Virus record (IMG/VR): IMGVR_UViG_3300031576_000001
Coordinates: 248,001 to 312,000 of that record
Reading direction: 5' to 3' (one strand)
Length of the DNA: 64,000 bases
The position numbers and the translations under genes were made by a program. The notes beneath the pieces are model-generated. The model was not told where the DNA came from. It was given only the letters and a program-made list of their open reading frames with translations, and made no database searches. Below, one piece after another: positions 1 through 64,000 of this stretch (the stretch's first letter is position 1; the number at the start of each line of letters is the position of its first letter).

Positions 1-77
1 AGTCGCCGGATCTGTTCTTCCACGGGTAGTGGCATGGTGAGCCTATCCTACCCTAAGAGGAAAGGAGCGTCTACAGC

Positions 78-1154
78 ATGGCTACCCTCGCAGAAGTCAA
101 AAAAGGCACCTATAAAAGCTATTGTGGTCCCGTTTTCTGGGGTTCGGTCAAGGTTTCCGACCCAGGGGTCACTGAGGGCGGCAAGTTCTTGGTTGTCACT
201 TCCACAACCGAAGGGGGGCGCTGGGACTCGGGGCAAGCCTACGATTCTTGCCGTTTTACCGCGGGCGGTATTCAATACTGCGAGCGCTTCTTCCTGGTCT
301 CAGGCTTGCTAAACGCCATCGGTAACCGTAGCCAGGCACTTCTCACCCCGTTGCAAGACACCCTGGCTAACTTTGGGGCTGAGTTCAAGAAGGGTAGGTT
401 TCACCTGAACGGCAAAGAGGTAAAGACCGACAAGGACCAGTGTAACCTGTTCTTCAAGGGGGGCACAGGGCTACAAGGCTCTTGGACGGACGACGCTTGG
501 CAACAAGGATCTGAAATCGTGGTCGCCGTGGCTAACGTGCTGGCACAGCCCGAAGCGATTGACGTTCAGAAGGCGTACACACTCCCCAGGCTCAAGGGTT
601 TTGCGATCAAAGAGGCTGCCAAGGTGCTCTTTGGGGGTGGCGAGCCTAGCGTAGGTTGGGTAGGGGCTATCAGGGCAGCCTACATTAGCTTTGCAGCCAA
701 CAACCCCACGCTCGCCTACAACGCATTTACCAGGGTTTTTCAGGAGTCAGGCGAAGAGGTATTCAGCGAGGCGTGGTGCGTGAGGCTGCTAGAGGCGCTT
801 ACCTTTAGCTCCGGGGTGGTCATCTACCCCGAGCGGTACAACAAGATACGCCCCGTCATTGAGCGCCTCTTCGGGGTGGACCTCCCCGACCACGCAAGCC
901 AGTTGAAGACCTGGGAAGAGGGGATGGGCTCTACGCGCACCCTGACGACGCCCGTCGAACTACAAGAAGCCCTTATCACTCTAGGTTACGACCTTGGACC
1001 CGCAGGCGCTGACGGTAAGGTGGGCAAGAAGACCACGGAAGCAGTCAAGGCGTTTCAGAGTCAGCGTGGCTTGGTGTCGGACGGTCTTGTGGGACCGCAG
1101 ACACGGACAGCTCTGCTACAGGCTCTTGAGGCTGTGCAACCCCCGTCGCAGTGA
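78..1154 (+). CDS. Cell-wall hydrolase/endolysin-like protein with C-terminal peptidoglycan-binding domain
   Basis: C-terminal LQEALITLGYDLG..ADGKVGKKTTEAVKAFQ...GLVSDGLVGPQT is a PG_binding_1 signature; AAGGAG upstream. Confidence 0.7.
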   Translation: MATLAEVKKGTYKSYCGPVFWGSVKVSDPGVTEGGKFLVVTSTTEGGRWDSGQAYDSCRFTAGGIQYCERFFLVSGLLNAIGNRSQALLTPLQDTLANFGAEFKKGRFHLNGKEVKTDKDQCNLFFKGGTGLQGSWTDDAWQQGSEIVVAVANVLAQPEAIDVQKAYTLPRLKGFAIKEAAKVLFGGGEPSVGWVGAIRAAYISFAANNPTLAYNAFTRVFQESGEEVFSEAWCVRLLEALTFSSGVVIYPERYNKIRPVIERLFGVDLPDHASQLKTWEEGMGSTRTLTTPVELQEALITLGYDLGPAGADGKVGKKTTEAVKAFQSQRGLVSDGLVGPQTRTALLQALEAVQPPSQ

Positions 1155-1566
1155 GGGTGACCTCTGGCAAGGGCGCAGGCTCAGGGGGCGCTTGTACCGC
1201 GGGGGCAGGCGTAGGGGGCAACGCTACCGGCGCGGGCTCTGGGGTGTTAGCCGCTTGCAGCACCTTACGAAGAGCCTCTTTGGAGGCTTTCTTGGTAGGC
1301 GTAGCTTTGACCGGAGCGGGCGGCGGGGTCTCCGCTACGGGCGTGGTCGCTGGCCCAGACTCTTCAGGGGGAGCGTGGTCCAAGACGCCCAGCGCCAGGT
1401 TACAAAGGTCGTACAGGTCAGCCGCCTTGTTACCCGCGTAACGCATAGCGTTAGGGAGCGTGACTAGGAGGCGGGCTCGGTAGTGTTGACTATGTGCCAC
1501 GTCCGCCCCGATGAGCTTTGCGGAGAGGCAGCGGTCGCGAAGGTCGAGAATCTCTTGTCTCTTCAT
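1045..1566 (-). CDS. Hypothetical protein, Pro/Ala-rich C-terminus
   Basis: ORF from MKRQEILDL; 3' end overlaps the convergent gene. Confidence 0.5.
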   Translation of the reverse strand: MKRQEILDLRDRCLSAKLIGADVAHSQHYRARLLVTLPNAMRYAGNKAADLYDLCNLALGVLDHAPPEESGPATTPVAETPPPAPVKATPTKKASKEALRKVLQAANTPEPAPVALPPTPAPAVQAPPEPAPLPEVTLTATGVAQPQEPVAELSVSAVPQDRPTPSHADSETP

Positions 1567-1636
1567 GGTGCGGGGTAACTTAGCACACCACAAGGGCTCC
1601 GCACGCTTTGGCGCTAGAAGGGCGTACCGAGAGGGT

Positions 1637-2479
1637 TAAGGGGTACTGGCTACGCTTCAGGTACCAGACCCACCTTGCGTCAAAGGGGCCAGACTGAGGG
1701 GGTACGACCACGGCGGGCTTTGCGGGTGGCTTGTTGCAAGCGCAGTCATTGTTCTGGTGGAGCCCAAAGAGCTTGACCTTGACGATGCCCACCGTGTACA
1801 GCGGTACCGTGAGGGCGAGCACACGCCCGACGTGCAAAGCTCCCATCACGTTTTGCGCGAGACCCATGGCTAAGCCATTAGCCTCTTTGCGGAGACTCCG
1901 CTCACTGGCGCCAAGGTAGGCGATCTGAGAGTGGTCCACCGTGCCAGCCTTGCCTGCCTCAAGGCTCGTTGCCCGAGGGACTACCCTCATGCTCACGTCC
2001 TGCCATCCAGACTCGCTGGCTCGCAGGTATCCCAGGTGACAGGAAGCGCAACCCGTGTCTTCGCTAGAGCGGGCGCTGTCCTGGGCACGTTCCTGCTTCC
2101 CCTCGTCGTAAGTAATACGCTCCAAAGCCGAGCTAAGCGCGGATTTGCTGGTTTCCGCCGCGATGCGTTGATTGCGCAAGGACGTGAGCCTGACCTTGGT
2201 GCCTTCAATACGAAGGTTACAGTCAGCGACGGCATTGCACTCGGTTTCCCAGTCCTTGGACAGCAACGTCACTACGCGCTCCCTCTCCGCAGCAACCCCC
2301 TTGTCATAGGCAACCCTCACGGAAGCCAGCACCCAAGAGAGAGCCTCCTCGTCGGTGTCAAAGGTGACCTTACTCTCCCCCTTGGTGGTGTCCACAAACC
2401 GATTGAAGGCGTCGGCAATTTGCGTGCGCCATTTGAGGCTGCACTCCTCGTAACCCGCTAGTTTGTCGTTGTCGCTCAT
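1637..2479 (-). CDS. Hypothetical protein (paralog of 2701..3243); ends at TTA 1639-1637
   Basis: Shares an F.xDEEAL.(W/Y)...ER motif with the neighbour; GAGG RBS and GGTGTA motif upstream; standard-code stop is at 1580. Confidence 0.6.
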
Positions 2480-2528
2480 GGTTCTGTCCTCACTTTACAC
2501 CAAAGAGGTTCTCTAGGGTAGTCTCAAA

Positions 2529-2679
2529 GAAAGAATCCCCGCGTGTGCGGGGAACACCGCCAGGCGTACCCCAAGGCTCACGTCGAGACCGGTACATCCC
2601 CGCGTGGGTGGGGAAAACTCACTCCTTGGGGCTCCTACGCGGTTTACCTCGGGTCGATCCCCGTTCACACGGGGAACAC
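2529..2679 (-). CRISPR. Mini CRISPR array with type I-E-like repeats (3 x 29 bp repeats, 2 x 32 bp spacers); no cas genes in the window
   Basis: + strand repeats: 2529-2557 GAAAGAATCCCCGCGTGTGCGGGGAACAC, 2590-2618 CGGTACATCCCCGCGTGGGTGGGGAAAAC, 2651-2679 GGGTCGATCCCCGTTCACACGGGGAACAC. Period is 61 bp. The reverse complement resembles the I-E repeat GTGTTCCCCGC..GCGGGGAT..ACCG. Confidence 0.9.
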
Positions 2680-2700
2680 TCTAAGTTGAAGGCGCAACCG

Positions 2701-3243
2701 TCAAGCAGGCTGGTCCTTACCAAACAGATCACTTTCCAAGAGGCTAGCCAGCATAGCAACCTCAGCGTCATTCCGTTCCGCCTGGACTTTCGAGTCTTTC
2801 AGCGTTGCACGGGCTTGCTTGGTGCGGGTTGCCAGCGTAGCGCTTCGGTCCTGAGCCTTGCCCCACTGAGAGGTAAGCTCGGAAAAGACACGCTCCAACA
2901 CCGCCCGCTCACCCTCTTTGCGTGCCTCGACGAGCCCACCCAAGGCGTGGTCCATGTAAGCAAGAGCCTCCTCGTCATTGGTGAAAACGACCGGGTTCTC
3001 TGTGTCATGCTTGGTAGCGAGGGCTGAGAGGCGGTCTCGCCAGTCCTGACTCGCACGATCATTGGCTCGCTTGGTTTGCTCGTCGGCATAGACAACGAGG
3101 GCGAGCAGGTGGGCTATCCAATCTAGCGCGGACTCGCGGGAGAGTAGAACGATGGGTGGTACCCCAAGCTGTTTGTTGCGTTGGTTGGCGAGGCTGGTGA
3201 TGCCCTCTAGCCAACGGTCGCGCTCGTCATCTGTCTGGCTCAT
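2701..3243 (-). CDS. Hypothetical coiled-coil protein (paralog of 1637..2479)
   Basis: VFTNDEEALAY motif; GGTGTA 10 nt upstream of ATG. Confidence 0.65.
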   Translation of the reverse strand: MSQTDDERDRWLEGITSLANQRNKQLGVPPIVLLSRESALDWIAHLLALVVYADEQTKRANDRASQDWRDRLSALATKHDTENPVVFTNDEEALAYMDHALGGLVEARKEGERAVLERVFSELTSQWGKAQDRSATLATRTKQARATLKDSKVQAERNDAEVAMLASLLESDLFGKDQPA

Positions 3244-3252
3244 AACCCCCGG

Positions 3253-3981
3253 TTACACCGATGGGGCTGCGATCTCGAAATGTTGCCAATCCTGGCGCCC
3301 AGCGAAGAACCCCCCGGAGTAGAAACCGTGCGCCTCAGCCAAGGGTACAAGGGGGTACACACAACCCCATGCTCCCAAAGGTGCCCCTTTTGACTTCAGC
3401 GGGTTCTCGCTGGCGTTTATGTCAAAGGCAGAGCCCCAACTATGTGAACTGAGGTTTACAGCGGACCCTCGGACGAAGCGGGGCACGTACAAGCCATCCC
3501 AGGACACAAGGAGGGACAGCAAGCCAGCCTGGCGCCACGCTTCAAAGAGGTCTACCAAGGGGCCGGCTACTTTACGGTGACACTGTACCTTGCCCGAGGA
3601 GGGTGCTCCCCGTACTCCCCCGATGGGCAAGAGCACGGTAACAAGGTTGTCCCGTGCCCAGGAGCCCTCGACCGTGATTGCCTCTGGGTTCCCTGGTAGC
3701 GGCGAGGCTCGGTAGGCAAACTGCCCCAAGAGGGCTACCTTGGCTGCGTAAGACAGGGGTTTCACGGTGGACACCGTAGGCGCTTCGGTCTCACGCAGCC
3801 CCTGGCTTTCGGCTTCCGCCAGCGTCTCGGCGTCCACCACCCCAGTAATCGCAAGCCCGTAAGTAGCCTGCCACTCGCGGAGCGCCTTGGTTATAGGCGC
3901 GGGCTCCGTCCTCTTAGCTAGAGAGGGCATGACGCCTACGCGGTTCAGAAAAGCCCCCATCTGGTACAGTGCTTCGTCCAT
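3253..3981 (-). CDS. M15-family peptidoglycan peptidase with N-terminal PG-binding domain
   Basis: ALREWQATYGLAITGVVD (PG-binding); SSHSWGSAFDIN and DWQHFE zinc-peptidase motifs. Confidence 0.85.
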   Translation of the reverse strand: MDEALYQMGAFLNRVGVMPSLAKRTEPAPITKALREWQATYGLAITGVVDAETLAEAESQGLRETEAPTVSTVKPLSYAAKVALLGQFAYRASPLPGNPEAITVEGSWARDNLVTVLLPIGGVRGAPSSGKVQCHRKVAGPLVDLFEAWRQAGLLSLLVSWDGLYVPRFVRGSAVNLSSHSWGSAFDINASENPLKSKGAPLGAWGCVYPLVPLAEAHGFYSGGFFAGRQDWQHFEIAAPSV

Positions 3982-4008
3982 GTAGGCGTGGGTAGCACAA
4001 GGGGCGCG

Positions 4009-4712
4009 TTAGCCCCGGCACACACGACACGGGGCTTCTGCTTCATCGTACCCCTCTTGACCCCTTGGAATACGTCCAGCCTCGAAAGCTAGACGCAGAT
4101 CCTTGAGGGCTGCTGGCCAAGTGTCCCGGTTCGGGGAGCGGAAAGTATGTCATACTTTCCGCTCGATCTCTTCACCCTGCGCGTAAATCTCAGGGTGGTC
4201 GCGCCAAAGTGCGTACCACTCGGTAAGCCTCTGACCGTAACAAAAGGCACAATCCGTGCGCTTGGGGATTTTGATACCACGGCTCGACAAGAAGCCCTTG
4301 ACTTGCGCTAGTCCCCAACCCTGCTCCCTAAGAGGGTAACGGTATGTAGCGTAGGGCCCATACAATCCTACACGTTCCTCCTCGTCGGCACGCAAACCTA
4401 CACAAAGCGTACTCCCTGGGTGGCGCAAAAGGTGAGCGATGGCCGGCTGGATCTTGATTTGCCTCGTACACCAACGCTGGCGGTGGTTGGGTAGCGCGTT
4501 GTAGGTGTCGATGAGCGGTAGCAACCTCGGCCCTTTGGGTAGCACCAGCGGTTTTTTCAACGCCTCTGTGTTGCCTCAACATGAGCCCTTAGCCCGGGTA
4601 GCTCGTTATCCGTGGCAGTGAACAATAGCTCGAAGTCCTCACCCTGCTCCGCGAGCAAGTACGCCATTGCCGTGGAGTCTTTCCCCCCAGAGAAGGCAAC
4701 GAAGGTGGTCAC
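4009..4712 (-). pseudogene. PAPS-reductase-family (PP-loop) gene, disrupted
   Basis: Starts MTTFVAFSGGKDSTAMA. Frameshift near 4565, then RWCTRQIKIQP, GLRADE, RTDCAFCY. In-frame TGA at 4152-4150 before HTFRSP. Second frameshift before the terminal CRVC. Confidence 0.7.
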
Positions 4713-4906
4713 CCCTCGTCACCCTGGCAGGCAACCCGACCCTCGCGACAGGCGAGGCGCTTCCAGGTGCGCCGCAGGCGGGCTTTCACGTTGCCGGCGC
4801 TGTAACCGCGCCCGCTGCCAACCTTGCCCACGCTGCTCTTCAGAGCACCAGCGCAGATGGCACCCACGTCCAGAGCGATCTCGATTTTGACGCCGTAGGG
4901 TTTCAT
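4709..4906 (-). CDS. Hypothetical protein
   Basis: GGAG RBS; GTGA overlap with the next gene. Confidence 0.5.
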   Translation of the reverse strand: MKPYGVKIEIALDVGAICAGALKSSVGKVGSGRGYSAGNVKARLRRTWKRLACREGRVACQGDEG

Positions 4907-4911
4907 GACTT

Positions 4912-5052
4912 TCACTCCTCCTCGCCTTCGGAGGCGAGGCACTCCTCGCGAGCGCGCCTGGTGCGCTCCTCCCCGCGAACCATATCCTCTGAGCACTTCT
5001 CGCGGAGGGCTTCGCCCTCACACGCCTCAGTCTCGCACGTTAGACAGGTCAT
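4912..5052 (-). CDS. Small Cys-rich hypothetical protein
   Basis: AAGGAGG RBS before MTCLTC. Confidence 0.45.
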   Translation of the reverse strand: MTCLTCETEACEGEALREKCSEDMVRGEERTRRAREECLASEGEEE

Positions 5053-5078
5053 GGTGACCTCCTTACCTCTGGCTGTGG

Positions 5079-5372
5079 TAAACCCAGGCTCCAACCGTGG
5101 TCCAGGGACCACCCAGCGACAGCGGCGAGGACCGCCTCATCGCTAGGACCACCGCGGTCCAAAACACCCTTTGTGTCCTGGTACAGAAACACCCCCACCT
5201 CTCCGAGGGGTACTGAATCCGCAGAGAAGTACAGGTCACTCTTCCTCGGGTCCGGGGACTCCGAGGTGTGCGTGACCCGCACCTCCCCGGACCCGTCCGG
5301 GGTAGCGTACACGTACACACAACCACGGTTCCGCTCGATGAACCGCCGCTTTGAAAAGAACCCGTAGGACAT
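5079..5372 (-). CDS. Hypothetical protein (TTA at 5081-5079; standard stop at 5049)
   Basis: Directly downstream of a GTGAAT-N16-CGTA promoter; true end ambiguous. Confidence 0.6.
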
Positions 5373-5381
5373 AACCCCTCT

Positions 5382-5407
5382 TACGCTGAGAGACACCCAC
5401 GATTCAC
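5382..5407 (-). promoter_or_regulatory. ECF-sigma-like promoter GTGAAT-N16-CGTA
   Basis: One of 8 copies with identical spacing. Confidence 0.7.
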
Positions 5408-5421
5408 AAGAAATTTGAGAC

Positions 5422-5997
5422 TCACGGATTGTAAGCTACAGAGCCAGCATTGGTACGGTCTATGCTTCCGGTCCAGGTCGAAAACGTACCCGCTGTGTAG
5501 CCTGCGATAAGTTGGTTGGGGGTGAAGGCTACCCAGGGTAGGGTACCGCCTGTGTAGGACGCGGGGGGTACGAGGGTACCGTTGACGTGGAAAGAGACGT
5601 AGCCTCCGTGCTGCAAAGGGCGCTCACTGTCCCAGGAGAGGCGTAGGTGACAGGCGATGCCGGCAGGGAGGGCGGTACCTGTGTACTCTGCGGCGGTAAG
5701 CCCGCCGTCGTCGAGAATGTAGAAGGTAGCGGTTTGGGCGGCGGTAATGCCCATTGCCAGGGACAGTCCAGAGCCTTCAACCCAGAGCATGGCGGCGAGC
5801 CTGGACAACCCACCGCCAGCGCCAGGAACCCCGTAGACCTCGACCATGCCTTGTTTCCCTGAGAGGGTACTGACGGGGGACACGGTAAAGCCAGGGGCAC
5901 CAAACTGAACGGGGACGGGGGGTTGTGGGGTGACGGCATACAGGGTAGAGTCTGACCGGTGGTCTACTAGAAGGCCCGACGAGGTGAGCGTGATCAT
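5422..5997 (-). CDS. Putative beta-sandwich (LamG-like) virion protein
   Basis: G/T/S-rich; HLRLSWD...FHVNG pattern. Confidence 0.45.
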   Translation of the reverse strand: MITLTSSGLLVDHRSDSTLYAVTPQPPVPVQFGAPGFTVSPVSTLSGKQGMVEVYGVPGAGGGLSRLAAMLWVEGSGLSLAMGITAAQTATFYILDDGGLTAAEYTGTALPAGIACHLRLSWDSERPLQHGGYVSFHVNGTLVPPASYTGGTLPWVAFTPNQLIAGYTAGTFSTWTGSIDRTNAGSVAYNP

Positions 5998-6604
5998 GAC
6001 AGAGACCCAAGATAAGAGCCCCCTCCTCGGGGGCACGGTTACCCGCCTTGAGCGTATCGAGGCTACCCAGACGCAACCGGGCTACCTTGAGGTTGACACC
6101 AGCGCGGGGGGCGTAGTGACTCGCTGGCGACTTCGCGACAAGGAGACCCTGAAAATAGGCGAGGTTACGGGTGCAACGCTACGGCTGCCATCGTTCCCCG
6201 TGCTCATCCAAGAGGTCAAGGGGTTCCGGGCGGCGCTGGGTGACAAGGAGCGCCAGTCGTTTCAACTCAGGTGTACCCAGGGACAGAAGAGCCTTACCGT
6301 CCAGGGATACCAACCCTCTATGCACTGGGCGTGTCCTTTGACCGTGACGGAAGATGCCACCCTGAGAAACCAAGTAGACACCTTGAACGACGCCTTGAAT
6401 TGCGACCGCCCCAAGGTGCTCGGTCCCTGGAGGGAGGGGGCGCGTACCACCCTGGAGCCCCGCGCCGTGCCCGCTGTCTCGGTCAAAGAGACGGGGGACT
6501 GGGTAATCTACCTCTGGCAGAGCAAGGGTACCGCCAAATCCCAAGCTGACGGCCAAGTGGTCACAGACAGCCTCCTACGCGCGGGCGGGTTCGTTCTCTT
6601 CTGA
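5996..6604 (+). CDS. Hypothetical protein
   Basis: ORF with GAGG upstream. Confidence 0.55.
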   Translation: MTETQDKSPLLGGTVTRLERIEATQTQPGYLEVDTSAGGVVTRWRLRDKETLKIGEVTGATLRLPSFPVLIQEVKGFRAALGDKERQSFQLRCTQGQKSLTVQGYQPSMHWACPLTVTEDATLRNQVDTLNDALNCDRPKVLGPWREGARTTLEPRAVPAVSVKETGDWVIYLWQSKGTAKSQADGQVVTDSLLRAGGFVLF

Positions 6605-6702
6605 GCCTGAAAGGGAGGGGGGTAAGAACAGACCCCGGACCTCTAGCACGGCTACTTAAAGGAGGGACTAGTGGGTGTCTCTGTACCCTTGGGTCTAATT
6701 TC

Positions 6703-6728
6703 GTGAACGCAAAAGCAAGCCGGACGTA
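6703..6728 (+). promoter_or_regulatory. ECF-sigma-like promoter GTGAAC-N16-CGTA
   Basis: Motif copy upstream of 6745. Confidence 0.6.
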
Positions 6729-6744
6729 GTACGAGGAGCATCCT

Positions 6745-7566
6745 ATGGAAGACCTCATCGTAACAAACGGTGCGGAGGGGGAGAAGACTCGCGCCTTCTC
6801 GGCTACCCTCTTGACGTTGGTGCTCGCGGACAATTTGTGGGACCAGAGCAAGGGGGGCACGTTGCGCCCTGTGCTCCTCTCGGTGGCAAGCACCGAGGAG
6901 GAAATGCGAGCCTTTCTGGCGAACCTGCGTATGGGGCGGAAGGTCTCTTTTGCTACGGGTCGCACCCCAGACTGGGCGAACTACCTTGACGCGCACCTAG
7001 AGGTTCTCAAAACCTCTGGCTTTCGGTGGACTTCGCAGCGTTTCGAGGGGGGCGTGGTGGTGACCACGGGTTTTTACCCTGACCTGTTCACCATGGACCC
7101 CGGGATGGTGGACCCCGAGAAGGGAATTCGGTTCTGTCTGCTCCCTCCCTCGGGGTGGGTCGTGTCTGACCAAGAGGTAACCGAGGTTTCTGCCTACATG
7201 GTGGCGGCGGACCTATGGGCTGACTCTCCCGGGGAGCTAGCCAGGTTTGCCGTGCTGGCACCCTTGTTCATGGCGTACCTTGACCGGCGAACCCGGTGCC
7301 CCTTGCTCACGGATCGGCGGTTTGCCTTGCAGCTTTTGGTCGCGTGCCTTCGTAAGGGGCTAGCTACCGTGAGTTGTGAGCGCCGTTCGTCCAGGTCGTA
7401 TTACACAAGGGAGCCTTTTGGGGAGTTGAGCAGGTTGGGGTACATGGAGGTACGCCCCGAGGCGGCTGGTTACCAGCCCGGGTTGGCTTTCCTCTCGGAC
7501 CACGAGACGTTTGAGCGTATTCTCGCTCAAGAGGTTGCCACGTTTCTTTCTGTCGCTTTTTACTGA
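6745..7566 (+). CDS. Hypothetical protein preceding the MTase-helicase
   Basis: GAGGAG RBS; 273 aa ORF. Confidence 0.7.
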   Translation: MEDLIVTNGAEGEKTRAFSATLLTLVLADNLWDQSKGGTLRPVLLSVASTEEEMRAFLANLRMGRKVSFATGRTPDWANYLDAHLEVLKTSGFRWTSQRFEGGVVVTTGFYPDLFTMDPGMVDPEKGIRFCLLPPSGWVVSDQEVTEVSAYMVAADLWADSPGELARFAVLAPLFMAYLDRRTRCPLLTDRRFALQLLVACLRKGLATVSCERRSSRSYYTREPFGELSRLGYMEVRPEAAGYQPGLAFLSDHETFERILAQEVATFLSVAFY

Positions 7567-7588
7567 ATCGGCACCCCAACCCAGCGTA
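7563..7588 (+). promoter_or_regulatory. ECF-sigma-like promoter CTGAAT-N16-CGTA
   Basis: Motif copy upstream of 7632. Confidence 0.55.
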
Positions 7589-7631
7589 AGAGGGTCTAAG
7601 TCTAAACCGTAGAACAGAAAGGGCTACAGTC

Positions 7632-10600
7632 TTGGCCAGGCTCGCGTCAAAAGCACTCGGGGGTTTTTACAAAACGCCCACCCACCTTGTCCCTCTCATC
7701 GCGGGCAAGATCGCCCTCCCTTCGCTGGACAGGACGGCCAGCTACAGCCTCATGGACCCTTGCGCTGGCAAGGGTGAGGCTGTCTCGCTACTCTGGTCCA
7801 CGCTGGTTGGTGGCAACACGGTGAGCGGACCCAAGGTCAGCTTGTACCTCTGTGAAATGGAGCGGGTACGCGCCGCAGAGGCTAAGCAAGCGGGCCAGTC
7901 CGTGGGAGCTAACTACCGCGCCAGCGTCTACCTCCACGGTGACGCTTTCAGGTCGAACTACACCCGGAGCGACAAAGAGGGAGTCTCTCTCCTCTACCTC
8001 AACCCTCCCTATGACACGGACCCCGTGATGGGTAGGCTAGAGGAGAGGTTCCTAGCCAGGTTCACGGGCGCGCTCTGTGTGGGCGGGGTGTTGGTCTTCC
8101 TGGTCCCCTTCTACGCGCTGGCGGCTTCCGCCCGGACCCTGGCCACGGAGTACCAAAACCTCTCGTGCTTCGCATTTCCTGAGAAAGACTTCGCGGTGTT
8201 CAAGCAAGTCGTTCTCTTCGCGGAAAAGCGCGAGGCTCCCCTCATGGCACCCGACGCGGGCACACTGGCTCAGGTTGAGTCGTGGTCTCGGGGGGAGTGC
8301 CTGGCTACGCTGGACGCTACCGGGGGCGCGGTTGTCACTGTTCCAGCGGCGGCGTCGTGGTATGGCGCGGCGTTCAAGTGGGAAATGCGTCCTGTGGACC
8401 TGTCTACAATCGCGGGCAAGGTCAAGGGTTGGTCCGCCATGGACCGCCGGGGCGTCATGGCACCCATTGCAGGCTACAACCCTCTCGGTGAGCCCTTGCT
8501 GGACCGCCATTACCCGGTAGCTGTACCCCCCAAGGCGGCTCACATTGCCACGGGGATTGCAGCGGGCGTCTTCAACGGCTGCAAGGTCACCCCTGACCGC
8601 AAAGAGGCGGTGCTACCTACCCTCCTCGTCAAGGGCGCCTTTGACCGGGAGTGGAAGAAGGTTGAGGAGAAGAAAGACAAGAACGGCAACGTCAAGGGGG
8701 TTATCGAGGTACAGCAGCCCCAGCTAAAGGTCACGGTCCTTGACCTCACGACCCACCAATTCGTCACCCTCAAGGCGGGCGAGGAGGGTTCTTGGGAGCA
8801 GGGTTTGCAGGGTATGACCACGGGTGACTTGCTCAGGGAATACGGCGGGGGGCTCATGGGTGCCTTGCTCAAGCAATGCCCCGTCATGCACGATCCTAGC
8901 CGGGAGGGTGACAACTTCACGCTGCCCACCATGGCGCGCGAGCTTTACCCTGCGCAAGCCAGCGCGGCGCGTGCTTGCGTTACCCTCCTCGGGGGGTTGG
9001 GCGTTCCTTACCGCGCTCGCAAGGGCAAGGCTGCTTTTCTCCTGGGGGAGGTGGGTTCAGGGAAATCTATTTGCGCGCTTACCACGATCAAGGCGATTGG
9101 CGCCAAGCGCCCCCTGATTCTCTGCCCGCCTCACTTGCTGGACTCGTGGAAAGAGCAAGTCAAGCTCTCTTGCCCTGATGTTACGGTGGCAGTACTCACG
9201 GACGTGGAGTCTGTTCAAGCGTGGGCTAAGGACACCACCCCCGGGATTGCGCTTCTGTCCAGGGAAACCGCCAAGCTCTCTCATGGGTACGAGGGTCTTA
9301 CCGGGACGTGCCCGGGTTGTGGGGCGGTCATCCCAACCTCTGCGGAAGATAACGTCAAGAAACGCTTGTGCTGCACGGCGCGCACCGTGAAACCCAGGGA
9401 AGCCGTCACCCATGAGGCACACAAGCTAGCGCTCATCCTGTCCAAGTACGTGCCAGAAAACGAGACAGTCAACCAGATCCTCGGCGGGCGCGTCTTGCAA
9501 CGCTACCTCCTGGGTAAGAAAGAGAAGCCCGCGGACAAAGCCGGTTTGCACCAAGAGGGGGGGCTGCTTAGCCTGTTCGTCTGGCTAGGCGCCAGGCTCG
9601 ACGACGCCAAATACCACCGTCCCTTTGCGCTGGTGGCTTCCTGGGTCAAGGACCGTGATGCGCTGGGTAAGGCTATCTTCTGGGCTTACCTGGAGAGCTA
9701 CGCTCGCGACAGCGGAAGCTACGGGCATGAGGCTGATCTGCGCGGTATCCTGCGGGGCTGCTTGGTTTTTGTTCCGGGCTACCAAGCGATTGCCTCTGAG
9801 CTAGCTACACACTGCCCCGAGTCGCGTGGGTACGGCGCTCTAATCTCGGTGTGGACGACTTGGCTTGAGGAGGTGGAGTCCCAAGAAAACGGAGAGGGCG
9901 ATACGGGATACAGGCGCTCGGAATGGCAGAAAACCAGCGAGGGCTGGGTCTACAACAAGATCCTGCTTGGCACGGCGGCTTGCCTGACCACCACGCTCGA
10001 AATCCTGGCTCAGGCTGGCAAGTGGTCAATCAAGGAAGGGTGCGGGGAGCGTCTGTACCAGGCGGCCGCCTCACCTAAGAGGTATCCTCTGGCTACCCTG
10101 ATCTCTCGTAAGTACCCTCGCGCGTTTGACTTTCTGATCTGTGATGAGGCGCACGAAAATAACTCGGAGGTGGCTGCCCAAGCCAAAGCGGCGCACCGTC
10201 TCATGGGTTTGGGCCACCCGACGCTGTGTCTCACGGGTAGTGTGATGAATGGTTACGCCCGTAGCCTCTTCGCTAACCTCTGGCAAGTCAACCCTTCCTT
10301 TCGTGCGGAGTTTGACCGGGACGAGGCTCAGGCGTTCGTTGACCGGTACGGCTACCGCAAGCGGCTTGTCGAGGATCGCGACAAAGACACCAAAGAGGTT
10401 GTGGAGTACGGCTCCATGTCCGACCGGGTTGAGTGCCGGGAGAAGATGCTGGGCGAGACCCCCGGTGTGCTCCCCCTCTTGGTGCTGAAGCACTTGCTTA
10501 GGTGCAGCGTGACGTTGCACAAGGCGGACCTCCAGGTGCATATACCCCCCTGCAAGGAAGAGCGAGTCATGGTCCAGCCCTCCCCGGAGCAAGCCAGCAA

Positions 10601-11438
10601 CCTCCTCTACTTGCAGGGTCGGCTGATTGACCAGATCAGGGCGGATATGTTCGACCCGGGGAGGGCTGGCAAGCTGTGGGGGCAGCTTAGCGAGCTTCCC
10701 TCCTACCTGGACCGCGCCACGCGGGACGTGGGTAAGAGCCCCGGGCGCCAGACCTACGACATAACCTACCCGGAGTCCATGGATTACGAGCTAGTGGCTA
10801 GCGTTGACGCGCTCCCCACGTCCACCGTGCTCCCCAAGGAAACCTGGCTCCTTGATACGGTCGAGAAAGAGCTAGCCGAAGGGCGTAACGTGATGGTCTT
10901 TGCCTGGCACGTTGACCTCTTGCCCCGGCTGCAACGGCTCTTGCAGGACAAGCTAGGCGAGGTTGTGCCTGTGCTCAACCCGGACAAGGTGACCACGGGC
11001 AAGCGCCAGGCGTGGATTGAGAAGGAAGTCACCAAGAAGAACCGCAGGGTGCTCATCGTCAACCCCGTTGCGGTTCAGACGGGTCTCAATAGCCTCACGC
11101 ATTTCTCGACCGTGGTTTGGTTTGAGAACCCCGCTTGTAACCCCGTCGTCTACCGCCAGGCTAACGGGCGGATCGACCGTATCGGTCAAACCAAGGCTAC
11201 CCGGGTTCTCTTCCCCGTGTACGACATGACCCTTTGCAGCGCTCTCCACAAGCTCTTGCTTCACAAGGTGGCGGTCTCGCTGGCTACGGACGGCTTGGAT
11301 AACGAGGCTACCCTGGCAGCGGCGGGTCTGGGCGAGTCTACGGGGCTCACGGGTCTCTCGGTCGGTAAGCAGCTTTATGACATCATCACCAACAAGGTCA
11401 GGCTGCGCGGGCAGGACGAGAAATACGACTTGTGCTAA
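7632..11438 (+). CDS. DNA methyltransferase-like (DUF6094-type) domain fused to an SNF2/SF2 helicase
   Basis: GFYKTP, MDPCAGKG (SAM motif I), LNPPY (amino-MTase motif IV), GEVGSGKS (Walker A), ICDEAH, LTGS, QTGLN, QANGRIDRIGQ. Confidence 0.85.
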   Translation: MARLASKALGGFYKTPTHLVPLIAGKIALPSLDRTASYSLMDPCAGKGEAVSLLWSTLVGGNTVSGPKVSLYLCEMERVRAAEAKQAGQSVGANYRASVYLHGDAFRSNYTRSDKEGVSLLYLNPPYDTDPVMGRLEERFLARFTGALCVGGVLVFLVPFYALAASARTLATEYQNLSCFAFPEKDFAVFKQVVLFAEKREAPLMAPDAGTLAQVESWSRGECLATLDATGGAVVTVPAAASWYGAAFKWEMRPVDLSTIAGKVKGWSAMDRRGVMAPIAGYNPLGEPLLDRHYPVAVPPKAAHIATGIAAGVFNGCKVTPDRKEAVLPTLLVKGAFDREWKKVEEKKDKNGNVKGVIEVQQPQLKVTVLDLTTHQFVTLKAGEEGSWEQGLQGMTTGDLLREYGGGLMGALLKQCPVMHDPSREGDNFTLPTMARELYPAQASAARACVTLLGGLGVPYRARKGKAAFLLGEVGSGKSICALTTIKAIGAKRPLILCPPHLLDSWKEQVKLSCPDVTVAVLTDVESVQAWAKDTTPGIALLSRETAKLSHGYEGLTGTCPGCGAVIPTSAEDNVKKRLCCTARTVKPREAVTHEAHKLALILSKYVPENETVNQILGGRVLQRYLLGKKEKPADKAGLHQEGGLLSLFVWLGARLDDAKYHRPFALVASWVKDRDALGKAIFWAYLESYARDSGSYGHEADLRGILRGCLVFVPGYQAIASELATHCPESRGYGALISVWTTWLEEVESQENGEGDTGYRRSEWQKTSEGWVYNKILLGTAACLTTTLEILAQAGKWSIKEGCGERLYQAAASPKRYPLATLISRKYPRAFDFLICDEAHENNSEVAAQAKAAHRLMGLGHPTLCLTGSVMNGYARSLFANLWQVNPSFRAEFDRDEAQAFVDRYGYRKRLVEDRDKDTKEVVEYGSMSDRVECREKMLGETPGVLPLLVLKHLLRCSVTLHKADLQVHIPPCKEERVMVQPSPEQASNLLYLQGRLIDQIRADMFDPGRAGKLWGQLSELPSYLDRATRDVGKSPGRQTYDITYPESMDYELVASVDALPTSTVLPKETWLLDTVEKELAEGRNVMVFAWHVDLLPRLQRLLQDKLGEVVPVLNPDKVTTGKRQAWIEKEVTKKNRRVLIVNPVAVQTGLNSLTHFSTVVWFENPACNPVVYRQANGRIDRIGQTKATRVLFPVYDMTLCSALHKLLLHKVAVSLATDGLDNEATLAAAGLGESTGLTGLSVGKQLYDIITNKVRLRGQDEKYDLC

Positions 11439-11477
11439 GAGGGAGGGGCGGCAATCAATACCCAAGGCACAAGCACC

Positions 11478-11795
11478 ATGATAAAAACCGGTAGCCCCCT
11501 CTTCAACGCTGTAACTCAAAGGCTCTCCCCCGAGGTTTGGGCTCGCAAGGTCGCCTGGCTCACTCAGGAAGAGATCACAGAGAGAGGACGCCTGGAGGGC
11601 GAAAGTTTGCTCGCCGCGGGGCGCCTCTTGCAAAGGGAAGAACGCCCCCTGGGCGAGTCCTCTTGGCACTTGAGCGGTACGCCCACCAACGTCACGGACC
11701 TTTGTGAGCGATTGGTTCAGTGGACCTGTCAACCCCTCCCCAGTTTGCGTACAGAATACGCTGTCAAGTCTGCCAGCGCCGAGGACTTGACGTTA
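11478..11795 (+). CDS. Hypothetical protein; ends at TTA 11793-11795
   Basis: TTA end removes the overlap with the convergent gene. Confidence 0.55.
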
Positions 11796-11836
11796 GCTCG
11801 TGCTGAGAAGCTGGTTCCCTCTCCCCTCTCAGGGGG

Positions 11837-13042
11837 TAACCAGCTTGCGCGGGCCTTGACCTGAGCATCTAGCCCACTGTCCGCGATGAACTTCAAACAA
11901 GCAAGGTGCGCGGCATGGTCTGCCCAGTCGCTTGACTGTGGACCGATGGGGTAGGAGGGTTGCCAGTGCATCCTTAGCCGGTGCAAGCTCTCCGTGAAAG
12001 CAGCGAACTCTCCCATGACCCGGATGTGACGCTTCTTGAACCTGCCCTTGTCATGTAGAAGCGAGAGGTGCTTCCCCACGCCCACCTGAAACGGCAGCGT
12101 GCGGACAAGGATCTCGCCTACCGCTGTGTTGCCCGACGTGTAGCTGAAGATGTCAAAGAAATCCAAAGGCTGGGGGCGCTCTTTGAGCATCTTGAAGTGC
12201 TGCTCGACCTCGGCGGCGTAGGTTTGGGCTTGCTCGTCCCAGTCTTTCAGGTGCGAGAGGTTCACCATGATACGCCACACGTCCTCACGGATCATGGCAG
12301 ACTGAACCTGTAGCTTGCGTGACTTCCCTACGGGCGGTGTCGCGGCAGTGTCCTCTACGGTCGAGAAGACGCGCAGAACAGGGTGACCGTGGTTCTCTGC
12401 TTCGCCCGTGATGACACAGGGGTACCGCAGAGAGACCACCGGGGCGACACAAGCCAACTGTCGAGCAACCTCAGCTTGGTCATAAGAGACCCACCGGACC
12501 CGGCACTCGTTGGCGCCCGCGCGAGTCACGGCAAAGCCTGCCGCCTCACCCCCATTGTAAAGGGGGTACGTAGAGAGGAGTTTTTCGAGGCGGCGCCTTG
12601 TGACGACGCCGGGGGGGAGCTTATCTTTAGCGCCGGTAAGCTCCTGGGTGCGCTGGGCTAGCCTCTTGGCGGCACGCTCAAAGCCAGCGTCATGGACCCT
12701 TACGCGCCCTTCCCAGAGGGTTTCCATGAACTGCTCAAAGGTCCAGGTCTTCTTGGCGGGGGGGTCGTGGTACTTGTTTGGACCCCACCCCCTCTCAACC
12801 AGATCCAGCTTGAAGCCTTCAAGCCAGGTCTCGCAGACAATGGCATCCCCGGGGTGAATGTCCTCGATCCTCCCGTAACCGTTGTACTTTGCCTGGATAG
12901 GGGGGGTGCGAGGGAACCACAGCCCGTTAGCCTCACGGGGGCGTGCCCTGTAGGGGTTCTGGGTGAGAAGCAACACCATCACAGGGTCGCCTCCGTGGAT
13001 GGGGAGCCCGCTGGCGGCGCACGGCATGGAGAAAGATCCCAT
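11837..13042 (-). CDS. Hypothetical phage protein; ends at TTA 11839-11837
   Basis: Starts MGSFSMPCAASGLPI..GD, has YNGYG motif; GGTGTA 11 nt upstream. Confidence 0.7.
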
Positions 13043-13068
13043 GGACGCAACAGTACACCAAGATTCTC

Positions 13069-13094
13069 GTGAACTCCAGAACCAGCACAACGTA
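13069..13094 (+). promoter_or_regulatory. ECF-sigma-like promoter
   Basis: GTGAAC-N16-CGTA-AGAGGGGTT-ATG. Confidence 0.7.
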
Positions 13095-13103
13095 AGAGGG
13101 GTT

Positions 13104-13313
13104 ATGAACACCACGATCTACGTTACGCACTACCACAAGGAGTGCAGGGTGACTCGCAACAAGTGGTCCATCGACCCATACCGCTGGGTCGATGGACCAC
13201 TTTGACCCCTACCAGACCGGGGGCACTTCGTGTTCACCCGCACGGCGGACGGGCGCCTGTGGTGCATGGTCACGGACAAGGAAACCCGGGACGCCGTGCT
13301 GGCGACCCGCTGA
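13104..13313 (+). pseudogene. Frameshifted paralog of 13393..13605
   Basis: TRNKWSID / FVFTRTADGRLW (two frames) versus TQTKWSTD / FTFTCTADGTVW. Confidence 0.55.
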
Positions 13314-13318
13314 GAGGG

Positions 13319-13353
13319 TTCCCTAGCCAGGGGGGCACACGCTGGCTAGGGAA
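13319..13353 (+). terminator. Stem-loop, likely terminator
   Basis: TTCCCTAGCCAG...CTGGCTAGGGAA perfect 12 bp stem between two cassettes. Confidence 0.6.
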
Positions 13354-13357
13354 AGTC

Positions 13358-13383
13358 GTGAATCCTGAGAGAGCCTCAGCGTA
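13358..13383 (+). promoter_or_regulatory. ECF-sigma-like promoter
   Basis: GTGAAT-N16-CGTA-AGAGAGGTT-ATG. Confidence 0.7.
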
Positions 13384-13392
13384 AGAGAGGTT

Positions 13393-13605
13393 ATGAAACC
13401 CATCGAAACCACCTACGCCGGCAAGAAGTACCTCATCACCCAGACCAAGTGGTCTACGGACATTATGGTCTGGGTGGAGTCTGAGGTGAACCCCTACGCC
13501 TCGGGGGGCTCTTTCACGTTCACCTGTACCGCGGACGGTACGGTGTGGGTCAAGGTCTCCGACCCGGCGCTGTACGAAAAGGTCATGGCCCGCGCCGGCT
13601 TCTGA
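13393..13605 (+). CDS. Small hypothetical (probably early) protein
   Basis: 70 aa ORF after the promoter motif. Confidence 0.65.
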   Translation: MKPIETTYAGKKYLITQTKWSTDIMVWVESEVNPYASGGSFTFTCTADGTVWVKVSDPALYEKVMARAGF

Positions 13606-13610
13606 CGGAC

Positions 13611-14345
13611 TAAGACCGGCTGACGGAGAACACGGAGCACGCCTTGGTGTGAGATGAGCTTGGCTAGCTTAGGGTCTCTCAGCACGTCGTGAAGGTGCGT
13701 AGCCACGCCGTTGACCTCGCACCACAGGGAGACGAGGATTACGGTCTGACTGTAATCTGTATGCTTGCGCCCGTGGCGGAAGCCTCTTCCTTGGATGAGC
13801 CGTAGGTACTGCTTGGTTTTCGGGTCTTTGACCAGGGAGGCAATCGCCTCACCCTTCATTCCGAGGTAGCTCAGCCCCTCAAAGTGCCAGCCGTAGTTTA
13901 CAGCGTCCTCCGCAGAGCCTACTTTTAGCTCGTTGTCGATGAGCCAGTGCTTGCCCACGGTAGACACGATAGTGCCCAGAGGGAGGTCAGCGGGCAGCAA
14001 GGCGTCAATCTTGCGACTGTGCTCGATCATGGCCTCCGTGGACGAGGTTATGGCTCTGTTTCTGGGGGGGAGAGTGTAGCCCCGGTTGAGCCAGATAAGG
14101 TCTGCCAGCTTGGCGGTAAGCAGGGAGCACTCTAGCGCGTCGGCTATCCTCTGTTGCAGAGAGGCGCTGGCGTTGACCCGCACCCCGTTGACTTTCAGGG
14201 CGTCAGCGTAGACCCACACGGTAAGCTCGGTCCCTGTGTCCTTGTCTTGCACGTAGAGGGGGGCTAGGGTGGCTTCATACCTCCCGGCTCGTACCTCAGC
14301 CAGGATGTAATCCTCTCGTGCTTGCAGTGTACTTGGAAAACCCAT
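13611..14345 (-). CDS. Conserved-looking hypothetical protein; ends at TTA 13613-13611
   Basis: GKHW, NYGWH and HTDYSQ motifs; TTA end abuts the convergent gene instead of overlapping it. Confidence 0.65.
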
Positions 14346-14817
14346 GAGCCCAACAGAGTCAGTCATAAAGCACCCTACCAATAGGCAGGCAAAAGAGCTT
14401 CTTAGCGGGGCTACCGTCACCACGGTCAGCGGCACGAACCCCCTCACCTTGACGCTATCGAGGGGAGGTCTGAGTTACAGTGTCACGGTAGGCAACCTGA
14501 CCAACCTGAGCAAGCTGAAGAGTACGCCGGACCCAGAGAGGGTTTTTTATGCCTCTCTGGGCTTCTTGTTGACCAGTAGCAGCCTACACGCGGTTCTGAC
14601 CGAGCCTGAGAGCGTGTTGGTCTTCGTGGTGTCTGCGACGCACTTTGGGTGGAAAGACAAGGCCAGCGGGCGAGCCTGGCTTATCAAGGCAGAAAGGTGT
14701 GGTCAGTGGTGGAAGCTGACCAGAACAGCCCCGGGGCGCAAGGTACTAAAGCAGGCGCTACGCCAGGGGGAGGGGTGGGAAGCCTTCTTGAAGGCGCACC
14801 AGCCTGAAAAGGTGTAA
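14344..14817 (+). CDS. Hypothetical protein
   Basis: ORF; start uncertain. Confidence 0.45.
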   Translation: MSPTESVIKHPTNRQAKELLSGATVTTVSGTNPLTLTLSRGGLSYSVTVGNLTNLSKLKSTPDPERVFYASLGFLLTSSSLHAVLTEPESVLVFVVSATHFGWKDKASGRAWLIKAERCGQWWKLTRTAPGRKVLKQALRQGEGWEAFLKAHQPEKV

Positions 14818-15367
14818 GCTCTCTTGGTGACACCAACTGAGCCCAATGTACTGACGAAGGAGCGCACGCTAACGCTGGGCAGGGACGTGACCACAGAGAG
14901 CACGTTCGAGATTGTTAGCGAAGAGGCACCCCTAGTGGGGGAGACGTACAAGGTGTTTGGTGACACTGTAATTGTCACCCACGTAGCAAAGGGCCCACCA
15001 GCGCTCAGGAACCCGCCCCCCTCCTTTCCCTGTGTGGCTTGTCCGTCTACGGGCACCCTACCGCGGGCTCCTGTTGACAGGGGCAGTGTTGGAAAAGATC
15101 CCGCCGAAGAGGTACGAGCACCTGGCAAGGGTTCTCTGTCAAAAGGGCAGCAAGCCCGCCGAAGAGCCTGACGTGGGTTCATGGTGGACCACGCCAGACA
15201 CAAAGACCGCGGAGGGGTGTACCGTTACCTCCCTGGTGCTCACCCTTGTCAAGGTGTTTCCTCGCGAGGGGGGCAAGGATTACTGGGAAGTCATCGTCAG
15301 TAGTTCCTCCGCAGTACCGCCCCCGCGAGCGGGTTTCCTTGTCTCCCTGGCTCAGGGCTGAAACCCT

Positions 15368-15928
15368 ATGGCTCTACTTTCCGTTGTGCTCCCCCCTGAC
15401 GTTGCCAGGCTCCTTTCCACCCTAGACGTGCCCGGGGAACGTGCCTCGGATCATCACGTAACCTTGGTGTATCCGGGTAAGACATTGCCATTTGAGGCGA
15501 GCCTGGCTTACATAGGGGCAACCAACAAGGCGCTCTCCGGGCTGAAACCCTTCACGGTCACGGTGAACGCTGTAGGTACTTTTGCGGCCAAGGACGGCAA
15601 GGTGCCAGTGGTCGCCAAGGTCGAGGGCGAGGCTTTGCATGACCTGAGAGAGCGCCTGGTCAAGGCGCTAGACGAGGCTAGTGTGGAGTATGACACCACC
15701 TACAAGGACTATAGGCCCCACGTCACCCTGGCGTTTGCTGAGGCAAAGGACGTAGGATTCATGCAGACCCTACCCTCTCCGGTGACGTGGGGTGTATCCG
15801 AGGTAGCTTTCTGGGGAGGCAGTGAGGGCGCCAGCGGTATCCAGGTGACGTTTCCCTTGCTCTTGGCGAAGAGGGTGGCGTCTAACTACCTGCGCAGAGG
15901 GGCAAGGTATCCAGTACAACGCGGCTAG
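15368..15928 (+). CDS. 2H phosphoesterase (LigT/Acb1-like)
   Basis: Two HxT motifs: HHVTLVY and PHVTLAF. Confidence 0.85.
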   Translation: MALLSVVLPPDVARLLSTLDVPGERASDHHVTLVYPGKTLPFEASLAYIGATNKALSGLKPFTVTVNAVGTFAAKDGKVPVVAKVEGEALHDLRERLVKALDEASVEYDTTYKDYRPHVTLAFAEAKDVGFMQTLPSPVTWGVSEVAFWGGSEGASGIQVTFPLLLAKRVASNYLRRGARYPVQRG

Positions 15929-16436
15929 GGGGGTTGCGCTTCTTGCTGAACGCTGCAGGGTCCACGGTCAGCGCACGCTTGCGAGATACCCTGTAGACCC
16001 CGGACTCGTCTGGCACGTTTATCCAGCCGTGCTCCAAGGCAAACGCTACGGCAGCGTCAAAACTCTCTCGGGTGTAATCGTTTCCACGGACCTTGTTCCA
16101 CCACGCCTCACGGGGAAGAGGCAGGTAGATGAACAGGTCAGAGACGTACTGCGACCATTCTTCACATTTCGGAGCTACCGCCTGCCAAGTCACCTCTTCG
16201 CTGAGCAAGGGTACCCACCCAATCTCCTTGCCTGCCGTGCCTACCAGCCTCATGTTTTCGAGCCAAGCCACGGTCTGACGGAAACCGTCATCGGTCAGGT
16301 GTGTCTGCCTCTGCGCTAGCGCCCACCATGGCTTGTACAGAAGAGGCACCATCGACTCCCGTAGAATGTCCAGCACGGGGAGTGCCTTGATAAGCCAGAA
16401 CGGTGAGCCATCGGGGGGGTGCCTAGAGACTTCCAT
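15882..16436 (-). CDS. Hypothetical protein
   Basis: GAGG RBS; 184 aa. Confidence 0.55.
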   Translation of the reverse strand: MEVSRHPPDGSPFWLIKALPVLDILRESMVPLLYKPWWALAQRQTHLTDDGFRQTVAWLENMRLVGTAGKEIGWVPLLSEEVTWQAVAPKCEEWSQYVSDLFIYLPLPREAWWNKVRGNDYTRESFDAAVAFALEHGWINVPDESGVYRVSRKRALTVDPAAFSKKRNPPSRVVLDTLPLCAGS

Positions 16437-16863
16437 GCCTCTCTTGGTACACCACCGAAGCCAGGGGAGAGGCTAAGTTGTAGTTCTTGGACTTGGAGTC
16501 GCTCTTGGGGGTCACCGTGACCCCCATCTTTTGGTGGTACGCCAGCGCCACGTCCGTAAAGTCGCGTTGGTTGTCTGGGTCTTGGTAACCCAAGAAACCA
16601 TCAAGGAAGTCTGCCGGTACCAGGGAGTCCTCAAAGGGGATCATCCCTACCAGGCTCTCTTGCCAGCCTGCCTTACTGCCCAGGTAGACCTCAATATGCG
16701 CCCAGAGGGCGACAGGGTAGTTGGCGATCCCTAGCTCCCCCTCGACCACGGCGGTGAGAACGGCAGACCACCCTCTTGGCGCTGGCACCGTGGTTATCGT
16801 GCGTACCTCCCCCAGGCTTACCTTCGGTGCCTTCGGGGGCTTGTCCTTCTTCTTTTTACCCAT
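16423..16863 (-). CDS. Hypothetical protein
   Basis: ATG overlaps the TTA of the upstream gene (TTATG). Confidence 0.6.
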   Translation of the reverse strand: MGKKKKDKPPKAPKVSLGEVRTITTVPAPRGWSAVLTAVVEGELGIANYPVALWAHIEVYLGSKAGWQESLVGMIPFEDSLVPADFLDGFLGYQDPDNQRDFTDVALAYHQKMGVTVTPKSDSKSKNYNLASPLASVVYQERHGSL

Positions 16864-17231
16864 AACGCCAGCTTTCCGCCGTGCTTGAAAGCTCTCTTGC
16901 GGTTGACCTCGTGCTTGAGCCGGACAGCCCTGTCCATATCCACCCCGAGGGTCTTGGCCGTGTCCAGCGTGCGAATGAGAATATCCGCTAGCTCCTCCTC
17001 GGCGTTGGTTAGCTCAGGGTTCTTGTCGCAAGGCTCGTACAGCTTGCCCTTGCGCACTACTTCCCAAAGCTCCGAGACCTCGCCGGTCAGGTTGGTCAGG
17101 AAAATGGCCATCCTTTCCACAGAAGGCTTCGTCTGCAAAGCACTCTCGTGGTGAAACCCGTGCTCAAGGGCATTCTGAAACACCACGTCCGCTACAGCGT
17201 TGAAATTCGTCGGGGGTAGGGGCTCACTCAT
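16863..17231 (-). CDS. MazG-like nucleotide pyrophosphohydrolase; ends at TTA 16865-16863
   Basis: GEVSELWE, EEELADILIR and K..VNRKR..KHGGK motifs. Confidence 0.8.
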
Positions 17232-17289
17232 GGCTACGCCTAGCTTACCCCTGCTAGACTTCTTTTGCCAGCGACAAGGGGCAGCACCC

Positions 17290-17565
17290 ATGACTTCACC
17301 CCCTCAAGGTAACGGCAACGGTAAGCACCCCCCAGTAGACACGGCACCCGATAGCCTACCCTCCCCTACTCCTTGGGGTGGCGACGTGGGGCTCATCCAG
17401 GCACACATCGAACGCCTGACCACCCGCGTAGAGGTCAATATTCACATGACCCAAAAGCTCGACCGAGACTTTGCCCACGCGGTAACCGAGCTAAGAGGCG
17501 ACATTGCAGGGATGCAAGTCAAGCTGGCTAAGATTCTTGCAATACTGGAAGCTGGGGCACCGTAA
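17290..17565 (+). CDS. Hypothetical coiled-coil protein
   Basis: ORF with AAGGGG upstream. Confidence 0.5.
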   Translation: MTSPPQGNGNGKHPPVDTAPDSLPSPTPWGGDVGLIQAHIERLTTRVEVNIHMTQKLDRDFAHAVTELRGDIAGMQVKLAKILAILEAGAP

Positions 17566-18331
17566 CCACGCCAGAGAGGAAGGCTTTGCCGTAGTCCGCC
17601 TCTCCGGTGTAGACGTTGAGGGTGGGCGACTCACGGAAGACCCCTGGGGAGTGTGTGTGTCCGCAGTACACGTCAAAGGTGACCGTGGGGTTACGTTTGA
17701 CCTGATCTCGGAGCATCTTACCCATGGCGGCACAGGTCATCCAGGGTAGCCATTGTTCGTCTGACAGCTTACCTTGGTGCCATGTAGCCCCGGAGAAGGG
17801 GGCTACATGGGTGGCGAAGATGACCCTTGTAGCGCCTAGTGTGACTGCCTTGTCAATCTTGGCTTTGGCGCGGGCTACCTCGCGGTCTGCCACGCCCTGG
17901 ATCTTGGCGGTTAGCTCGGCGCCGTGAAGGTACCGAAACTCCCCAATGCGGTGCATGTCGGAGAGCAGGACGTGGCTGGCTCTGATGTTGCCGGCGCGGT
18001 TGTCGTAGAAACCATCTTGCCCGACGAGGTACGTACTCTCTCCGCAGTCTAGAGGGGGCAACGCTGAGAGGTAGCCCAGGGTTGAGACTCGCTTCTGAAA
18101 GCCGTCTACCGAGGGTGCGTTGTAGAAGTCGTGGTTGCCCAGCACGAAGAAGATGGCCCTGCCGGTGCGCCTGGTTAGCCCTTCCAAAGCCTCAGCGACA
18201 GACTCAGACTGTGCAATGTCCCCCGTGATGAGCACCCCATCGTACTCTTGTAGTGCGCTGCAAAGAGCCGAGTAAGCGGGTGCTGAGAGAAAGGGGACGT
18301 GGGGGTCCGTAACCCAAGCAAGGCGTATCAT
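17528..18331 (-). CDS. Calcineurin-like metallophosphoesterase (CpdA/Icc-like)
   Basis: TDPH, TGDI, GNHD, TH and GHTH motifs. Confidence 0.88.
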   Translation of the reverse strand: MIRLAWVTDPHVPFLSAPAYSALCSALQEYDGVLITGDIAQSESVAEALEGLTRRTGRAIFFVLGNHDFYNAPSVDGFQKRVSTLGYLSALPPLDCGESTYLVGQDGFYDNRAGNIRASHVLLSDMHRIGEFRYLHGAELTAKIQGVADREVARAKAKIDKAVTLGATRVIFATHVAPFSGATWHQGKLSDEQWLPWMTCAAMGKMLRDQVKRNPTVTFDVYCGHTHSPGVFRESPTLNVYTGEADYGKAFLSGVVTVPQLPVLQES

Positions 18332-18353
18332 GTCGCGGCTAGTTTACACCGCC

Positions 18354-18686
18354 TAACAAGGCGGGCAAATTAGCGTCGCGCTTTTCCGCTGTGACGAGGA
18401 GGGCGCAAGCAAGCACATGCTTGCACTTGTTACCCCTGCGAAAGTCCTCGCAGGTACAGGTGGACGTGTTGCCTGTGACCTTGACCACGTAGGTTTGTTT
18501 CTCGCTGGGAACATTATACACCCCGTTCCCCTGTGGCTCGATGTCGCCCGTGAAAGCCAGTGCTTTATTGAGTCGCTCTTTCCACTTGGGGTTCTTTGCA
18601 CCCCATGCGTCGGCTAGCGCCCTCATGGTCTGGTAGGTAGCGGCGGCTTGTTTACGGCGGACAATGCGGTCGTGTAGGTCAGACAT
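18354..18686 (-). CDS. SWIM zinc-finger protein; ends at TTA 18356-18354
   Basis: CTCEDF....CKH. Confidence 0.8.
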
Positions 18687-18707
18687 GCTCTCACATTACC
18701 CCCTAGA

Positions 18708-18911
18708 TAAGCGCATGTGTGTTGCGGTGTCACTCGCGCTTACCCCGTGCATCCCCCTGAACATCCGGGCTACCTCGTCGGCTAGCCTGACACCTTCCGC
18801 CAAGGGGCGGTTCATTTCCTCTACGCTCAACCTCTCGTAGTGGCACTGGTGAGGGTGCTCGGTAGGGCGTAGCTCTGGGGCTCTCTTAAAGGAGGGGGGC
18901 GGGGTCGGCAT
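18708..18911 (-). CDS. Small hypothetical protein; ends at TTA
   Basis: MPTPPPSF ORF. Confidence 0.4.
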
Positions 18912-19005
18912 GTCGGTCTTTGTGGTGCAGAGCTTACAATAGCCCAAATTCGAGTGAACTGAGAGGACAACCGTGGGTAAGAGTAGTGTAGAGGTGAAAA
19001 GTACG

Positions 19006-19269
19006 ATGAACGCGAAAATGACCCCCACCGAGAGGGGACACTTGGCAATTTGCGGGTACAGGGTTGAACAAGCCCTGGGCTTGGTTGTACCCCCACTCCC
19101 CCTGCCTTCCTGCGAGGTGCCCCTTGTCCACCTTGGGCTGGCGGCGGCGTTGTGGGAGGGCGAGGTTGTCTTCAGTACTGAAGAGGGCATACCCGCCTAT
19201 CGACCCTCCTCGGGGTTTCTTGACGCCCTGACCCTCTGTCTGGCACGTATCGCGAAGACGTGTCATTAA
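19006..19269 (+). CDS. Hypothetical protein
   Basis: GAGGTG upstream; same direction as 19279. Confidence 0.5.
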   Translation: MNAKMTPTERGHLAICGYRVEQALGLVVPPLPLPSCEVPLVHLGLAAALWEGEVVFSTEEGIPAYRPSSGFLDALTLCLARIAKTCH

Positions 19270-19278
19270 GCACCGAGG

Positions 19279-21882
19279 ATGGCATCACCCCCAGTAAAAG
19301 GCTGGTCTATGTGGGAAACCGTGGGAACCCTGGACCCCAACAAGGCTGTTTTGTTCCCAAAACAGAAAGCTACCCCCATGGTGCAACCGCTCGAAGGGGG
19401 CGCGCTCCCTATTTACGACCGTGACCCGGTAACCGAGGTCAGGGAGTATCCTGTGGAAGGAGCTAGCGCGGGGACGGTTAGCTCCCACGGTGCGCTGCAA
19501 GCGCAGATCGCCGTGACCCGCGAGAAGCGTGCGACGGCACAGAGCGAGGAGGGTGCTGCGCTCACGGAAGAGGGTGCCTTCAAGGCTTTTGACGACATGG
19601 TAAAGGAAGCGCTGGGCGACGACGCACCGTACCAAGAGGGGGTTGATTCTCTGTGTGATTCAAAGGACCAGGCTACCTTTGCTTCGTTGGACGAGCTAGA
19701 ACGCCAAGTCACTATGCCCCCAGAGGCGACAGCGCAGATTCACGCCGAGGAGGACCGTAGGTTCCTTGACACCGTGAACCAAATGGCAAGCGGGGTTGAG
19801 GGTACACACGCTTCCCTCCCTGCGACCGACCTACCTCTCAGCGCATTGCTGTCAAAGCGCTTGGTGGGTTTCATTGCTACTGCGACAGACACAAGCCCCG
19901 GTCTGCCGGCGTCAGGCGCTTGCACAGAGGCGCCCAGGACAGTGGCACTTTGGGCACAAACCCGAGAAAGAATGAAAATGTCGGAGACCGGAGACCCCAC
20001 TGCACGCGCAGAAATGGAGGCTTTTGACACCCTGATAGCAGAGTCCTTGACTGGCCCGGACACAACCACGGTTACCGCGTCTGAGCCATTGTCAGAACAA
20101 GCACGGGCAGATAGACAACTTGCGTTTGAGCAAGCCAAAGCCAAGCTCTTGGAAGAACCCCCCACGGTAAGCCAGCGCACAGTTATTGAGGGAAAAAAGC
20201 GCAAAGAGCGCCTTGAGACTCAAATCCGCCAGCTACGAGCTGAGCTAAACAAGCTGCGCGAGAAGGCAGGGTTGCCCAGGATAGGGTTGTGGGGCTACAC
20301 CACGGAACCGAGAGTGTATGACGACGAGACTACCGTGCTCCCCAAAGTAGCCCAGCGTGAGGACGCTATGACTCTCCGCGCACAACAGTCGGATGACAAG
20401 CTGTCCGAGGAGCAAAAGCTAGACGAGATAACGGACATTCTGAACGGCACCAAGGCGCAACTACAGGTAAAAGAGGCAGTGGACCAGGACACCGTAGCCC
20501 CCTATGACCCGGACACCTTCGTACCCCGACAAGAGCTAGGCGGGGAGGGTGCGCCCCAAGAGGTACGCACTGCCTTGCAAACCCTCCTTCAAGCTCGGAC
20601 CACCCAGGCTCTCCGTGCGCAAGGTGTGAGGTACAACACCATAGAGGAGCGACAGGTTATGGCGGACGCCACGCTCAAGGTGTTGCAAGGCTTCGCAGCC
20701 CAGAACCCCGTGGAGTACGCCAACTACGCGCTAGCCCAACTCAAAGAGGGCACCGTGGTCGAGGGTACCCACAAGGACAGTGCTGTACACCCCACGGACA
20801 GTGCCCAAGAGGAAGCACTACAACCTCTAAGCGAAAGAGGTGCAATGGGGCAGTGGCAGAGGCAACCCCTACGTGTACCACAGAAACTCAGAGCCAGGCT
20901 GGTTTTCACAGAGACCATGCTGGACAGCATCCCTGTGACGCCGGACGCCCTGCGTCTCAGTGACAGTAGAGAGCTTGGGGCGATTGCGGGGGCGCTGGGG
21001 GTCAAGTGTGACTCATGGTCAGAGCTGTCCCTATCCCTACGGAGAGGTATCGTGACCAAGGCACTACAAGACCGCGCAGGTAAGATGAGCCGGGACAAGG
21101 TAAGCATGGCGGTAGCCCCGGAGGCGATCCCGCCCGCGTTCTTGGAAAACCTACCGCCGACGAGCATCCTGATCTCGCTGAGCGACCCCCTCTTGGAGGC
21201 GTTGGCACGTAACTTTGGGGTGTGGGAGAGTTCATCGTGGTCGATGATGAACAAGAAGGAGAAGGCTGCACTCATCGAATGGGCTGAGCTTTCTACAGAA
21301 ATCGGTGAGGGTGAAGCCCCCCCCGAGGGGTCTTTGGGTGTAACAGATGAGCAGGACAGCCAAAAGGAGCGTAGCATCATGAGCGGTGTGGTTGACACGG
21401 TGAAGGCGGCAGGGGCGACCCTAGCCAAGGACAGCCAAGACGCCTCCTGGCGCGCGGCGGCAAAACAACTGACCAAGTTGGTCAGGGAGCCCCTTGTGGC
21501 GCTCCTGCACCGCAACCTCGGACCCAGCGACCCCTCTCTTCGGGTCAAGATTGCTGAGTTTCTGGATACCGAGATGGGCTCCATCGTGGTCACCAGCCTC
21601 CTTGCGACGGGGGCTACCCTGGTACCGATGCCGGCGCCCATGCAGGCTCAGGTTGTCCGGCTGGCGCAAGAGCTTCGTGTCAAGGCAATGGCAGACGGTA
21701 TGGACCTCACGGCTGACGTGGTGATGGGTCCGTTGCGGGCTGTCATAAGCACCTACTTGCAAGGGATGCCCGCAGAGGCGGCTGAGCTAGAGACCGAGAC
21801 AGCACCGGTCCAGATTCCCTCTGCCAGCATCAGTGACCACCAAGGCGTGGACAACCGTATCGGGGTCTCCGTCAAGGGTTAG
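19279..21882 (+). CDS. Large acidic/coiled-coil hypothetical protein
   Basis: 867 aa ORF; internal AAGGAG-ATG near 21379 may start a C-terminal product. Confidence 0.7.
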   Translation: MASPPVKGWSMWETVGTLDPNKAVLFPKQKATPMVQPLEGGALPIYDRDPVTEVREYPVEGASAGTVSSHGALQAQIAVTREKRATAQSEEGAALTEEGAFKAFDDMVKEALGDDAPYQEGVDSLCDSKDQATFASLDELERQVTMPPEATAQIHAEEDRRFLDTVNQMASGVEGTHASLPATDLPLSALLSKRLVGFIATATDTSPGLPASGACTEAPRTVALWAQTRERMKMSETGDPTARAEMEAFDTLIAESLTGPDTTTVTASEPLSEQARADRQLAFEQAKAKLLEEPPTVSQRTVIEGKKRKERLETQIRQLRAELNKLREKAGLPRIGLWGYTTEPRVYDDETTVLPKVAQREDAMTLRAQQSDDKLSEEQKLDEITDILNGTKAQLQVKEAVDQDTVAPYDPDTFVPRQELGGEGAPQEVRTALQTLLQARTTQALRAQGVRYNTIEERQVMADATLKVLQGFAAQNPVEYANYALAQLKEGTVVEGTHKDSAVHPTDSAQEEALQPLSERGAMGQWQRQPLRVPQKLRARLVFTETMLDSIPVTPDALRLSDSRELGAIAGALGVKCDSWSELSLSLRRGIVTKALQDRAGKMSRDKVSMAVAPEAIPPAFLENLPPTSILISLSDPLLEALARNFGVWESSSWSMMNKKEKAALIEWAELSTEIGEGEAPPEGSLGVTDEQDSQKERSIMSGVVDTVKAAGATLAKDSQDASWRAAAKQLTKLVREPLVALLHRNLGPSDPSLRVKIAEFLDTEMGSIVVTSLLATGATLVPMPAPMQAQVVRLAQELRVKAMADGMDLTADVVMGPLRAVISTYLQGMPAEAAELETETAPVQIPSASISDHQGVDNRIGVSVKG

Positions 21883-21901
21883 CCCCTCTGAGGGAAGAGT
21901 C

Positions 21902-21943
21902 TGAAGGCTCGTTGCCCCCCTGAGAGGGGGTGACGGGCTTTCA
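21902..21943 (+). terminator. Rho-independent terminator-like hairpin
   Basis: TGAAGGCTCGTTGCCCCCC..GGGGGTGACGGGCTTTCA followed by TTCGTTT. Confidence 0.65.
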
Positions 21944-21982
21944 TTCGTTTAAGGGCGTTGTTATCCCCGACGATAGGGGAGG

Positions 21983-22615
21983 ATGCCCGAGGTAGAGAGA
22001 CACTCCAGGTGGGAACAGTACCCCAGGAAAGCGGATCTTATCCGTGACCTACGTACTTTCTTCAACCACCTGGAGGACTCGGTAGATCCCGCTCAGGACG
22101 CAAACGCCCTCCTGGCGATAGAATACGACACACTACCCAACGCCACGTTGAAGAGCGTGGCGGGTCTGGGGCTCTACACGTTTGACAGCACGTCGGTAGC
22201 GGTACCTGACGGCTTGAACGTACTTGACACGGGGCTACCCACGGGACGTTGGGTCAAGGTAACCACCGGGGGTGGTCCGGCGTCTAGCTACACGCTGACG
22301 AGCCATGCCTTCTCGTTTGCCTCTGTACCCTTGGCTATCATGCTGCCGTTGCCCATGGGCACCCGAGTAGACGGAGTTACCGTAGAGGTCTCCACCGCCT
22401 TTGACGGCGTGGGCGCTAGCCTCTTGGTAGGTACGCCCACGCTCCCGTCGCTCTACTTTGGAGTGGGCGCAAGTAAACTGAGCGTGGGTGGTGCTTTCTA
22501 CCACAACGATAAGGTTTATACCGCCCCCCTCTCTGAGGCTCTCATCCTGACCCTGGCTACAGCGGGCTCCACCGCAGGTACAGGCGCGGTACACGTTCGC
22601 ACACAAGGCCCGTGA
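21983..22615 (+). CDS. Putative virion structural protein
   Basis: GGAGG RBS; VSTAFDG...VG beta-sandwich pattern; first gene of a tight operon. Confidence 0.6.
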   Translation: MPEVERHSRWEQYPRKADLIRDLRTFFNHLEDSVDPAQDANALLAIEYDTLPNATLKSVAGLGLYTFDSTSVAVPDGLNVLDTGLPTGRWVKVTTGGGPASSYTLTSHAFSFASVPLAIMLPLPMGTRVDGVTVEVSTAFDGVGASLLVGTPTLPSLYFGVGASKLSVGGAFYHNDKVYTAPLSEALILTLATAGSTAGTGAVHVRTQGP

Positions 22616-22624
22616 AAGAAAACA

Positions 22625-23455
22625 ATGGCTAGTTACGAAAACCTAGCAGGTACAACCGAGACCACATTTCAAATTGGTCTGGACCGTCCACAAGTAAAGA
22701 GTACGTCCACAGGCGAGCTAGAAGCTAGAGACGCTACAGACTCGACTTACGCCAGGTTTCGCGTAGGCGCCCCTGTAGGTCCAAACGACGCGATTACCCG
22801 GTCCTATGCAGACACGCTGAGCAAGCCGATCATTGTTTCTGCTCAGTTTGACGGCAACAATGCGCTTCCTGCCAACACCGGAACCCCCAGCTACAAGGTA
22901 GTCACAACCACGGGTGCTTTTGCCAGCATTGGGGACGTGATCTACGATGACGGATCGGGAGTGGGCACTACCACGGTGCTTACGGCAATAGAGGGTCGTG
23001 TACTCGCTATTACGGACGCCCTCTCTGGTGGTACGGTCAGCCTTGACCCGGACAGCATTTACATCTGGGACGCTGACGGTTCTGCCTATGTAAAGATCGG
23101 GGACATTGGCTCCGTAACAGGGGCAAACAGGGTCATCCGATACACCATTACCAACGCTGCGACGCAGGACAGCGTGACTACGATTCCAGCAAGCGCGATT
23201 GTGGGACGCTGTGAGGTGAAGATAACGACCCCCTATTCCGGGGGAGCGTCTATCTCGGTGGGGCGAGCTGGTTCTCTGGCACTCATTATGCCCCCCACGG
23301 GGAACACCCCACAGGGGGCTAGCGGTAACATCTACCGTAGGTTCCAAGACACCGACTGGGGTGGCTCAGCTTTGGTGGTGCGGACTACGATCACAGGTGC
23401 TCCGGCTGCGGGTGCTGGCGTGATTATTGTCCACTACATGACACCCAACGCTTTA
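22625..23455 (+). CDS. Putative virion structural protein; ends at TTA 23453-23455
   Basis: NLAGT.E..FQIG N-terminus shared with the next gene. Confidence 0.6.
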
Positions 23456-23475
23456 GCGTGCTAGTGTGACCCCCC

Positions 23476-23925
23476 GTGGCTGATTTTGATAACCTCTCCG
23501 GCACCAGCGAGTCCAGCTTTCAAGTAGGGCTAGACGGACCTCTTTTGAAGAGGAACGGCACTGCTTTGGAGGTTAGGGATGCTGCGGACACCGTGTTTGC
23601 AACGTTTCGAGTTGCTGACGGCTCAGGGGCGAGTGACGCTTTGTCACGGGGGGCACACGAAGCGTTGGACTCCCTGGTTCATGAGCTAGCAGAAACGAGC
23701 TACGAAGAGGTGACTCGACTAGGAGGGCTGGTTACTGACGTGATTGTGTGGACGGACTCTGGAAAAACCATCAAGGTACGAGAAATGAACCTCACTCGTG
23801 CTAGCGGTAGGGTCTCGGTCATTGTCAGAAAGCAATACAATGCAGGCGTGCTGGTACAAACGATGACTTCAACGATAACCCGGTCGGGCGGTCATGTCGC
23901 TTCGATTGACCATGTGGAGACCTGA
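23476..23925 (+). CDS. Putative virion structural protein
   Basis: NLSGTSESSFQVG, paralogous N-terminus. Confidence 0.55.
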   Translation: MADFDNLSGTSESSFQVGLDGPLLKRNGTALEVRDAADTVFATFRVADGSGASDALSRGAHEALDSLVHELAETSYEEVTRLGGLVTDVIVWTDSGKTIKVREMNLTRASGRVSVIVRKQYNAGVLVQTMTSTITRSGGHVASIDHVET

Positions 23926-23930
23926 AGACA

Positions 23931-25019
23931 ATGAGTGAGTTTGTAGTTGTCGAGGGTGAGCTAGTACCGATTGACACAGCGGGGAACCCTTTGCCTATTG
24001 CCAACGGAGGCACGATAGGCTCAACCCCCGGGCTCATGGTAGCTGGCAAAGAGGGGACAGCGGCCAGGTTCCTTGAAATGTCTACGGTGTCGGGCGCCAA
24101 GGCGCTCAAGGTAGACGTTGTGCAGTCGGTAGCAGTGGATGTTGGAATCGACGACTGGCTAGGCAGCACCGCGCCCACCGTAGGCCAGAAGACCATGGCA
24201 GATTCTTTGCCGGTCACGTTGGCTTCTAACCAACCTGCCATTCTCATCACAGGTACAATAACCGCCCTCCCCCCTTCGTCGTCAGCCGCACTGGCTACCA
24301 TTGCTGTGGGCACCGTGGGTACTTCTGGCAGTGCGCCCGCTTCAACAGTAACAACAGGCACCCTGGTCTACAAAACAGATTACGTGGAGCCTACCTCAGC
24401 AGCGCAAAGGTCGATAAGATCTGACAATGCTGCCGACACTTCGGCGGGCACAGGGGCGCGCACCGTGAGGGTTACCTACTACGACAACACTACGGCGGGA
24501 CCATTTACAGAAACGGTGACTCTGGCAGGCACCACTTGGGTGAACACTGTAGCCACAAACATTCGCTACGTGGAAAAGATAGAGGTTTTGACCACGGGCA
24601 CCGATGGGTGGAATGTAGGTATCATTACCCTGCGTACTGGTACGGGTGGGGGTGGTACAGACATTGGAACAATTGCCGCGAATGATAATCAAACCTTCTG
24701 GTGCCACCACTACGTGCCCACGGGGATGACGTGCTTTGTCACGTCCGCCACGGTGGGTAACAATGCCACGTCAGCTACCAATGGTGGGTTCTTCTTCATC
24801 AAGTCGCGCATTCTACCCCCCACCGCGACACTGGTGACCAAAGGTGTTGTCGCCAGTGACATCATTCGCGCCTACGGTCAGACCAGTACAATTCAGCGTG
24901 TTTATGACAGCTCTATCCGGGTCACGGGGCCTGCTCAGCTAGTCATGCACGTTGTCCACGAAGCCGCCTCCGCGGTACAGCACAGAGCCAGCTTTGACTT
25001 TTACGAGGAGGCATCATGA
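23931..25019 (+). CDS. Putative virion structural protein
   Basis: DT..GTGARTV...GPFTE.V.L.G module. Confidence 0.6.
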   Translation: MSEFVVVEGELVPIDTAGNPLPIANGGTIGSTPGLMVAGKEGTAARFLEMSTVSGAKALKVDVVQSVAVDVGIDDWLGSTAPTVGQKTMADSLPVTLASNQPAILITGTITALPPSSSAALATIAVGTVGTSGSAPASTVTTGTLVYKTDYVEPTSAAQRSIRSDNAADTSAGTGARTVRVTYYDNTTAGPFTETVTLAGTTWVNTVATNIRYVEKIEVLTTGTDGWNVGIITLRTGTGGGGTDIGTIAANDNQTFWCHHYVPTGMTCFVTSATVGNNATSATNGGFFFIKSRILPPTATLVTKGVVASDIIRAYGQTSTIQRVYDSSIRVTGPAQLVMHVVHEAASAVQHRASFDFYEEAS

Positions 25020-25960
25020 CCATTCAGATTTCCCCGCAACACACTCAGGTGATTTACGACTGGTCGGGTTTCAAGACCAAGGCAACATCTTTTGGTTTGC
25101 GTCTGCGATACCACCAAGAGGTTAGTACGGTCACGGTTTACTTCTACGACCCGCCCGAGGTTCATTTGTGTTGCCTGGCTCGTGGTGGTGCGGAGGAGGC
25201 TGAGTTTCTGGCGTCTTACTTGCCCCTGATTCAGGATAGCCCTCTCTCAGAGGCTATCCTGACTGCGGTTGTGTCTGGCGAGCTACCTACAGCGGCTACC
25301 GCGCAAGCTGCCGTGCGAAAGACAGCTTACGTTGAGCGTACCTCAGAGGCGCGTAGATCCATCAAGTCTACCTCAGCTCTAGACACCAATGGTGGTACAG
25401 GAGCACGACAGGTTCAGCTCACCTACTATGATGATGCAGGTGACGGCCCATTCACGGAGGTTGTTCTCCTCAACGGGCTCACCGCGGTTGACACTACAGC
25501 TACAAACATTCGCTACCTGGCAAGAATGGAAGTCACGTCCGTAGGCTCCACGGGCACCAACCAGGGCACGATAGAGGTATACAATGGCACGGGGGGTGGT
25601 GCTACGGGCTCTGGCTTTGGGAGCATTGCTGTGGGGGATAATCAAACCCTATGGGCACACCATTACGTGGCAGCGAACCGTGTGTGTTACGTCAATACCG
25701 TAGCGGTCAACTCCTCTTCCGCTACAGCAGCTAACGCCTCAGTCTTTACGCTCAAAGTGAAGACCTTGAACAGTACTTCCCCGGAGGTAGCGTTGGGTGA
25801 CCGTATCCGCCTCATTGGTGCCACTTCACACTTGCAACGTGTGTACGGTAAGACACTGAGGATTCGTGGCCCTGCAAGAATACAAGCCTACGTTCAGCCT
25901 GAAACAATTTCTGCCGTGACCCAACGTGTGAGCTTTGATCTCTATGAGGTAGCGCCATGA
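25016..25960 (+). CDS. Putative virion structural protein (paralog of 23931)
   Basis: Same GTGAR..GPFTE..ATNIRY..DNQT.W.HHYV module; ATGA overlap. Confidence 0.6.
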   Translation: MTIQISPQHTQVIYDWSGFKTKATSFGLRLRYHQEVSTVTVYFYDPPEVHLCCLARGGAEEAEFLASYLPLIQDSPLSEAILTAVVSGELPTAATAQAAVRKTAYVERTSEARRSIKSTSALDTNGGTGARQVQLTYYDDAGDGPFTEVVLLNGLTAVDTTATNIRYLARMEVTSVGSTGTNQGTIEVYNGTGGGATGSGFGSIAVGDNQTLWAHHYVAANRVCYVNTVAVNSSSATAANASVFTLKVKTLNSTSPEVALGDRIRLIGATSHLQRVYGKTLRIRGPARIQAYVQPETISAVTQRVSFDLYEVAP

Positions 25961-27363
25961 GCCCCCCTCTCGCAGCACACCTGACACAAATTTACCACAC
26001 CTGGGACGACTTCAAAGCTAATCTCACCTCTTGCACGGGGGTACTACGGCGTCACGAAACCAGTATTCTTATCACGGCTTACTTCTATGATACCCCCGAG
26101 GTGCATATCTGCCAACTCTGGAAGGGGGACGTGCCAGATGGGGTGGACGCAGGTGCAAATACGTCAGCCCTAGCGGACTTTGAGGCTAACTTTCGCACAC
26201 TGGCAGAGCAACGCAGAGCCCTTGACCTCACCGACGACCTAGGTCGCAAGGCCGTCGTAGCCGAGCCCAGGACGGGAACCGAGGTCATCTACTCCTCTGG
26301 GAATTTCTGCGATCCCTCGACGTGGTTTGGTGGCAGCGTGCGAGTCACGGAGCAAAGCCTCACGGACAGTGGTAACGGTCTCACCTGGACCTCGCCAGAC
26401 ACACAATGGGTTGACCTTATCTCGGGTCGAGTACAGGACGACGACGGGCTTGTTGAGGAGCAACAGTTTACCACGCCAGGAAACCCTCACGGTTATCAGG
26501 TCTCCGTATGGGTGGATGACGTTCTCGTCACCATGCGCGAGCCGTTTGAAGCCTCGGGGGGGGATTACGAGGTTCTGTGGACGGAAGGACAGGTGCGATT
26601 CTTCACGTCGCAAGCTGGCAAGGCTGTAAAAGCCTCCTACTCCAAGGCGAACGAGAGTACGTTTTACCTACGCCCCCTCCGGGGTAAAGCCTTGAGCATT
26701 GAAGCGGCAGAGTCCGACTTCAGCGAGGACTGCATCCCCACTGACACCATCATTTACGCAGTGTTTGGTTGGGTAGAAGCCTTTGCCCCTCAGTATGCTT
26801 ACACTCCTGGTGTGGGTACAGCGTCATTCACTAATGGTAATACCGCAGTCACCGGAGCCGGAACCAGCTTTCTCTCAGAGGTTACTCCTGGTAACTACGT
26901 GCGCCTAGAGGCTCACGGACCAGAGAACTACATGGTTGTAGCCTCTGTGGAAAGCAACACTGCGTTGACGCTGGCAGCGCCCTACACAGGGGCTACAGGC
27001 ACCGGGAGCATGGCTATCTCTATGCTCCCTACGGGGGTGTACCCCTACGGGACCAAGATTGAGCTAAAGCGCGGGCAGTACAAGCGGATCACTCAGATAT
27101 TTAATGAGGCTATCGGGTCGTACCCCCAGGTCACGATCCTGGCTTCCACAGCGGCAGACCGCGCTAACCTGAGCGTTGCGGAGTTCCGCCGCACTTGCCG
27201 GGGGCTACGTAGCCCTATACAGAGCACTCCGTTCAGGTACGCCACCACGCGAGACTTGCGGGCGGATATGGGCATGGAGCTAAGGGTCTGGCTAAAGCAC
27301 CACCGAGCGTTTGACGGTTTCTTCTCCTCCATGACGCTCTATTGCACGTCCAGGTCGCTGTGA
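25957..27363 (+). CDS. Putative tail/virion protein
   Basis: GTASFTNGNTAVTGAGTSF...VASVESNTALTL tail-fibre-like domain; ATGA overlap. Confidence 0.6.
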   Translation: MSPPLAAHLTQIYHTWDDFKANLTSCTGVLRRHETSILITAYFYDTPEVHICQLWKGDVPDGVDAGANTSALADFEANFRTLAEQRRALDLTDDLGRKAVVAEPRTGTEVIYSSGNFCDPSTWFGGSVRVTEQSLTDSGNGLTWTSPDTQWVDLISGRVQDDDGLVEEQQFTTPGNPHGYQVSVWVDDVLVTMREPFEASGGDYEVLWTEGQVRFFTSQAGKAVKASYSKANESTFYLRPLRGKALSIEAAESDFSEDCIPTDTIIYAVFGWVEAFAPQYAYTPGVGTASFTNGNTAVTGAGTSFLSEVTPGNYVRLEAHGPENYMVVASVESNTALTLAAPYTGATGTGSMAISMLPTGVYPYGTKIELKRGQYKRITQIFNEAIGSYPQVTILASTAADRANLSVAEFRRTCRGLRSPIQSTPFRYATTRDLRADMGMELRVWLKHHRAFDGFFSSMTLYCTSRSL

Positions 27364-28223
27364 AGGCTCTGGTTCTCTCCGGTGGTGGTAGTAAAGGCTC
27401 CTGGCAAGCGGGCGTATTGACTCGTCTCCTTGGCGAAGAGGGTCAGTACTACGAGGTAATCTGTGGTGTCAGCGTGGGAGCCCTCAACGGGGCCTTCCTG
27501 GCTCAGTACCCTCTGGGTAGAGAACGTGAGGCCAGCTTCGATCTTGGTAATCTCTGGCGTGCTGTAGAAACAAGCAAAATATACAAGCGCTGGTTCCCCT
27601 TTGGGCGACTACACGCCCTCTGGCGCGGTTCTGCTTACAACAGTGAACCCTTGGCGGATTGGGTGTCCACTGCACTCGACACCAAGAGAATCCAAACGTC
27701 CGGGCGTAAGCTCAGGGTGGGTGCAGTTTCCTTGACAACAGGGGAGTACCGCCTCTTTGGTGAGGACTACCCAGAGCTAACCCAAGCTGTTCTTGCGTCA
27801 GCTAGTTTTCCAGCCGCACTTTGCCCTGTATCGATGGAGGGTGAGCTTTGGTCCGATGGTGGGATCAAAGAGATTACCCCCCTGCAAGGAGCCATCGCTC
27901 TTGGTGCTTCGCACGTTGACGTGGTTTTGTGCTCCCCCAAGAGTACCACGACCCCCTTCCCTGCGGACGCTAACGCAATCAGCGTAGCTATGCGAACGAT
28001 TGACCTCATGAGCGATGAGATCCTCAACGACGACCTAGCTAAGACCGCCATGGTCAATCAGCTTGTCGAGGCGGGGGCGTGCAACGACAAGCGCCTGGTT
28101 ACCATACGGGTTTTCCGCCCTGAGAAGAACCTGATCGAGTCGAGCCTGGACTTCTCTAACGACAAGATGCGTGCCTTGCTTGACCAAGGGTACGCGGCAG
28201 CTTCTCGGTGGGAGAGCCTGTTA
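27360..28223 (+). CDS. Patatin-like phospholipase; ends at TTA 28221-28223
   Basis: LSGGGSKG, GVSVG (GxSxG), ASASFP and DGG motifs. Confidence 0.9.
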
Positions 28224-28259
28224 GCCCCGAGGTTAGTCCCCCTCTTAGGTGAGCCTGGC

Positions 28260-29120
28260 TAAGAGGTCGTGCTTTAGCCACGCCTGGGGGTTGTCATCGC
28301 GTCTACGCCAGAGGCAGCTAGCCCGCTGGGTGGGGTTGACTGCACCCAAAGCCCCCTCTGCGCAACTCCACCAAGAGGTAAGGCTGACGCCCTCCTCGGC
28401 GTGAAGGAGATACCCCGTGATGCGCCACCCCGAGGCGGTACGGTAGCTGTAGGTCTCGGGGTACTTCCCACGCAGGACCATGGGTAGCCCGTCCAGGTTC
28501 TTGCCCCTGTCCAAGAGCCATTCTCCCTTGCCGGCGATGTTGACCCTGCTGCCCAAGAAGTGCCTGGACTTCTCCTGACCTCGGGGACCGTCAAAGAACA
28601 TCCCGTCCAGCGCTACGAGGTACGTACCCATAGGCACCCCGTAGCGCTGGCTCTGCCCGTCGTAGACGTGAACCACCGGACAGGGTACCGGCCAGGGTGC
28701 CCGTGGACTCGTTTCCAGCTTGCCCCCCAAGTAGTCCCCCAGGTAGTCCTCCAAGAGGCTGTGCTTGTCGAAGAACCCCTCTTCTTCGAGCTTGTCCAGC
28801 TTGTGCAACACTTCCTCTTGCTCGGGGCTAAGCAAGCTGTCGCTGGTGTGCGCCAGAGCTTCTGAGATGGGCACGGGCACCTTGACAGGGGAGGGCTCCG
28901 AAGGCTTGGGTTTGCGAGGCGCTGGGTCGAGAAGAGGTGCCGCGCCGCACAGAACCTCCATGACCAGGGCACGGGTCATCTTCCCACGGATCACGCGCCC
29001 AGCTTTGATGTCATCCTCCACCCGGGCGATAAGCGCCAGCTTCGTCTCGGGCGTCGTGAGGTCGCGAACGTGTTCAAGGAGCAGCCGGTAAGCCCCGCTG
29101 CGTGAGTCGAGCGTTGTCAT
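28260..29120 (-). CDS. Hypothetical protein; ends at TTA 28262-28260
   Basis: GGTGTA and GAGGGG upstream. Confidence 0.6.
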
Positions 29121-29160
29121 GTCCCCTCTAAGCTACACCCCAGAGAGGTTCCGGGTAGGC

Positions 29161-29454
29161 TCAGGGTATGTCCGCCCCGTGGCACCTACAGAAGCCTACA
29201 CGGCAGACTGAGGGCGCACGTTTGCACCGTGGGCAGAAATCGTCGCCCCAGAAGGACACGGTAACAAACCACCCCGCGTCCCGAGCCTCTTGGCACGCTA
29301 GTCGCCGGGCTTCTACCTCTGCCAGGCTTTCTGCACCTTGCTCCGTGGCAAATCCGGTGAGGGTCTCCTTGCACCCTCTACAGGTCAGGGTGGTTTTTGC
29401 GACCCAGTAACCGAGTCGCGTAGGGGAGCGCGTTGTCTGCGTGCAGCGTGCCAT
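29161..29454 (-). CDS. Small zinc-binding hypothetical protein
   Basis: CRGC ... GW ... D.CPRC. Confidence 0.45.
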   Translation of the reverse strand: MARCTQTTRSPTRLGYWVAKTTLTCRGCKETLTGFATEQGAESLAEVEARRLACQEARDAGWFVTVSFWGDDFCPRCKRAPSVCRVGFCRCHGADIP

Positions 29455-29526
29455 GTTAAAGGAGAGACTACCCCGGAGAGGCTAATTGAGGGGCTCAAAG
29501 TTGAGGCATGGTGTAAACTAGGGGTC

Positions 29527-30375
29527 ATGTGCATCACAGCCAACGCAGCCAACCTCTCTGAGACTCGGATTTACGCCGGGGAAGCACGCGACCCCGTAGG
29601 GGAGGTGGTTCACGTCCTGGGCTACCAGAACACAGCGGAGAACCTGGATACCAGCGGGGGCAACATGATGATCCTCCCCCTACCTGCGGCACGAGAGGTA
29701 CGCCCGGACGATGTGCGCGTAGCCACGGGTCTTGACGCAACGGTGCTCGAAGCCATGGCGCTGAGAGTCGAGCGCGTTACACGGAGCCTTGGGACGAAGG
29801 ACTATAACAGCCTCGACTACGTTTTCGACGTGGGCTCCTACACAGTGGTCCTCTCTCCTACCCCAGAGGGGGTCAAGGCTGCCATGACTAAGGTGCCCCT
29901 ACCGCGCCAGCCCAAGAGGCTGGGTTTCGACGTGGCGTCGTTTTACAGCAAGCACTACAGGGGGCACACCCTGGCACTGTGCTTTTGGGACAGGGCTATC
30001 GCAGCGGAGCCCATTTTCTTCACGTACCACCCCACTACGCCCACCCTCCTCTTCGCCCCGTGTCTCGACGCTCACGGGGAGGCGCCCCGTCCTGGCAAGG
30101 TCAAGACGGACCACACTTTGCTTTGGGGTACAACGCTGAGGAAGCTGCAACCTAAGAAGTGGGTACAGCCCGCGCCCATCGTGTTCGACCCCGTGCTCCG
30201 GGGACTCATCGGTCAGTACGTGGGGGCGCCGTTGCCCGCTGTCTTGCAGAACGGGGACTGCTTTTTTTCTGTGTCGGAGTTTGACGCGATGAGCCGGCCA
30301 AGCCGGTTCAACATACCGTGTCACCAGCGTAAAGCGCCGTGGGACCAAACGTACACGGAGATCGGGTTCTTTTAG
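29527..30375 (+). CDS. Hypothetical protein
   Basis: MCI..A.LS.T, YQNTA.N, M.LP.P and P.LDAH motifs; GGTGTA upstream. Confidence 0.7.
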   Translation: MCITANAANLSETRIYAGEARDPVGEVVHVLGYQNTAENLDTSGGNMMILPLPAAREVRPDDVRVATGLDATVLEAMALRVERVTRSLGTKDYNSLDYVFDVGSYTVVLSPTPEGVKAAMTKVPLPRQPKRLGFDVASFYSKHYRGHTLALCFWDRAIAAEPIFFTYHPTTPTLLFAPCLDAHGEAPRPGKVKTDHTLLWGTTLRKLQPKKWVQPAPIVFDPVLRGLIGQYVGAPLPAVLQNGDCFFSVSEFDAMSRPSRFNIPCHQRKAPWDQTYTEIGFF

Positions 30376-30377
30376 CC

Positions 30378-30596
30378 ATGCCACGCGAAGATCACATTGA
30401 GCTAGAGGGCGTAGTCACGGACGCTCTGGGGGGCGGGCAGTATTCTGTCAAAACCTCTTCAGGGCAAAGTGTAAGGGCTCAGTTGTCCGGCAGAATGAAG
30501 CGCAACAAGATCCGGGTTCTTCCTGGGGACGCGGTTCGCGTTGCCGTTTCACCCTACGACCCCACCCACGGACTCATCAATTACCGAGGAAAGTAG
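30378..30596 (+). CDS. infA: Translation initiation factor IF-1
   Basis: IELEGVV..AL...SGRMKRNKIRVLPGD.V.V..SPYD..G.I.YR, 72 aa. Confidence 0.93.
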   Translation: MPREDHIELEGVVTDALGGGQYSVKTSSGQSVRAQLSGRMKRNKIRVLPGDAVRVAVSPYDPTHGLINYRGK

Positions 30597-30601
30597 AGCA
30601 C

Positions 30602-30826
30602 ATGACCAAGCGCCGTAACCCAGTGGTCCGCAGCCCCGAAGCACAAGCCGAGATTACCGAGAGGAAGCTGGGCAGAAAGCACCGCTTTCGCTTGCTCAAA
30701 CGTGCCTCAGCCTCGCCACCCAACACCACACCGCCCGGAGGCGGGGGCAACGAGAGCCCAACCAGCGAGCCTAGCGAGCCTAGCGAGCACAGCGAGCACA
30801 GCGAGGCTTCCGTTGCAGCACCCTGA
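30602..30826 (+). CDS. Small basic/low-complexity protein
   Basis: ORF just after infA. Confidence 0.4.
   Translation: MTKRRNPVVRSPEAQAEITERKLGRKHRFRLLKRASASPPNTTPPGGGGNESPTSEPSEPSEHSEHSEASVAAP
30764..30805 (+). repeat. 9-bp tandem repeat AGCGAGC(CT/AC) x4.7
   Basis: Seen directly; encodes SEP/SEH repeats. Confidence 0.85.
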
Positions 30827-31054
30827 CACTCCGGGGCGCACCCTCATTCTCTACGCTTACACGGGCGGCGAGCAGTTCATTTACGAGGTGGACAGCCTGA
30901 CCCGAAGGACGCGGCGTGTCCTAGAGGGCAGGTACCAAGAGGGAGCGCACTACCTTGCCTGCGTAGAGGTTACCTTGTGGGCAGAGACCCCCGAGGTACG
31001 GGAAGATGCGCTACGGGCGCTCAAGGATGCCGCGGGGTGGGTCGAAAAAAAGAC

Positions 31055-31080
31055 GTGAATCCTGAGTCGAGTTGAGCGTA
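31055..31080 (+). promoter_or_regulatory. ECF-sigma-like promoter
   Basis: GTGAAT-N16-CGTA-AGAGGGGTT-ATG. Confidence 0.7.
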
Positions 31081-31089
31081 AGAGGGGTT

Positions 31090-31734
31090 ATGCAAACCCC
31101 CGATTCCGTCCTCTCCAAGATCGCCGCGTACATCCTCGCCAACCCCTTGCGCCCGCTGGTAGAGCACCAGACCTCCTACCTGGAGAGCAAGACCCGCGCC
31201 GAAGGTGCCAAGGACTACCTCAACGTGGACTTCGGCTCGTGCGGTACGGAGGCGCACCTTTCGGTCCACACCGAGCCGTTGGGTTCCCCGGAGGACAGCG
31301 ATGGGAACACCGTGCTCCGCACCAAGCTGTTCTTCAGCTTCAACCACCCCACCCACGGCAGCACGGACCTGAGCACCACCATCCAGCGCCTCACCTTCCT
31401 CCGCGAGGCTGCCTCGTACTTCGCGGAAATTGAGAACCGCTTTGGGTACGACTTCTCCGGGGGCGCGGCTAACGGTACGCCCATCGTCTTCACCAAGGTG
31501 GTCCAGACCAAGGCTGAACGCGAGGCGCGGGAGGTAGCTAACCAGATCCAGTACAGGCTTTTTAGCCTGTACGCTGCCACCACCAACGTGCGCAAGGGAA
31601 TGCGCGTGGGTAACACGCGCCCCTACGACGGCGCCAGCGCTTGCGCAATCCTCGGCTCCGACACGGTGGGGCTCACTGCGGCTGACGGCAAGGTCTTCAA
31701 CGTGAGCCCTACCCACATCACCCGCATCGCCTTA
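31090..31734 (+). CDS. Hypothetical protein; ends at TTA 31732-31734
   Basis: Follows the promoter motif. Confidence 0.65.
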
Positions 31735-31777
31735 GCTCTCAGGCGGTGACAAGCAAGGGAACCACACCCTAACCCTC

Positions 31778-34700
31778 TCAGGAGTCGATAAACATAGAGA
31801 CCAACCCGGCGCCAGGGTCTCTAACTACCCTGTACGTGTGGAAGGCGCCGCCCAGGTAGTCAAACGGGACCGAGGAGAGCAGGTTCCCGTTGTTGACGTC
31901 CTTGAGCAAAACCAGCCGCTCCCCGAGAGGCGTGGTAACCAAGGCGAACGCCACGGTAAAGCCGGGAGCTGAGAGACCAAACCGGATCTGAGTATCCCCC
32001 GTGCCAGCCGTGCTGTCGTTGAGCACCTTGAGCTTGAAGTTAATCTCGGTTCGCAAAGAGGGGGCGTCAGGGAAGGGGGTATCGTTCTTGTAAATTGTCT
32101 TGGTACCCACGCCCCCCGTGCTGTACGTCAGAACCCCAGAGAACGCTGACGTGCTTACCTGAGCCGGCACGTCGGACGCCAGAACCCACGGAGTCTGAGC
32201 GCTGGTATCATTCTCCGGTAGGACCGAGCCATCATAAACAAGGCATACCTCTTTGGTATAGTTTATGCCAGAGATTGCAGAGAAGGTGTCACAAGCTGGG
32301 GAGAGCAAGTCTAGCTCGCCAGACGTTTTCTCGACCACTTTGAGGCAGTTATATAGCACGTCCTCAGCCACCTTGACGATGACCTTCTTGGTGGCGTCAT
32401 TGAGCGTGAAATCAGGGTCGCTATTGAGAACGTCTTCCGGGCTATTCAGCACAGAGACAAACTGAGTGATAACCTGAGAGCCGCGGACGTTCTTGCTCTG
32501 CGTAGAGGGTACAAGGGGGGTGCCCTCAAACAAGACCGTGTAGGCTTGCAGCGTGGGGCTCGCCAGAAAATCAGGGGTCGTGGTGGGCACAATGCCCGTG
32601 GACGACGACGAAAACTGGGTGTGCGTGTGAGGCAGGCTGGTAAAAAGGTGCTCCGGTGACTGCATCACGTTGCGCTGATTGAGAACCATGTGGTGAGGCA
32701 CAATCCGTGTCTCCGACAAGGCCCTGGTAACCCCATAGCGTACATAGTCCCACGCTGATTGTGACAGGTTAACGGGGCTCATTGCGCCCCATACAAAGCC
32801 TGGCAGACCGCCTAGAATGAGGTCAACGGGGGAGCCCAGTACAGGGGGCAACTCCTCTGGGTATCTCGCTTGCAGTAGAGGTACGGGTTGCGAGTCGAGA
32901 AACAAGCTAACGTGGTCAGCGCTACGAAAGAGCCTGTACTTGTGCTGAATCGTCCAATCTTGCTCAGAGGGTACCCTGTACTGGATGTCTTCCAAAAGGA
33001 CCGCCAGTGACAAGGTAAGCGTGGTGGGCGTAGGTACGGCGGTAATCTCGTACACACCACGCAAACCCTCGGGGGCGTCAAGAACAAAGGCGTCCCCCGC
33101 AATGACACCCGCCCCGAAGAAGTTAGCCCCTGGGTCGGTTAGCGTGTTTCCGCTCAGGGTGGCTTTCCCGCTAGCCTTCAACGGTAGGTGATACCCAGTC
33201 AAGTCCTCTGCGTGGCCCCTGTCTTTCCAGACGCCCACGTACTTCTTGGCTAGCGAGGAGGGAGCCCGCCACGCATTGACGTAAGCCCATTCCACGGTGG
33301 ACAGCGCTGCTACGCTCACAGCCGTAGACGAGCCAAAGCTCAAAGCGCCGTTACCCAGCGAGGCAGAGAAGAGGGAGTACGCCGCGCTACCCAGGAAAAC
33401 ACCGTCAACGAAGAGGCTAATCAGGTCGCCCGCGGTGCTCTTTGCCAGCCTGTACGTGTGAAAGGCGCCGTCAAACCAATCGAAGGCAAAAGTAGCCACG
33501 ACAGGGAAGACCCCTTGGGAGTGCAACGCGACATAACGCATTGCGCCAACCTCCACGAGAAGGAGCCCGTAGCTTCTCCCCGGGGTGAGGGGCTCACCGT
33601 CGAAGGCATCCACGGTCACACCTGCAAAGCCGTCACTATCCACCGTGTATGCCTCGACCCGTAGCCTGGCCTCTACGTAAGCGTCTACGGCAGGGGAGAA
33701 GACCCTGGCACTCGTGGTGGGGGCTCCTGGGTCGTCGAGCACAAAGACTACCCCGTCATTGATCGTGGTGTCCGTGACAAGGAGGGTTCTGCCCCGTAGC
33801 TCGACCTTGAGCTGAGAGGGGTCTATTGTGCCCCCCAGCCTGACCCAGGGGGAAGGCTGAGCCTCCTCTGGCAAACTTCGCCCAGGGTAGCTCATCGTCG
33901 GGTAGGCTTCCGAGGAGAGCATGGTTAGCTGAATGAGCCGTGAGCCATCACTGTACGCCGCAAAGACCCCATGAGGGGTGACCCCGTGGGTCCAGGTACG
34001 AAGAGACACGCCCACGTCGAAAACGAGGTCCGTTGAGGCTGACGCCAGGGGCTCTATTCTAGCGTAGGCTCGGAAGTCACCCCCGACGAGACCCACGCCC
34101 GAGGCGGTACTGGCGCTGGTGCTGTCGAGTAGAAGCAAGTTGTTACCCAGCACGGTCCCTGTACCGTGATAGCCCACGGGGGTCCAGGGCAGGGGGGCAT
34201 CCTCGGGGAGGGTGTTGCCCTCGTAGCTCACAAAAGCTGAGGGTGCCGTCTGGTAGGGGTTCGTGGGCAGAACAAGGTGTTTTACGAAGTCCCACGACGA
34301 CGTAGACTGAGCCGGGCGAGACAACGAGCCAAAGACAACGCCTTGCAAGGTGTTGAGGGGGTCGTTTAGCTCATAGAGGTAGGGTCTCTCTGAGGCAAGG
34401 AGTGTCAACGTGGGTAGAACGTCCCCGTCGAGGTAGAAGCTAACGGAGCCATCCTTGGCTTGAAAGAGCCGGTAAGACCGAAGGGTGGTCCAATCGAGGT
34501 CCGCGGTACGCCAAGAGGCTATGCCCCCCTGACCCTCGGTGGCAGAGCCCCCGAGCAAAAAGCCCATCTTTTTGACCCCGCCGTCATCAAGGAAGCCAAT
34601 CAGAGTAAGGCGGGAGCCGTCACTCCAACCCGCGGATACGCCGGTCCACACCCCCTCTAGGCTGGGCGCATCAGCCACATAACCCCGCCATGAGAGCGCC

Positions 34701-35668
34701 ATGACGTGAGGGAAGGAGAGGTCTAGCTGCCGGCGCCAAAAGAGGGGCTGTCCTACGGGGAAGTCCCCCGTGGTAGTATCCATCACCAAGAGGGAGCCAA
34801 AGGCAATGGACGTGACCCCCGTACCAATGCGTTCCCAGGGGTTGTCCGGGTCGTTCTCGGGGAGGGTCAGCGCCTCGTACCGTATGAAGGACTCGGACAG
34901 GGTACGCTGTAGGGGAGGGTAAGCGATCCGGTTCCTGGGTGTGTTGAGCACCAAGAGGTTGGGGTCGTTTAGTGCCACGCTGTAGGCACGCTCGTAAGCC
35001 CGGTAGCCTAGCTGGCGCTGTCTCGGTTGAGCTTGCTTGGCGAGTAGCGAGCTTGCCTGGTAGTTCTTGGGGTTGGTGAGGACCGCCTTGTAGTTGTAGG
35101 TGCGATATGACCCCAGAGACCTCCGGGGAGGGCGCCCTCTGTTAAGAGTGAAGGCGCGGCGGTTCAGACCCCGTAGCTCGACGTGGGGGTGAGCGAGCCA
35201 CCGGTAGGACACCCTTACCGTGTCGGCTGGCAGCGGGGCTGAGAGGAGGACAACTTGACCGAGAAGCCCGGAGACCTCTTCCACCCCCACTGGAATCCCG
35301 TTGACCTTGACGGTCACGTCGGAGGGGGTGTCAGCTATCTCGCCTCTACGTAGGTTGACCAGCGACCAAGAGAGGGGGTTAGGTTCTGGGGTGTGGAAGT
35401 TAGCCCGTAGCTTGGCTTTGGTAGGGGAGAGCACGGTCTCGATGAGAAACTCCCCGTCATTGTTGTTGCCGCTCCCCGTGAGGCGGATAACCAAGCCAAC
35501 GTGAGCCTGGGTGAGCAACGCCCCGGTGAGGGTGGCTTGACTGGGGGTGAGCGCAACGCCTACCCCCGATTGGAGGGTGAGGGGGGGCTTGACGATGGGG
35601 CCACGGTTGGTAAAAACCGAGCGCTGTACCACGGAGGGGCTTTGGAAGTACGCGAGCGAGGGGGGCAT
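31778..35668 (-). CDS. Large virion/baseplate-associated protein with repeated beta-sandwich modules
   Basis: 1296 aa; repeated Y.G..LPE...PW and DW...H.YRL modules. Confidence 0.7.
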   Translation of the reverse strand: MPPSLAYFQSPSVVQRSVFTNRGPIVKPPLTLQSGVGVALTPSQATLTGALLTQAHVGLVIRLTGSGNNNDGEFLIETVLSPTKAKLRANFHTPEPNPLSWSLVNLRRGEIADTPSDVTVKVNGIPVGVEEVSGLLGQVVLLSAPLPADTVRVSYRWLAHPHVELRGLNRRAFTLNRGRPPRRSLGSYRTYNYKAVLTNPKNYQASSLLAKQAQPRQRQLGYRAYERAYSVALNDPNLLVLNTPRNRIAYPPLQRTLSESFIRYEALTLPENDPDNPWERIGTGVTSIAFGSLLVMDTTTGDFPVGQPLFWRRQLDLSFPHVMALSWRGYVADAPSLEGVWTGVSAGWSDGSRLTLIGFLDDGGVKKMGFLLGGSATEGQGGIASWRTADLDWTTLRSYRLFQAKDGSVSFYLDGDVLPTLTLLASERPYLYELNDPLNTLQGVVFGSLSRPAQSTSSWDFVKHLVLPTNPYQTAPSAFVSYEGNTLPEDAPLPWTPVGYHGTGTVLGNNLLLLDSTSASTASGVGLVGGDFRAYARIEPLASASTDLVFDVGVSLRTWTHGVTPHGVFAAYSDGSRLIQLTMLSSEAYPTMSYPGRSLPEEAQPSPWVRLGGTIDPSQLKVELRGRTLLVTDTTINDGVVFVLDDPGAPTTSARVFSPAVDAYVEARLRVEAYTVDSDGFAGVTVDAFDGEPLTPGRSYGLLLVEVGAMRYVALHSQGVFPVVATFAFDWFDGAFHTYRLAKSTAGDLISLFVDGVFLGSAAYSLFSASLGNGALSFGSSTAVSVAALSTVEWAYVNAWRAPSSLAKKYVGVWKDRGHAEDLTGYHLPLKASGKATLSGNTLTDPGANFFGAGVIAGDAFVLDAPEGLRGVYEITAVPTPTTLTLSLAVLLEDIQYRVPSEQDWTIQHKYRLFRSADHVSLFLDSQPVPLLQARYPEELPPVLGSPVDLILGGLPGFVWGAMSPVNLSQSAWDYVRYGVTRALSETRIVPHHMVLNQRNVMQSPEHLFTSLPHTHTQFSSSSTGIVPTTTPDFLASPTLQAYTVLFEGTPLVPSTQSKNVRGSQVITQFVSVLNSPEDVLNSDPDFTLNDATKKVIVKVAEDVLYNCLKVVEKTSGELDLLSPACDTFSAISGINYTKEVCLVYDGSVLPENDTSAQTPWVLASDVPAQVSTSAFSGVLTYSTGGVGTKTIYKNDTPFPDAPSLRTEINFKLKVLNDSTAGTGDTQIRFGLSAPGFTVAFALVTTPLGERLVLLKDVNNGNLLSSVPFDYLGGAFHTYRVVRDPGAGLVSMFIDS

Positions 35669-35735
35669 TTCTTACCTAGAGGCTTGTGTAGCAAAGCGTA
35701 GCCCTCTTGGGTCGGTGAGGTGTACCGAGGGAAAC

Positions 35736-36251
35736 ATGACCGAGGATCAAACCAACCTGAAGCTGAAAGCCATCCAAGAGGCTCGTGCGCGTATCCTGAA
35801 CCAGAACATCCTACCCACCGTGGCGGTCTACCTCACAAACCAAGACGTTACGAAGTGTGAGGCTTGCGCCGTGGGTAGCCTCTTCGTGGGGCTGTCTCGC
35901 GTGAAGGGTTTGCAAGATTCGTGGTCGGAGAGTGTGAAACCTATGGTACCTGTGGCCGAGATCCACGAAGTCCTCGGGGAAGTGTTTGACCCCACCACCG
36001 TGATCCTCTTCGAGGTCGCCTACATGGGCTACCTTCCCCCGGTCAGCACAGGGACAGCGCTTTACAAGGACTTCCGTGCGGCGCACAGCCCGGAAGATCG
36101 ACACGATATGCTGCAAAAAGCACGCCAGTGGCGTGCTTTTTGTGGTTTGGACCACGAAGGGCGCTTGTTGCTCCTCCTTGACTACCTGGAGGCTGGCAAA
36201 GGGGTACTCACGGTGTTCCTGCCTGGTAAGACCCTCAGCGAAAACCCGTGA
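35736..36251 (+). CDS. Hypothetical protein (paralog of 36283)
   Basis: CEACAVGSLFVG ... EVA motif. Confidence 0.65.
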   Translation: MTEDQTNLKLKAIQEARARILNQNILPTVAVYLTNQDVTKCEACAVGSLFVGLSRVKGLQDSWSESVKPMVPVAEIHEVLGEVFDPTTVILFEVAYMGYLPPVSTGTALYKDFRAAHSPEDRHDMLQKARQWRAFCGLDHEGRLLLLLDYLEAGKGVLTVFLPGKTLSENP

Positions 36252-36273
36252 ATCCCGAAGCTAGGCGAGCGTA
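36248..36273 (+). promoter_or_regulatory. ECF-sigma-like promoter
   Basis: GTGAAT-N16-CGTA-N9-ATG. Confidence 0.65.
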
Positions 36274-36282
36274 GGAGACAGC

Positions 36283-36792
36283 ATGACAACGACAGACGAC
36301 AAAGACCGCGAGCAAAGGCTCGCCATCATCCGTGATGCGCGGGAGCTGGTCCTGGGGGGCACTGTTCTCCCCCACCCGGACTACTACGTCTACCCCTACG
36401 TGGACGAGAAAGGCACGCTCGTTAAAGGGATGTGCAAAGTTTGCGCGCTGGGGGCTCTCTTCGTGGGGTGGACACAGCAACGTGAACTTGACGGGGGTGC
36501 CCGGGAACAGTCCAACGCGCTGTACCGCAGGCTGAGCAAGGTCTTCTCCGTAGAGACCCTGATCTTGACCGAGGTGGCTTTTGAGGGCGTGGTGCCTGAC
36601 AGCACCCGGGCGCAGGCGTGGTACACCAACTGGTGCGACGCTGACCCGAAGGCGGCTGACGCTATGGTCCAGCACGCGAAGGACTGGCACGACGCGGCGT
36701 GGGGCAATCCCACCGAGAGGCTGCTCGTCATTCTGGCCCTCTTGGAGGAACACGGTGGAGCACTTGCTGTGTTCGCCGCAGAGGGGAAGTGA
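36283..36792 (+). CDS. Hypothetical protein (paralog of 35736)
   Basis: CKVCALGALFVG ... EVAFEG. Confidence 0.65.
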   Translation: MTTTDDKDREQRLAIIRDARELVLGGTVLPHPDYYVYPYVDEKGTLVKGMCKVCALGALFVGWTQQRELDGGAREQSNALYRRLSKVFSVETLILTEVAFEGVVPDSTRAQAWYTNWCDADPKAADAMVQHAKDWHDAAWGNPTERLLVILALLEEHGGALAVFAAEGK

Positions 36793-36794
36793 CC

Positions 36795-37061
36795 ATGCCT
36801 CTCCGGGGTGACCAGTGCTTTATCCTGGCCCTTCTCGGGCTCGCCATTCTCTGTAACTTGAAAGCTACACGGGATGGGGCGCTAGCTGAGGCTGTCCGGC
36901 TATGGTTGGTGCCACCAACCATAGCGGAAACGCGGGTGGTTACGCACCCACCGTGCCGCAACGCGGTGCTGTCCTACGTGGTGACCGATGGCAGACGAGC
37001 TATCACGGTGTGCTGTGAGTTGTCCTCTCTCTGTACATCGGTAACCCTCGGTAACCCTTGA
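36795..37061 (+). CDS. Small membrane-anchored protein
   Basis: N-terminal hydrophobic stretch, Cys-rich end. Confidence 0.45.
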   Translation: MPLRGDQCFILALLGLAILCNLKATRDGALAEAVRLWLVPPTIAETRVVTHPPCRNAVLSYVVTDGRRAITVCCELSSLCTSVTLGNP

Positions 37062-37290
37062 TAGCTTGCCCGACGTGGGGTAGTCTTTACCCTCACGATG
37101 ACCGACAAGCAAAAGGGTATCCTGAGAGGCGTAGCGTGGGGCGTGCTGTGCTGGGGGGTTGTCTTCCTGGCAATGTACCTAGCCAGGCAACACGGACCTG
37201 TTCGCGAACACATTCAACCGTTGCCTCCCGTGGAGTACCAGCCCTCACCTTAGCCTTGACTTGTCCCTGAGCTGAGGTGAGGTACCTGTG

Positions 37291-37725
37291 ATGGACGACC
37301 TGACGCTGCCCGACTGGATTCAGAGGCGTATCAACGAGATTCTCAGCGTTGGAGGTGTGCTCCCGCTCATGCCTTTTCAGCCCGAAGTCACGGTGGGCGT
37401 AGGGAAGAAGATGGGTCATGTGTGTCTGACCGCCAAGGTCACCATTGACGGCAAGCCAGGAGAGGGTGCGTGGGAGGGTCCAGCTAGCAAGCTGGCAGGT
37501 AGTGAGATCGCTGAGGTTGTGCGTGGCATCCTTGAAACCTCAATCCGCCAGAGCTTTGCACCACCCAAGAAGCTCATCTTGACCAATCTGTTCACTGTAC
37601 CGCCCCAGGTAGATGACGAGGTTTCCGACTGGCGTAGTTACGTCACGGACGCCTGGAAAGTCACACTGGGCGACGTGATCGACCTGACGCGCCCCATCAA
37701 CCTGTCTGACCTTCAACTGATGTTA
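37291..37725 (+). CDS. Hypothetical protein; ends at TTA 37723-37725
   Basis: GAGGT RBS. Confidence 0.55.
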
Positions 37726-37804
37726 GAACGGCAAACCTCGCCCTTCAGGGCGGGGATGGTTTATGTTAGCGCGTGGAGCCTCGTCGGGGTACACTGACGA
37801 GGCG

Positions 37805-38425
37805 ATGGCGTTCAGAAAAACACCGTGCAAGGGGGAGCACACACCAAGGGTCGTCACCTACTCCCTATGTGGGGGTAGGGCGACGGTGCGCCTGGGGTGC
37901 CGTCATTGCCCTGTGACGTGGGATGACGATGAGCTACCCGAAGAGGTCAACGCCTTGCTAAGGGCGAGCTTTGACGCTCCGCGCGAACCTACGGTGGACC
38001 AGGAGTTTTTCGAGGAGTTCTGCCCCGAGTTCAACCGGGTAGGCTCGCCTGCGTGGAAGTTTGAGGGGTACAACCTCATGCAAAATGCGCGCAAGTGGGC
38101 TGAGGGCAAAGAGGGTGTCACGGTGGTCAAGATTGACGACGACCGTTTCATGTCGGGCGACCTCCTTCTCTTGGAGAGCTACGACGGGGAGGCAGAATGG
38201 TTTGGGGTATGCGTGGTGGTACTCACCCAGTACAGCACGGAGCCCACGGTGTTTTGGCTACGTACCCCGCAGGCTGATCTGATAGATACCCTGCGAGGCT
38301 ACCAGAAGCACTCCATGCTGGCTCAGAAGGCGTCTGACCTGAAAGACCTGTCGGCCAAAGTTAGGCTCATGGACATTTACAAACCACCCCAACCCAAGGG
38401 GAGCATAACGTGCCCCTATCGCTAA
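37805..38425 (+). CDS. Hypothetical protein
   Basis: ORF with CRHC. Confidence 0.55.
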   Translation: MAFRKTPCKGEHTPRVVTYSLCGGRATVRLGCRHCPVTWDDDELPEEVNALLRASFDAPREPTVDQEFFEEFCPEFNRVGSPAWKFEGYNLMQNARKWAEGKEGVTVVKIDDDRFMSGDLLLLESYDGEAEWFGVCVVVLTQYSTEPTVFWLRTPQADLIDTLRGYQKHSMLAQKASDLKDLSAKVRLMDIYKPPQPKGSITCPYR

Positions 38426-38685
38426 AAGACGCTGCGCTAGCTTTTCGTGAGGCTGCGCTAGCCTCCCTCCCACCGTGCCCCCTCTCAGCCAAGGACTCCT
38501 GTGGTCCTGTCACGCACTCCGTAGCGGAGGGCTACGGGGTTACCCTTTACTGTAGAGCGTGCGTTGCAACGCACGAGATAAAGGGCGCTGTAGAGCTACC
38601 GTGGGTTCAAGCTGAGTGCGACTTGCAGAGGGCGCTAACGAAGCAGACCGGTCTCGCCTCTTGGTTGAGGGACGCAGACGAATAA
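38410..38685 (+). CDS. Small Cys-containing hypothetical protein
   Basis: AAGGGGAG RBS. Confidence 0.5.
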   Translation: MPLSLKDAALAFREAALASLPPCPLSAKDSCGPVTHSVAEGYGVTLYCRACVATHEIKGAVELPWVQAECDLQRALTKQTGLASWLRDADE

Positions 38686-39486
38686 GAAATCAGCGTCATG
38701 GTTCTCTTCAGTGACCACGTTCACGTCTTTGTGCCCTTTGATGTCCCGGTCGAGGATACCATCGCAATAGCGGCGCACATCTTCGTAATGGTAGACAGCC
38801 ATACGCCAACGCATAGCGTCAAGCACACCAGCGCCGTCGTTGGGGTTGTAGGTGTCCTTGAAGAGCACCCGGAACCGGAAGAGGGTGTGAGCGGGTCTCA
38901 GCACGTCAATAAGCTGGCGCAATGCTGCGTCAAGGTTGAAGAAGTCCGGCGGAAAGCTGTTGTCGTCCAGGGTGATCGTAAAACCCCACTGGTCTGAAAT
39001 GTCCAGACCGGACGCCCCCCCTCTTAGCAGCAAGAAGTTCTCGGCTATGGTTACCGTCTCTGCAAAGAGAAGCTGGCTAGCCGATAGCATGGTGGACGGT
39101 ATGCTGCCCGAGAAGTAAAGCCGGAGGACAGACAGGAAAAACCTGCGAAACTCCTCTGAGTCAAAGCCCACCTTGGGCAACTTACCGTTGAGAAAGAGCA
39201 AGTAGCCGATTACCTGATAGAGAAACTCTGGGCGTGCAGTAAGTGCTGAGCGGTCCCTGTCCACGTCCTCCAGGGCTAGCTCTAGCCTGGCTATCTCGGT
39301 GGCGATGGCCTTCAAATCCAGCGTATAATTGCTCCCCTCCACCGATGAAATGTACGACGATGGAAGCAGATTCAAGAGCGTAGAAAAGATGGAGCTACCC
39401 CGTTGAACAAGACGTAGCTGAAATTCCTTGCCCTTCTGCGGGACCGAGAAGTTTTGCCTGAGAGGGTCTGTTTCAAATCTGGCCAT
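38683..39486 (-). CDS. Baseplate wedge-like protein; ends at TTA 38685-38683
   Basis: LLPSSY and LRPAHT motifs typical of contractile-tail wedge subunits. Confidence 0.6.
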
Positions 39487-39528
39487 ACTTAGCGTTCCTC
39501 GGGGAGTGAAAGGGTGTACTGTAGACTC

Positions 39529-40026
39529 ATGACCCCTGACGCTGCCCTTGTCGAAGAGGCACGGACCACGACGGATGAGAAGCGCATCCGTGAGCTAGCC
39601 CTGGGATACGCGCTCTGCGTCCTTGCCCTCGCAGAGAACCCGGCGACGCCCAAAGACCTCTTGGGTGATTTTCTCCAGAATTGGCAGGGCTACTTCCACC
39701 AGGGTCACCTAGAGAGGGCGCTAGCCAAGAACCCCAACCTACCGGAGGACACGCTGTACGCCCTTCTCGTTCTGGGGTGGGTGGACACCCACAACCCCCT
39801 CTGGGCACTCTTGTTCTTGCTAGACCCCTCACTGGCGCGTTTTCACGAAAAGTTGCACTGGGCTCTCGGTACGAAAAGCATGGCAGACGCCCCCGAGGGC
39901 TTTGCCTACGCTGTCCTTGCTTCGCTGCCGGCGGGGCGCGTCCTGCGTATCTTGCGCCCAGCCTACTTGCGCTGGCGCGCTCGCCCTGACCTGGACGTGG
40001 CTCGTCGGTTTCCAGCGCTCACCTGA
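39529..40026 (+). CDS. Leucine-rich-variant (LRV)-like repeat protein
   Basis: ALAENPATP / ALAKNPNLP repeats. Confidence 0.6.
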   Translation: MTPDAALVEEARTTTDEKRIRELALGYALCVLALAENPATPKDLLGDFLQNWQGYFHQGHLERALAKNPNLPEDTLYALLVLGWVDTHNPLWALLFLLDPSLARFHEKLHWALGTKSMADAPEGFAYAVLASLPAGRVLRILRPAYLRWRARPDLDVARRFPALT

Positions 40027-40246
40027 ACCAGAGCACGGACGCCAAGAAGAAGCTAGCGAAGACCCACGAGAACAAGACGACGTACATAATGAACGCCAGC
40101 GCCAAAAGGTACCTGTTGAACGTATGCCAAGGGTGACGGCGCCACCAAAGACGAGCCAGTGTGCCTCTCAGTACCCCCCTACAAAGCCTCCCAAGAGGCG
40201 TAGGGTGTGCCTTGGTTTGTCTGGGTCCACGGTAGGCTTCGTGCAT
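40019..40246 (-). CDS. Small membrane protein
   Basis: AGGAG RBS; C-terminal TM helix. Confidence 0.45.
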   Translation of the reverse strand: MHEAYRGPRQTKAHPTPLGRLCRGVLRGTLARLWWRRHPWHTFNRYLLALAFIMYVVLFSWVFASFFLASVLWFR

Positions 40247-40295
40247 GGTGCTCCTGGTACTGTAGGAAAAGCTCTGCTACCTTGAGTGTAACTGA

Positions 40296-40784
40296 ATGTT
40301 CACACCCAATCCTCAACAAGCTGCATTTTTCTCTGACCCTGACTGTCACGCTAGCCTTCGGTGGTTGCATAACGAAGAGGTGAGTAACCGCGGGACAGGA
40401 CGCACCACGGCGTTGGCGCACCTCTACTTCCGGCAAGCCTTTCTCGCTCCCGGCGTCTCGGTCAAGGTCTATGACCACCACGACACAGAGAGGCACCACA
40501 AGGGCCTAGCAAGGTTTATCCTTGATTTCGTCAAGGGTAGAGACTTCGCGGGCTACTGGATAGCCGTTGACCTACACGCGCACACCCTCGCCGCACTAGT
40601 GTCCAGCGTGACGAAACCAATGACTGCACCTAGAGAGGCGACGACTTACATACACACGACTCCAGCGACGTACAGCTCCACAGGTGTAGTTACCGTAGGA
40701 GCAACGATAAGCTACGGGGCTACCCACACGTTTACAACCATCCCCGTGAGCACTAACTTCGTACCGTTCACAATTACGCATTTA
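40296..40784 (+). CDS. Hypothetical protein; ends at TTA 40782-40784
   Basis: RGTGRTT motif; appears fused to the radical SAM gene only under the standard code. Confidence 0.55.
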
Positions 40785-40814
40785 CGCTCGGTGTGGCGGT
40801 GTACCCTAGCAGTC

Positions 40815-41984
40815 ATGCGAAGCCTGACCTTGCAGCATGAGGGTTACACTGTGTACTCCTCTCAGTTTGACGAGAAGACGGGCGCCCTGGTTAGAGCCAC
40901 GCGCGGTATCCCTCAGTCTTGGAAGCACGAGCGCGGCAAACTCGACCCCAAGGCTACCGAGGAGCACAAACTCTTCGCGAAGAGGTTCTCTACCCGGTTC
41001 TACGGGGGTCCGTGGTCCCCTGTCCCTGAGAGCGTAGACGTAAAGCTAACCTCGAAATGCAACTTCGGGGGGGAGGACGGGCCATGTGGGGAATACTGCT
41101 ACATGCAGTCAGAAAAGCGCGGCACACACGCACCCAAGGAGCTTATCGAGCAAGTCATCCTCGGCTTTGACCAGCCTCCTTACAGCCTAGCCTACGGAGG
41201 AGGTGAGCCAACGCACCATCCTGACTTCCCTTGGATACTCAGGAGAACCAAAGAGCTTGGCAGTGTGCCTAACTACACGACCAATGGCTCCTACCTCCCC
41301 CCTGGCGTGATTGAGGCTACCAATGAGGTTGTGGGGGGCGTCAGCATGACGTATCACCCCAAGACCGGGCGGGGTTGGTTTGAGAAGCGGTACGACGAGC
41401 TAAACAAAGCCCTCTCACCTCGCGTGCAACTCAATATCCAGGTCATCGTGGACAAGGACATTGAGCAAACACTATCCGACGTGAAACGTCTTGACCCCTT
41501 CGGGACGCGCAAGCTACCGGACAACCGAAGGAGCCTGGTTCTCCTGGCTTATTACCCCGACGTGGGGCGAGCCAGCCTGGAGAGGCTTATCTTGCGGCAA
41601 ACGTACCAGCGCCGGCTGCCAGCCATTCTCCAAGACCTGAGAGGTAACGGGTGGCGCGTAGCCTTCTCCGAGGGTCTCTTGCCTTACTTCCTCTCCCGCC
41701 CTGAGATCGGGGTGGATACCCGCATGGCCAGGCGAATGGAGGGCTTCTTCACCTGTTACGTGGACGACGCAGGCAGAATGAGCAAATCGTCGTTTGCCCC
41801 TCCCCAGGAAGACGCACCCACCGTGTACGATACCATGGCACAAGACCTCTGGGATGGTCTGCACGCCTGGGGGACTACGCCTGACGGGGAGGCTTGCGAG
41901 TCGTGCCCTCACCAGAACCGATGCAGCACGCCCACCACGTATAACTACAGCCTTTGTAGTTATGCCCCCCACAATCGGACCTGA
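40815..41984 (+). CDS. Radical SAM enzyme with C-terminal SPASM/twitch-like Cys motif
   Basis: KCNFGGEDGPCGEYCY, GGGEP, YTTNG, CESCPHQNRC; own GGTGTA motif 11 nt upstream. Confidence 0.85.
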   Translation: MRSLTLQHEGYTVYSSQFDEKTGALVRATRGIPQSWKHERGKLDPKATEEHKLFAKRFSTRFYGGPWSPVPESVDVKLTSKCNFGGEDGPCGEYCYMQSEKRGTHAPKELIEQVILGFDQPPYSLAYGGGEPTHHPDFPWILRRTKELGSVPNYTTNGSYLPPGVIEATNEVVGGVSMTYHPKTGRGWFEKRYDELNKALSPRVQLNIQVIVDKDIEQTLSDVKRLDPFGTRKLPDNRRSLVLLAYYPDVGRASLERLILRQTYQRRLPAILQDLRGNGWRVAFSEGLLPYFLSRPEIGVDTRMARRMEGFFTCYVDDAGRMSKSSFAPPQEDAPTVYDTMAQDLWDGLHAWGTTPDGEACESCPHQNRCSTPTTYNYSLCSYAPHNRT

Positions 41985-41990
41985 AGCCAG

Positions 41991-42398
41991 ATGACCCACG
42001 CAGAAGAACCCTTTGAACTGAGCGGAAACCTGGGTTTCATCACCAACTCCTCCTCGGTCATCTTTCACTTCCCTCTGAGCCTCTTGCAGCACCCCGACGT
42101 GGTAGCCGTGCTGACTGCCTTTGGCGTCACCGGGGGCGTGGTAGGTGACAACCTGTGGTCCAGAGACCACTGCGCCTCCCTCTTGGTCACACCCGAGCAG
42201 AAAGCAAAGGCCCTGGACGAGCTTCTCGGCAACGAGTACAGCAAGCCCGAGGGCACTGAGGCGCTCCTCAACCAAGAGGGCGTGGTGCTCGTTTACGGGG
42301 ATGAGTACGACTCTTTGCCCAGACTGCTCTGTACTATGATGCGCGACCTTGCCGAGACCCTTGGCGTGCCCCTGATGGAAAGCGTAGGCTTCAACTGA
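41991..42398 (+). CDS. GF(I/V)TNSSS-motif protein adjacent to the radical SAM gene
   Basis: LGFITNSSSVIF near the N-terminus. Confidence 0.6.
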   Translation: MTHAEEPFELSGNLGFITNSSSVIFHFPLSLLQHPDVVAVLTAFGVTGGVVGDNLWSRDHCASLLVTPEQKAKALDELLGNEYSKPEGTEALLNQEGVVLVYGDEYDSLPRLLCTMMRDLAETLGVPLMESVGFN

Positions 42399-42400
42399 CG

Positions 42401-42703
42401 ATGACCACGCCCCCTCTCCTCGACTACGCCCAGCGCACAATACGGTGGTTGCGGGGTCACCCCTCCCCCAGCCAAGAGATTATCCTACGGGCGCTCTCAG
42501 GGGTCACGTCGGTTCAAGTGTCCGCCCTGGTCAAGCTGGTTGACTCTCAACTCTCCCCCGCTACCGTCCACCGCGAGCTTGACGGTTTGGAGCGCCTGGG
42601 GTGGGTCTCCGTTGACCGTAGCGGACTCCGAGCCGTGCTACGTGAACAAGGGATGCTCACTATAACCCCTCTGGGCAGATCCGCGCTAGCACTGAGAGGG
42701 TAG
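42401..42703 (+). CDS. Winged-HTH-like protein
   Basis: LSPATVHRELDGLERLGWV...ITPLGR. Confidence 0.6.
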   Translation: MTTPPLLDYAQRTIRWLRGHPSPSQEIILRALSGVTSVQVSALVKLVDSQLSPATVHRELDGLERLGWVSVDRSGLRAVLREQGMLTITPLGRSALALRG

Positions 42704-42720
42704 CGGTGTATGATGGGCTC

Positions 42721-43995
42721 ATGCCATCGTGGTTTAGCGAGAACACGTCAGACAAGCAGCACTACAATCCAGGGCAAGTTTACTCCAACTTGCAGACCCT
42801 CTTTGAGAAGGACTGCCTGCGAAACGGTCGCACCTTCTCCGCTTGGGATCTGTCGGGTATACTCAGGGACGGAAGCTCCTTCGCTGCGTGGGAGAAGAAA
42901 ATAAAGTCCCTGGGTTTTGGCCGAGCTAGCTTTTACCGCTCGGACTGGGCTGAACTCACACCGGAACCGGAGAGCGAAACCGTGGTCACCGTGGTCTACC
43001 TCGGGGACCACGGGGTGGTGCAATACCAGGGTCCGCTGACCGGCACCCTTCGAGCCGTCAACGTGATCGCTAACGTGAGCGCTACCGTGAGCCAAGACAA
43101 GACGCGCGAAGAGATGCTCACGTTTCTCAGGGCTAACCTGCAAGAGCGACCTTCCAAAGAGACGGGGGCGCCCTTCCTGGCGACGACCGACTCACGCGGG
43201 GGGTTGACCTTCGAGCAAAACCTGACCAGCGTGGGCTCTCCCTGGGTACCCACTAACTACAGCAAAGAGGTTCGGGCAGCTTACAGCGCCATGCTACCTG
43301 CCTTCGCCTCTAAGAACCCCTCGGGCAAGCTGGTCATCCTCAACGGAGCGCCTGGCACTGGCAAGTCCTTCCTGCTTCAGGCATTGCTGTACGACACCCG
43401 GGATCGGTTTTGCCATATCATCATGCCGCCCTACATGATGCACAACATCACCGGACCCCAAACCATGTCCGCCCTGCTTCAGCACCGGAACGAAAACACG
43501 CGCAAGCGTACCGTCTTCTTCCTAGAGGACGCCGAGGACGCTCTCTTGGTACGTCAGGGCGATAACCACAGCGCGGTGAGCAACATCCTCAACCTGAGCG
43601 ACGGTATGATGGGGAAGATCCTCGACATACGGATCGTTGCCACCACCAACCGCAAGAAGGTTGAGCTAGACCCCGCCCTAATCCGTGATGAGCGCCTCTT
43701 GGCTCATATCTCCGTGGACCCCCTCTCCCCAGAGGAAGCCCGGGAAGCCTTTGATCACGTCTACCCAGAGAAGGCGGGTCAGTACACCCCGCACTACCCA
43801 ACCAGCCTGGCTACCGTCTACAAGACAGCCAAGTCAATGGGGTGGACAGCACCAGAGCCCGCCGATAAGCCCGCTTCTCGCGGTGTGGTGACCCAGCGCC
43901 AGATCGACCGAGACGAGGCTAAGGTCCGGGGACAATCCAAGGTAGGCGTTAGGGCACAACCGCGCAAACCCCACCTGGCAAGCGCCCCCAAGTTA
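42721..43995 (+). CDS. AAA+ ATPase; ends at TTA 43993-43995
   Basis: GAPGTGKS, FFLEDAE, LNLSDG, ATTN, DPALIR. Confidence 0.85.
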
Positions 43996-44310
43996 CCCCA
44001 GGCTAGGCGTCTCTTCGACAACGCAGCGGACCACGCCCCACTCTATGCACCGGAGAAGGTAAAGGGCGATAACCGCCTCAGTGGGGTAGGAAGGCCAGAG
44101 GGTTCCCTCGTCGTCGGTCGCCCACCAGTTTGTGGTGTCGCTGCGTATGTCCGCCAGGATCTCCTCAAGCGTCTGCGGACTCTCGCTACTTACCCAGTGA
44201 AAGATGCCCCCCGTCTCTCGCTCAAACCGTTTGTGCTCAGCCGGGTCTGCAACGCGCAAGAAGGCGCCAGCAAGGACACGTTGAAATCGGGCACGCACAA
44301 CGGGCGTCAT
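43993..44310 (-). CDS. Hypothetical protein
   Basis: ATGA-coupled to 44307; its TAA is the same 3 bp as the AAA gene's TTA. Confidence 0.6.
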   Translation of the reverse strand: MTPVVRARFQRVLAGAFLRVADPAEHKRFERETGGIFHWVSSESPQTLEEILADIRSDTTNWWATDDEGTLWPSYPTEAVIALYLLRCIEWGVVRCVVEETPSLG

Positions 44311-44528
44311 CGGGTATCCCCTGGGTAGGTCGGGGGGCGTGCGCCATCGTTTACGTCAAGAGCCAGGTCGTCTAGAGCCTCATTGATGTAACCCTTGACC
44401 GTGGTAATCAAGGCAGACTCACCGATGCAGCCCGTGTACAGCTTGCTATTCATAATAGCCTCAGCTAGCCGCAGACGTTCTGCTTTAAGAGCCCGGTCAA
44501 TGAGGGTCTGTACTTCTGCCTCGGTCAC
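44307..44528 (-). CDS. Hypothetical protein
   Basis: Coupled operon member. Confidence 0.5.
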   Translation of the reverse strand: MTEAEVQTLIDRALKAERLRLAEAIMNSKLYTGCIGESALITTVKGYINEALDDLALDVNDGARPPTYPGDTR

Positions 44529-44971
44529 TATAGCGCTCCACTCCTGGGTTTGGTTTTGCGCTCCCCCGTCAAGTAATCAAGAAGCGCGGTGCTCACCCTG
44601 TACCCCATAAGACAAGTAGCGGGCACCCTGAGAGCCCCTGAGAGGTTGTAGGCTGCGTGCCTGTGGTGCCCGTTCTCTAGAACCACGTCCAAGCGCCCGC
44701 CCAGGTAGGACACAAAAGTCACCTCGATAGGGTCCAGCACGACACCCTGACGCAGTTGGTCAAGGAAGAACCGTATGCGCCCGTGATGCCAGGCTCTCTC
44801 TGCCTCGGTCTGGTAGTCAGGGCGAAAAGCCTCTGGCTTGTATCGCTTGACCGGTATAGCGCCCTCAATCTGAGCCAAGGTTACGCCCCCAAAAGCGCAG
44901 AAGTTGCGCTTCGGTAGGCGAGTCGCAATGAGGTTGTGAACGAGGGCGCCTTTAGCTTTGAGGCGTAGCAC
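44528..44971 (-). CDS. ParB/Srx-like domain protein
   Basis: LDPIEV...LENGHHR. Confidence 0.55.
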   Translation of the reverse strand: MLRLKAKGALVHNLIATRLPKRNFCAFGGVTLAQIEGAIPVKRYKPEAFRPDYQTEAERAWHHGRIRFFLDQLRQGVVLDPIEVTFVSYLGGRLDVVLENGHHRHAAYNLSGALRVPATCLMGYRVSTALLDYLTGERKTKPRSGAL

Positions 44972-44977
44972 TCTGCC

Positions 44978-45415
44978 TCACTCCCCTCTCAGGTAACGCT
45001 CCAACCAAGCCCCCCGAAAGAGGTTCAGCGAGGCGCAAACCTGCAAACCCATGACTTCGGAGGGGAAAAACCACCCCGACCCCATGCTGGCGGTCAGATT
45101 CAGTTTCACAAACGGGGTGAGTCCTGTAACCCCGTAGTGCCGTATCCGGCAAGCCCGCCCAACGGTCGGTGGCACGAGATTGTGCTCCAAGAGGGGCTTT
45201 GGGTTGACTCCACCGTCCAGGGGGGACCAACCTAGCTCCTCAGTCAACTCACGCTTTAGTGCGGTGTAGTCGTCCTCACCGGGCTCAACCTTGCCGCCAG
45301 GGCACTCCCACTTACCCCCCAGTCGGTCGTCGGAGGGTCGCCTCTGCGTCAAGAAGATACGACCCCCCCAGGAGAGGATGGCACACACCACGTTGATGAC
45401 CGGTCGGTTCGTCAC
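44978..45415 (-). CDS. Nudix hydrolase (MutT-like)
   Basis: GKWECPGGKVEPGE....ALKRELTEELG Nudix box. Confidence 0.9.
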   Translation of the reverse strand: MTNRPVINVVCAILSWGGRIFLTQRRPSDDRLGGKWECPGGKVEPGEDDYTALKRELTEELGWSPLDGGVNPKPLLEHNLVPPTVGRACRIRHYGVTGLTPFVKLNLTASMGSGWFFPSEVMGLQVCASLNLFRGAWLERYLRGE

Positions 45416-46011
45416 TGGCAAAACCTCTCAGCAGAGAGACTGGCGTAGGTCTGCCACGTAGAGCCCTCTTTTAGCTTTGGGCGGTGCTCACACCAGCCGA
45501 AAATCTCGAAACGGGCGCAGTCCTCGCTCATACCGCAAGGGGGGTAGTACCAGCACACATCGCAAATCCTTGCACCCGCAGGCTCGGCTAGCTCGTGCGA
45601 ATAATGGTGCAGGTTAGGGTGCGTCACTACCCCTGAGCACTCCTCACAAGGGCAAAAACAGCACGGCGAAGAGGGGGGTGCGTCCAGTAGCTCCCTCACG
45701 GGGGTGCGCAGTCGCCAAGCTGGCGTCTGTCCAGGGGGCTTGGGTACAAGGTAAGAGACCTCCCCGCTAAGCAAAGCCTCGCTTAGTTGCCTCGCGTCCG
45801 GCAAAGTGCTCGTGTAACCCGTGATTTCAAAGAGGCGCTCGTCGAAAGAGACCTCCCCGAGGTAGCGCGTCAAGCGTGAACCGTTGTCTTCAATCTCCGC
45901 GACTTCCTCCAGGGCTACCCTACCTTCGCCCAGGAAGTGAGCCACACGTCCCGTAGCCACAACCACGGAGAACCACCGCCCTTGGTAGTCTGCTAGCGTG
46001 CAGTCGGTCAC
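45412..46011 (-). CDS. Cys-rich hypothetical protein
   Basis: GTGA-coupled; CPCEEC, CDVC and CEHRP. Confidence 0.5.
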   Translation of the reverse strand: MTDCTLADYQGRWFSVVVATGRVAHFLGEGRVALEEVAEIEDNGSRLTRYLGEVSFDERLFEITGYTSTLPDARQLSEALLSGEVSYLVPKPPGQTPAWRLRTPVRELLDAPPSSPCCFCPCEECSGVVTHPNLHHYSHELAEPAGARICDVCWYYPPCGMSEDCARFEIFGWCEHRPKLKEGSTWQTYASLSAERFCQ

Positions 46012-47741
46012 GTTGCTTTCCCTTGCGGAGCCAAGAGATACCATTGACGGTGGTCGGTACGGTACCGGGCCACTTGCACAACACAGCGAGGTACGGATGG
46101 GTCCGTGTACACATCCCGTAGCCCCTTGTAGGTCTGGCGGTCAACGATCACCGAGCCCTCGTACCAAGTGTCACCTTGGTAGTGCTCCCTCGGAGGAGCC
46201 TTACGGATCGACAACAAGGGCAGGTTGCTGGGGTGTACGAAGAGGCAAAAGTGCCCCTCTAGGGCGAGAATCTCTTCCATTGTGTGTGCTGTACGCAACC
46301 CCATCAGGGACGAGCCATCAGGGACGAGCAGACTTACAGCCCGATTAAGACCAGCACGGAGCGAACCCAGCGCCTCTTGCGCCACAGAAGCACGCTCGAT
46401 GACCTCCTCTGCCGTGAGCGAGTCAAGGTCAGCGTACCACACAACCTCCCCAAGAGGGCTTTGCTCAGGCGCCTCCTCACTGTTGAAGGCTTTCTCTACA
46501 GCCTCGGTTACCAGAATAACCTCAGCGGGCTCTGTTTCGGTGACGGGGGGAGGGGGAACCGTACTGTCAATCTCAAGAGCCGCTGCTGGCGGTACCCACG
46601 GCTTCGTGCGATTCAGGAAGGCCGAGCGAAGAACCGTGGTCTCCCCAAGGAAACGCTCACCCTCGTCAAAGAAGGAAAGCCTGAGCCTGGGGAGCCGCTT
46701 GGTACCTGCATAGCCCAGAACCTTGAACTTGAGCGCCGGACTGGACCAGCTTGACACACCCCCCACTGCGGGCAGCTTGGAGCCAGGCAGTAGGACGTGA
46801 CGGGAGCCCACCTCGGGCTGAACCCCCTCAGCCGGCGCACCTCCCAAGAGGCGAGCACGGTGGATCTTCGCGGGTTGAACCCTCTCCGTGGACTTCAGGA
46901 ATTCCTTCAAGGCCCAGGTGTCTTTCGCGGGCCTATGTTCGCCCGGCTTACCCCAGGTGACCGTACCCTCAACGTGCTTGTCGTTCACGACCCGTACCTT
47001 GATCCGAGGGCTCCCATAATCATCCCACGTTCCACCGTCCACACAAGCCAGCTTGCGACCGGGCTTGAGCCGGTACACCGCACCCACCACAGGAGTGTCG
47101 GCGCCCTTGGGCTCGGGCTTTGCTTTGACAGACACGGCTGGTGCCTCTACCGGAGCGCTCTTGTCTTGGGTTGGGGTGCTGGGCAAAGCCTCTGGCTTGG
47201 CAGGCGCAGCCACAACACGCTCGGTCGTCTTCAAGAACTCGTCCAGGGTGATGCAGTCAATCCGGTCAGGACGGTCTACGCTCACCTTGACGAGGGGCGT
47301 TCCGTCCTTGAAGGTCTCCACCGCTAGCACGGTAAACTGGCTTAGGTAGCTCCAGTGCCCCGAGTAGTACCCTGACGCGGCGTGCGACCAACACTTATTC
47401 TCCCTCACAGCGTACTTCGCTCCCACTACCACCCCGTGCGTGTCCACTGGGTCAGCCTGCGCCTGCGGGGGAGAGGGAGAGGGTTTCTCAACCATGGTAG
47501 CCAGGAAGTTCTTGAGGGACACCCTGTCCATTTGAGTTACCATATCCTCTCCGGTAACTTCAACAGTGAGCACCGTCTCACCCACCGAGAGAACACGGAA
47601 CCGTCGCCCGGTGTCAGACCACCACCCCCCGTCCAGCATCCTCAACTGGCAACCCTGCTCAATAGCCCACACAGAGCCTACCGAAGGTACCGCGGGCGTC
47701 CCCGTTGCCTGAGAAACCCCTTCACTCTCTTGCTTCTTCAT
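46008..47741 (-). CDS. Repeat-module hypothetical protein (paralog of 47777)
   Basis: Repeated VG..Y...G.W..F.V modules; shared C-terminal T.EEV...A.EAL.SL domain. Confidence 0.65.
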   Translation of the reverse strand: MKKQESEGVSQATGTPAVPSVGSVWAIEQGCQLRMLDGGWWSDTGRRFRVLSVGETVLTVEVTGEDMVTQMDRVSLKNFLATMVEKPSPSPPQAQADPVDTHGVVVGAKYAVRENKCWSHAASGYYSGHWSYLSQFTVLAVETFKDGTPLVKVSVDRPDRIDCITLDEFLKTTERVVAAPAKPEALPSTPTQDKSAPVEAPAVSVKAKPEPKGADTPVVGAVYRLKPGRKLACVDGGTWDDYGSPRIKVRVVNDKHVEGTVTWGKPGEHRPAKDTWALKEFLKSTERVQPAKIHRARLLGGAPAEGVQPEVGSRHVLLPGSKLPAVGGVSSWSSPALKFKVLGYAGTKRLPRLRLSFFDEGERFLGETTVLRSAFLNRTKPWVPPAAALEIDSTVPPPPVTETEPAEVILVTEAVEKAFNSEEAPEQSPLGEVVWYADLDSLTAEEVIERASVAQEALGSLRAGLNRAVSLLVPDGSSLMGLRTAHTMEEILALEGHFCLFVHPSNLPLLSIRKAPPREHYQGDTWYEGSVIVDRQTYKGLRDVYTDPSVPRCVVQVARYRTDHRQWYLLAPQGKAT

Positions 47742-47776
47742 CGTATGACTCCTGGCGATAAACTACACCGTGACAC

Positions 47777-49102
47777 TCAACCTACCACAAAGAGACACCA
47801 CCGACCACCCTGGTACTGCTCCGTAAACGTGTGCGTGACACCTACCACGGCTATCCTGGGGGGCAATCGCGCGTCCGTATGAACGTACACCCAAGAGCGC
47901 ATTCCCTTGAGCCGATGCCTGCCCACAGACTTCCACTCCCGGGCTGCACCCGCAACCACCCCCCCCTGCTTCTCAAAACTGGGCGCCAAAGCCGTCCAGT
48001 CCACAGGGTTGAAGACTACATGACCCCCAGCAGCCCCCGTCAAGTTGATAACCTCAGAGACCGTATGCGTCCGCGTCATCAGGTCCAGCCCCCCTGACGT
48101 GGGTGACAAGAGACCCACAGCCTCTCGGTACGACGCCTCAAGAGACTGCAAAGCCTCTCGGGCTACGCCGGCTTGCTGTACAACCTCCTCCCGCGTCATG
48201 AGCCCCACGTCGCGCCACCACGGACGAGGAGCATCCACGCTAGGCGCCACACCCAGCGAAACCCAGCCCCTAGAGACCCCACAGGCCAGGGAGGTAGGCT
48301 CAGCTTTGACTACGGAACACTCAGAAGTCGGCTCAGCGTGAGGCACACCCTTGAGGAGGTCCATGTGGCGGCGCAAGTCCTCGACCAAAAACACGTCCTC
48401 ATCTTGCCCACCCCTGCAGATTGACGGACCCAGGACCGTAACACGGACCAAAGGCGTGCCGTCTCGGTACACACCAAGACAAACCACCCGAAAACCATCG
48501 GGAATATCCCCGTCCCGCCACATACCCGAAAACGTCTCGGATGATGAGTGTGACTGCACACCACACCCCTCCCTCACCACGTAAACCTCCCCAACACGAG
48601 GAAAAAGAAGCACCGTCTCACGCAAGAAGTGCTCCCCCTCGAAAAACACGGCGGTCGCCGCCCCACCCACCAGCACCATCACGCCAAGCAGACCCCCTCC
48701 CTCCGCAACCTCAAGAGCCATCACCACCCCCCCGGGGTACGGCTTCGTCCTACGTAGCACGCCCACCGTCGCAAGAAGCCTCTCCCGCAAAGAGACAACC
48801 TCCTCTTTCGGGCTGCCTTGCATAGGCTCATCGCCCACAGGGACCGTCAGGTGCAAAAAGTCCTCCCGCAACACAACGTCGTACTCCTCATCACCGCCAA
48901 TCCTGCAGACCCGGAGATGCACCACGTCCACCCCCGTTTTGAGAGTGCCCACCCCCGCCACCGTGAACCGAGTAGACTCAGACCCCCACGAGCACTGCCT
49001 AGGAGTCTCAGGGGCGCTCCTCAACACGCCCACAACTACCCCGTCAGCACCTAGCCTCAACCGGTACACGCCGCCTAGCACCACCTTAGCCTTCTCGCTC
49101 AT
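47777..49102 (-). CDS. Repeat-module hypothetical protein (paralog of 46008)
   Basis: Shared DGTPLV.V motif and C-terminal domain. Confidence 0.6.
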   Translation of the reverse strand: MSEKAKVVLGGVYRLRLGADGVVVGVLRSAPETPRQCSWGSESTRFTVAGVGTLKTGVDVVHLRVCRIGGDEEYDVVLREDFLHLTVPVGDEPMQGSPKEEVVSLRERLLATVGVLRRTKPYPGGVVMALEVAEGGGLLGVMVLVGGAATAVFFEGEHFLRETVLLFPRVGEVYVVREGCGVQSHSSSETFSGMWRDGDIPDGFRVVCLGVYRDGTPLVRVTVLGPSICRGGQDEDVFLVEDLRRHMDLLKGVPHAEPTSECSVVKAEPTSLACGVSRGWVSLGVAPSVDAPRPWWRDVGLMTREEVVQQAGVAREALQSLEASYREAVGLLSPTSGGLDLMTRTHTVSEVINLTGAAGGHVVFNPVDWTALAPSFEKQGGVVAGAAREWKSVGRHRLKGMRSWVYVHTDARLPPRIAVVGVTHTFTEQYQGGRWCLFVVG

Positions 49103-49166
49103 ACCCCCCACCTTACACCAAGACCGAGAAGCCCCACGCCCCCGTAAGCACAAAGAAGCCTACCCC

Positions 49167-49934
49167 CTACGGAGAGGAGACCCCCAACAGCCACCGGGGC
49201 GTCCCTTCACCCAGCAACCTGGAGTCCCTTAGCTCACCCCTGGCAAGCTCAAGATACCGCGGAGACACTACGCCAGCAAGCGTAGCACGCTCACTCAAAC
49301 ATGGCGTGACACTCTCTCGGGTACCCTTCAAGAGAAAGTGCTCAAGTTGGGAGCGAGCCGAAGACACCTCACTCATCGAACGAAACCACGTACCACGTAC
49401 ACGCTCTACCCGATGTTTCCTCTCCGCACACGCCTTCTGGTACCGACTCACCGCCCACCCACACGCACCTACACCACCCACCAAGAACACAAGAGACAAC
49501 CACCACACCGAAACCCACCACCCCACCAATGGCGCAACCCCCACCCCAAACAAGCCCGCCACGAACACCAACCACGAAAGCCCACCAAACCCCACAGGAG
49601 ACGCCTCCAAGTCAGCCAACTCTAGCTCACACGCCCTCCCCACCAATGCCAACGCTACGCACTCCCTCTCTACGTGCAAAACAACCCGGGTAGACTCCCC
49701 CTCCGTCAGCACCGAAGCCTGTAGCCCACGCGCAAACTCGACTCGGAGACCCCTCTCCTCTCGCTTACGCCACTCCTCATGCTTCTTCGCAATAACCTCC
49801 TCACCCCTCTCCAGAAGCCACCTCTTCCACAACCGCCTCCTCAAAGAAGCATACCCCTCCAGGCTCAACCCGTAACCCCTCGCCTCCCTCCGCTCCTTGA
49901 CCGTCAACGCTGACACCTTCAACTTGACCGACAT
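49167..49934 (-). CDS. Membrane protein
   Basis: Two hydrophobic segments; GGTGTA upstream. Confidence 0.5.
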   Translation of the reverse strand: MSVKLKVSALTVKERREARGYGLSLEGYASLRRRLWKRWLLERGEEVIAKKHEEWRKREERGLRVEFARGLQASVLTEGESTRVVLHVERECVALALVGRACELELADLEASPVGFGGLSWLVFVAGLFGVGVAPLVGWWVSVWWLSLVFLVGGVGACGWAVSRYQKACAERKHRVERVRGTWFRSMSEVSSARSQLEHFLLKGTRESVTPCLSERATLAGVVSPRYLELARGELRDSRLLGEGTPRWLLGVSSP

Positions 49935-50050
49935 AACCAGCCCCTTACACCCTCCCCCCAAGAGAAAAGGCTGAGCCAAAAAAGCACCCTCCCTAACCTA
50001 CGCCTCACCTCAGCCCCAGCCCCCAGCCTAAAGGGTGTATACCCACACCC

Positions 50051-50665
50051 GTGACACCAAGAGCCCTCCTCGACTGCGACGGAGTAGTCGCCAACTTCAC
50101 CCACCACGTCGGGCACAGAGCCCACCAACTCGCTGGTCTGCCTACACCCACAGAGACACCTCCCTTCAAGAACTACAAATTCCTCCCCGAAGTCGCCGCC
50201 CTCACCGGTATACCCGAAGAGGAGGTCACCAAGGCGATCAGCTCCCCAGGCTTCTGCGAAACCATACCCCCCTTCCCAGGCGCTAGCGCCTTCGTTGACA
50301 ACCTCAGCCAAACCCACGAAGTCATCATACTTACCTCTCCCTGGTACTCACCCACATGGGTCAGCGAACGCTACGCCTGGCTCGCTAACCACCTCAATAT
50401 ACCCAGAAAAAATGTCATCTTCGCCCAACGAAAAGAACTCGTTCAGGGGGATATACTGATCGATGACCGCCTGATACACCTGACCCGATGGGTTTCAACT
50501 CAGTTGGCAGCCAATTCGCGAAAAGATTTCGCAGGGGTCTTGTATAACCCCACCCCCGCGGGAGTACCCCTCCCCACTCTGAAGGGTCTCTCCCTCTGTG
50601 CTACTTACAACGACATCTTGTCTGTAGCCAGGGCACAGGCAGGGGGGAGGGATTGGAACCTCTAA
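50051..50665 (+). CDS. 5'(3')-deoxyribonucleotidase (HAD, NT5C family)
   Basis: LDCDGVVANF, ILTSP, R..WL and GDILIDD. Confidence 0.88.
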   Translation: MTPRALLDCDGVVANFTHHVGHRAHQLAGLPTPTETPPFKNYKFLPEVAALTGIPEEEVTKAISSPGFCETIPPFPGASAFVDNLSQTHEVIILTSPWYSPTWVSERYAWLANHLNIPRKNVIFAQRKELVQGDILIDDRLIHLTRWVSTQLAANSRKDFAGVLYNPTPAGVPLPTLKGLSLCATYNDILSVARAQAGGRDWNL

Positions 50666-50712
50666 ACCTAGCCTGACCCAATTGGGTGTGGAGTTAGGCT
50701 CTTCAACCCACC

Positions 50713-51747
50713 TCAGAGCTTCTTGCAGCCTGCGACGTACCACTGGCGAGCCGCGTCGGATACGGCTTTCTGAGCCGTTTTCGCGTCTAGCCCGGAACAA
50801 GCTAGCTCAGCGTTGCACTCCTTGAGCACGTCCGCCGTCAACCAAGCCAGAAAGACACCGGTTTTCTTGGGGTCGAAGCTACCCCCACAGACCACAGAAA
50901 GCCCCTGCTCCAGGCGGGCGCCCGTGACGACCAAAGAGGCGAAATCGGCGGCGTTTCGGGTTACCGTGGCGCTGGCTTGGGCTGGCGCCGTCCTGGTGAC
51001 CGCGCAAGCGTGGTGCTTCTCGCCCTTGGCTTTGAAGCAGAGGTTGGAAAAGCGCTTATAATCGCTGCCCAGAGAGGGCTCGTCAGCCTCAGCCCCCGAG
51101 GGCACGGGGTAGAAGACCAGCCCTTCGCCCGTGCCCTCTACGCCAAAGGTGTTGCGTACCCAGGGGTCGCACTCCTCGACAGCGAGGACGTGCTGGTTGA
51201 TCCGGTCTAGCGTGGGCTGTAGAGCTTCGTCGGAAGCCGCCCAGTTCACCATGTAGGCTTCGCCGTCCTGGTACCAGGGGAGCACGTAGCAGCCGGGGAT
51301 GACCTGGGTCAGCCGGGAGAGGGTCTCTGGATCGTCGAGGAAGTCGATAACCCCAGGGTGGTCAACGAGGCGGGCAGCAAAGACGGCAAAGACCTTCGCT
51401 TTGAGGAGGTTGACGGCGACGCCCTTCTGAATGCCGGGTCCACACCACTCCCCGAAGAGGACCAGGGCGCCCGCCAGAGGAGCCAGCTTGGCTATCGTTG
51501 CCTGGCGCTCGTAGACCCACCTAGCAAAGCCCGCATTGTCCGAGTCCAGGGAGAGCACGCTGGTGCGGGACAGGGCAGTTACCCCCTCTTGGCTGATCTT
51601 TATGCCGGCGTTGGTGCCATGGAGCTTCACCTTGGCGCGGTAGCTCACGGTTGACGCCCCCTGGTCAAGAAGCTCCGGGTAGAGGGTCAGCTTGCGCCTG
51701 GCATTGTGAAAGTTGTCAATCTCGGTCCACTTGACGTGCTCTGTCAT
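50713..51747 (-). CDS. RNA ligase, Rnl2 family
   Basis: KLHGTNAG (motif I), SR, FGEWCGPGIQKG, GEGLV, FKAK. Confidence 0.88.
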   Translation of the reverse strand: MTEHVKWTEIDNFHNARRKLTLYPELLDQGASTVSYRAKVKLHGTNAGIKISQEGVTALSRTSVLSLDSDNAGFARWVYERQATIAKLAPLAGALVLFGEWCGPGIQKGVAVNLLKAKVFAVFAARLVDHPGVIDFLDDPETLSRLTQVIPGCYVLPWYQDGEAYMVNWAASDEALQPTLDRINQHVLAVEECDPWVRNTFGVEGTGEGLVFYPVPSGAEADEPSLGSDYKRFSNLCFKAKGEKHHACAVTRTAPAQASATVTRNAADFASLVVTGARLEQGLSVVCGGSFDPKKTGVFLAWLTADVLKECNAELACSGLDAKTAQKAVSDAARQWYVAGCKKL

Positions 51748-51806
51748 GCCCGAGAGGGTACACCGCCCGGCGCTCAACCTCTCAGGGGGACCACCACCCC
51801 CTTTCA

Positions 51807-51849
51807 AAAACCCTCACGCTGATACGGCAAACCCAAAGAAATTGAAAGC
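51807..51849 (+). repeat. Left arm of 43-bp inverted repeat
   Basis: AAAACCCTCACGCTGATACGGCAAACCCAAAGAAATTGAAAGC; 42/43 match to the reverse complement of 52746-52788. Confidence 0.9.
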
Positions 51850-52503
51850 CAGGAGACCCTCTCGTCCGTGACGCGATGTGTCATGATGACCTCGGGGCAC
51901 TCGGTACACAAAAGGCACGTTTGGGGTCGTGTTTTGTGCCTCGTGCCACCCCCCGGATTTACCGATGTTTTTGTGGTCCAGCCCCTAGGGGGAGACTCCA
52001 TGCGGAGAGGGGTCCAAATTATGGAACCTCCATACACTTGATCGGCCTTTTTGCCAGGGGTCAGGAGTGACACCCCCTCTCTGCTCAATCGTGCTACGCC
52101 TAAGTGTGCTCAACTGGAGTCCTCGCCGGGGTCCAATTCGGATGTATTTCAAGAAACCCCGATCAATAGAGGGGTGTCATGTTTGACCTGAGAGGCGTGT
52201 CTAGGTAGCACGCATGACCCCCTACGCGCACAATCGTGCCACGGTATGCCCTACGTGTAGGGTCATGTGTGGTCACGGTTGGCAGGGGGGGTGCGTCAAT
52301 TTCTGAAGCTAGGAGGGGCTCATGCTGTGTGTGGAAGCTCCCACCTTGGGGGGCTTCTCTGCGCCTACGCTGGCGAGCCCCCTACCCCCTTGTGATTTGC
52401 GAATGCAGGAGGCGCCTCTTTGAGGCAAGGCGTAGCCCCAATTCATTTGGAAATTCGCGCCATTACCCTAGCCGGGTCTGCCCAGGGGCGGGAAGGGGTG
52501 AGT

Positions 52504-52682
52504 TCAGTACACACACAAATGAGGATCGGCTAGGAGCACCGGTATAGGATTTGAATTTTTTACCCGGTGCCCTGTCTCAGTACACACACAAATGAGGATC
52601 GGCTAGGAGCACCGGTATAGGATTTGAATTTTTTACCCGGTGCCCTGTCTCAGTACACACACAAATGAGGATCGGCTAGGAG
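52504..52682 (+). repeat. 73-bp tandem repeat x2.45 with internal hairpin
   Basis: TCAGTACACACACAAATGAGGATCGGCTAGGAG starts at 52504, 52577 and 52650; each full unit has GCACCGG..CCGGTGC around an AT-rich core. Confidence 0.9.
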
Positions 52683-52745
52683 GGTGGGGTGTGTTTTGAA
52701 TTTTGGGTTGGAGGCTGTTTTCGATTACAGTGTGGCTGTAGCTGC

Positions 52746-52788
52746 GCTTTCAATTTCTTTGGGTTTGCCGTATCAGTGTGAGGGTTTT
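52746..52788 (-). repeat. Right arm of 43-bp inverted repeat
   Basis: See 51807-51849. Confidence 0.9.
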
Positions 52789-52938
52789 CGTGAGGGGGTT
52801 TCGGGTGAGACGGGGGGTCTCTATTTTCTACCCCGTTTTCTTTTTGGGTGGGTGTGGGGGTGGCTTCCTGAATTTTGGGTGGCAGAGAACGTAGCCTCGG
52901 GTGTTTTTTCTGCGAGGAGTGGTGTACCTAGTGTGCCC

Positions 52939-53766
52939 ATGGGATGTTTTCCTCTAGCGGGTCAAGACGAGTCCTTGAGCGGTCCTTACGTACCGTGTGT
53001 GTACGTGGCTTCCAGGCTACAGTACGCTTCCATGTGGCGATCTTACCGAGAGGGTTGGGCTACGTCGGTAAGGGTGACCTCACGGTGGCTCGACGTAGTG
53101 GGCGAGGTGTCTGACAAGGGTGGGTTGTGGCAGGGCCTTATGGCGGACATAGTGAGGTCGGACGTTTTGCTAGCCTACGGGGAGGCTGGCGAGGTGTGGC
53201 AGGGTGCTCTTGTCGAGGTGGGCGCCGCCCTGGCTCTAGGTAAGCCAGTGCTTGTTGTGGGTGCAGGGGTGAACAGCTTTTGGAGTCACCCGTTGGTTAC
53301 GCGCTTCGATACGGTAGAGGCTGCCATGGCTTCGCTTGGGGTACAGCGTCCCCTCTCACCTGCGCCTATTACGGAGTCTGTGAGGGTGATGGTGATGTCC
53401 GAGGTACGGCACGTTGGCATGTGGAGGGAGTGCGTAGCTTCTCAGCCTCCAGGGGTGAGCATAGTCTCTAGGTGGCTGGATGATGTGGCGGTGGGGGACA
53501 CGGTACGGATGTGGCTTGAGTACCTGGAGGACACGAAGCGCGCTCAAGCGGTCATTCTCTATGGTGGCTTTGATGATGACGCGCTATGGGAGCGCCAGCT
53601 AGTCAGGGTAGCGGTTCACGTAGCGCTGCTAGCCAAGAAGCCTGTCTACGTGGTGGGTTCTGGCTCGGGCTCAGAAAATCTAGGCATAGGGGCTTCGCCT
53701 CTTGTGCGTCTGTGTGCTTCGGTCGAGGAGGCTTTTCGGTTGGCTGCCGTTCTGTCTTCCCCTTAA
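52939..53766 (+). CDS. Tandem nucleoside 2-deoxyribosyltransferase-like domains
   Basis: VYVAS..VTSRWL..DI..SDVL..GALVEVGAALALGKPV, repeated in degenerate form. Confidence 0.7.
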   Translation: MGCFPLAGQDESLSGPYVPCVYVASRLQYASMWRSYREGWATSVRVTSRWLDVVGEVSDKGGLWQGLMADIVRSDVLLAYGEAGEVWQGALVEVGAALALGKPVLVVGAGVNSFWSHPLVTRFDTVEAAMASLGVQRPLSPAPITESVRVMVMSEVRHVGMWRECVASQPPGVSIVSRWLDDVAVGDTVRMWLEYLEDTKRAQAVILYGGFDDDALWERQLVRVAVHVALLAKKPVYVVGSGSGSENLGIGASPLVRLCASVEEAFRLAAVLSSP

Positions 53767-53775
53767 AAGGAAGAA

Positions 53776-53804
53776 CCCCGTAGCCCTTGGGGGTGCCTAC
53801 GGGG
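53776..53804. terminator. Hairpin between convergent genes
   Basis: CCCCGTAG...CTACGGGG; intergenic only if the - strand gene ends at TTA. Confidence 0.55.
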
Positions 53805-53834
53805 CGCTCGATACCTCTTTGCGTAGAGGCTTGG

Positions 53835-54461
53835 TAAGCGAACGATGCTCCGAGAGCGGGGTCTCGTGGGTGTGGTCAGGGTGTATTTGTCACCGCCGCC
53901 TGTGGGGGGGCGGGGTGCGTTAGTATTGGTAGCCCTGTTGATGAGCGCCTGTAGAGCCGCTGTCGAGAGCACGTTACTTTTGGAGACGGGGCTGAGTGTG
54001 GTAGGCGTAGCCTTGTATAGGTCGGGGTTATTGAGGAACCCGTGACCGTCGAGGTCGCCGTCGAGACCAAAGAGGAAGTTGAGTGCAGTCGCCGCGAGAG
54101 ATCCGCTACCCGTGAGGTTATTGCCGGTACCGAACGTGCTCACCAAATTCAGTGGGCTCGTTAGCGTACCGCTCCCTGTTGTGGACCCTGTGTAAGCTAG
54201 GGCAAGATTAAGCCCTGTACCGTTGGCGAAGAGGGTGCCTATACCCGTGGCCGCGCCATTTGCGACGGCGACTAGGTTTAGGTTGACCGCTGTAACTGTG
54301 CCCACGCCGGTCGTATTGCCTATGTAGGCGAGGGCAAGGTTAAGGGGGGCTGACAGAGAACCAGCGCCCGTGGTGCTACCGGCGTAGGTAAGGTCTAGGT
54401 TCAAGAAAGCAGAGAGGTCACCATTACCATCTAGATTACCGTCAAGAAGTTGGTCAGCCAT
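53835..54461 (-). CDS. Gly/Thr-rich repeat virion protein; ends at TTA 53837-53835
   Basis: Repeated L.L.Y.G.TTG.G.L motif. Confidence 0.6.
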
Positions 54462-54560
54462 GGGTCAGTACCGTGCGTGCCTCTCAGTGGGTAGCGTAGG
54501 GGATAAGAGGCAACCCTCAAAAGGGTTGCTCTGCTCTGCTCTGCGGTGTAAGGGGAAAGG

Positions 54561-54875
54561 GTGACAACCAAGAAGACGAAAACCACGGAAGCTCAGCGCA
54601 CCCACGAAGAGGGGGAGTTTGGTACGATTGAATGGCGTGCGCAGTTGGAGGGTTCTGCGTTGCACCACAATTGGCACGATCCCTTCGAGGTGATGCTACG
54701 CAGGTTGAATCAAGCCACCTCGACCCCCGCTTACATCAAGGACTCTGCGATACACGTCCACGATACGCTTCTGCTCGCTCAGTCCATAGCCGTCTCCCTT
54801 TTCGGGTGGGACTGGAAAGAACACGTCATGGACGTGTACGACCGTATCCAGAAGCACCTCTACCAAAGGGAGTAA
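54561..54875 (+). CDS. Hypothetical protein
   Basis: GGTGTA 10 nt upstream. Confidence 0.55.
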   Translation: MTTKKTKTTEAQRTHEEGEFGTIEWRAQLEGSALHHNWHDPFEVMLRRLNQATSTPAYIKDSAIHVHDTLLLAQSIAVSLFGWDWKEHVMDVYDRIQKHLYQRE

Positions 54876-54900
54876 CCCCTTGTAAGGGTACCCATGAAGA

Positions 54901-54929
54901 AAGCCCAGGAAGACTGTCTTCCTGGGCTT
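54901..54929. terminator. Near-perfect palindrome, probably a bidirectional terminator
   Basis: AAGCCCAGGAAGAC-T-GTCTTCCTGGGCTT between convergent genes. Confidence 0.65.
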
Positions 54930-54963
54930 CTTCGCGCTTGGCTTGAAGAGGGGCTTCTCTTGG

Positions 54964-55359
54964 TAAGGTTTCCGAGGCGGTCAAGCTACTTGTCAAGAAT
55001 TTGGCTACGTCACCGGAGAGCACGGTGCGGGGTGTGCCCAGCGAGGCGTAGTACAGAAGGTCTCCAGCTACAGCGGCGTTGTACACACCGAAGCCGTTCA
55101 CGGTGCCCCAGTTGGCGGTTGCGGCGGGGAACGTCACGTCGGACACCGACGCAGAGCTTCCGGAGACGGGAGTGCCAAAGGTTGTGGACACGTCAACGCG
55201 AGCGTAGCTCCCACCAGAGACCTCGACACCACCCACGCCGCCAGCGCCCGGTGTGGTGGTAAAGAGTGCCATATGCACGCTGGTGGGCTGGGTGATTACG
55301 GAGCCTGGGATGAGCCAGAACTTGAGGGTATCGTTATCGGTAGCGTAGCTCTTGGGCAT
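54964..55359 (-). CDS. Phage minor tail/structural protein; ends at TTA 54966-54964
   Basis: ALFT..P....EVSGGSYAR...VTFPAATANWGTV..G.LLY signature. Confidence 0.75.
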
Positions 55360-55453
55360 GGTGGTCTCTCGGTGTCCTCTAAGGTAGTGAGTGTGGGTCG
55401 GTCTCGGTAGGTGTGGGTAGGATAAGAGCCTGCGTAGGTTACTGAAGATTTCT

Positions 55454-55479
55454 GTGAATCCTGAGATGGGTTGAGCGTA
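55454..55479 (+). promoter_or_regulatory. ECF-sigma-like promoter
   Basis: GTGAAT-N16-CGTA. Confidence 0.7.
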
Positions 55480-55491
55480 AGAGGAGGCAAC

Positions 55492-55647
55492 ATGACGCAC
55501 AAGACCAAGACCGGGGGCAAGCTGCCCTTCAACAGCAAGCACTACCGGAGCCACCGCGAGGTTCTTCGTGGGTGGGACCGGTGGGGCGCACTGCGTGCGG
55601 CTCGTCGAGTCCTCAAGAACAACAGTCTCGCCCTCTCTCCGCGTTGA
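55492..55647 (+). CDS. Small basic protein
   Basis: GAGGAGG RBS after the promoter. Confidence 0.5.
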   Translation: MTHKTKTGGKLPFNSKHYRSHREVLRGWDRWGALRAARRVLKNNSLALSPR

Positions 55648-55659
55648 CAGAAGGAAAAC

Positions 55660-56001
55660 ATGCCTACATTTCTCAAACCCACGTCCGTGCCATCGCTCTA
55701 CAAGCAGGGCTTCTCAGCGATCCAGATCGCCACCCAGGTCAACCTGCCCTCGGATGAGGTCTACCGTTTGCTCTGGGAGAGCGGGGCGCGCATGAAGTCT
55801 CGCGGGCGGTACTCTGGGGTGTCAGTCTCCACCCCACCCTTCACCAAGAAGGAGCGTGCCCTGGTGAAGAGGCTCTACCTCTCGGGACAGTCGATGCACG
55901 AGGTGGCGCTTCACTTCCGGTGCAGCTTCTACAAGGTGCGCTCTACGTTGCGGAAGATGAGCGTCCCGGCTCGTCCCGGAGGCTCCCGCCGGGTGAGCTA
56001 G
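55660..56001 (+). CDS. Double HTH DNA-binding protein
   Basis: LYKQGFS..QIA and LYLSGQS..EVA..F..S...V repeats. Confidence 0.65.
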   Translation: MPTFLKPTSVPSLYKQGFSAIQIATQVNLPSDEVYRLLWESGARMKSRGRYSGVSVSTPPFTKKERALVKRLYLSGQSMHEVALHFRCSFYKVRSTLRKMSVPARPGGSRRVS

Positions 56002-56040
56002 GGCGCCTGGTTACCACGGCAGGGGTGTACCTTACTGAGC

Positions 56041-56295
56041 ATGGCCAGTACCGACAAGGAACCCCTCTCCGTGATGCAGTAAGCCCACCTCCAACGGATC
56101 AAAGGGAGGCGTCTCTCGGAGCGCACCCGACACGGCAAGCAAGAGCGTAGTTTGCTCACCCGCAAGATGATCACGGTCGAGGGGGCGCTAGCCTCTGGGG
56201 TAAAGCTGACCCCTCTTGGTGAAGAGGCATTGCGTGAGCGTGAGGCTATCGAGGCGGGTAAGCTCCGGGTCCAGGGCACCACGTACCGTTACTTA
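56041..56295 (+). pseudogene. Winged-helix-like ORF interrupted by TAA 56080; ends at TTA 56293
   Basis: GGTGTA-N11-ATG; reading frame continues to LTPLGEEAL. Confidence 0.4.
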
Positions 56296-56338
56296 GGTTT
56301 CACCACGCCTGACACTTCCACACAGAAAGGTTTGCAAG

Positions 56339-56752
56339 ATGAAAGAGATCGCAATTTCCCTGTCGCGCGCCGAGCTACTCGCCGCGAAAGCCTGCTCGGC
56401 GGGCATGACGTGGTTCGATACGTGGCCCCGCCTCTACGACGGTGACCAAGAGATTGTCGTGCTGTGGTCGCCCCTGGCGATGGTGTGGTCCTTGGCGAAC
56501 CCGAATAGCAACCAGCGCAGCATGGCCCGTTGGCTTATCGACAACGGGCTACTGCCCATGTGGTCGCTGAGCGGAGCCTACTTGAGCGGAGCCTACTTGA
56601 GCGGAGCCTACTTGAGCGGAGCCGACTTGAGCGGAGCCTACTTGAGCAGAGCCGACTTGAGCAGAGCCGACTTGAGCGGAGCCTACTACCCCGGGGGCGC
56701 CTTGCCGGGGGGGTGGGTGCGCAATAAGGACGGTTTCCTTGTTAGGGGCTAG
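56339..56752 (+). CDS. Pentapeptide repeat protein
   Basis: (A[YD]LS[GR])n; 15-bp DNA repeats at about 56568-56686. Confidence 0.85.
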   Translation: MKEIAISLSRAELLAAKACSAGMTWFDTWPRLYDGDQEIVVLWSPLAMVWSLANPNSNQRSMARWLIDNGLLPMWSLSGAYLSGAYLSGAYLSGADLSGAYLSRADLSRADLSGAYYPGGALPGGWVRNKDGFLVRG

Positions 56753-56776
56753 GTGCTTGGTGAAAGGGAGTGAGTT

Positions 56777-57199
56777 ATGCTGAAGACACTTGACGAGCTA
56801 GACAAAGAGGCTACAGAGGCGGGCGTGTCTGTCCCTGTGTGGATGCGTAACGCGGTAGCCAAGAACCCAGAGTATGTTTTCTGGGGTCCAGACCAGGATT
56901 ATATGTGGAAAGCGGGCACCGGGTGGGAGGCTCCGCTAGCCTTTGCCTCTTGGGGTGACTGCAACCTCGTGCTTGATGACTTGAACGAGGTTGTACACTT
57001 CTACTTCGGGGTCAACGGCGATGACCCGGAGAGGGTGACCTTGACGTTGACCTTCTGGCTACTACACCCCCGCCAGAGCGCCTCTCGGGGGGTCCGTATT
57101 CACCGGGTAGCTCAGGCTGACTTGAGAAATGTCTACCGGTTCCTTCGTCGTGCTGCCACGCGCAACGCTCAGAGGTTTGCCAAGGTGCCTCGTCGGTGA
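56777..57199 (+). CDS. Hypothetical protein
   Basis: GGGAG RBS. Confidence 0.6.
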   Translation: MLKTLDELDKEATEAGVSVPVWMRNAVAKNPEYVFWGPDQDYMWKAGTGWEAPLAFASWGDCNLVLDDLNEVVHFYFGVNGDDPERVTLTLTFWLLHPRQSASRGVRIHRVAQADLRNVYRFLRRAATRNAQRFAKVPRR

Positions 57200-57585
57200 T
57201 TGTTCTCGACGATGCTGAGCCTGCGGTATTGGGTGAGCCTGTCCAGGCTTACAGGAATCTCTCTGTGCGAGAGGGGCGGCTCTACTCGGTACGGCTCAGG
57301 GGACGGTTAATCGCCAGGGTACAAGACCTTTGGTTGTACGATGTTACTTTTCGTGTGCGACCTGGGGGTCGCAGGCGTGCTTTGCGAGAGGGTGTGCGCA
57401 ACGTACACGCCTTTGTCTCTGGCACAGCGGTCTCTCTCATGCCTAGAGGGCTACTGTGGCAGAGAGCCAGCTACAACCCCTTTCTCACTGACCGGGCTGG
57501 CTTTTTTCTGGTGGAGTCGGGTCAGGAGGTGTCTGCGGCACGCTATGCGCGTTTGGACCAGGAGGGGTGCTTTGTGGTGCTGTAG
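57196..57585 (+). CDS. Phage hypothetical protein (NVHAFV motif); carries an internal TTA at 57307
   Basis: YRNL, YSV, RNVHAFV and YNPF motifs. Confidence 0.6.
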   Translation: MIVLDDAEPAVLGEPVQAYRNLSVREGRLYSVRLRGRLIARVQDLWLYDVTFRVRPGGRRRALREGVRNVHAFVSGTAVSLMPRGLLWQRASYNPFLTDRAGFFLVESGQEVSAARYARLDQEGCFVVL

Positions 57586-57943
57586 CTTTGCGCTTGTGGG
57601 TGGGGCAGTTTGGGTGATAGTGCCCCACCTGTCCGCAGCTACGGCACTCTTTCTTGCGGGCAGAGCCACCAGCTAGCAACGTGTTGACAGCTTCTTCGCT
57701 CCACAGGGAAGTCACCTTACGCCTAGAGTCAGCGTTGAACAACTTGAGGTAGGCAACGACCAGCTTAACCGTGTCAAGCCAGTAAGGGTCTTCTGCCCTC
57801 AAAGCCCGCACAGCGTCGTCAATCTCGCCCAGGGGGAGCGTCGTCCAGGCTTCGGTGGCTATAGGCTGGTTGTAACGACTGAGGAGGAGGATCGCGGTAA
57901 GCCGCTCAGAGAGGGTGGGAGGGGTGGTACTCGTGTTGGGCAT
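57485..57943 (-). CDS. Hypothetical protein with CCHC zinc knuckle
   Basis: CRSCGQVGHYHPNCP. Confidence 0.5.
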   Translation of the reverse strand: MPNTSTTPPTLSERLTAILLLSRYNQPIATEAWTTLPLGEIDDAVRALRAEDPYWLDTVKLVVAYLKLFNADSRRKVTSLWSEEAVNTLLAGGSARKKECRSCGQVGHYHPNCPTHKRKATAPQSTPPGPNAHSVPQTPPDPTPPEKSQPGQ

Positions 57944-58233
57944 GGGGCTAGGCGTAGGTGTCTAAGCTCCTTGACACGGCTGTCAAAGACCAGAGCCGTC
58001 AACTGGTTACCCAGGTCGGGCTCGCAGAAGTTAGCGGTCGCCTTGGGGAGCAGCGCGTAGAGCGCCCCTTCGTTGTCCACCTAGAGGAAGACCAGCGTGT
58101 TGCCACCCTCGTACCAAAGGCGAGCTTTCTCCGGGTTACGCATGACAAACTCTACCAGGGCGTGCATCCCCTGGACAGCCTGAGCGCCAGGGGAGAGGTC
58201 GCTACGTGTCACGATGTAAAGTTTCTGTGTCAT
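57898..58233 (-). CDS. Peptidyl-tRNA hydrolase, Pth2-like, with in-frame TAG at codon 51 (58083-58081); not in the ORF track as a whole
   Basis: MTQKLYIVTRSDLSPGAQAVQGMHA...W..GGNTLVFL*VDNEGAL...FCEPDLGNQLTAL; first downstream TTA at 57900-57898. Confidence 0.75.
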
Positions 58234-58444
58234 GGTTTTCTTGGTCTCCTATCACCCCGAGTGGGGTACTACACAGGACACCCACGTCTCCCAAGGCTTT
58301 CTTTGCCTTGTCTGCTACCTCGGGCACCCACGTTGCGAAGATGAGGTAGCCCTCGTTGTCGTTGGACTCTACCCACACGGTTCTGTGCCCAGCACGGATA
58401 GCGCGTGTAATTGCCTCGCGGGCTACTTCTTGGATGGTTGGCAT
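58202..58444 (-). CDS. Hypothetical protein
   Basis: AAGGA RBS. Confidence 0.45.
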   Translation of the reverse strand: MPTIQEVAREAITRAIRAGHRTVWVESNDNEGYLIFATWVPEVADKAKKALGDVGVLCSTPLGVIGDQENHDTETLHRDT

Positions 58445-58454
58445 GGTTTCCTTG

Positions 58455-59663
58455 TTAGAAGCGAATGCGCCAGCTTACGGTGATGCTTCGTATCGTGCGC
58501 TGCCAGGTGTGTTCCCGGGTTACACGTCGCGTGTAAAAGGAGTCCTCTGACACCCCTGTAGCCCTCGCGTGACTCTCTATGAAAGCCAACTCACCCACGG
58601 TCATGTCGTCTACGTCCTTGTTGAAGTAGGTGCAGTGCTCCGTGGTGGTGCCAACACTGGCGGTGCTGTCCGGGTTCCACCCAAGGAACTCCTCGTCGGT
58701 ACGGTCCGGTTGCCCTGGCCGAGGGAAGGGCTTGACCAGGCTGTAGAACACGGTTTCCAGAGGGAGCCCCCAGTGCGCGCCCGTGACCGCCAGTGTCAAC
58801 TTGTCCGGGGAGACGTGTAGTTCATGCCAGCGAAAAGCAGTGCTCTCTTCGCTACCCTGGAAAGAAAAGTCCGCCCGCCGCCCCGTGTCAAGCTCGATGA
58901 CGGTGCAACCCTGGGTGCGCTCTGCGCAGAGTAGGTAGTCGTGCCCGTTGGGGTGCGCTATCACCCATGCGAAGGGGAAGTCAGTGTGTTGCCTCCTGAC
59001 CTCGCACCAAAGCCCTTCAACCTGACCGTGACGGTAGCAGGGGGTTTTGCTGTCTGCGTCGAGCACCTTGGTAATGGTCAGCGTGTAGGTGCGCCCGTCA
59101 GCTCGCGGGGGACTAACGTGCCTCTCTACCTCCCCGTGGTTCTCTTTGGCAAAGAGGGTGTCAGCATGAAACCCTTCCAAAGCCTTCTGTACTTGCGTGT
59201 CCAGCTTGGCTACAGCTTGTCTACGCAAGCCAGGCGAGAGGCTACGTAGCTCCGGGTAGAGCCTCTTGGCTTCGCCGTAGGGAGTCTTGTTGCGGTGCTG
59301 AGTCAGGACTCGCCAGGGCTCATCCGACGTGGGGTCGAGAGCCTTCTCCAACCCAGGGATACACAAGCTGCGTAGCACGTCGATCTGGCTTACAGAGAGG
59401 TTTCGTCCGTGCTGATACTTCGGCTCTTGCCGCCAGAGGGGGCGCCCACGAAGGATGCTATAGGCTACCAATAGCGCCCTTGTCTGTACCCCGAGGTACT
59501 TGCGCTGGGCTTGTAGCTTGCACCGCTCTTGTCCGGTAGCTGCCCCACCCTCTTTGAGCTTCTGTATCTCAGCGGAGAGGGCTCTACTCCTAGCTTCCCT
59601 GACCTTGATCTGCTCTTTGATAAGAGCCCGCAAGGCGAGCTTGTCTGCGTCGTGGTCTTCCAT
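58455..59663 (-). CDS. Hypothetical protein
   Basis: N-terminal R..LVAYSILRGRP..QE motif; 402 aa. Confidence 0.65.
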   Translation of the reverse strand: MEDHDADKLALRALIKEQIKVREARSRALSAEIQKLKEGGAATGQERCKLQAQRKYLGVQTRALLVAYSILRGRPLWRQEPKYQHGRNLSVSQIDVLRSLCIPGLEKALDPTSDEPWRVLTQHRNKTPYGEAKRLYPELRSLSPGLRRQAVAKLDTQVQKALEGFHADTLFAKENHGEVERHVSPPRADGRTYTLTITKVLDADSKTPCYRHGQVEGLWCEVRRQHTDFPFAWVIAHPNGHDYLLCAERTQGCTVIELDTGRRADFSFQGSEESTAFRWHELHVSPDKLTLAVTGAHWGLPLETVFYSLVKPFPRPGQPDRTDEEFLGWNPDSTASVGTTTEHCTYFNKDVDDMTVGELAFIESHARATGVSEDSFYTRRVTREHTWQRTIRSITVSWRIRF

Positions 59664-59804
59664 GGTAACAATCTCTCGTGTTTGGGTGCCTGGCGGAAGG
59701 GGTACACCGAGAGAGCCACGGGGAGGACCACGCTTGCGGGGGAGCTAGAAGAAGGCTTTCATGGTGAGCGTAGGGTAACCAGGGTTAGAGGTTGGTACAA
59801 GGGG

Positions 59805-59877
59805 TGCGCCCTGCGGGAGTTGAACCCGCGCAAAAGAACTTTAGAGGCTCTGTACTCTACCTTTGAGTTAAAGGCGC
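59805..59877 (-). tRNA. tRNA with CUA anticodon (amber suppressor type)
   Basis: GCGCCTT-TA-ACTC AAAGGTA GAGT-AC-AGAGC CTCTAAA GTTCT-TTTGC-GCGGG TTCAACT CCCGC-AGGGCGC-A. All four stems pair; loop is CU-CUA-AA; no encoded CCA. Confidence 0.8.
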
Positions 59878-59923
59878 GTTGTGTGGGCTTCTGCTCGATC
59901 TCACGAGGTAGCCCGTTGTGAAG

Positions 59924-60367
59924 TCAGTCTTCCGAGAGGCGGTCAGGGCGCCTGTGGTCCTGGCGAGCCTTCCCGCCGCCCCCGCTGCGCTTACCCTTCC
60001 CACCACCGCCGCCTCCACGGTCACCGCCGCCCCCGCCGCCAAAGTCACGGCGAGGGGGTGGGCGAGGGTTGGCAGCGCGGCGGGCGGTCTCGGTCTCGGA
60101 GATCCACTGGTCCGCCTGGGTGATGAGGTCGGCGGCGCGGTAGAGGTCCGTCCTGACGATGCCATCCTCGAAGAAGGCGCGCACGTTGAGGTAGGGGGCA
60201 CCGGTACCGTCCTTGCGTGTCCGACCGACCGAGACGGAGTACAGAACCCCCCTGTCCGTGGTGGCCGTCTTGACGGTACAGATGACCTCACCATCGGTAA
60301 AGGTCTGGGCTACCTCCCAAACGAGGGGAGGGCGGGAGGGATCGGCAGAAGAGGCGTAGTCGCTCAT
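59924..60367 (-). CDS. Hypothetical protein with Gly/Arg-rich tail (possibly RNA-binding)
   Basis: GGGGDRGGGG/KR-rich C-terminus. Confidence 0.55.
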   Translation of the reverse strand: MSDYASSADPSRPPLVWEVAQTFTDGEVICTVKTATTDRGVLYSVSVGRTRKDGTGAPYLNVRAFFEDGIVRTDLYRAADLITQADQWISETETARRAANPRPPPRRDFGGGGGGDRGGGGGGKGKRSGGGGKARQDHRRPDRLSED

Positions 60368-60414
60368 GGCTTTGTCTTGGTTCTCTCTCAAAAGGCGTTA
60401 TACACCGGCAAGGG

Positions 60415-61329
60415 TAAGCTGTCGGCAAGCGTAAGCAGTTGGTGGTTCAAGGCGATCAAGGCGTCGCGGTCTTCTAGAGGCTCCAAGAGGGTGCTGTCTA
60501 CGCCCTCCAAGCCGTAGAACGCCCCGAGGAGAGCCCCGACCATGCTAGCAATGGTGTCAGTATCACCCCCTCTACGGATGGCTAGCTCGATACCCTCCTT
60601 AAAGGAGGTAGCTACCGCGGCCAGCGCAAAGACAACCGCCACGTCTGCTGTGACCCCTCTAGGTGGGAGAGCCTTGAGGTACCCCGCCAGGGAGTGCCTG
60701 GGCAAGGGCTGAGGGAAGTTCTCAAAAATGTCGTGTAGTTTCCCGGCTGGCAGCATGGTAGCCACCTTCTTAGCCAGGTAGGTAGGTGTGGTTACCTGTA
60801 GGGCTAGTAGACCCACCCCAAGAGCGATAGCCATGCTGCCGTGCCTTGCCTCGGGGGACTGGTGGGTCAACGAAGCGTCCACGTCGGCGTATCGCGCGGC
60901 TAGGTCCAGGTCATGCCGGAAAGCCAGCCCGATGGGCGATACCCTCATGGCGGTACCGTTGCCCTGTGAGCCAGCGACCCCACAGGTTGTCGGGCTCTTG
61001 GTGCGTAGGTACTTCAAGATAGCCTCACGCACGGTGTTCCCCATCCCCCTGCACGAACCGGACTGAAACCACTTGTAGTAGCTCTCCATGACGGCGCTGG
61101 GGTTGAACGTCTTCTCTTGGACGAGGGACTTGGCAAGCGCCACGGTCATCTGGGTGTCGTCCGTGACCTGACCTGGCTCAATCATGAGCCAATTGTTGCG
61201 CGTGGGTAGGTAGGAGTGCCCATCCCAGTCAAGCAAGAGGGGGCTGAGGCTCATCCTCCCCTCGAAAGGTGCGCCCAGTGCGTCCCCTACGGCAACCCCG
61301 ACGAGCGGGGCAGGCGTGCGGTCTTTCAC
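60415..61329 (-). CDS. ADP-ribosylglycohydrolase (ARH/DraG family); ends at TTA 60417-60415
   Basis: GDALGAP.E, TDDT, GNG.AMR..P, TH and GGDTDT. Confidence 0.92.
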
Positions 61330-61559
61330 AGGTCCATTCCTTCCGCTAGTCGGGCTTGCTCAGGGTTGAGCGTCCCGCGGTCCCTGGCAACTTTGACAAG
61401 CTGCAAAAACTCCCTGGTTAGATGGTCCTCCGTGAGCGCCGCGAGGATAGCGTCCAAGTCGCCAGTCGCAAAACCAGAAACCAGCCCGTCGAGGTAATCT
61501 CTTCGGAGAATGTAACCCTCTCGGTACAGCTTTACCCAGCGGTCCACTTGAAGCGTCAT
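61326..61559 (-). CDS. Hypothetical protein
   Basis: Coupled operon member. Confidence 0.45.
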   Translation of the reverse strand: MTLQVDRWVKLYREGYILRRDYLDGLVSGFATGDLDAILAALTEDHLTREFLQLVKVARDRGTLNPEQARLAEGMDL

Positions 61560-61690
61560 TGTACAATCCAGGCTTTCTCGGCGGTCCAGTCGTGAAGCCA
61601 GTCCCCCCAGCGCGTGGGAAGCACTTCCATGAGGGGGTGTGCTACGCAGTTATGTAGGACGCGCCAGACACGCTTTTCCAGGTGGAGCAT
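61556..61690 (-). CDS. Small phage protein (HN.VAHPL motif)
   Basis: MLHLEKRVWRVLHNCVAHPLME..WLHDWT; ATGA coupling. Confidence 0.5.
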   Translation of the reverse strand: MLHLEKRVWRVLHNCVAHPLMEVLPTRWGDWLHDWTAEKAWIVQ

Positions 61691-61722
61691 TACACCTATC
61701 ATAGAGGGTATAATAGCACACC

Positions 61723-62352
61723 ATGACAGATTGGAGCAAGTTCCTTGAAAATCTGCTCCCGGGCATCATTACAGGAGCCGGATCGGCGGTTACGACCGTC
61801 TACACGTTCGTCCAGGGCTTGCGAAAACAAGTCACGGAGCTTGAAGTCAAGGTTGCCGCCCTGGACACGGCTTTGAAAGCCCTGGATGGTAGGGTGGGTG
61901 TGTACGACCCCGTTTCTGGGAGTCGCTCTGGTTTGTTCAAGGGACTCTCAGACCTCTCTGGTACCGTGGTGACCATTGATGCTCGCGTGGGGCACTTCGA
62001 CTCCAACACGGGGGCGCGCACGGGAATGCTTGGCGTTCTTGACGCCCTCTCGGACAAGCTGGAGCGCGAAGCCAACCAAGCCCAGAGAGGGTCTATCGAC
62101 ACCCAGGCTATTGAGGAGCGTATTGAGCGTAGGGTCCAGGTCAGGCTAGACCTCTTGGAGAGGCGCCTTGCGGAGCTAACGGAAATTGTGAACCAATGTG
62201 TGACCTACGAAAACTACGAAGTGACGAGCCAGCGCCGAGCGGAGGAACTGGTCAAGATCAGGGAGAGTGTAGCCTCCCTGGCGGGGATGCTCTCCGTGGT
62301 CAAGGGCTACCTGGACCCCACGCCAGCCCCGAAGAAGGGGGTGCCAAGGTGA
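61723..62352 (+). CDS. Membrane-anchored coiled-coil protein
   Basis: N-terminal hydrophobic segment, heptads, duplicated RVG..D..G.R.G. Confidence 0.6.
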   Translation: MTDWSKFLENLLPGIITGAGSAVTTVYTFVQGLRKQVTELEVKVAALDTALKALDGRVGVYDPVSGSRSGLFKGLSDLSGTVVTIDARVGHFDSNTGARTGMLGVLDALSDKLEREANQAQRGSIDTQAIEERIERRVQVRLDLLERRLAELTEIVNQCVTYENYEVTSQRRAEELVKIRESVASLAGMLSVVKGYLDPTPAPKKGVPR

Positions 62353-62519
62353 AGTCTGTACCCCCCGTGTCTGCCCGCGAGCAAGAGCTTATCGAGGCGT
62401 TGACCCAGATCACGCAAGACCTGGAGGAAGAGGTAGCGGAATGTGTTACGCTAGCCAAGAGACGTAGTGGTCAGTGGCCCGCCCCTCCCAAGCGTGAACG
62501 TCGTGACACCCTCCCTTGA
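62349..62519 (+). CDS. Small hypothetical protein
   Basis: GTGA coupling. Confidence 0.4.
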   Translation: MKSVPPVSAREQELIEALTQITQDLEEEVAECVTLAKRRSGQWPAPPKRERRDTLP

Positions 62520-62940
62520 CGTGTCCGTGATACTGCCCCCCTTTCTCTGGCAAGGGGGTTGCCCACCCCCAGGGGACACGTTGGCACGCCAGGGTTGGAA
62601 GTCTCTGGTTCTCTGCGCGGAGGAATGGACCAATGCCGGGCTGTACCAGGACATCGAGGTACTCTGCGCGCCTAACCAGGACAACGGGCTTCTCACTCAG
62701 AAACAATGGGAACGTGCTCGGTCAGCGGCGCGCTGGGTAGCCAGGCGTATCGAGCAAAACCAGAAGGTACTGGTGACGTGCATGGCAGGGCTAAACCGCT
62801 CTGGGCTAGTCACGGCGCTGGTTCTGCATGAGCGTATGGGCTGGTGCGGCGCTCGTTGTGTGAGTCACGTAAAGCAGGCGCGCGATGAGTTTGCCTTGAC
62901 CAACCCTGCCTTTGTCAACGCCCTTCTTAGCTTGAAGTGA
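62467..62940 (+). CDS. Dual-specificity/protein-tyrosine phosphatase family (start uncertain)
   Basis: VLVTCMAGLNRSG (CX5R) and N..F. Confidence 0.85.
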   Translation: MVSGPPLPSVNVVTPSLDVSVILPPFLWQGGCPPPGDTLARQGWKSLVLCAEEWTNAGLYQDIEVLCAPNQDNGLLTQKQWERARSAARWVARRIEQNQKVLVTCMAGLNRSGLVTALVLHERMGWCGARCVSHVKQARDEFALTNPAFVNALLSLK

Positions 62941-63005
62941 GGTCGGGCACTGACCCGGCTACTCCGTTCAGCTTGGGGGGGCGAGCCACGGGTTTAGTAA
63001 GAGAC

Positions 63006-63431
63006 TCAGCTTGGGGTCAGCCCACCCGAAGAGGGTGGGGTGGACGCTGGGGGCGGGGCAGGGGGAGGGGGAGCTTGCGGTGTGACCTTACGGATGGTGA
63101 GGGTAGCAAAGTCAAGCTGCCACTGACCTGAGCCGTTCACCAAGTCGATCCCCTTGGCTGTCATCATTTCCCTGGTTTTCTGGGTAAATGCCTCTTCGTG
63201 TTGGCGGTAGAGGGTGGCGTACCGGTCTACCTTGTCTTCTGCGATCTTGAGGGCGCCCTTGTAAGCTGCGGATTCGAGGGCAGCCGTAGCTAGCCCGTCC
63301 CGTGTGGCGGTGAGGATGCTAACTTGCTGACGTACCGCTACCTTCTCCTCTTCCGTGAGGTTGTACTCAAGCTGGGGCAGGACGTTAGAAGGGTCTGAGG
63401 CTTCCGTCTGAGGCTTCCGGTGTTTTGCCAT
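63006..63431 (-). CDS. Hypothetical coiled-coil protein
   Basis: 141 aa ORF. Confidence 0.55.
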   Translation of the reverse strand: MAKHRKPQTEASDPSNVLPQLEYNLTEEEKVAVRQQVSILTATRDGLATAALESAAYKGALKIAEDKVDRYATLYRQHEEAFTQKTREMMTAKGIDLVNGSGQWQLDFATLTIRKVTPQAPPPPAPPPASTPPSSGGLTPS

Positions 63432-63470
63432 GGTGCCGCGACAAGTTAGCCTGAGACGCCATGGAAAGCA

Positions 63471-63516
63471 ACAACCCCTGGTAGCCCTCGCTGAGAGGCA
63501 CCCTACCAGGGGTTGT
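63471..63516 (-). terminator. Hairpin terminator
   Basis: ACAACCCCTGGTAG...CTACCAGGGGTTGT 14 bp stem. Confidence 0.65.
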
Positions 63517-63536
63517 GGTCAGGAGTCAGCTAAGGC

Positions 63537-64000
63537 TAAGGTGAGGAGAACGGCGTCACCGATCTGGATGAGCACCTTGACCAAGCCGGCACCACCTCGG
63601 GTAACTATGCCCACCTTGAGGACATAGTTTGTGGCGGTCGTGGGCGCCGTGAGTGTCCAGAAGCCAGCGGAGACACCCGTTCCGGTCGCTGAGAGGAACG
63701 CGCGTTGACCCACGTTAGCGTCCGTAGGTACGCTGTCCCACACTGCGTCAGGCACAGAGACTTCACCGGCAACGATGACCGAGATGCTAGCGTTTGCGGC
63801 GGCGATGGCGGCAGCAACACCGATTACGTTGGCGTCAAGTTCGCTGGTTGTGTTGGCGTCAGCGTGGAAGATACGGTTGTCGTTAGCTCCGTCATCCTTG
63901 ACACAGACCAGCTTGAAAGCCCCCAGTGCGTAGGTGCCGTTGACGGTCCCCGTCATGGTGACGGCGTTGGCACCTACCCCGCTGTGAGTGTGCAGAGCGT
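63537..64000 (-). CDS. Virion (head fibre/decoration-like) protein, probably 5'-truncated by the window edge; ends at TTA 63539-63537
   Basis: ADA...VIGVA...G.V...GQR.FLS...G..T.TAPT...V..VG.V pattern. Confidence 0.6.

What the first reader, a model, noticed from the sequence alone, without database searches (positions are those of the whole stretch)
1637..63539. TTA (UUA) behaves as a fourth stop codon: candidate sense-to-stop recoding
Seen: I found no in-frame TTA in the three longest ORFs (1268, 1296 and 867 aa) or inside the conserved enzyme cores, although CTA, TTG, CTT, ATA and GTA are used freely, so GC bias alone does not explain it. About 20 ORFs have their first TTA close to the 3' end: 1637-, 11793+, 11837-, 13611-, 16863-, 18354-, 18708-, 23453+, 28221+, 28260-, 31732+, 37723+, 38683-, 40782+, 43993+, 53835-, 54964-, 56293+, 57898-, 60415-, 63537-. 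After it the frame reads like filler that runs into terminators, promoters or convergent genes. TAA, TAG and TGA are also still used as stops. Known: UUA is a stop in the Thraustochytrium mitochondrial code (table 23), and TTA is regulatory in Streptomyces (bldA). I know of no bacterial or phage UUA stop. Inference: a phage- or host-encoded release factor reads UUA, or UUA is an empty codon resolved by drop-off or rescue.
Basis: partly seen in the sequence, partly recalled or inferred. Interest (0 to 1): 0.96.

Follow-up and report, generated by a model that had tools for sequence, protein, structure and literature searches.

The report
TTA works as a stop codon
In this 322-kb phage and at least four relatives, the leucine codon TTA sits where genes end and is almost absent inside genes, so it acts as a fourth stop codon, which has not been reported outside mitochondria.

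Summary

- **Position:** All 21 listed sites are in-frame TTAs. Of 31 in-frame TTAs in the window, 20 lie in the last 40 codons of their ORF (15% expected, p=7e-10). No other codon behaves this way.
- **Coding signal:** It stops at the TTA. GC at codon positions 1/2/3 is .61/.47/.74 before and .63/.60/.60 after.
- **Relatives:** Orthologues end exactly at the TTA position with TGA, TAA, TAG or TTA. In one virion protein, 23 of 28 aligned homologues stop after "PNA". The other five continue with one Leu, shown to be TTA in all five, then an unconserved tail.
- **False fusions:** Standard-code ORFs join unrelated proteins across a lone TTA. Examples are a small protein joined to a radical SAM enzyme and ThyX joined to a CxxCxxCC protein.
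- **Re-annotation:** With four stops, 23 of 79 window genes end in TTA, and convergent overlaps shrink or disappear.
- **Distribution:** The trait marks a small clade of five independent assemblies (51-59% GC). Sister phages use TTA as ordinary leucine.
- **Exception:** One gp82-like gene has a TTA inside its conserved domain.

The mechanism is unresolved: either release-factor recognition or an empty codon cleared by rescue. No release factor or tRNA-Leu was found in the ~175 kb sampled.

The parts
1637..1639 (-). TTA ending ORF 1637-1867 (76 aa), followed by an 18-codon non-coding tail to TAA at 1580
   Evidence: coding score 51.4 before, -0.7 after
1871..1873 (-). TTA ending ORF 1871-2479 (202 aa). 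The next ORF starts two codons later at an ATG in the same frame
5079..5081 (-). TTA ending ORF 5079-5396 (105 aa). The 9-codon tail holds AAGGAGG and the ATG of the next gene
11793..11795 (+). TTA ending ORF 11478-11795 (105 aa). Removes the 136-nt convergent overlap with the next gene
11837..11839 (-). TTA ending ORF 11837-13114 (425 aa), followed by a 35-codon tail with a hairpin
13611..13613 (-). TTA ending ORF 13611-14447 (278 aa). The orthologue in L206 also ends in TTA within 4 residues. The former tail is covered by a + strand gene, 13393-13605
16474..16476 (-). TTA ending ORF 16474-16863 (129 aa). The tail holds an inverted repeat, a Shine-Dalgarno-like GAGAGG and the ATG of the next gene
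16863..16865 (-). TTA ending the MazG-like gene 16863-17291 (142 aa). It overlaps the next ATG as TT[A]TG. The L002 orthologue ends with the same six residues (HGGKLA), then TAG
18354..18356 (-). TTA ending the SWIM-domain gene 18354-18686 (110 aa)
23453..23455 (+). TTA ending the virion structural protein gene 22625-23455 (276 aa). 23 of 28 aligned homologues stop here after ...PNA. Four relatives also carry TTA here
28221..28223 (+). TTA ending the patatin-like gene 27342-28223 (293 aa). The orthologue in JBBAQX ends at the aligned position with TGA
28260..28262 (-). TTA ending ORF 28260-29120 (286 aa). Same triplet as the next canonical stop (TAA) of the convergent patatin frame
31732..31734 (+). 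TTA ending ORF 31072-31734 (220 aa)
37723..37725 (+). TTA ending ORF 37288-37725 (145 aa). Removes the 35-nt overlap with the next gene
38683..38685 (-). TTA ending ORF 38683-39486 (267 aa). Same triplet as the TAA stop of the convergent gene 38410-38685
40782..40784 (+). TTA ending the small gene 40296-40784 (162 aa). It is the only thing separating that gene, in frame, from the radical SAM gene that starts at ATG 40815
43993..43995 (+). TTA ending the AAA ATPase gene 42706-43995 (429 aa). Same triplet as the TAA stop of the minus-strand gene 43993-44310. The orthologue in JBBAQX (417 aa) also ends in TTA
49994..49996 (-). TTA ending ORF 49994-50317 (107 aa)
53835..53837 (-). TTA ending ORF 53835-54461 (208 aa), followed by a 23-codon tail
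54964..54966 (-). TTA ending the Gp80 fibre-like gene. The Pfam domain ends 3 residues before it. A second TTA at 55423-55425 lies upstream of the real ATG (about 55323)
56293..56295 (+). TTA ending the short ORF 56152-56295 (47 aa)
58217..58219 (-). TTA ending the short ORF 58217-58444
60415..60417 (-). TTA ending the ADP-ribosylglycohydrolase gene 60415-61329 (304 aa)
63537..63539 (-). TTA ending a 1190-aa gene that begins beyond the right edge of the window. A second TTA follows two codons later
18708..18710 (-). Gene status uncertain
   Evidence: coding score 7.6
57898..57900 (-). Gene status uncertain
   Evidence: coding score 8.6
57307..57309 (+). The exception: TTA at codon 38 of the gp82-like gene 57196-57585, inside the conserved domain and aligned to Val in the Geobacillus phage GBK1 homologue
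59803..59877 (-). tRNA with anticodon CUA (amber-suppressor type). It is the only tRNA in 103 kb of this contig. Any link to the TTA stops is unknown

Best explanation
Shown: in this huge phage (322-kb contig Ga0247727_10000022 / IMGVR_UViG_3300031576_000001) and a small clade of relatives, protein-coding regions end at in-frame TTA in about a quarter of genes. TTA is otherwise excluded from reading frames. So TTA is a functional fourth termination codon alongside TGA, TAA and TAG. I put about 0.9 on this functional claim.

Inferred: in the infected cell no tRNA reads UUA efficiently. A release activity then frees the finished protein, most likely a class-I release-factor-type protein with widened codon recognition, encoded by the phage or the host. 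The host is possibly an actinobacterium of the Microbacteriaceae.

A plausible origin is codon capture. TTA became vanishingly rare in a GC-rich setting, lost its decoder, and reappeared only where termination is harmless or useful, namely at gene ends. The confidence below is for the whole statement, including the release-factor step.
For: Position: 20 of 31 in-frame TTAs fall in the last 40 codons (p=7e-10) and no other codon does this. Over 103 kb the figure is 30 of 49 (p=6e-13), with about 151 TTAs expected in coding sequence.

Coding signal: it ends at the TTA. The 275 codons after it score -0.055 per codon with GC1/2/3 of .625/.60/.604. Equal stretches before it score +0.198 with .607/.465/.738. 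The last codons of genes without a tail TTA score 0.100 +/- 0.038, and none of 2000 resamples is as low as the tails. The same holds in relative JB, the sampled 39 kb of JBBAQX010000001.1.

Orthologous ends coincide exactly:
- MazG-like: HGGKLA then TTA here, HGGKLA then TAG in L002.
- GFN then TGA here, DFN then TTA in JBBAQX.
- HVET then TGA here, DTET then TTA in JBBAQX.
- Patatin: WESL then TTA here, GYKL then TGA in JBBAQX.
- Virion protein: 23 of 28 aligned homologues stop after PNA. The 5 that continue do so with Leu plus an unconserved tail. That Leu is TTA in all five assemblies.

Across genomes, 43 ortholog pairs have a query ending in TTA. In 65% both C-termini lie within 3 aa of the alignment end, against 46% for canonical-stop controls. 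Only 10 of 43 would do so if TTA were read through. The partner stops are TTA 14, TGA 9, TAA 4 and TAG 1.

False fusions resolved:
- The listed homologues of the radical SAM enzyme cover only its C-terminal ~69%, and the seven aligned begin at or next to Met174 of the 562-aa ORF.
- Homologues of its first 162 aa are nearly all free-standing proteins of 93-154 aa, and none carries the radical SAM part.
- ThyX and a CxxCxxCC protein are separated only by TTA followed directly by GTG.
- In another same-frame pair the TTA is followed by a hairpin, GGAGG and ATG.

Re-annotation with four stops: the total coding score rises in clade genomes (4935 to 5080, 2111 to 2171, 791 to 833, 678 to 692). It falls in standard-code relatives (841 to 629, 1313 to 1091, 896 to 782). 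Convergent overlaps shrink or disappear.

Independence: the JGI and ENA assemblies are identical over 16.8 kb, and four further assemblies from other samples show the trait.

For a release-factor-type mechanism rather than rescue: a conserved virion structural protein ends in TTA in five genomes. TTA also exchanges freely with canonical stops. Both imply efficient termination that does not destroy the protein.
Against: - The gp82-like gene (57196-57585) is intact in the standard code. Its TTA at codon 38 lies inside the Pfam domain and aligns to Val. So TTA may be readable in some context or at some time, or the gene may be a recent arrival or dead.
- No release-factor gene was found. No GGQHVNxT-coding DNA occurs in the IMG/VR copy of the contig. 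No GGQ protein with release-factor context occurs in about 175 kb from four clade genomes.
- The host, its tRNA-Leu(UAA) and its release factors could not be examined.
- In L206 my own gene call gives a weak tail enrichment (p=0.13), although the database gene calls give p=0.004.
- Sister phages that are 60-68% identical in the virion protein read TTA as leucine, so the change must be fairly recent.
- There is no protein-level evidence at all.
Confidence: 0.6

Rival explanations
1. UUA is an empty (unassigned) codon rather than a recognised stop. The infected cell has no tRNA-Leu(UAA), either because the host lacks it or because it is destroyed on infection. Ribosomes stall at UUA at the end of the ORF. 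The finished protein is freed by a codon-independent route, such as an ArfB/ICT1-type factor, ArfA with RF2, or peptidyl-tRNA drop-off followed by Pth.
For: It fits the same sequence facts: TTA is purged from ORFs and tolerated at their ends. No release-factor gene was found in about 175 kb of clade sequence. The possible host is an actinobacterium, a group in which TTA is the rarest codon and, from my own knowledge, depends on a single tRNA. Unassigned codons are documented, for example CGG in Mycoplasma capricolum, cited in PMC8629427. The window carries RNA ligase and 2H phosphoesterase genes of the kind used in conflicts over tRNA damage.
Against: From general knowledge, rescue systems are low-capacity back-ups and tmRNA marks the product for degradation. 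Yet 26% of genes end in TTA, including a conserved virion structural protein in five genomes. There is no sign of nearby in-frame back-up stops: the distance to the next canonical stop after TTA (median 18 codons) matches that after TGA.
Confidence: 0.25
2. A hungry-codon frameshift, as proposed for human mitochondrial AGA/AGG. The ribosome pauses on TTA and slips +1, so that TAG or TAA in the +1 frame (TTAG, TTAA) is read by an ordinary release factor.
For: G follows the TTA in 32 of 63 putative TTA stops in four genomes, and A in 4. So 57% have an immediate +1 TAG or TAA. TTAG makes up only about 25% of all TTAN tetranucleotides in the contig.
Against: 27 of 63 TTA stops are followed by C or T. 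In the two longest contigs, the next +1-frame stop after such sites is 2-89 codons away, which is a random spread. The codon before TTA shows no slippery pattern. The preference for G at +4 is shared by TAA stops (11 of 23).
Confidence: 0.05
3. The standard code applies. TTA is a very rare leucine codon, perhaps regulatory as with bldA in Streptomyces, and the tails and fusions are really translated.
For: The gp82-like gene carries a TTA at a conserved aliphatic position in an otherwise intact ORF. Sister phages use TTA as leucine.
Against: The tails have non-coding composition and no conservation, even between genomes 80% identical in the adjoining protein. Homologues stop exactly at the TTA. 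The standard code would fuse unrelated proteins in at least five places. No other rare codon clusters at 3' ends.
Confidence: 0.04
4. An artefact of sequencing, assembly or base modification has turned real TAA or TGA stops into TTA.
For: TTA differs from TAA and TGA by one base. Huge phages often carry modified DNA.
Against: An error process cannot know the reading frame, yet TTA is common out of frame (678 occurrences on both strands) and nearly absent in frame. TAA and TGA stops persist in the same sequence contexts. Two assemblies of this contig agree. Four other assemblies from different samples and pipelines show the trait, with TTA at the same orthologous stop.
Confidence: 0.02

Closest known systems
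Thraustochytrium aureum mitochondrial code (NCBI table 23)
   Same: The same codon changes in the same direction: UUA is a termination codon in addition to the standard stops (cited in PMC10752896).
   Different: That case is an organelle genome with its own reduced translation system. Here it is a clade of 200-320-kb phages of bacteria that must use, or modify, a host ribosome, host release factors and host tRNAs. The two are certainly independent in origin.
Phage stop-codon recoding (TAG to Gln, code 15; TGA to Trp, code 4) in crAss-like, Lak and other phages
   Same: A lineage-specific departure from the standard code in phages, with close standard-code relatives. Public gene calls are wrong as a result. 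A suppressor-type tRNA is present in the genome.
   Different: The direction is opposite. Those phages turn a stop into a sense codon, and Borges et al. saw only TAG to Gln and TGA to Trp. Here a sense codon becomes a stop, which a tRNA alone cannot achieve. In-frame TAG and TGA were looked for here and not found.
Vertebrate mitochondrial AGA/AGG 'stops' (table 2)
   Same: Sense codons without a decoder mark the ends of ORFs. From my own knowledge, the proposed solutions are a frameshift onto UAG or a codon-independent release factor (ICT1).
   Different: In human mitochondria only two genes are involved. Here about 26% of genes are, and 43% of the sites have no stop in the shifted frame.
bldA-dependent TTA codons of Streptomyces
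   Same: A possibly actinobacterial setting, with TTA as the rarest codon and dependent on one tRNA.
   Different: In Streptomyces TTA is translated as leucine inside genes and serves developmental regulation. Here it lies at gene ends and the frame after it is not coding.
Unassigned codons (CGG in Mycoplasma capricolum; AGA/AUA in Micrococcus luteus)
   Same: A codon driven out of use under base-composition pressure, with loss of its decoder. This is the state expected just before codon capture (PMC8629427).
   Different: Those codons are simply absent. Here the codon has come back in large numbers at one kind of position, the end of the ORF.

Membership tests
Genetic code with UUA as a termination codon (table 23-like, four stops) | In-frame TTA is absent from conserved coding positions | tested here: met
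   There is no TTA in the three longest ORFs. About 151 are expected in 103 kb. All ten that are neither in the first 20 nor the last 45 codons of an ORF, except one, lie at gene ends, upstream of true starts or between fused genes. The exception is the gp82-like gene, codon 38.
Genetic code with UUA as a termination codon (table 23-like, four stops) | TTA aligns with the C-termini or stop codons of homologues | tested here: met
   Ten distinct TTA-ended proteins have a partner whose C-terminus matches within 3 aa, and 23 of 28 aligned homologues of the virion protein stop at the TTA position.
Genetic code with UUA as a termination codon (table 23-like, four stops) | The coding signal (codon usage, GC periodicity, conservation) ends at TTA | tested here: met
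   The structure model also has pLDDT below 50 for residues 276-279, which are the last residue before the TTA, the TTA-coded Leu and the two tail residues.
Genetic code with UUA as a termination codon (table 23-like, four stops) | No tRNA decodes UUA in the translating system | not testable with these tools
   No tRNA-Leu was found in 103 + 39 + 20 + 13 kb of clade sequence. About 219 kb of this contig and the whole host genome were not seen.
Genetic code with UUA as a termination codon (table 23-like, four stops) | Peptide release occurs at UUA (release-factor specificity, or C-terminal peptides) | not testable with these tools
   This needs proteomics, ribosome profiling or in-vitro release assays. 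No release-factor gene was found. One search was inconclusive.
Phage stop-to-sense recoding (code 15 / code 4) | In-frame TAG or TGA inside conserved genes, with coding continuing after them | tested here: not met
   The frame after TAG stops scores -0.131 per codon. The long open stretches after TGA or TAA with positive score are the next genes, which happen to be in the same frame.
Phage stop-to-sense recoding (code 15 / code 4) | A phage-encoded suppressor tRNA | tested here: met
   tRNA with anticodon CUA at 59803-59877(-), Rfam tRNA 55.5 bits. Its presence alone does not make the phage recoded.
bldA-type regulatory TTA | TTA is translated as leucine within functional ORFs | tested here: not met
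   Only one candidate exists, the gp82-like gene. All others mark ORF ends.
Hungry-codon frameshift termination (mitochondrial AGA/AGG type) | A canonical stop lies in the shifted frame at every site | tested here: not met
   36 of 63 sites have TAG or TAA at +1. The 27 sites followed by C or T do not, and for the 18 of these in the two longest contigs the next +1 stop is 2-89 codons away.

The most novel reading that the evidence does not exclude
A clade of huge phages, and perhaps their actinobacterial host, uses a true four-stop genetic code in which UUA is recognised by a release factor of altered specificity. This would be the first sense-to-stop codon reassignment known outside organelles. 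It would also belong to a class of code change that current code-prediction screens cannot detect.
Probability: 0.55. Interest if true: 0.96.

Novelty: new variant of a known kind. Interest (0 to 1): 0.9.

Why it matters
- **Known code changes run the other way.** In bacteria and phages, known changes either give a stop codon a sense meaning or swap one sense meaning for another. A sense codon becoming a stop needs a change in termination itself: release-factor recognition, or a productive way to end translation without one. This would give a system in which the evolution of stop-codon recognition can be tested.
- **Existing screens would miss it.** Codetta does not model termination and was not run on viruses (PMC8629427). 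More such codes may therefore be hidden in metagenomes.
- **Public annotation of these phages is wrong.** About a quarter of the predicted proteins carry false tails or are false fusions. One example is the 562-aa protein that is really a 162-aa protein followed by a separate radical SAM enzyme.
- **It looks like a live example of codon capture.** Sister lineages still read TTA as leucine.
- **It could be of practical use.** A natural factor that terminates at UUA, or a host that leaves UUA empty, would be useful for engineered genetic codes and for biological containment.

Tried and rejected
**Hypotheses tested and rejected**
- GC bias or general avoidance of AT-rich codons. No other A/T-rich codon is tail-enriched, and most controls of similar GC have 2.5-4 TTA per 1000 codons, evenly spread.
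- Promoter or terminator signals overlapping gene ends as the source of TTA. This does not explain the in-frame specificity or the exact matches to orthologous stops. A terminator scan of 1-20000 was uninformative.
- TAG recoding linked to the tRNA(CUA). There is no in-frame TAG with coding continuation.
- Avoidance of A after the TTA. TTAA is rare everywhere in the contig.
- +1 frameshifting as a general mechanism.

**Searches that led nowhere**
- Megablast of 25 kb against the phage records: no match.
- Loci related to the 1296-aa protein: only the contig itself.
- The metagenome scan with the helicase: only distant or very short relatives.
- Release-factor search: the GGQHVNxT DNA pattern is absent from this contig. 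Walking the contig left and right found no release factor and no tRNA other than CUA.
- Close homologues of the gp82-like gene: none.
- blastn of the tRNA against the phage records: none.
- PDB sequence search with the virion-protein profile: nothing meaningful.

**Limits of this work**
- All gene calls are from my own simple codon-score caller, not a standard gene finder.

Full report
**What the window is.** The 64-kb window (59.4% GC) is positions 248001-312000 of a 322,633-bp contig. The contig is held as IMGVR_UViG_3300031576_000001 and Ga0247727_10000022. Its genes are phage-like: a Gp80 fibre protein, an L5 gp82-like protein, a SNF2-type helicase, tail-fibre-like proteins and peptidoglycan-binding peptidases. 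It also carries many accessory enzymes: patatin, MazG, NUDIX, ADP-ribosylglycohydrolase, a radical SAM enzyme, RNA ligase and a 2H phosphoesterase. It has no near relative among deposited phage genomes. Distant protein matches are to jumbo phages.

**Checking the observation.**
- I called genes with a simple codon-score method, which gave 74 ORFs and 91.5% coding.
- There are 31 in-frame TTAs among 2067 leucine codons and none in the three longest ORFs.
- Twenty of the 31 lie in the last 40 codons of their ORF, where 15% of all codons lie (p=6.7e-10). Five more lie in the first 16 codons.
- No other codon shows this. AGA is next at p=0.006.
- TTA is 8% of TTR codons, while A-ending codons are 22-44% of every other NNR pair.
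- I extended the contig to 103 kb by walking. This gives 49 in-frame TTAs, 30 in the last 40 codons (p=6e-13), against about 151 expected from position-specific base frequencies.
- Among 73 other phage loci of 24-68% GC, only pieces of this contig and one relative show the effect.

**Does coding stop at the TTA?** Yes.
- The 275 codons between a tail TTA and the next canonical stop have flat GC at the three codon positions (.625/.60/.604) and a coding score of -0.055 per codon.
- Equal stretches just before the TTA have .607/.465/.738 and +0.198.
- The last codons of genes without a tail TTA average 0.100 +/- 0.038, and none of 2000 resamples fell as low as the tails.
- The tails contain what intergenic DNA contains: Shine-Dalgarno sequences and the start codon of the next gene, hairpins, and a TT[A]TG stop-start overlap.
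- Calling genes with four stops gives 79 genes, 23 of them ending in TTA. The summed coding score rises from 3065 to 3220 while the coding fraction falls.
- Convergent overlaps of 18, 50 and 101 nt disappear, and one of 51 nt shrinks to the shared stop triplet. Several co-directional overlaps also go.

**Comparative evidence.** Several relatives carry the same trait.
- One is JBBAQX010000001.1 (205 kb, 58.9% GC), deposited as contig 1 of a MAG named Lysinibacter sp. EUL_204. In its database gene calls, 7 of 7 in-frame TTAs are within the last 33 codons.
- Stops coincide to the residue between the two phages and with a more distant relative:
  - HGGKLA then TTA here, HGGKLA then TAG in L002.
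  - GFN then TGA here, DFN then TTA in JBBAQX.
  - HVET then TGA here, DTET then TTA in JBBAQX.
  - WESL then TTA here, GYKL then TGA in JBBAQX.
  - PNA then TTA in both.
- The PNA protein has more than 200 homologues. Of 28 aligned, 23 end at PNA or its equivalent. The five that go on all do so with a single Leu followed by unrelated tails of 1-15 residues.
- That Leu is TTA in the window, in JBBAQX, in Logan contigs from ERR7850080 (56% GC) and DRR198489 (51.5% GC), and in a JGI contig from sample 3300008055.
- The protein is a virion structural protein by fold. The model has pLDDT 81.6, and the best matches are a siphophage baseplate-tail protein and capsid cement proteins. Confidence falls below 50 for residues 276-279, which are the last residue before the TTA and the tail.
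- Across genomes, 43 ortholog pairs have a query ending in TTA. In 65% both C-termini are within 3 residues of the alignment end, against 46% for canonical-stop controls. Only 10 of 43 would be if TTA were read through. The partners end in TTA (14), TGA (9), TAA (4) and TAG (1).

**False fusions.** The standard code joins unrelated proteins across a lone TTA.
- The 562-aa ORF 40296-41984 is really two genes. The listed radical SAM homologues are mostly 360-460 aa and cover only its C-terminal ~69%. The seven I aligned begin at or next to its Met174.
- Homologues of its first 162 residues are nearly all free-standing proteins of 93-154 aa, and none carries the radical SAM part.
- Elsewhere on the contig a ThyX-like protein and a CxxCxxCC protein are separated only by TTA followed directly by GTG.
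- Another same-frame pair is separated by TTA, a hairpin, GGAGG and ATG.
- The 'internal' TTAs of JBBAQX resolve in the same way.

**Limits of the clade.**
- Relatives only slightly more distant read TTA as leucine. These are L208 (SRR14932698, 52% GC, 8 TTA per 1000 codons, spread evenly), L209, L012 and L003.
- In those relatives a four-stop call lowers the coding score. In the four clade genomes it raises it.
- The trait is therefore derived and fairly recent.

**Against.**
- The gp82-like gene (57196-57585) is intact under the standard code. It matches the full Pfam domain and has a TTA at codon 38 aligned to Val in a Geobacillus phage homologue. It has low GC3 and no close relatives.
- That gene may be a recent arrival, a dead gene, or a sign that TTA can be read in some context or at some stage of infection.
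- There is no protein-level evidence.
- All gene calls are from my own simple method.

**Artefact?** Unlikely.
- TTA is common out of frame, with 678 occurrences on the two strands.
- TAA and TGA stops persist in the same sequence contexts.
- A separate ENA assembly is identical over 16.8 kb.
- Four other assemblies from other samples share the trait.

**Mechanism.** What is shown is that ORFs end at TTA. How the ribosome lets go is inference.
- I favour recognition by a release-factor-type protein. TTA ends about 26% of genes, including a conserved structural protein in five genomes, and swaps freely with canonical stops in evolution. Both imply efficient release that does not destroy the protein.
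- The main rival is an empty codon cleared by codon-independent rescue.
- A +1 slip onto TAG or TAA fits 57% of sites but not the rest.
- I found no release-factor gene, no GGQ protein with release-factor context, and no tRNA other than one with anticodon CUA in about 175 kb of clade sequence. Most of this contig and the whole host genome were out of reach.
- The possible host is an actinobacterium. This rests on the binning of JBBAQX with a Microbacteriaceae MAG and on the mycobacteriophage-type gp82 gene. It is weak evidence.

**Comparison with what is known.**
- UUA is a stop in the Thraustochytrium mitochondrial code.
- Phage recoding described so far is stop-to-sense only.
- The large code screens cannot detect new stops and did not cover viruses. 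A 2026 screen of bacteria and archaea does not mention UUA.
- Searches for a UUA or TTA stop in phages or bacteria found nothing.
- I therefore rate this a new variant of a known kind of phenomenon (variant genetic codes), of high interest, with the mechanism open.

Noticed in passing
window 59803-59877 (-): A tRNA with anticodon CUA (amber-suppressor type). ARAGORN labels it tRNA-Pyl only because of the anticodon. It is the only tRNA in 103 kb of the contig. TAG still behaves as a stop in the window, and the tRNA has no blastn match in the phage records.
   Followed up: partly
L084 and L085 (IMGVR_UViG_3300024252_000004, IMGVR_UViG_3300024258_001044), whole loci: Apparently unrelated phages of 45% GC (only a weak match over part of the radical SAM query) with only 0.7-0.9 in-frame TTA per 1000 codons, although the TTA trinucleotide is common out of frame. 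Some of the few TTAs are internal. This may be a second case of TTA avoidance or an early stage of the same process.
   Followed up: partly
window 43993-43995 and 38683-38685: Convergent genes share a single triplet as the stop on both strands (TTA on one strand, TAA on the other). This is possible only if both TTA and its reverse complement TAA terminate.
   Followed up: partly
window 50713-51807 (-), 15368-15928 (+), 17528-18331 (-): An RNA ligase, a 2H/LigT phosphoesterase (also a weak Acb1 match) and a metallophosphatase. This set resembles phage tRNA-repair or anti-defence toolkits. It could bear on a conflict over tRNA but was not analysed.
   Followed up: no
all TTA stops in the four clade genomes (63 sites): The base after the TTA is G in 32 of 63 sites, so TTAG is over-represented compared with its share of all TTAN (about 25%). 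TAA stops show a similar preference for G.
   Followed up: partly
L202 6087-6302 (-) and 6250-6882 (-): Two adjacent, overlapping gene calls in the JBBAQX contig both match the R2K_2/R2K_3 families. This suggests a frameshifted or split gene.
   Followed up: no
L205 1-1471 (contig 218472-219942): A DNA N6/N4 methyltransferase gene with an intein-splicing domain inside it.
   Followed up: no
window 13393-13605 (+): A 70-aa + strand gene that becomes visible only when the minus-strand ORF 13494-14447 is ended at its TTA. It explains why that one tail had a positive coding score.
   Followed up: partly
L091 vs L092, last ~110 bases of L092: The ENA assembly of the same phage (322,662 bp) differs from the JGI contig only at its very end. 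This is consistent with a different cut point or a terminal overlap of a circular or terminally redundant genome.
   Followed up: no

What the first reader, a model, noticed from the sequence alone, without database searches (positions are those of the whole stretch)
2529..2679. Cas-less phage mini CRISPR array (type I-E) in which every repeat differs
Seen: three 29-bp repeats and two 32-bp spacers, period 61, co-oriented with the flanking - strand genes. The repeat at 2529 is degenerate at its 3' end, as trailer repeats usually are. The outer repeats differ by a compensatory stem change (TCCCCGC/GCGGGGA versus TCCCCGT/ACGGGGA) that keeps the hairpin. Known: phage mini-arrays can borrow host Cascade against competitors, and repeat mimics can act as RNA anti-CRISPRs. 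Inference: this array is loaded by host type I-E machinery; divergent repeats may suit several host Cas6 variants or limit recombinational loss.
Basis: partly seen in the sequence, partly recalled or inferred. Interest (0 to 1): 0.72.

Follow-up and report, generated by a model that had tools for sequence, protein, structure and literature searches.

The report
Orphan type I-E CRISPR mini-array, huge phage
A two-spacer type I-E CRISPR array with three non-identical repeats really does sit between two genes of a huge cave phage that has no cas genes in its assembled 322 kb; distant relatives of this phage carry their own I-E Cas3 and Cascade genes plus dozens of similar variable-repeat mini-arrays, so this is a new example of a known phenomenon and "borrows host Cascade" is only one of several live readings.

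Summary
On the - strand, 2679-2529 reads R1-S1-R2-S2-R3: 29-nt repeats, 32-nt spacers, period 61. These are the only three I-E-like repeats in the 322,633-bp virus contig, which comes from a cave metagenome and is estimated 68% complete.

- **Repeats:** R3's first 23 nt match the commonest natural I-E repeat core in my sample. R1's core occurs nowhere else in the collections searched. R2 carries an unpaired A.C in its stem.
- **No cas genes:** bacterial I-E Cas profiles and the Cas proteins of a related phage find nothing in the contig.
- **Relatives:** a complete 437-kb phage (G001; 81 shared ORFs, long synteny) encodes Cas3, Cas7e, Cas6e, Cas5e and a Cse1-Cse2 fusion. It also has about 63 repeats (54 distinct) in about 17 dispersed mini-arrays. 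Its cas island lies between two genes that are adjacent in our phage.
- **Meaning of repeat variation:** it is typical of this clade, even where there is a single phage Cas6e. That fits protection against recombination better than fitting several host Cas6 variants.
- **Untested or negative:** no spacer target, no close relative and no RNA data were found.

Best reading (about 0.42): a working crRNA mini-array loaded by Cascade supplied in trans, most likely by the host. The rivals are a decaying relic, an anti-CRISPR decoy or regulator, and cas genes in the unassembled third. I class it as a new member of a known kind.

The parts
2651..2679 (-). Repeat R1, the first repeat in transcription order. 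It has a 7-bp stem with a GUGA loop; stem pair 11-16 is U-A. Its 3' part, AUCGACCC, would be the 5' handle of crRNA 1.
   Evidence: 31.7 bits; -13.7 kcal/mol. The 23-nt core was found nowhere else: not in IMG/VR, only on the own contig in JGI metagenomes, and not in the capped genome sample.
2619..2650 (-). Spacer S1, 32 nt.
   Evidence: No match was found in the own genome (up to 9 mismatches), INPHARED phages, IMG/VR, plasmids, 120 host I-E loci, relatives G001-G003 or 401 Pseudomonadota genomes.
2590..2618 (-). Repeat R2. It differs from R3 at core positions 3, 10 and 12. Position 10 gives an A.C mismatch in the stem on the - strand RNA (it would be G.U on the + strand). Its 3' part, AUGUACCG, would be the 5' handle of crRNA 2.
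   Evidence: 28.3 bits; the only unpaired cell among 392; -8.6 kcal/mol.
2558..2589 (-). Spacer S2, 32 nt.
   Evidence: Only chance 17-mers in the phage collection. No match in IMG/VR, plasmids, host loci, relatives or 401 Pseudomonadota genomes.
2529..2557 (-). Repeat R3, the trailer. Its first 23 nt equal the commonest natural I-E core in the sample, and its last 6 nt are degenerate.
   Evidence: -14.3 kcal/mol.
2526..2553 (-). Terminator-like element: the R3 hairpin followed by TTCTTTCTTT.
   Evidence: This is a consensus scan only, and the number of such sites in the region is not above the shuffle expectation.
2680..2700 (-). A 21-nt stretch between the upstream stop codon and R1. It ends in TTAGA, as many natural I-E leaders do, but has no IHF-type site and no room for a normal leader.
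   Evidence: natural leaders end AAGA, AAGT or TAGA and carry an ATCAANNNNTTR-like site; no significant similarity to G001 leaders.
2701..3243 (-). Upstream 180-aa ORF, an orphan of unknown function. The array would be co-transcribed with it.
   Evidence: no family; only itself among 5.8 billion proteins.
1580..2479 (-). Downstream 299-aa ORF, an orphan and a weak paralog of the 180-aa ORF. Its ATG lies 49 nt after R3 and is preceded by GAGGA.
   Evidence: (E 2e-4 between the two ORFs).

Best explanation
This is a genuine type I-E crRNA mini-array. Related huge phages carry arrays of the same kind in large numbers. It has no leader of its own. It would be transcribed from the - strand by read-through from the upstream 180-aa gene and end at the R3 hairpin and its U-tract.

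A Cas6e-type endonuclease would cut after each hairpin and release two 61-nt crRNAs:
- 5' handle AUCGACCC, S1, R2 hairpin
- 5' handle AUGUACCG, S2, R3 hairpin

These would assemble with Cascade and guide it to targets that are still unknown. The contig has no cas genes, and the site where its relatives keep theirs is empty. The proteins must therefore come in trans, most probably from a type I-E host. Without a leader, an IHF site or Cas1-Cas2, the array is fixed and cannot acquire spacers.

The non-identical repeats keep everything Cas6e and Cascade would need while removing the long identical stretches through which recombination would delete spacers.

Shown: the anatomy, the family resemblance, the absence of cas genes in the contig, and the design shared across the clade. 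Inferred: transcription, processing, loading, and the source of the Cas proteins.
For: - **Geometry:** exact 29/32/61 I-E spacing and orientation.
- **Conserved elements:** the TTCCCC and GGGGA stem arms are invariant in all three repeats. Variation sits in the loop and the top two stem pairs (positions 10-17), in repeat position 3 and in the 3' tails.
- **Handles:** 5'-handle-like tails are retained in R1 and R2, the two repeats that would supply a handle, and lost only in R3, which would not.
- **Natural counterpart:** R3's core is identical to a widespread natural I-E repeat that lies next to full cas operons.
- **Clade design:** in relatives G001 and G002/G003 the same design recurs next to a phage-encoded Cas3, Cas7e, Cas6e, Cas5e and Cse1-Cse2. 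The shared features are short arrays between co-oriented genes, many distinct repeats, and a terminal repeat degenerate at its 3' end just before the next gene's ribosome-binding site. In G001, 371 of 371 stem cells are paired, with GC-to-AU covariation.
- **No cas here:** none in 322 kb, and the syntenic cas site is empty.
- **Age argument (inference):** the phages are so diverged (about 25-77% amino-acid identity) that an unselected 151-bp element inherited from their common ancestor should no longer be recognisable. The array is therefore either recent or maintained.
- **Precedent:** huge phages that carry arrays without interference genes were proposed to use host Cas proteins (PMC7162821).
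Against: - No target was found for either spacer in any collection searched.
- R2's stem has an A.C mismatch. It is the only unpaired cell among 56 distinct repeats of the two phages (Fisher p about 0.05), and it may impair processing between the two spacers.
- R1's core and handle match no known host repeat.
- No promoter-like site was found.
- The host is unknown, so a host I-E system is assumed rather than shown.
- There are no RNA data and no close relative in which to test conservation.
- The contig is about 68% complete.
Confidence: 0.42

Rival explanations
1. Decaying relic. An ancestor carried an I-E interference module and many mini-arrays, as G001 and G002 do. This lineage lost the cas island and most arrays, and the two-spacer array is a leftover that no longer does anything, except perhaps that the R3 hairpin acts as a terminator.
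For: - The relatives have their cas island at a conserved site that is empty here.
- R2's uncompensated stem mismatch is unique in the clade.
- R1's handle differs from every natural and phage consensus.
- There are no targets, and no leader similarity to the relatives' arrays.
- It is the only array in 322 kb.
Against: - There are no indels across 151 bp.
- Two of the three hairpins are perfect, one through a compensatory change.
- Handle-like tails are kept exactly where they would be needed.
- Neutral DNA should not survive the divergence separating these phages. A recent loss of cas cannot be excluded, however.
Confidence: 0.25
2. Anti-CRISPR RNA. The transcript acts as a repeat mimic (Racr-like), soaking up Cas6e and Cas7 of a host or rival-phage I-E system. 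Alternatively it acts as a Cracr-type regulatory crRNA-like array whose spacers partly match a cas promoter and shut the system down.
For: - It is a Cas-less viral location carrying divergent repeat-like units.
- Viral I-E Racrs work experimentally (PMC10651486).
- Two- and three-spacer viral I-E Cracr arrays have been described, one with an imperfect third repeat (bioRxiv 10.1101/2024.10.29.618823).
- Failing to find full-length targets is what a regulatory guide, which needs only about 9-20 matched bases, would give.
- Another IMG/VR contig carries a solitary repeat close to R2.
Against: - The spacers are full-length at exactly 32 nt, whereas the tested I-E Cracr spacers were 21-24 nt.
- S1 and S2 have no above-chance PAM-proximal match in 120 host I-E loci or in the cas islands of G001 and G002.
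- No acr or aca gene is recognisable nearby.
- The host cas locus is unknown, so the key test could not be run.
Confidence: 0.15
3. The array is not Cas-less. The phage's own I-E interference genes lie in the unassembled part of the genome, and the array is one of several served by them, as in G001.
For: - CheckV estimates 68% completeness, and the contig has no terminal repeats.
- Both related phages that carry such arrays encode Cas3 and Cascade.
- Dispersed arrays far from the cas genes are normal in G001, for example at 110 kb and 405-408 kb.
Against: - The conserved position of the cas island in G001 and G002 is present in our contig and is empty.
- There is no other array or solitary repeat anywhere in 322 kb, against about 17 in G001.
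- The repeat tails differ from both relatives' consensus.
Confidence: 0.12
4. Not CRISPR-related: three chance GC-rich hairpins or ordinary terminators in an intergenic gap.
For: The R3 hairpin with its T-tract fits a terminator pattern. The whole gap folds more stably than shuffled versions on both strands.
Against: The exact 61-nt period, the 23-nt identity of R3 to a natural I-E repeat, the weight-matrix margin of more than 13 bits over any other site in 322 kb, and homologous arrays in related phages.
Confidence: 0.02

Closest known systems
CRISPR arrays of huge phages that lack adaptation and/or interference genes (Al-Shayeb et al. 2020, PMC7162821)
   Same: A huge-phage genome from a metagenome, a compact array, and no Cas1-Cas2. 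In that paper, phages without interference genes whose repeats resemble their hosts' were proposed to use host Cas proteins. Our nearest GenBank hit, LR745208.1, is an uncultured 485-kb phage with 43% identity over a 1268-aa protein.
   Different: Ours has only two spacers, all three repeats differ, no host repeats are available for comparison and no target is known. LR745208.1 itself has no I-E array.
   Same: The phages are related (81 shared ORFs, synteny). They carry I-E type repeats with the same invariant stem, many repeat variants within one genome, short arrays between co-oriented genes, and a terminal repeat degenerate at its 3' end.
   Different: The relatives encode Cas3, Cas7e, Cas6e, Cas5e and a Cse1-Cse2 fusion, have about 17 arrays and have conserved leaders. 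Ours has one array, no cas genes, no conserved leader, different handle sequences and one unpaired stem position.
Viral mini-arrays used in virus-virus competition (Faure et al. 2019 and Medvedeva et al. 2019, as summarised in PMC11656645)
   Same: One or two spacers, no cas genes in the virus, and presumed use of host Cas proteins.
   Different: Those arrays have repeats identical to the host's, and most of their spacers hit related viruses. Here the repeats are non-identical, R1 matches nothing known, and no related virus is hit.
Cracr arrays: viral crRNA-like regulatory RNAs that repress cas promoters (bioRxiv 10.1101/2024.10.29.618823), and host CreR mini-arrays (bioRxiv 10.1101/2023.03.03.530964)
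   Same: Two- or three-spacer type I-E arrays in viruses, with degenerate repeat-like units, outside any cas locus. One tested array also had a defective repeat.
   Different: Their defining feature, a partial PAM-proximal match to a cas promoter or to the CreR/CreA spacer, was not found. Our spacers are full-length at 32 nt rather than 21-24 nt.
RNA anti-CRISPRs (Racr, solitary repeat units; PMC10651486)
   Same: Repeat mimicry by a virus without cas genes; I-E examples were shown to inhibit interference.
   Different: Racrs are single repeats placed behind a promoter. Ours is a regularly spaced array with canonical spacers and no detectable promoter.

Membership tests
Type I-E CRISPR array | 29-nt repeat with the I-E consensus (GTGTTCCCCG...CGGGGAT + handle), folding into a 7-bp stem with a 4-nt loop | tested here: met
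   R1 and R3 are perfect; R2 has one A.C mismatch.
Type I-E CRISPR array | Unique spacers of 32-33 nt, giving a period of 61 | tested here: met
   two different 32-nt spacers with spacing 61 and 61.
Type I-E CRISPR array | (Near-)identical repeats along the array | tested here: not met
   core identity to R3 is 87% for R2 and 74% for R1. Host arrays in the sample are homogeneous.
Type I-E CRISPR array | AT-rich leader with an IHF-type site upstream of the first repeat | tested here: not met
   There are only 21 nt between the stop codon and R1. It ends in TTAGA but has no ATCAANNNNTTR-like site at the usual place.
Type I-E CRISPR array | Associated cas genes (Cas3, Cse1, Cse2, Cas7e, Cas5e, Cas6e, Cas1, Cas2) | tested here: not met
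   No hits in 322 kb with Pfam models, blastp of ORFs from 120 I-E loci, profiles built from them or the phage Cas proteins of G001. The contig is about 68% complete.
Type I-E CRISPR array | Transcription and Cas6e processing into 61-nt crRNAs | not testable with these tools
   Only one DNA run holds the sequence and no RNA run was listed.
Viral competition mini-array (Faure/Medvedeva type) | Repeats identical to those of the host's CRISPR system | tested here: inconclusive
   The host is unknown. R3's core equals a widespread natural repeat. The cores of R1 and R2 were found in no bacterial array.
Viral competition mini-array (Faure/Medvedeva type) | Spacers match related viruses | tested here: not met
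   phage collections; relatives G001-G003. The IMG/VR searches required exact matches outside every sixth position, so diverged targets would be missed.
Cracr array / CreR-like regulatory mini-array | At least 9 PAM-proximal bases matching a cas promoter, CreT or the host CreR spacer | tested here: inconclusive
   The best proximal runs in 823 kb of host I-E loci do not exceed those of shuffled spacers. The true host locus is not available.
Racr (solitary repeat unit) | A single repeat-like unit behind a promoter, without spacers | tested here: not met
   Three units with canonical spacers and no promoter-like site.
Phage-encoded I-E system of the G001/G002 clade | Phage-borne Cas3 and Cascade genes next to the homologs of our genome ORFs 153205-155403 and 155575-156429 | tested here: not met
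   Those two ORFs are adjacent in our phage, separated by a 171-nt gap that contains no repeats.
Phage-encoded I-E system of the G001/G002 clade | Mini-arrays of non-identical I-E repeats embedded between co-oriented genes, with a degenerate terminal repeat | tested here: met
   compared.

The most novel reading that the evidence does not exclude
In this clade of huge phages the mini-arrays form a distinct architecture: guide cassettes with deliberately diversified repeats, built into the untranslated regions between genes. Cas6e cutting would then both release crRNAs and set the ends of the neighbouring mRNAs. Under this reading the lone Cas-less copy in our phage is a free-riding cassette, made to be loaded by whatever I-E Cascade is in the cell, either the host's or that of a co-infecting Cas-bearing relative.
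Probability: 0.12. Interest if true: 0.75.

Novelty: new member of a known kind. Interest (0 to 1): 0.45.

Why it matters
Cas-less arrays in phages are the clearest candidates for viruses using someone else's CRISPR machinery, and very few have been tested. This case comes with a natural comparison set:

- a complete relative carrying its own I-E Cas3 and Cascade and about 60 repeats of 54 different sequences;
- a second relative of the same kind;
- this phage, which has one array, no cas genes and an empty cas site.

Together they could show how much repeat variation Cas6e and Cascade tolerate. They could also show whether repeat diversification protects arrays from recombination, and whether an orphan array still works once the phage's own cas genes are gone. 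On its own the array is an ordinary addition to a known class. The relatives' architecture is the more unusual thing found here.

Tried and rejected
- **Close relatives.** Megablast and blastn of 1500-4000 against 50,697 phage records found nothing. The 299-aa flank has no relative in IMG/VR. Both flanking proteins are alone among 5.8 billion proteins. Conservation of the locus therefore could not be tested.
- **Distant relatives of the M15 peptidase** (L001-L011) carry no I-E repeats. LR745208.1 shares the 273-aa and 1268-aa genes but has no I-E array and none of the array's flanking genes.
- **Rfam.** Only a chance-level hit (anti-hemB, E 2.6).
- **Spacer targets.** None in the own genome, INPHARED phages, IMG/VR, plasmids, 120 host I-E loci, G001-G003 or 401 Pseudomonadota genomes. 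Partial 12-13-nt matches of S2 inside G001 cas3 and G002 cas7e are at chance level.
- **Host prediction.** 1548 spacers from the fetched host arrays do not hit the phage. G001's Cas7e is only about 29-31% identical to bacterial Cas7e, so it points to no taxon.
- **S1-S2 complementarity.** I noticed an 8+5 bp pairing and considered a structured RNA or two guides against one site. I rejected it: 5% of shuffles and 6.7% of natural neighbouring spacer pairs pair as well.
- **Second array.** A candidate at 52504 is a plain 73-bp tandem repeat.
- **Alternative genetic code** (prompted by the tRNA with anticodon CTA). Rejected: ORFs under the standard code already cover 87-100% of each full 20-kb bin.
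- **Leader homology** to G001 leaders is not significant.
- **Flanking proteins.** The protein-atlas searches were uninformative.
- **Pfam cas searches.** The control genomes did not ring for E. coli CasE and CasC. I therefore did not rely on these searches and built my own profiles.

Full report
**Where the window comes from.** The window is bases 248001-312000 of a 322,633-bp IMG/VR virus record (linear, CheckV completeness 68%). GC content is about 60%. Only one public DNA run holds it, from a cave metagenome. Logan's independent assembly of that run reproduces 1500-4500 with no differences. The genome is a huge phage: it has 38 tRNA genes, lysis-type genes next to the finding, and its nearest GenBank match is an uncultured 485-kb phage.

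Read on the - strand, 2679-2529 is R1 (29 nt), S1 (32), R2 (29), S2 (32), R3 (29), with a period of exactly 61. This is the canonical orientation of type I-E repeats (GTGTTCCCCG, loop, CGGGGAT, then a 6-nt tail). It is also the orientation of both flanking ORFs.
- A regex over the whole contig finds only these three hairpins of this kind.
- A weight matrix from 30 natural I-E repeats scores them 31.7, 28.3 and 23.3 bits, against 10.4 for the next best site.
- R3 is degenerate only in its last six bases.

- R2 has an uncompensated A.C at stem pair 10-17, which shortens its predicted hairpin to 5 bp (-8.6 against about -14 kcal/mol).
- The R3 hairpin is followed by TTCTTTCTTT and looks like an intrinsic terminator.
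- R1 begins 21 nt after the stop codon of the upstream gene. There is no room for a leader of the kind natural I-E arrays have (an IHF-like site, ending in AAGA, AAGT or TAGA), although the 21 nt do end in TTAGA.

**Comparison with natural I-E repeats.** A degenerate pattern covering R1 and R3 hit at least 120 loci in bacterial genomes.
- R3's 23-nt core is the commonest core among these loci, found in 23 where it is the dominant repeat. The hosts are mostly Alpha-, Beta- and Gammaproteobacteria but include other phyla, and the usual tail is GAACCG.
- These arrays lie beside complete I-E operons.
- R1's core was found nowhere else: not in that (capped) sample, not in 2.9 million IMG/VR contigs, and in 241 million JGI metagenome records only on the phage's own contig.
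- R3's exact core is also absent from every other IMG/VR contig.

The array therefore belongs to the I-E repeat family but is not a fresh copy of any sampled host array.

**No cas genes in the contig.** Pfam searches for Cas6e, Cas7e and Cas1 found nothing, but their control genomes were unconvincing, so I made my own test.
- ORFs from the 120 host loci (3,777 of them) gave no blastp hit to a Cas protein in the phage. The only recurrent hits were translations running through the arrays themselves.
- Profiles built from 9-35 bacterial Cse1, Cse2, Cas7e, Cas5e, Cas6e and Cas1 sequences gave no hit at E <= 10. The Cas5e, Cas6e and Cas7e profiles do detect the phage versions in relatives.
- The relatives' own Cas3, Cas7e, Cas6e, Cas5e and Cse1-Cse2 find nothing in our contig at E <= 1.

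**The relatives change the picture.** A last IMG/VR scan with the degenerate pattern returned 18 loci. Several are unrelated viral contigs with one-spacer I-E mini-arrays. Three of the loci lie in one complete 437,490-bp phage, G001, which has direct terminal repeats.

G001 is a distant but clear relative of our phage: 81 ORFs are shared at 25-77% identity, in long syntenic blocks. It carries about 63 I-E-type repeats in about 17 dispersed clusters, all on one strand. Its island at 13.6-22.4 kb encodes Cas3 (HD plus helicase), Cas7e, Cas6e, Cas5e and a Cse1-Cse2 fusion, with mini-arrays between the genes, and no Cas1.

Two fragments from another sample, G002 and G003, have the same design. In these phages:
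- 54 of the 63 G001 repeats are distinct;
- the variation sits in the loop and the two top stem pairs and is always compensated;
- arrays sit between co-oriented genes;
- the last repeat of many arrays is degenerate at its 3' end and directly followed by a ribosome-binding site and ATG.

Across 56 distinct repeats from G001 and our phage, 99.7% of stem cells pair. Pair 10-17 is G-C in 40, A-U in 14 and U-A in 1. The single exception is our R2.

So "every repeat differs" is a trait of this clade, and it occurs with a single phage Cas6e. That argues against the idea that the variants serve several host Cas6 enzymes. It fits avoidance of recombination between repeats, though that is my inference.

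**Is our phage really Cas-less?** In both G001 and G002 the cas island follows the homolog of our genome ORF 153205-155403. In G001 it ends before the homolog of our ORF 155575-156429. In our phage these two ORFs are neighbours, separated by 171 nt with no repeat. The conserved cas site is thus present and empty, and there is no other array or solitary repeat in 322 kb. This favours a genuine orphan. The missing third of the genome and the absence of terminal repeats still leave room for cas genes elsewhere. The array itself lies in a stretch (genome 237-273 kb) with no G001 counterpart, and its two flanking genes are orphans.

**What it targets is unknown.** Neither spacer matches anything searched:
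- the phage itself (up to 9 mismatches);
- INPHARED phages;
- IMG/VR (every sixth base free);
- plasmids;
- 823 kb of host I-E loci, including partial PAM-proximal matches;
- G001-G003;
- 401 Pseudomonadota genomes.

In the other direction, spacers of the relatives and of 1548 host-array units do not hit our phage. The pairing I noticed between S1 and S2 is not significant. The host could not be inferred: the repeats are too widespread, and the phage Cas proteins are only about 30% identical to bacterial ones.

**Mechanism and rivals.**
- **Best reading, 0.42.** A fixed two-guide cassette, co-transcribed with the upstream gene and ended by the R3 hairpin and U-tract. A Cas6e would cut it into two 61-nt crRNAs that load into a Cascade supplied in trans, most likely by a type I-E host. 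The support is anatomical: exact geometry, the invariant stem arms (TTCCCC, GGGGA), handles kept only where they are needed, a compensated stem change, and the same design in relatives that do have the proteins.
- **Relic, 0.25.** A remnant left after loss of the cas island. This is supported by R2's unique mismatch, R1's odd handle, the lack of targets and the empty cas site. Against it, the element is intact despite the large divergence among these phages.
- **Anti-CRISPR RNA, 0.15.** A decoy like the Racrs (PMC10651486) or a cas-promoter-directed Cracr array (bioRxiv 10.1101/2024.10.29.618823). The full-length 32-nt spacers and the lack of any promoter match argue against it. The decisive comparison needs the host's cas locus.
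- **Own cas genes in the unassembled part, 0.12.**
- **Chance or plain terminators, 0.02.** Effectively excluded.

**Comparison with the literature.**
- Huge phages with compact arrays that lack adaptation genes, and often interference genes too, have been described and proposed to use host Cas proteins (PMC7162821).
- Viral mini-arrays with host-identical repeats target related viruses (PMC11656645).
- Solitary repeats act as RNA anti-CRISPRs (PMC10651486).
- Viral two- and three-spacer I-E arrays can repress cas promoters (bioRxiv 10.1101/2024.10.29.618823).
- Host mini-arrays with a degraded distal repeat regulate cas8 (bioRxiv 10.1101/2023.03.03.530964).

Our element shares the general class with all of these but meets the defining test of none of the specialised ones. 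I file it as a new member of the known kind "Cas-less viral CRISPR mini-array".

**Verdict.** The finding itself is of moderate interest (0.45). The most unusual thing seen is in the relatives: an I-E interference module interleaved with many mini-arrays of diversified repeats.

Noticed in passing
G001 = IMGVR_UViG_3300021978_000001 (loci L162-L184), especially 13.2-31.2 kb, 110.5 kb, 123-128 kb and 405-408.7 kb: This complete 437-kb relative encodes Cas3, Cas7e, Cas6e, Cas5e and a Cse1-Cse2 fusion but no Cas1. Mini-arrays sit between the cas genes and in front of other genes. It has about 63 repeats, 54 of them distinct, and two conserved leader types (...ACTGAACATTTGAAGA| and ...GTGACAAGATGTCTCAGA|). 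Two spacers in different arrays (near 25.9 kb and 28.9 kb) are variants of one sequence.
   Followed up: partly
G001 23017-23094 (locus L157) and L149 4566-4664: Some viral I-E arrays contain 20-nt spacers (period 49) beside normal 32-nt ones. In L149 the two short spacers resemble each other (both start TCTGTG). Short guides of this kind recall regulatory crRNA-like RNAs.
   Followed up: no
G002/G003 = IMGVR_UViG_3300012271_000005 and _000928 (L185-L198): Two fragments of about 125 kb from one sample, related to our phage, also carry Cas5e, Cas6e, Cas7e and a Cse2-like ORF plus several dispersed mini-arrays. There are two repeat classes (GTGTTCCCC...GATGTCCCG and CCCTTCCCC...GATGTTCCC), and one leader type is shared with G001.
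   Followed up: partly
L132 3904-3926 (IMGVR_UViG_3300037067_002067): A solitary I-E repeat (GTGTTCCCCGCCCACGCGGGGATGAATCA), close to our R2, sits in an AT-rich intergenic gap of an unrelated 36.6-kb viral contig. It is a candidate RNA anti-CRISPR.
   Followed up: partly
L140, L145, L151, L152 (four IMG/VR contigs); L147 and L150 (two contigs): The same one-spacer I-E mini-array, with identical spacer and leader, recurs in four different viral contigs, and another recurs in two. Such cassettes are therefore conserved within some phage groups.
   Followed up: no
window 59803-59877 (-): A tRNA with anticodon CTA (amber-suppressor type; ARAGORN labels it Pyl) lies far from the 38-tRNA cluster at genome 21-31 kb. 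ORFs under the standard code already cover 87-100% of each full 20-kb bin, so nothing indicates a recoded genome.
   Followed up: partly
window 52504-52722: A 73-bp tandem repeat: two perfect copies and a third that keeps only the first 33 bases. It starts upstream of, and runs about 40 nt into, a 360-aa + strand ORF (52684-53766, with a weak sub-threshold Pfam hit to nucleoside deoxyribosyltransferase). The unit contains an inverted repeat (CACCGG...CCGGTG). It is not a CRISPR array.
   Followed up: partly
window 56568-56687: A tandem repeat of a 15-bp unit (TGAGCGGAGCCTACT), 8 copies, 94% matches.
   Followed up: no
window 48001-50000 and 52001-54000: Strong strand-composition skews (GC skew -0.37 with AT skew +0.30, then GC skew +0.21 with AT skew -0.22). 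The first overlaps - strand ORFs of 458 and 270 aa with no Pfam match. An RNA-ligase-domain ORF lies at 50713-51807 (-).
   Followed up: partly
window 1580-2479 (-) and 2701-3243 (-): The two genes flanking the array are weak paralogs of each other (29% identity over 116 aa, E 2e-4). Neither has any homolog among 5.8 billion proteins. Both appear mostly helical in low-confidence models.
   Followed up: partly
window 7632-11438 (+): A 1268-aa fusion of a DUF6094-type methyltransferase region with an SNF2/helicase. It is 43% identical over its whole length to a protein of the 485-kb uncultured phage LR745208.1, and the preceding 273-aa gene is conserved there too.
   Followed up: partly
window 2590-2618: On the + strand the R2 mismatch would be a G.U wobble, so all three hairpins are perfect in + strand RNA (-11.7 to -14.3 kcal/mol). 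In the canonical - strand RNA one hairpin is weakened. I have no explanation, and no + strand gene or promoter is evident.
   Followed up: no

Follow-up and report, generated by a model that had tools for sequence, protein, structure and literature searches.

In the huge phage studied here, recovered from a cave metagenome, the leucine codon TTA is used as a fourth stop codon and ends about 28% of the genes, among them a MazG-like gene and the gene of the major capsid protein. No earlier report of an amino-acid codon turned into a stop outside mitochondria and plastids was found. The analyzed window, a stretch of 64,000 nt, corresponds to bases 248001-312000 of a linear contig of 322,633 bp (IMG/VR record IMGVR_UViG_3300031576_000001). 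The contig has a GC content of 58.6%, is about 68% complete according to CheckV, and carries 39 tRNAs identified by ARAGORN, one more found with Rfam, and a tmRNA. Its major head protein is 84-89% identical to the 80 best of 581 matching IMG/VR stretches, about 50% to that of a Tunturiibacter (Acidobacteriota) jumbo phage and 38% to that of Bacillus phage G; hence, it belongs to a huge phage of an unknown host. The hits of the capsid gene lie in bins assigned to seven unrelated lineages and are therefore not informative on the host; the nearest cultured relative, at 50% identity, infects an acidobacterium.

The starting point was the end of the MazG-like gene. On the minus strand, the window reads GGC GGA AAG CTG GCG TTA TGG GTA AAA at 16880-16855; this is ...GGKLA, followed by TTA at 16865-16863 and by an ATG sharing the A, which opens the next ORF, MGKKKKDKPPKAPK... 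The sequence-only reading had reported this TTATG overlap at 16865-16861, and the overlap is present exactly as described. Under the standard bacterial code (table 11), the MazG frame would continue for 14 more codons, WVKRRRTSPRRHRR, and overlap the next gene by 46 nt. The DNA sequence itself is not an assembly slip: an independent assembly (Logan) of the source run (X1) gave a contig of 48,987 nt identical over window positions 14001-20000, with no other letters and no gaps, and a 151-nt unitig from a second run of the same sample (X2) covers 16828-16978 without difference.

The junction is one case of a genome-wide rule. Genes were predicted with a simple self-trained caller, selecting ORFs by codon-usage log-odds and resolving overlaps greedily, so short genes and start codons are approximate. 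TTA is the rarest codon (109 of 93,407), and 66 of these 109 lie within 20 codons of the next standard stop, while for every other codon this share is 4.5-11% (binomial p = 1.7e-35, even against 11%). No other sense codon stands out, the next highest being CCA with 11%. Outside the last 40 codons, TTA occurs 25 times in frame, against 707 and 511 times in the other two frames; inside the last 40 codons, the three frames are equal (84, 80 and 77), as expected if the sequence after the first TTA is no longer coding in that frame (Fisher p = 5e-50). When TTA is added to the stop codons, the number of genes rises from 321 to 353, the coverage from 0.860 to 0.884 and the summed coding score from 16,235 to 17,247. 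The 353 genes then end in TGA (150), TTA (100), TAA (53) and TAG (50). Removing TAG, TAA or TGA from the stops lowers all three values; hence, a reading of any of these as a sense codon was rejected. After a TTA, the in-frame open length (median 10.5 codons), the coding score and the distance to the next start resemble those after TAA, TAG and TGA. In the 24 ORFs with a TTA far from their end, this TTA lies in a 5' leader just before a start codon or separates two well-scoring ORFs, with a start 1-16 codons after it. Regarding the nucleotide following TTA, A is rare (3%), but TTAA is depleted genome-wide (5%), and G is moderately enriched (46% against 26%); no extended signal was found.

Comparison with homologs places the gene ends at the same positions. 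The sequence-only reading had named homologs with LWVKRRR-like tails as the observation that would speak against it, and homologs ending shortly after HGGK as the one to look for. Of 75 MazG homologs found, the 23 that were aligned all end at HGGK plus two residues, exactly before the TTA, and none has such a tail. Two whole-genome relatives with about 45% protein identity were also examined: G001 (529 kb, 63.9% GC) and G002 (200 kb, 51% GC), both using the standard code. In G001, the nearest whole-genome relative, the MazG ortholog reads ...LLHGGKLA-TAG-ATG. In total, 27 TTA-ended genes have G001 orthologs whose ends coincide within two residues, with the alignment reaching both ends, and 19 of these have table-11 tails of 10 codons or more. 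The G001 stops at these places are TGA (20), TAG (6) and TAA (1). Apparent exceptions were hits to the next gene or a second alignment segment that ends at the TTA, and long ORFs split by an internal TTA are separate ORFs, in different frames, in G001. One gene is ambiguous: at genome positions 101066-101941, the G001 ortholog runs 20 residues past the TTA position, without real similarity. The major capsid protein gene ends in ...VITRA-TTA, where 79 of 80 related phages have a standard stop.

Among 45,508 codons of called genes aligned to called proteins of the relatives, TTA occurs only once, at an alignment end. TAA, TAG and TGA occur 2, 2 and 4 times, at alignment edges, whereas CTA occurs 747 times, TTG 754 times and CAT, the rarest true sense codon, 116 times. 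This comparison was restricted to called genes, as conserved antisense ORFs spoiled a first version. Scans of the large proteins against Pfam and PHROGs gave little, because the phage is very divergent, and the fragments related to its helicase (loci L004-L006) carried no informative neighboring genes. As controls, the same method was applied to G001 (15 in-frame TTAs, none near an end), G002 (284, spread evenly) and 48 related IMG/VR loci, and no terminal excess of TTA was found. G001, in which TTA has almost vanished (0.1 per 1000), shows what a forerunner could look like.

A second phage shows the same signature. The capsid gene also hit a 127-kb contig (C4) in a genome bin labelled Lysinibacter sp. 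(G003). This contig and the 205-kb contig C1 of the same bin carry homologs of the genes of the present phage, with a median identity of about 51%. On C4, 26 of 51 in-frame TTAs lie within 20 codons of the stop, and on C1, 43 of 72. Gene calls improve with TTA as a stop, and 53 of 162 genes (C4) and 72 of 247 genes (C1) then end in TTA. At 56 orthologous gene ends aligned to the identical position, 16 are TTA in both phages and 19 more are TTA in one and TAA, TAG or TGA in the other, which is how synonymous stop codons behave. Other contigs of the bin use TTA as a sense codon, and its RF1 (PAT) and RF2 (SPF) are canonical; hence, this bacterium is not shown to be the host, and the bin does not reveal a host with this code. 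Contig C5 of the bin has a weak, unexplained excess of terminal TTA while using TTA internally. The features of the window are listed below.

Features of the 64,000-nt window related to the use of TTA as a stop codon (window coordinates).
Position	Strand	Feature	Observations
16863..16865	-	TTA ending the MazG-like gene; its A (16863) is the first base of the next gene's ATG	23 of 23 aligned homologs end exactly before it; TAG at this position in the G001 ortholog; DNA confirmed by two runs
16866..17231	-	MazG-like NTP pyrophosphohydrolase, 122 aa from the ATG at 17231 (142 aa from an upstream ATG at 17291)	Pfam MazG PF03819, 23.8 bits (cut-off 22); 75 homologs, mostly 107-117 aa, cover 82-83% of the 137-aa table-11 product; acidic columns E51, E54, E57, E78-E80 and D83 invariant across 24 sequences
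16818..16862	-	14 codons (WVKRRRTSPRRHRR) plus TAA (16820-16818) that table 11 would add after the TTA; not part of the protein	No homolog aligns to it; lies inside the next gene, in another frame
16861..16863	-	ATG start of the downstream gene; only ATG, GTG or TTG at the 5' end of that ORF	Ortholog in the second TTA-stop phage begins MPKAKPKVGDVRT, matching PPKAPKVSLGEVRT here; GGAAAG at 16877-16872, 8 nt upstream; GAAAG is 4.7-fold enriched upstream of starts
16474..16863	-	Downstream gene, 129 aa, unknown function, ended by TTA at 16476-16474 (146 aa under table 11)	Four-stop gene call; 46% identical ortholog on contig C1 of G003; no Pfam family
38683..39486	-	267-aa gene ended by TTA at 38685-38683; 15-codon tail under table 11	G001 ortholog (55% identity) ends at the TTA position, 16 residues short of the standard stop
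54964..55359	-	131-aa gene ended by TTA at 54966-54964; 45-codon tail under table 11	G001 ortholog ends at the TTA position, 46 residues short of the standard stop
27342..28223	+	Patatin-like phospholipase, 293 aa, ended by TTA at 28221-28223	Pfam PF01734, E = 4.3e-32; G001 ortholog ends 2 residues before the TTA and 15 before the standard stop
60415..61329	-	ADP-ribosylglycohydrolase, 304 aa, ended by TTA at 60417-60415	Pfam PF03747, E = 1.9e-60; G001 ortholog ends 1 residue before the TTA
1..64000	.	23 of the 81 genes called in the window end in TTA	Minus-strand TTA codons start at 1637, 1871, 5079, 11837, 13611, 16474, 16863, 18354, 18708, 28260, 38683, 53835, 54964, 58217 and 60415; plus-strand TTA codons end at 11795, 23455, 28223, 31734, 37725, 40784, 43995 and 56295 (gene call with TAA, TAG, TGA and TTA as stops)
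59803..59877	-	tRNA with anticodon CUA, the amber-suppressor type; part of the decoding apparatus, role here not known	ARAGORN; Rfam tRNA, 55.5 bits; TAG still behaves as a stop

Evidence independent of any gene calling comes from the tmRNA. Rfam identified a tmRNA inside the tRNA array (genome positions 30256-30633, 52.8 bits), which is not reported by ARAGORN. From the resume codon, the tag frame (12350-12394 of locus L008) reads ANDNVEAAPLALAA and then TTA, the next standard stop being 28 codons further on. The tmRNA of the second phage (84 bits) reads ANDNVEALSLAA and then TTA. A pattern search revealed one more phage contig, the IMG/VR record behind locus L226, with a confirmed tmRNA (60 bits) reading ANDNGVAPFALAA and then TTA. 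In contrast, G001 has ANDNGTVITALKAAA followed by a normal stop. Tags of this type end in ...LAA directly before the stop, and the sequence after the TTA is not alike in the three.

The junction itself is less telling. Genome-wide, 8 of the 100 TTA-ended genes have TTATG, and 7 of those ATGs start a called gene, while about 4.7 are expected from the genome-wide TTAN frequencies (binomial p = 0.10); for comparison, 29 TGA-ended genes use ATGA. Terminator and initiator overlap on one strand, and the downstream ORF is a real gene with a matching N-terminus in its ortholog. This is the same one-base overlap as in TAATG, so the two genes are probably translationally coupled; the geometry fits coupling but does not prove it, and whether translation of the downstream gene depends on termination of the upstream one was not measured. 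The interpretation of the sequence-only reading, that the MazG-like gene ends at TTA and the next gene starts on its last base, is supported. However, the reason it gave for true termination and re-initiation rather than plain stalling, the TTATG geometry, is weak, and a genome-wide count of such junctions, which it had proposed, decides nothing. The tmRNA provides a better argument: the end of the tag frame is where a rescued ribosome must be released, and a rescue RNA whose own frame ended in a stalling codon would defeat itself. This is the best available argument for real termination at UUA, but it is an inference: no protein or RNA data exist (no RNA run was listed), so release at UUA has not been observed, and re-initiation at the ATG was not examined. 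No structure or complex prediction was run, as none would bear on the claim.

Taken together, TTA (UUA) is best explained, with high confidence, as a fourth termination codon and not a leucine codon in this phage. What the sequences demonstrate is that coding ends at TTA genome-wide, that the rule is shared by at least one other phage and probably a third, and that TTA swaps with TAA, TAG and TGA at orthologous gene ends. That UUA has no leucine decoder in the infected cell, and that a class-I release factor with widened specificity frees the peptide, is inferred. The latter has been proposed for organelles reading UUA as stop, where RF2 (at Ser204) or RF1-type factors carry changes in the codon-reading region (PMC12574857). 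Such a factor would come from the host or from the roughly 32% of the phage genome that is not in the contig. The mechanism is not shown. No release factor (PF00472, PF03462) or peptidyl-tRNA hydrolase (PF01195) domain was found in this contig, in G001 or on the two phage contigs of G003, so no factor can be named, and the codon-recognition region of a host factor was not examined, as the host is unknown. Of 36 genes shared only by the two TTA-stop phages, 20 were scanned, and none is a translation factor.

The tRNA array carries tRNA-Leu with anticodons GAG, UAG, CAG and CAA but not UAA. A tRNA with anticodon UAA is present in both standard-code relatives, and the G002 copy is an 86-nt long-arm type. 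As the contig is incomplete, the missing tRNA-Leu(UAA) may sit in the unseen part, and the tRNAs of the host are unknown, so these observations leave undecided whether the cognate tRNA has been lost. Moreover, the second phage carries a well-formed tRNA with anticodon UAA (76 nt, G73, CCA), which, if charged, would read UUA. It does not look like a leucine tRNA, having a short variable loop and G73, where the Leu tRNAs compared with it have A at the discriminator position. It would then be a suppressor of the new stop, which parallels the suppressor-type tRNAs with anticodon CUA (here and in G002) and UUA (G001).

Three other explanations were considered. The best of them, although unlikely, is that UUA is an unassigned, 'hungry' codon, read by no tRNA and recognized by no release factor, at which ribosomes stall and the peptide is freed by rescue systems (tmRNA, ArfA/ArfB-like factors) or by drop-off. 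The lack of tRNA-Leu(UAA) among the 40 tRNAs seen, the fact that no release-factor gene was found in either phage and the presence of a tmRNA agree with this view, and unassigned codons that halt translation without release have been described in Micrococcus luteus. However, about 28% of the genes, including that of the major capsid protein, would then depend on a rescue path that normally tags proteins for degradation, and rescue would stall again on the tag frame of the rescuer. Furthermore, rescue factors act on ribosomes with an empty mRNA channel, which is not the case at an internal codon followed by the next gene, and TTA and standard stops interchange freely at orthologous ends, as equivalent signals would.

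An artefact or a change at the RNA level, in which the true codon is TAA, either misread as TTA because of, for example, a modified base or created by editing of UUA to UAA in the mRNA, is very unlikely. Huge phages often modify their DNA, and no RNA data were available. However, two libraries and an independent assembly give the same letters, and the signature recurs in a separate assembly and in the tmRNA of a third contig. Off-frame TTAs are plentiful and unaffected, while a sequencer cannot know the reading frame, and true TAA stops coexist with TTA ends. Editing cannot be excluded, but it would need about 100 site-specific U-to-A changes, a kind not known in phages. Finally, that TTA is an ordinary but very rare leucine codon, as table 11, with open frames through every TTA, the public 137-aa call of the MazG product and the GC content of about 59%, at which TTA is expected to be uncommon, might suggest, is strongly disfavored, as CTA (15 per 1000) and TTG (16.5 per 1000) are common against 0.3 per 1000 for TTA in gene bodies, TTA piles up roughly 22-fold in the last 40 codons, the tails are unconserved, up to 100 or more codons long and run into the next genes, orthologs stop exactly at the TTA, only one TTA occurs among the 45,508 aligned codons, and the tmRNA tags would lose their ...LAA ends.

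The closest systems are found in organelles: the mitochondria of labyrinthuleans/Thraustochytrium (NCBI table 23), the plastids of dinoflagellates with pedinophyte-derived plastids (UUA and UCA), and the mitochondria of Marsupiomonadales and Pseudoscourfieldia (UUA and UUG) (PMC12574857). There, the same codon acquires the same new meaning, a large share of genes use it, and the evidence is of the same kind: the codon is absent inside genes and present exactly where homologs have stops. These are, however, small organelle genomes, each with a matching change in an organellar release factor, while the present system is a phage of a prokaryote with more than 300 kb of sequence and about 40 tRNAs of its own, in which no release factor has been identified. 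The plastid case was described as the first sense-to-stop change outside mitochondria (PMC12574857), and literature searches found no such report for bacteria or phages. Lak megaphages and crAss-like phages, in which TAG or TGA is read as an amino acid, are likewise large phages with many tRNAs, including suppressor-type tRNAs, whose code departs from table 11, but the direction is opposite: here, a sense codon becomes a stop, and TAG, TAA and TGA all still behave as stops. In Streptomyces (bldA tRNA; proposed phage bypassing, PMC10732093), and in high-GC bacteria with unassigned codons, UUA is also depleted and its decoding depends on one dispensable tRNA. There, UUA is still leucine and sits inside genes as a regulatory pause, whereas here it is absent from gene interiors, apart from the few cases given above, and marks gene ends.

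Whether the host natively has this code or the phage imposes it is a further question. A possible, but doubtful, reading is that the phage removes or outcompetes the UUA-reading tRNA-Leu of the host during infection and supplies, or retargets, a release activity for UUA. Every host or rival-phage message containing UUA would then be cut short, while the phage's own genes are written without internal UUA and use it as a stop; this would be recoding used as host shut-off and as a barrier to other phages. The alternative, also unreported, is that the host belongs to a bacterial lineage that natively uses four stop codons.

The use of TTA as a stop has practical consequences. Standard gene callers give about 28% of the proteins of this phage false tails, as in the public MazG product, and miss or shorten the overlapped downstream genes. 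Codetta, the tool used for large code surveys, cannot detect such changes by design (PMC9825746), and ARAGORN misses the tmRNAs concerned, whereas the end of the tmRNA tag offers a quick way to screen genomes for new stop codons. All code changes so far described in bacteria and phages turn a stop into a sense codon or one sense codon into another, and the change of an amino-acid codon into a stop has been documented only in mitochondria and, in 2025, in one group of plastids (PMC12574857). A phage lineage with UUA as a stop means that either a bacterial-type translation system with many genes can make this change or a virus can impose it; either way, a release activity for UUA awaits discovery.

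A phage-encoded tmRNA is located inside the tRNA array, outside the window. It is missed by ARAGORN, probably because its tag frame, which encodes the tag ANDNVEAAPLALAA, is closed by TTA and not by a standard stop. ARAGORN also misses a tRNA-Thr(UGU) that was detected with Rfam. In this array, as well as in the tRNA arrays of the two whole-genome relatives, G001 and G002, and of G003 (the genome bin that holds the second TTA-stop phage), many of the phage "Leu" tRNAs are only 74-78 nt long and have a short variable loop. They share a D-arm (GTAGCCCAAC.GGCAGAGGC) and sit beside ordinary long-arm Leu tRNAs, which is unusual for bacterial-type tRNA-Leu. Directly upstream of the tRNA/tmRNA array, a TROVE-domain (Ro60-like) protein is encoded, which is shared with the second TTA-stop phage but not with G001 or G002. 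Elsewhere in the genome, a UvrD-type helicase of 1602 aa is interrupted by an intein with a LAGLIDADG homing-endonuclease domain.

Locations of the additional features in the phage, its relative G002 and the bin G003 (L numbers denote individual sequence stretches)
Feature	Stretch and coordinates	Strand	Genome coordinates
tmRNA	L008:12256-12633	+	30256-30633
tRNA-Thr(UGU)	L008:12730-12800
tRNA array with short "Leu" tRNAs	L008		21-31 kb
TROVE-domain protein	L008:1542-3098	+	19542-21101
UvrD-type helicase with intein	L013:11964-16769	+	119964-124772
First table-11 ORF split by TTA	window 40296-41984	+
Second table-11 ORF split by TTA	window 1637-2479	-
tRNA with anticodon CUA	window 59803-59877	-
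Truncated RF1-like protein, relative G002	L062:1438-2037	-
Contig C5 of G003	L168, L169, L179-L182

Within the window, two table-11 ORFs, of 562 and 299 aa, are really two genes each, split by an in-frame TTA with a start 1-2 codons later. The radical-SAM-like second half of the first ORF matches a 388-codon ORF, bounded by standard stops, in the second phage. Over the whole genome, the tetranucleotide TTAA is strongly depleted, representing 5% of all TTAN, against 16-53% for the other three. C5 is a 116-kb contig of the G003 bin, in the first 40 kb of which no homologs of this phage's genes are present. This contig uses TTA inside genes (2.9 per 1000), and yet, 21% of its in-frame TTAs lie within 20 codons of the stop, about twice the expected share; this excess is unexplained.

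Upstream of the gene starts, the most enriched motifs within 20 nt are, genome-wide, GGTGTA/GTGTA (about 6.5-fold) and GTAAG/GAAAG, ahead of AGGAG (4.5-fold). Only 29% of the genes have a classical GGAG, GAGG or AGGA motif.

The window also contains a well-formed tRNA with anticodon CUA, of the amber-suppressor type, with a short variable loop and A73, although TAG behaves as a normal stop in about 50 genes. The relatives carry unrelated suppressor-type tRNAs: the anticodon is UUA in G001 and CUA in G002, while the second TTA-stop phage has UAA with G73. Each of the four phages has one tRNA aimed at one of its stop codons. Furthermore, G002 encodes a truncated RF1-like protein of 199 aa, consisting of the end of the PCRF domain plus the GGQ domain, in which the codon-reading tripeptide is PPN in place of P-x-T. 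As G002 still uses TTA as a sense codon, this protein is not the UUA factor, but huge phages of this group can carry altered release factors.
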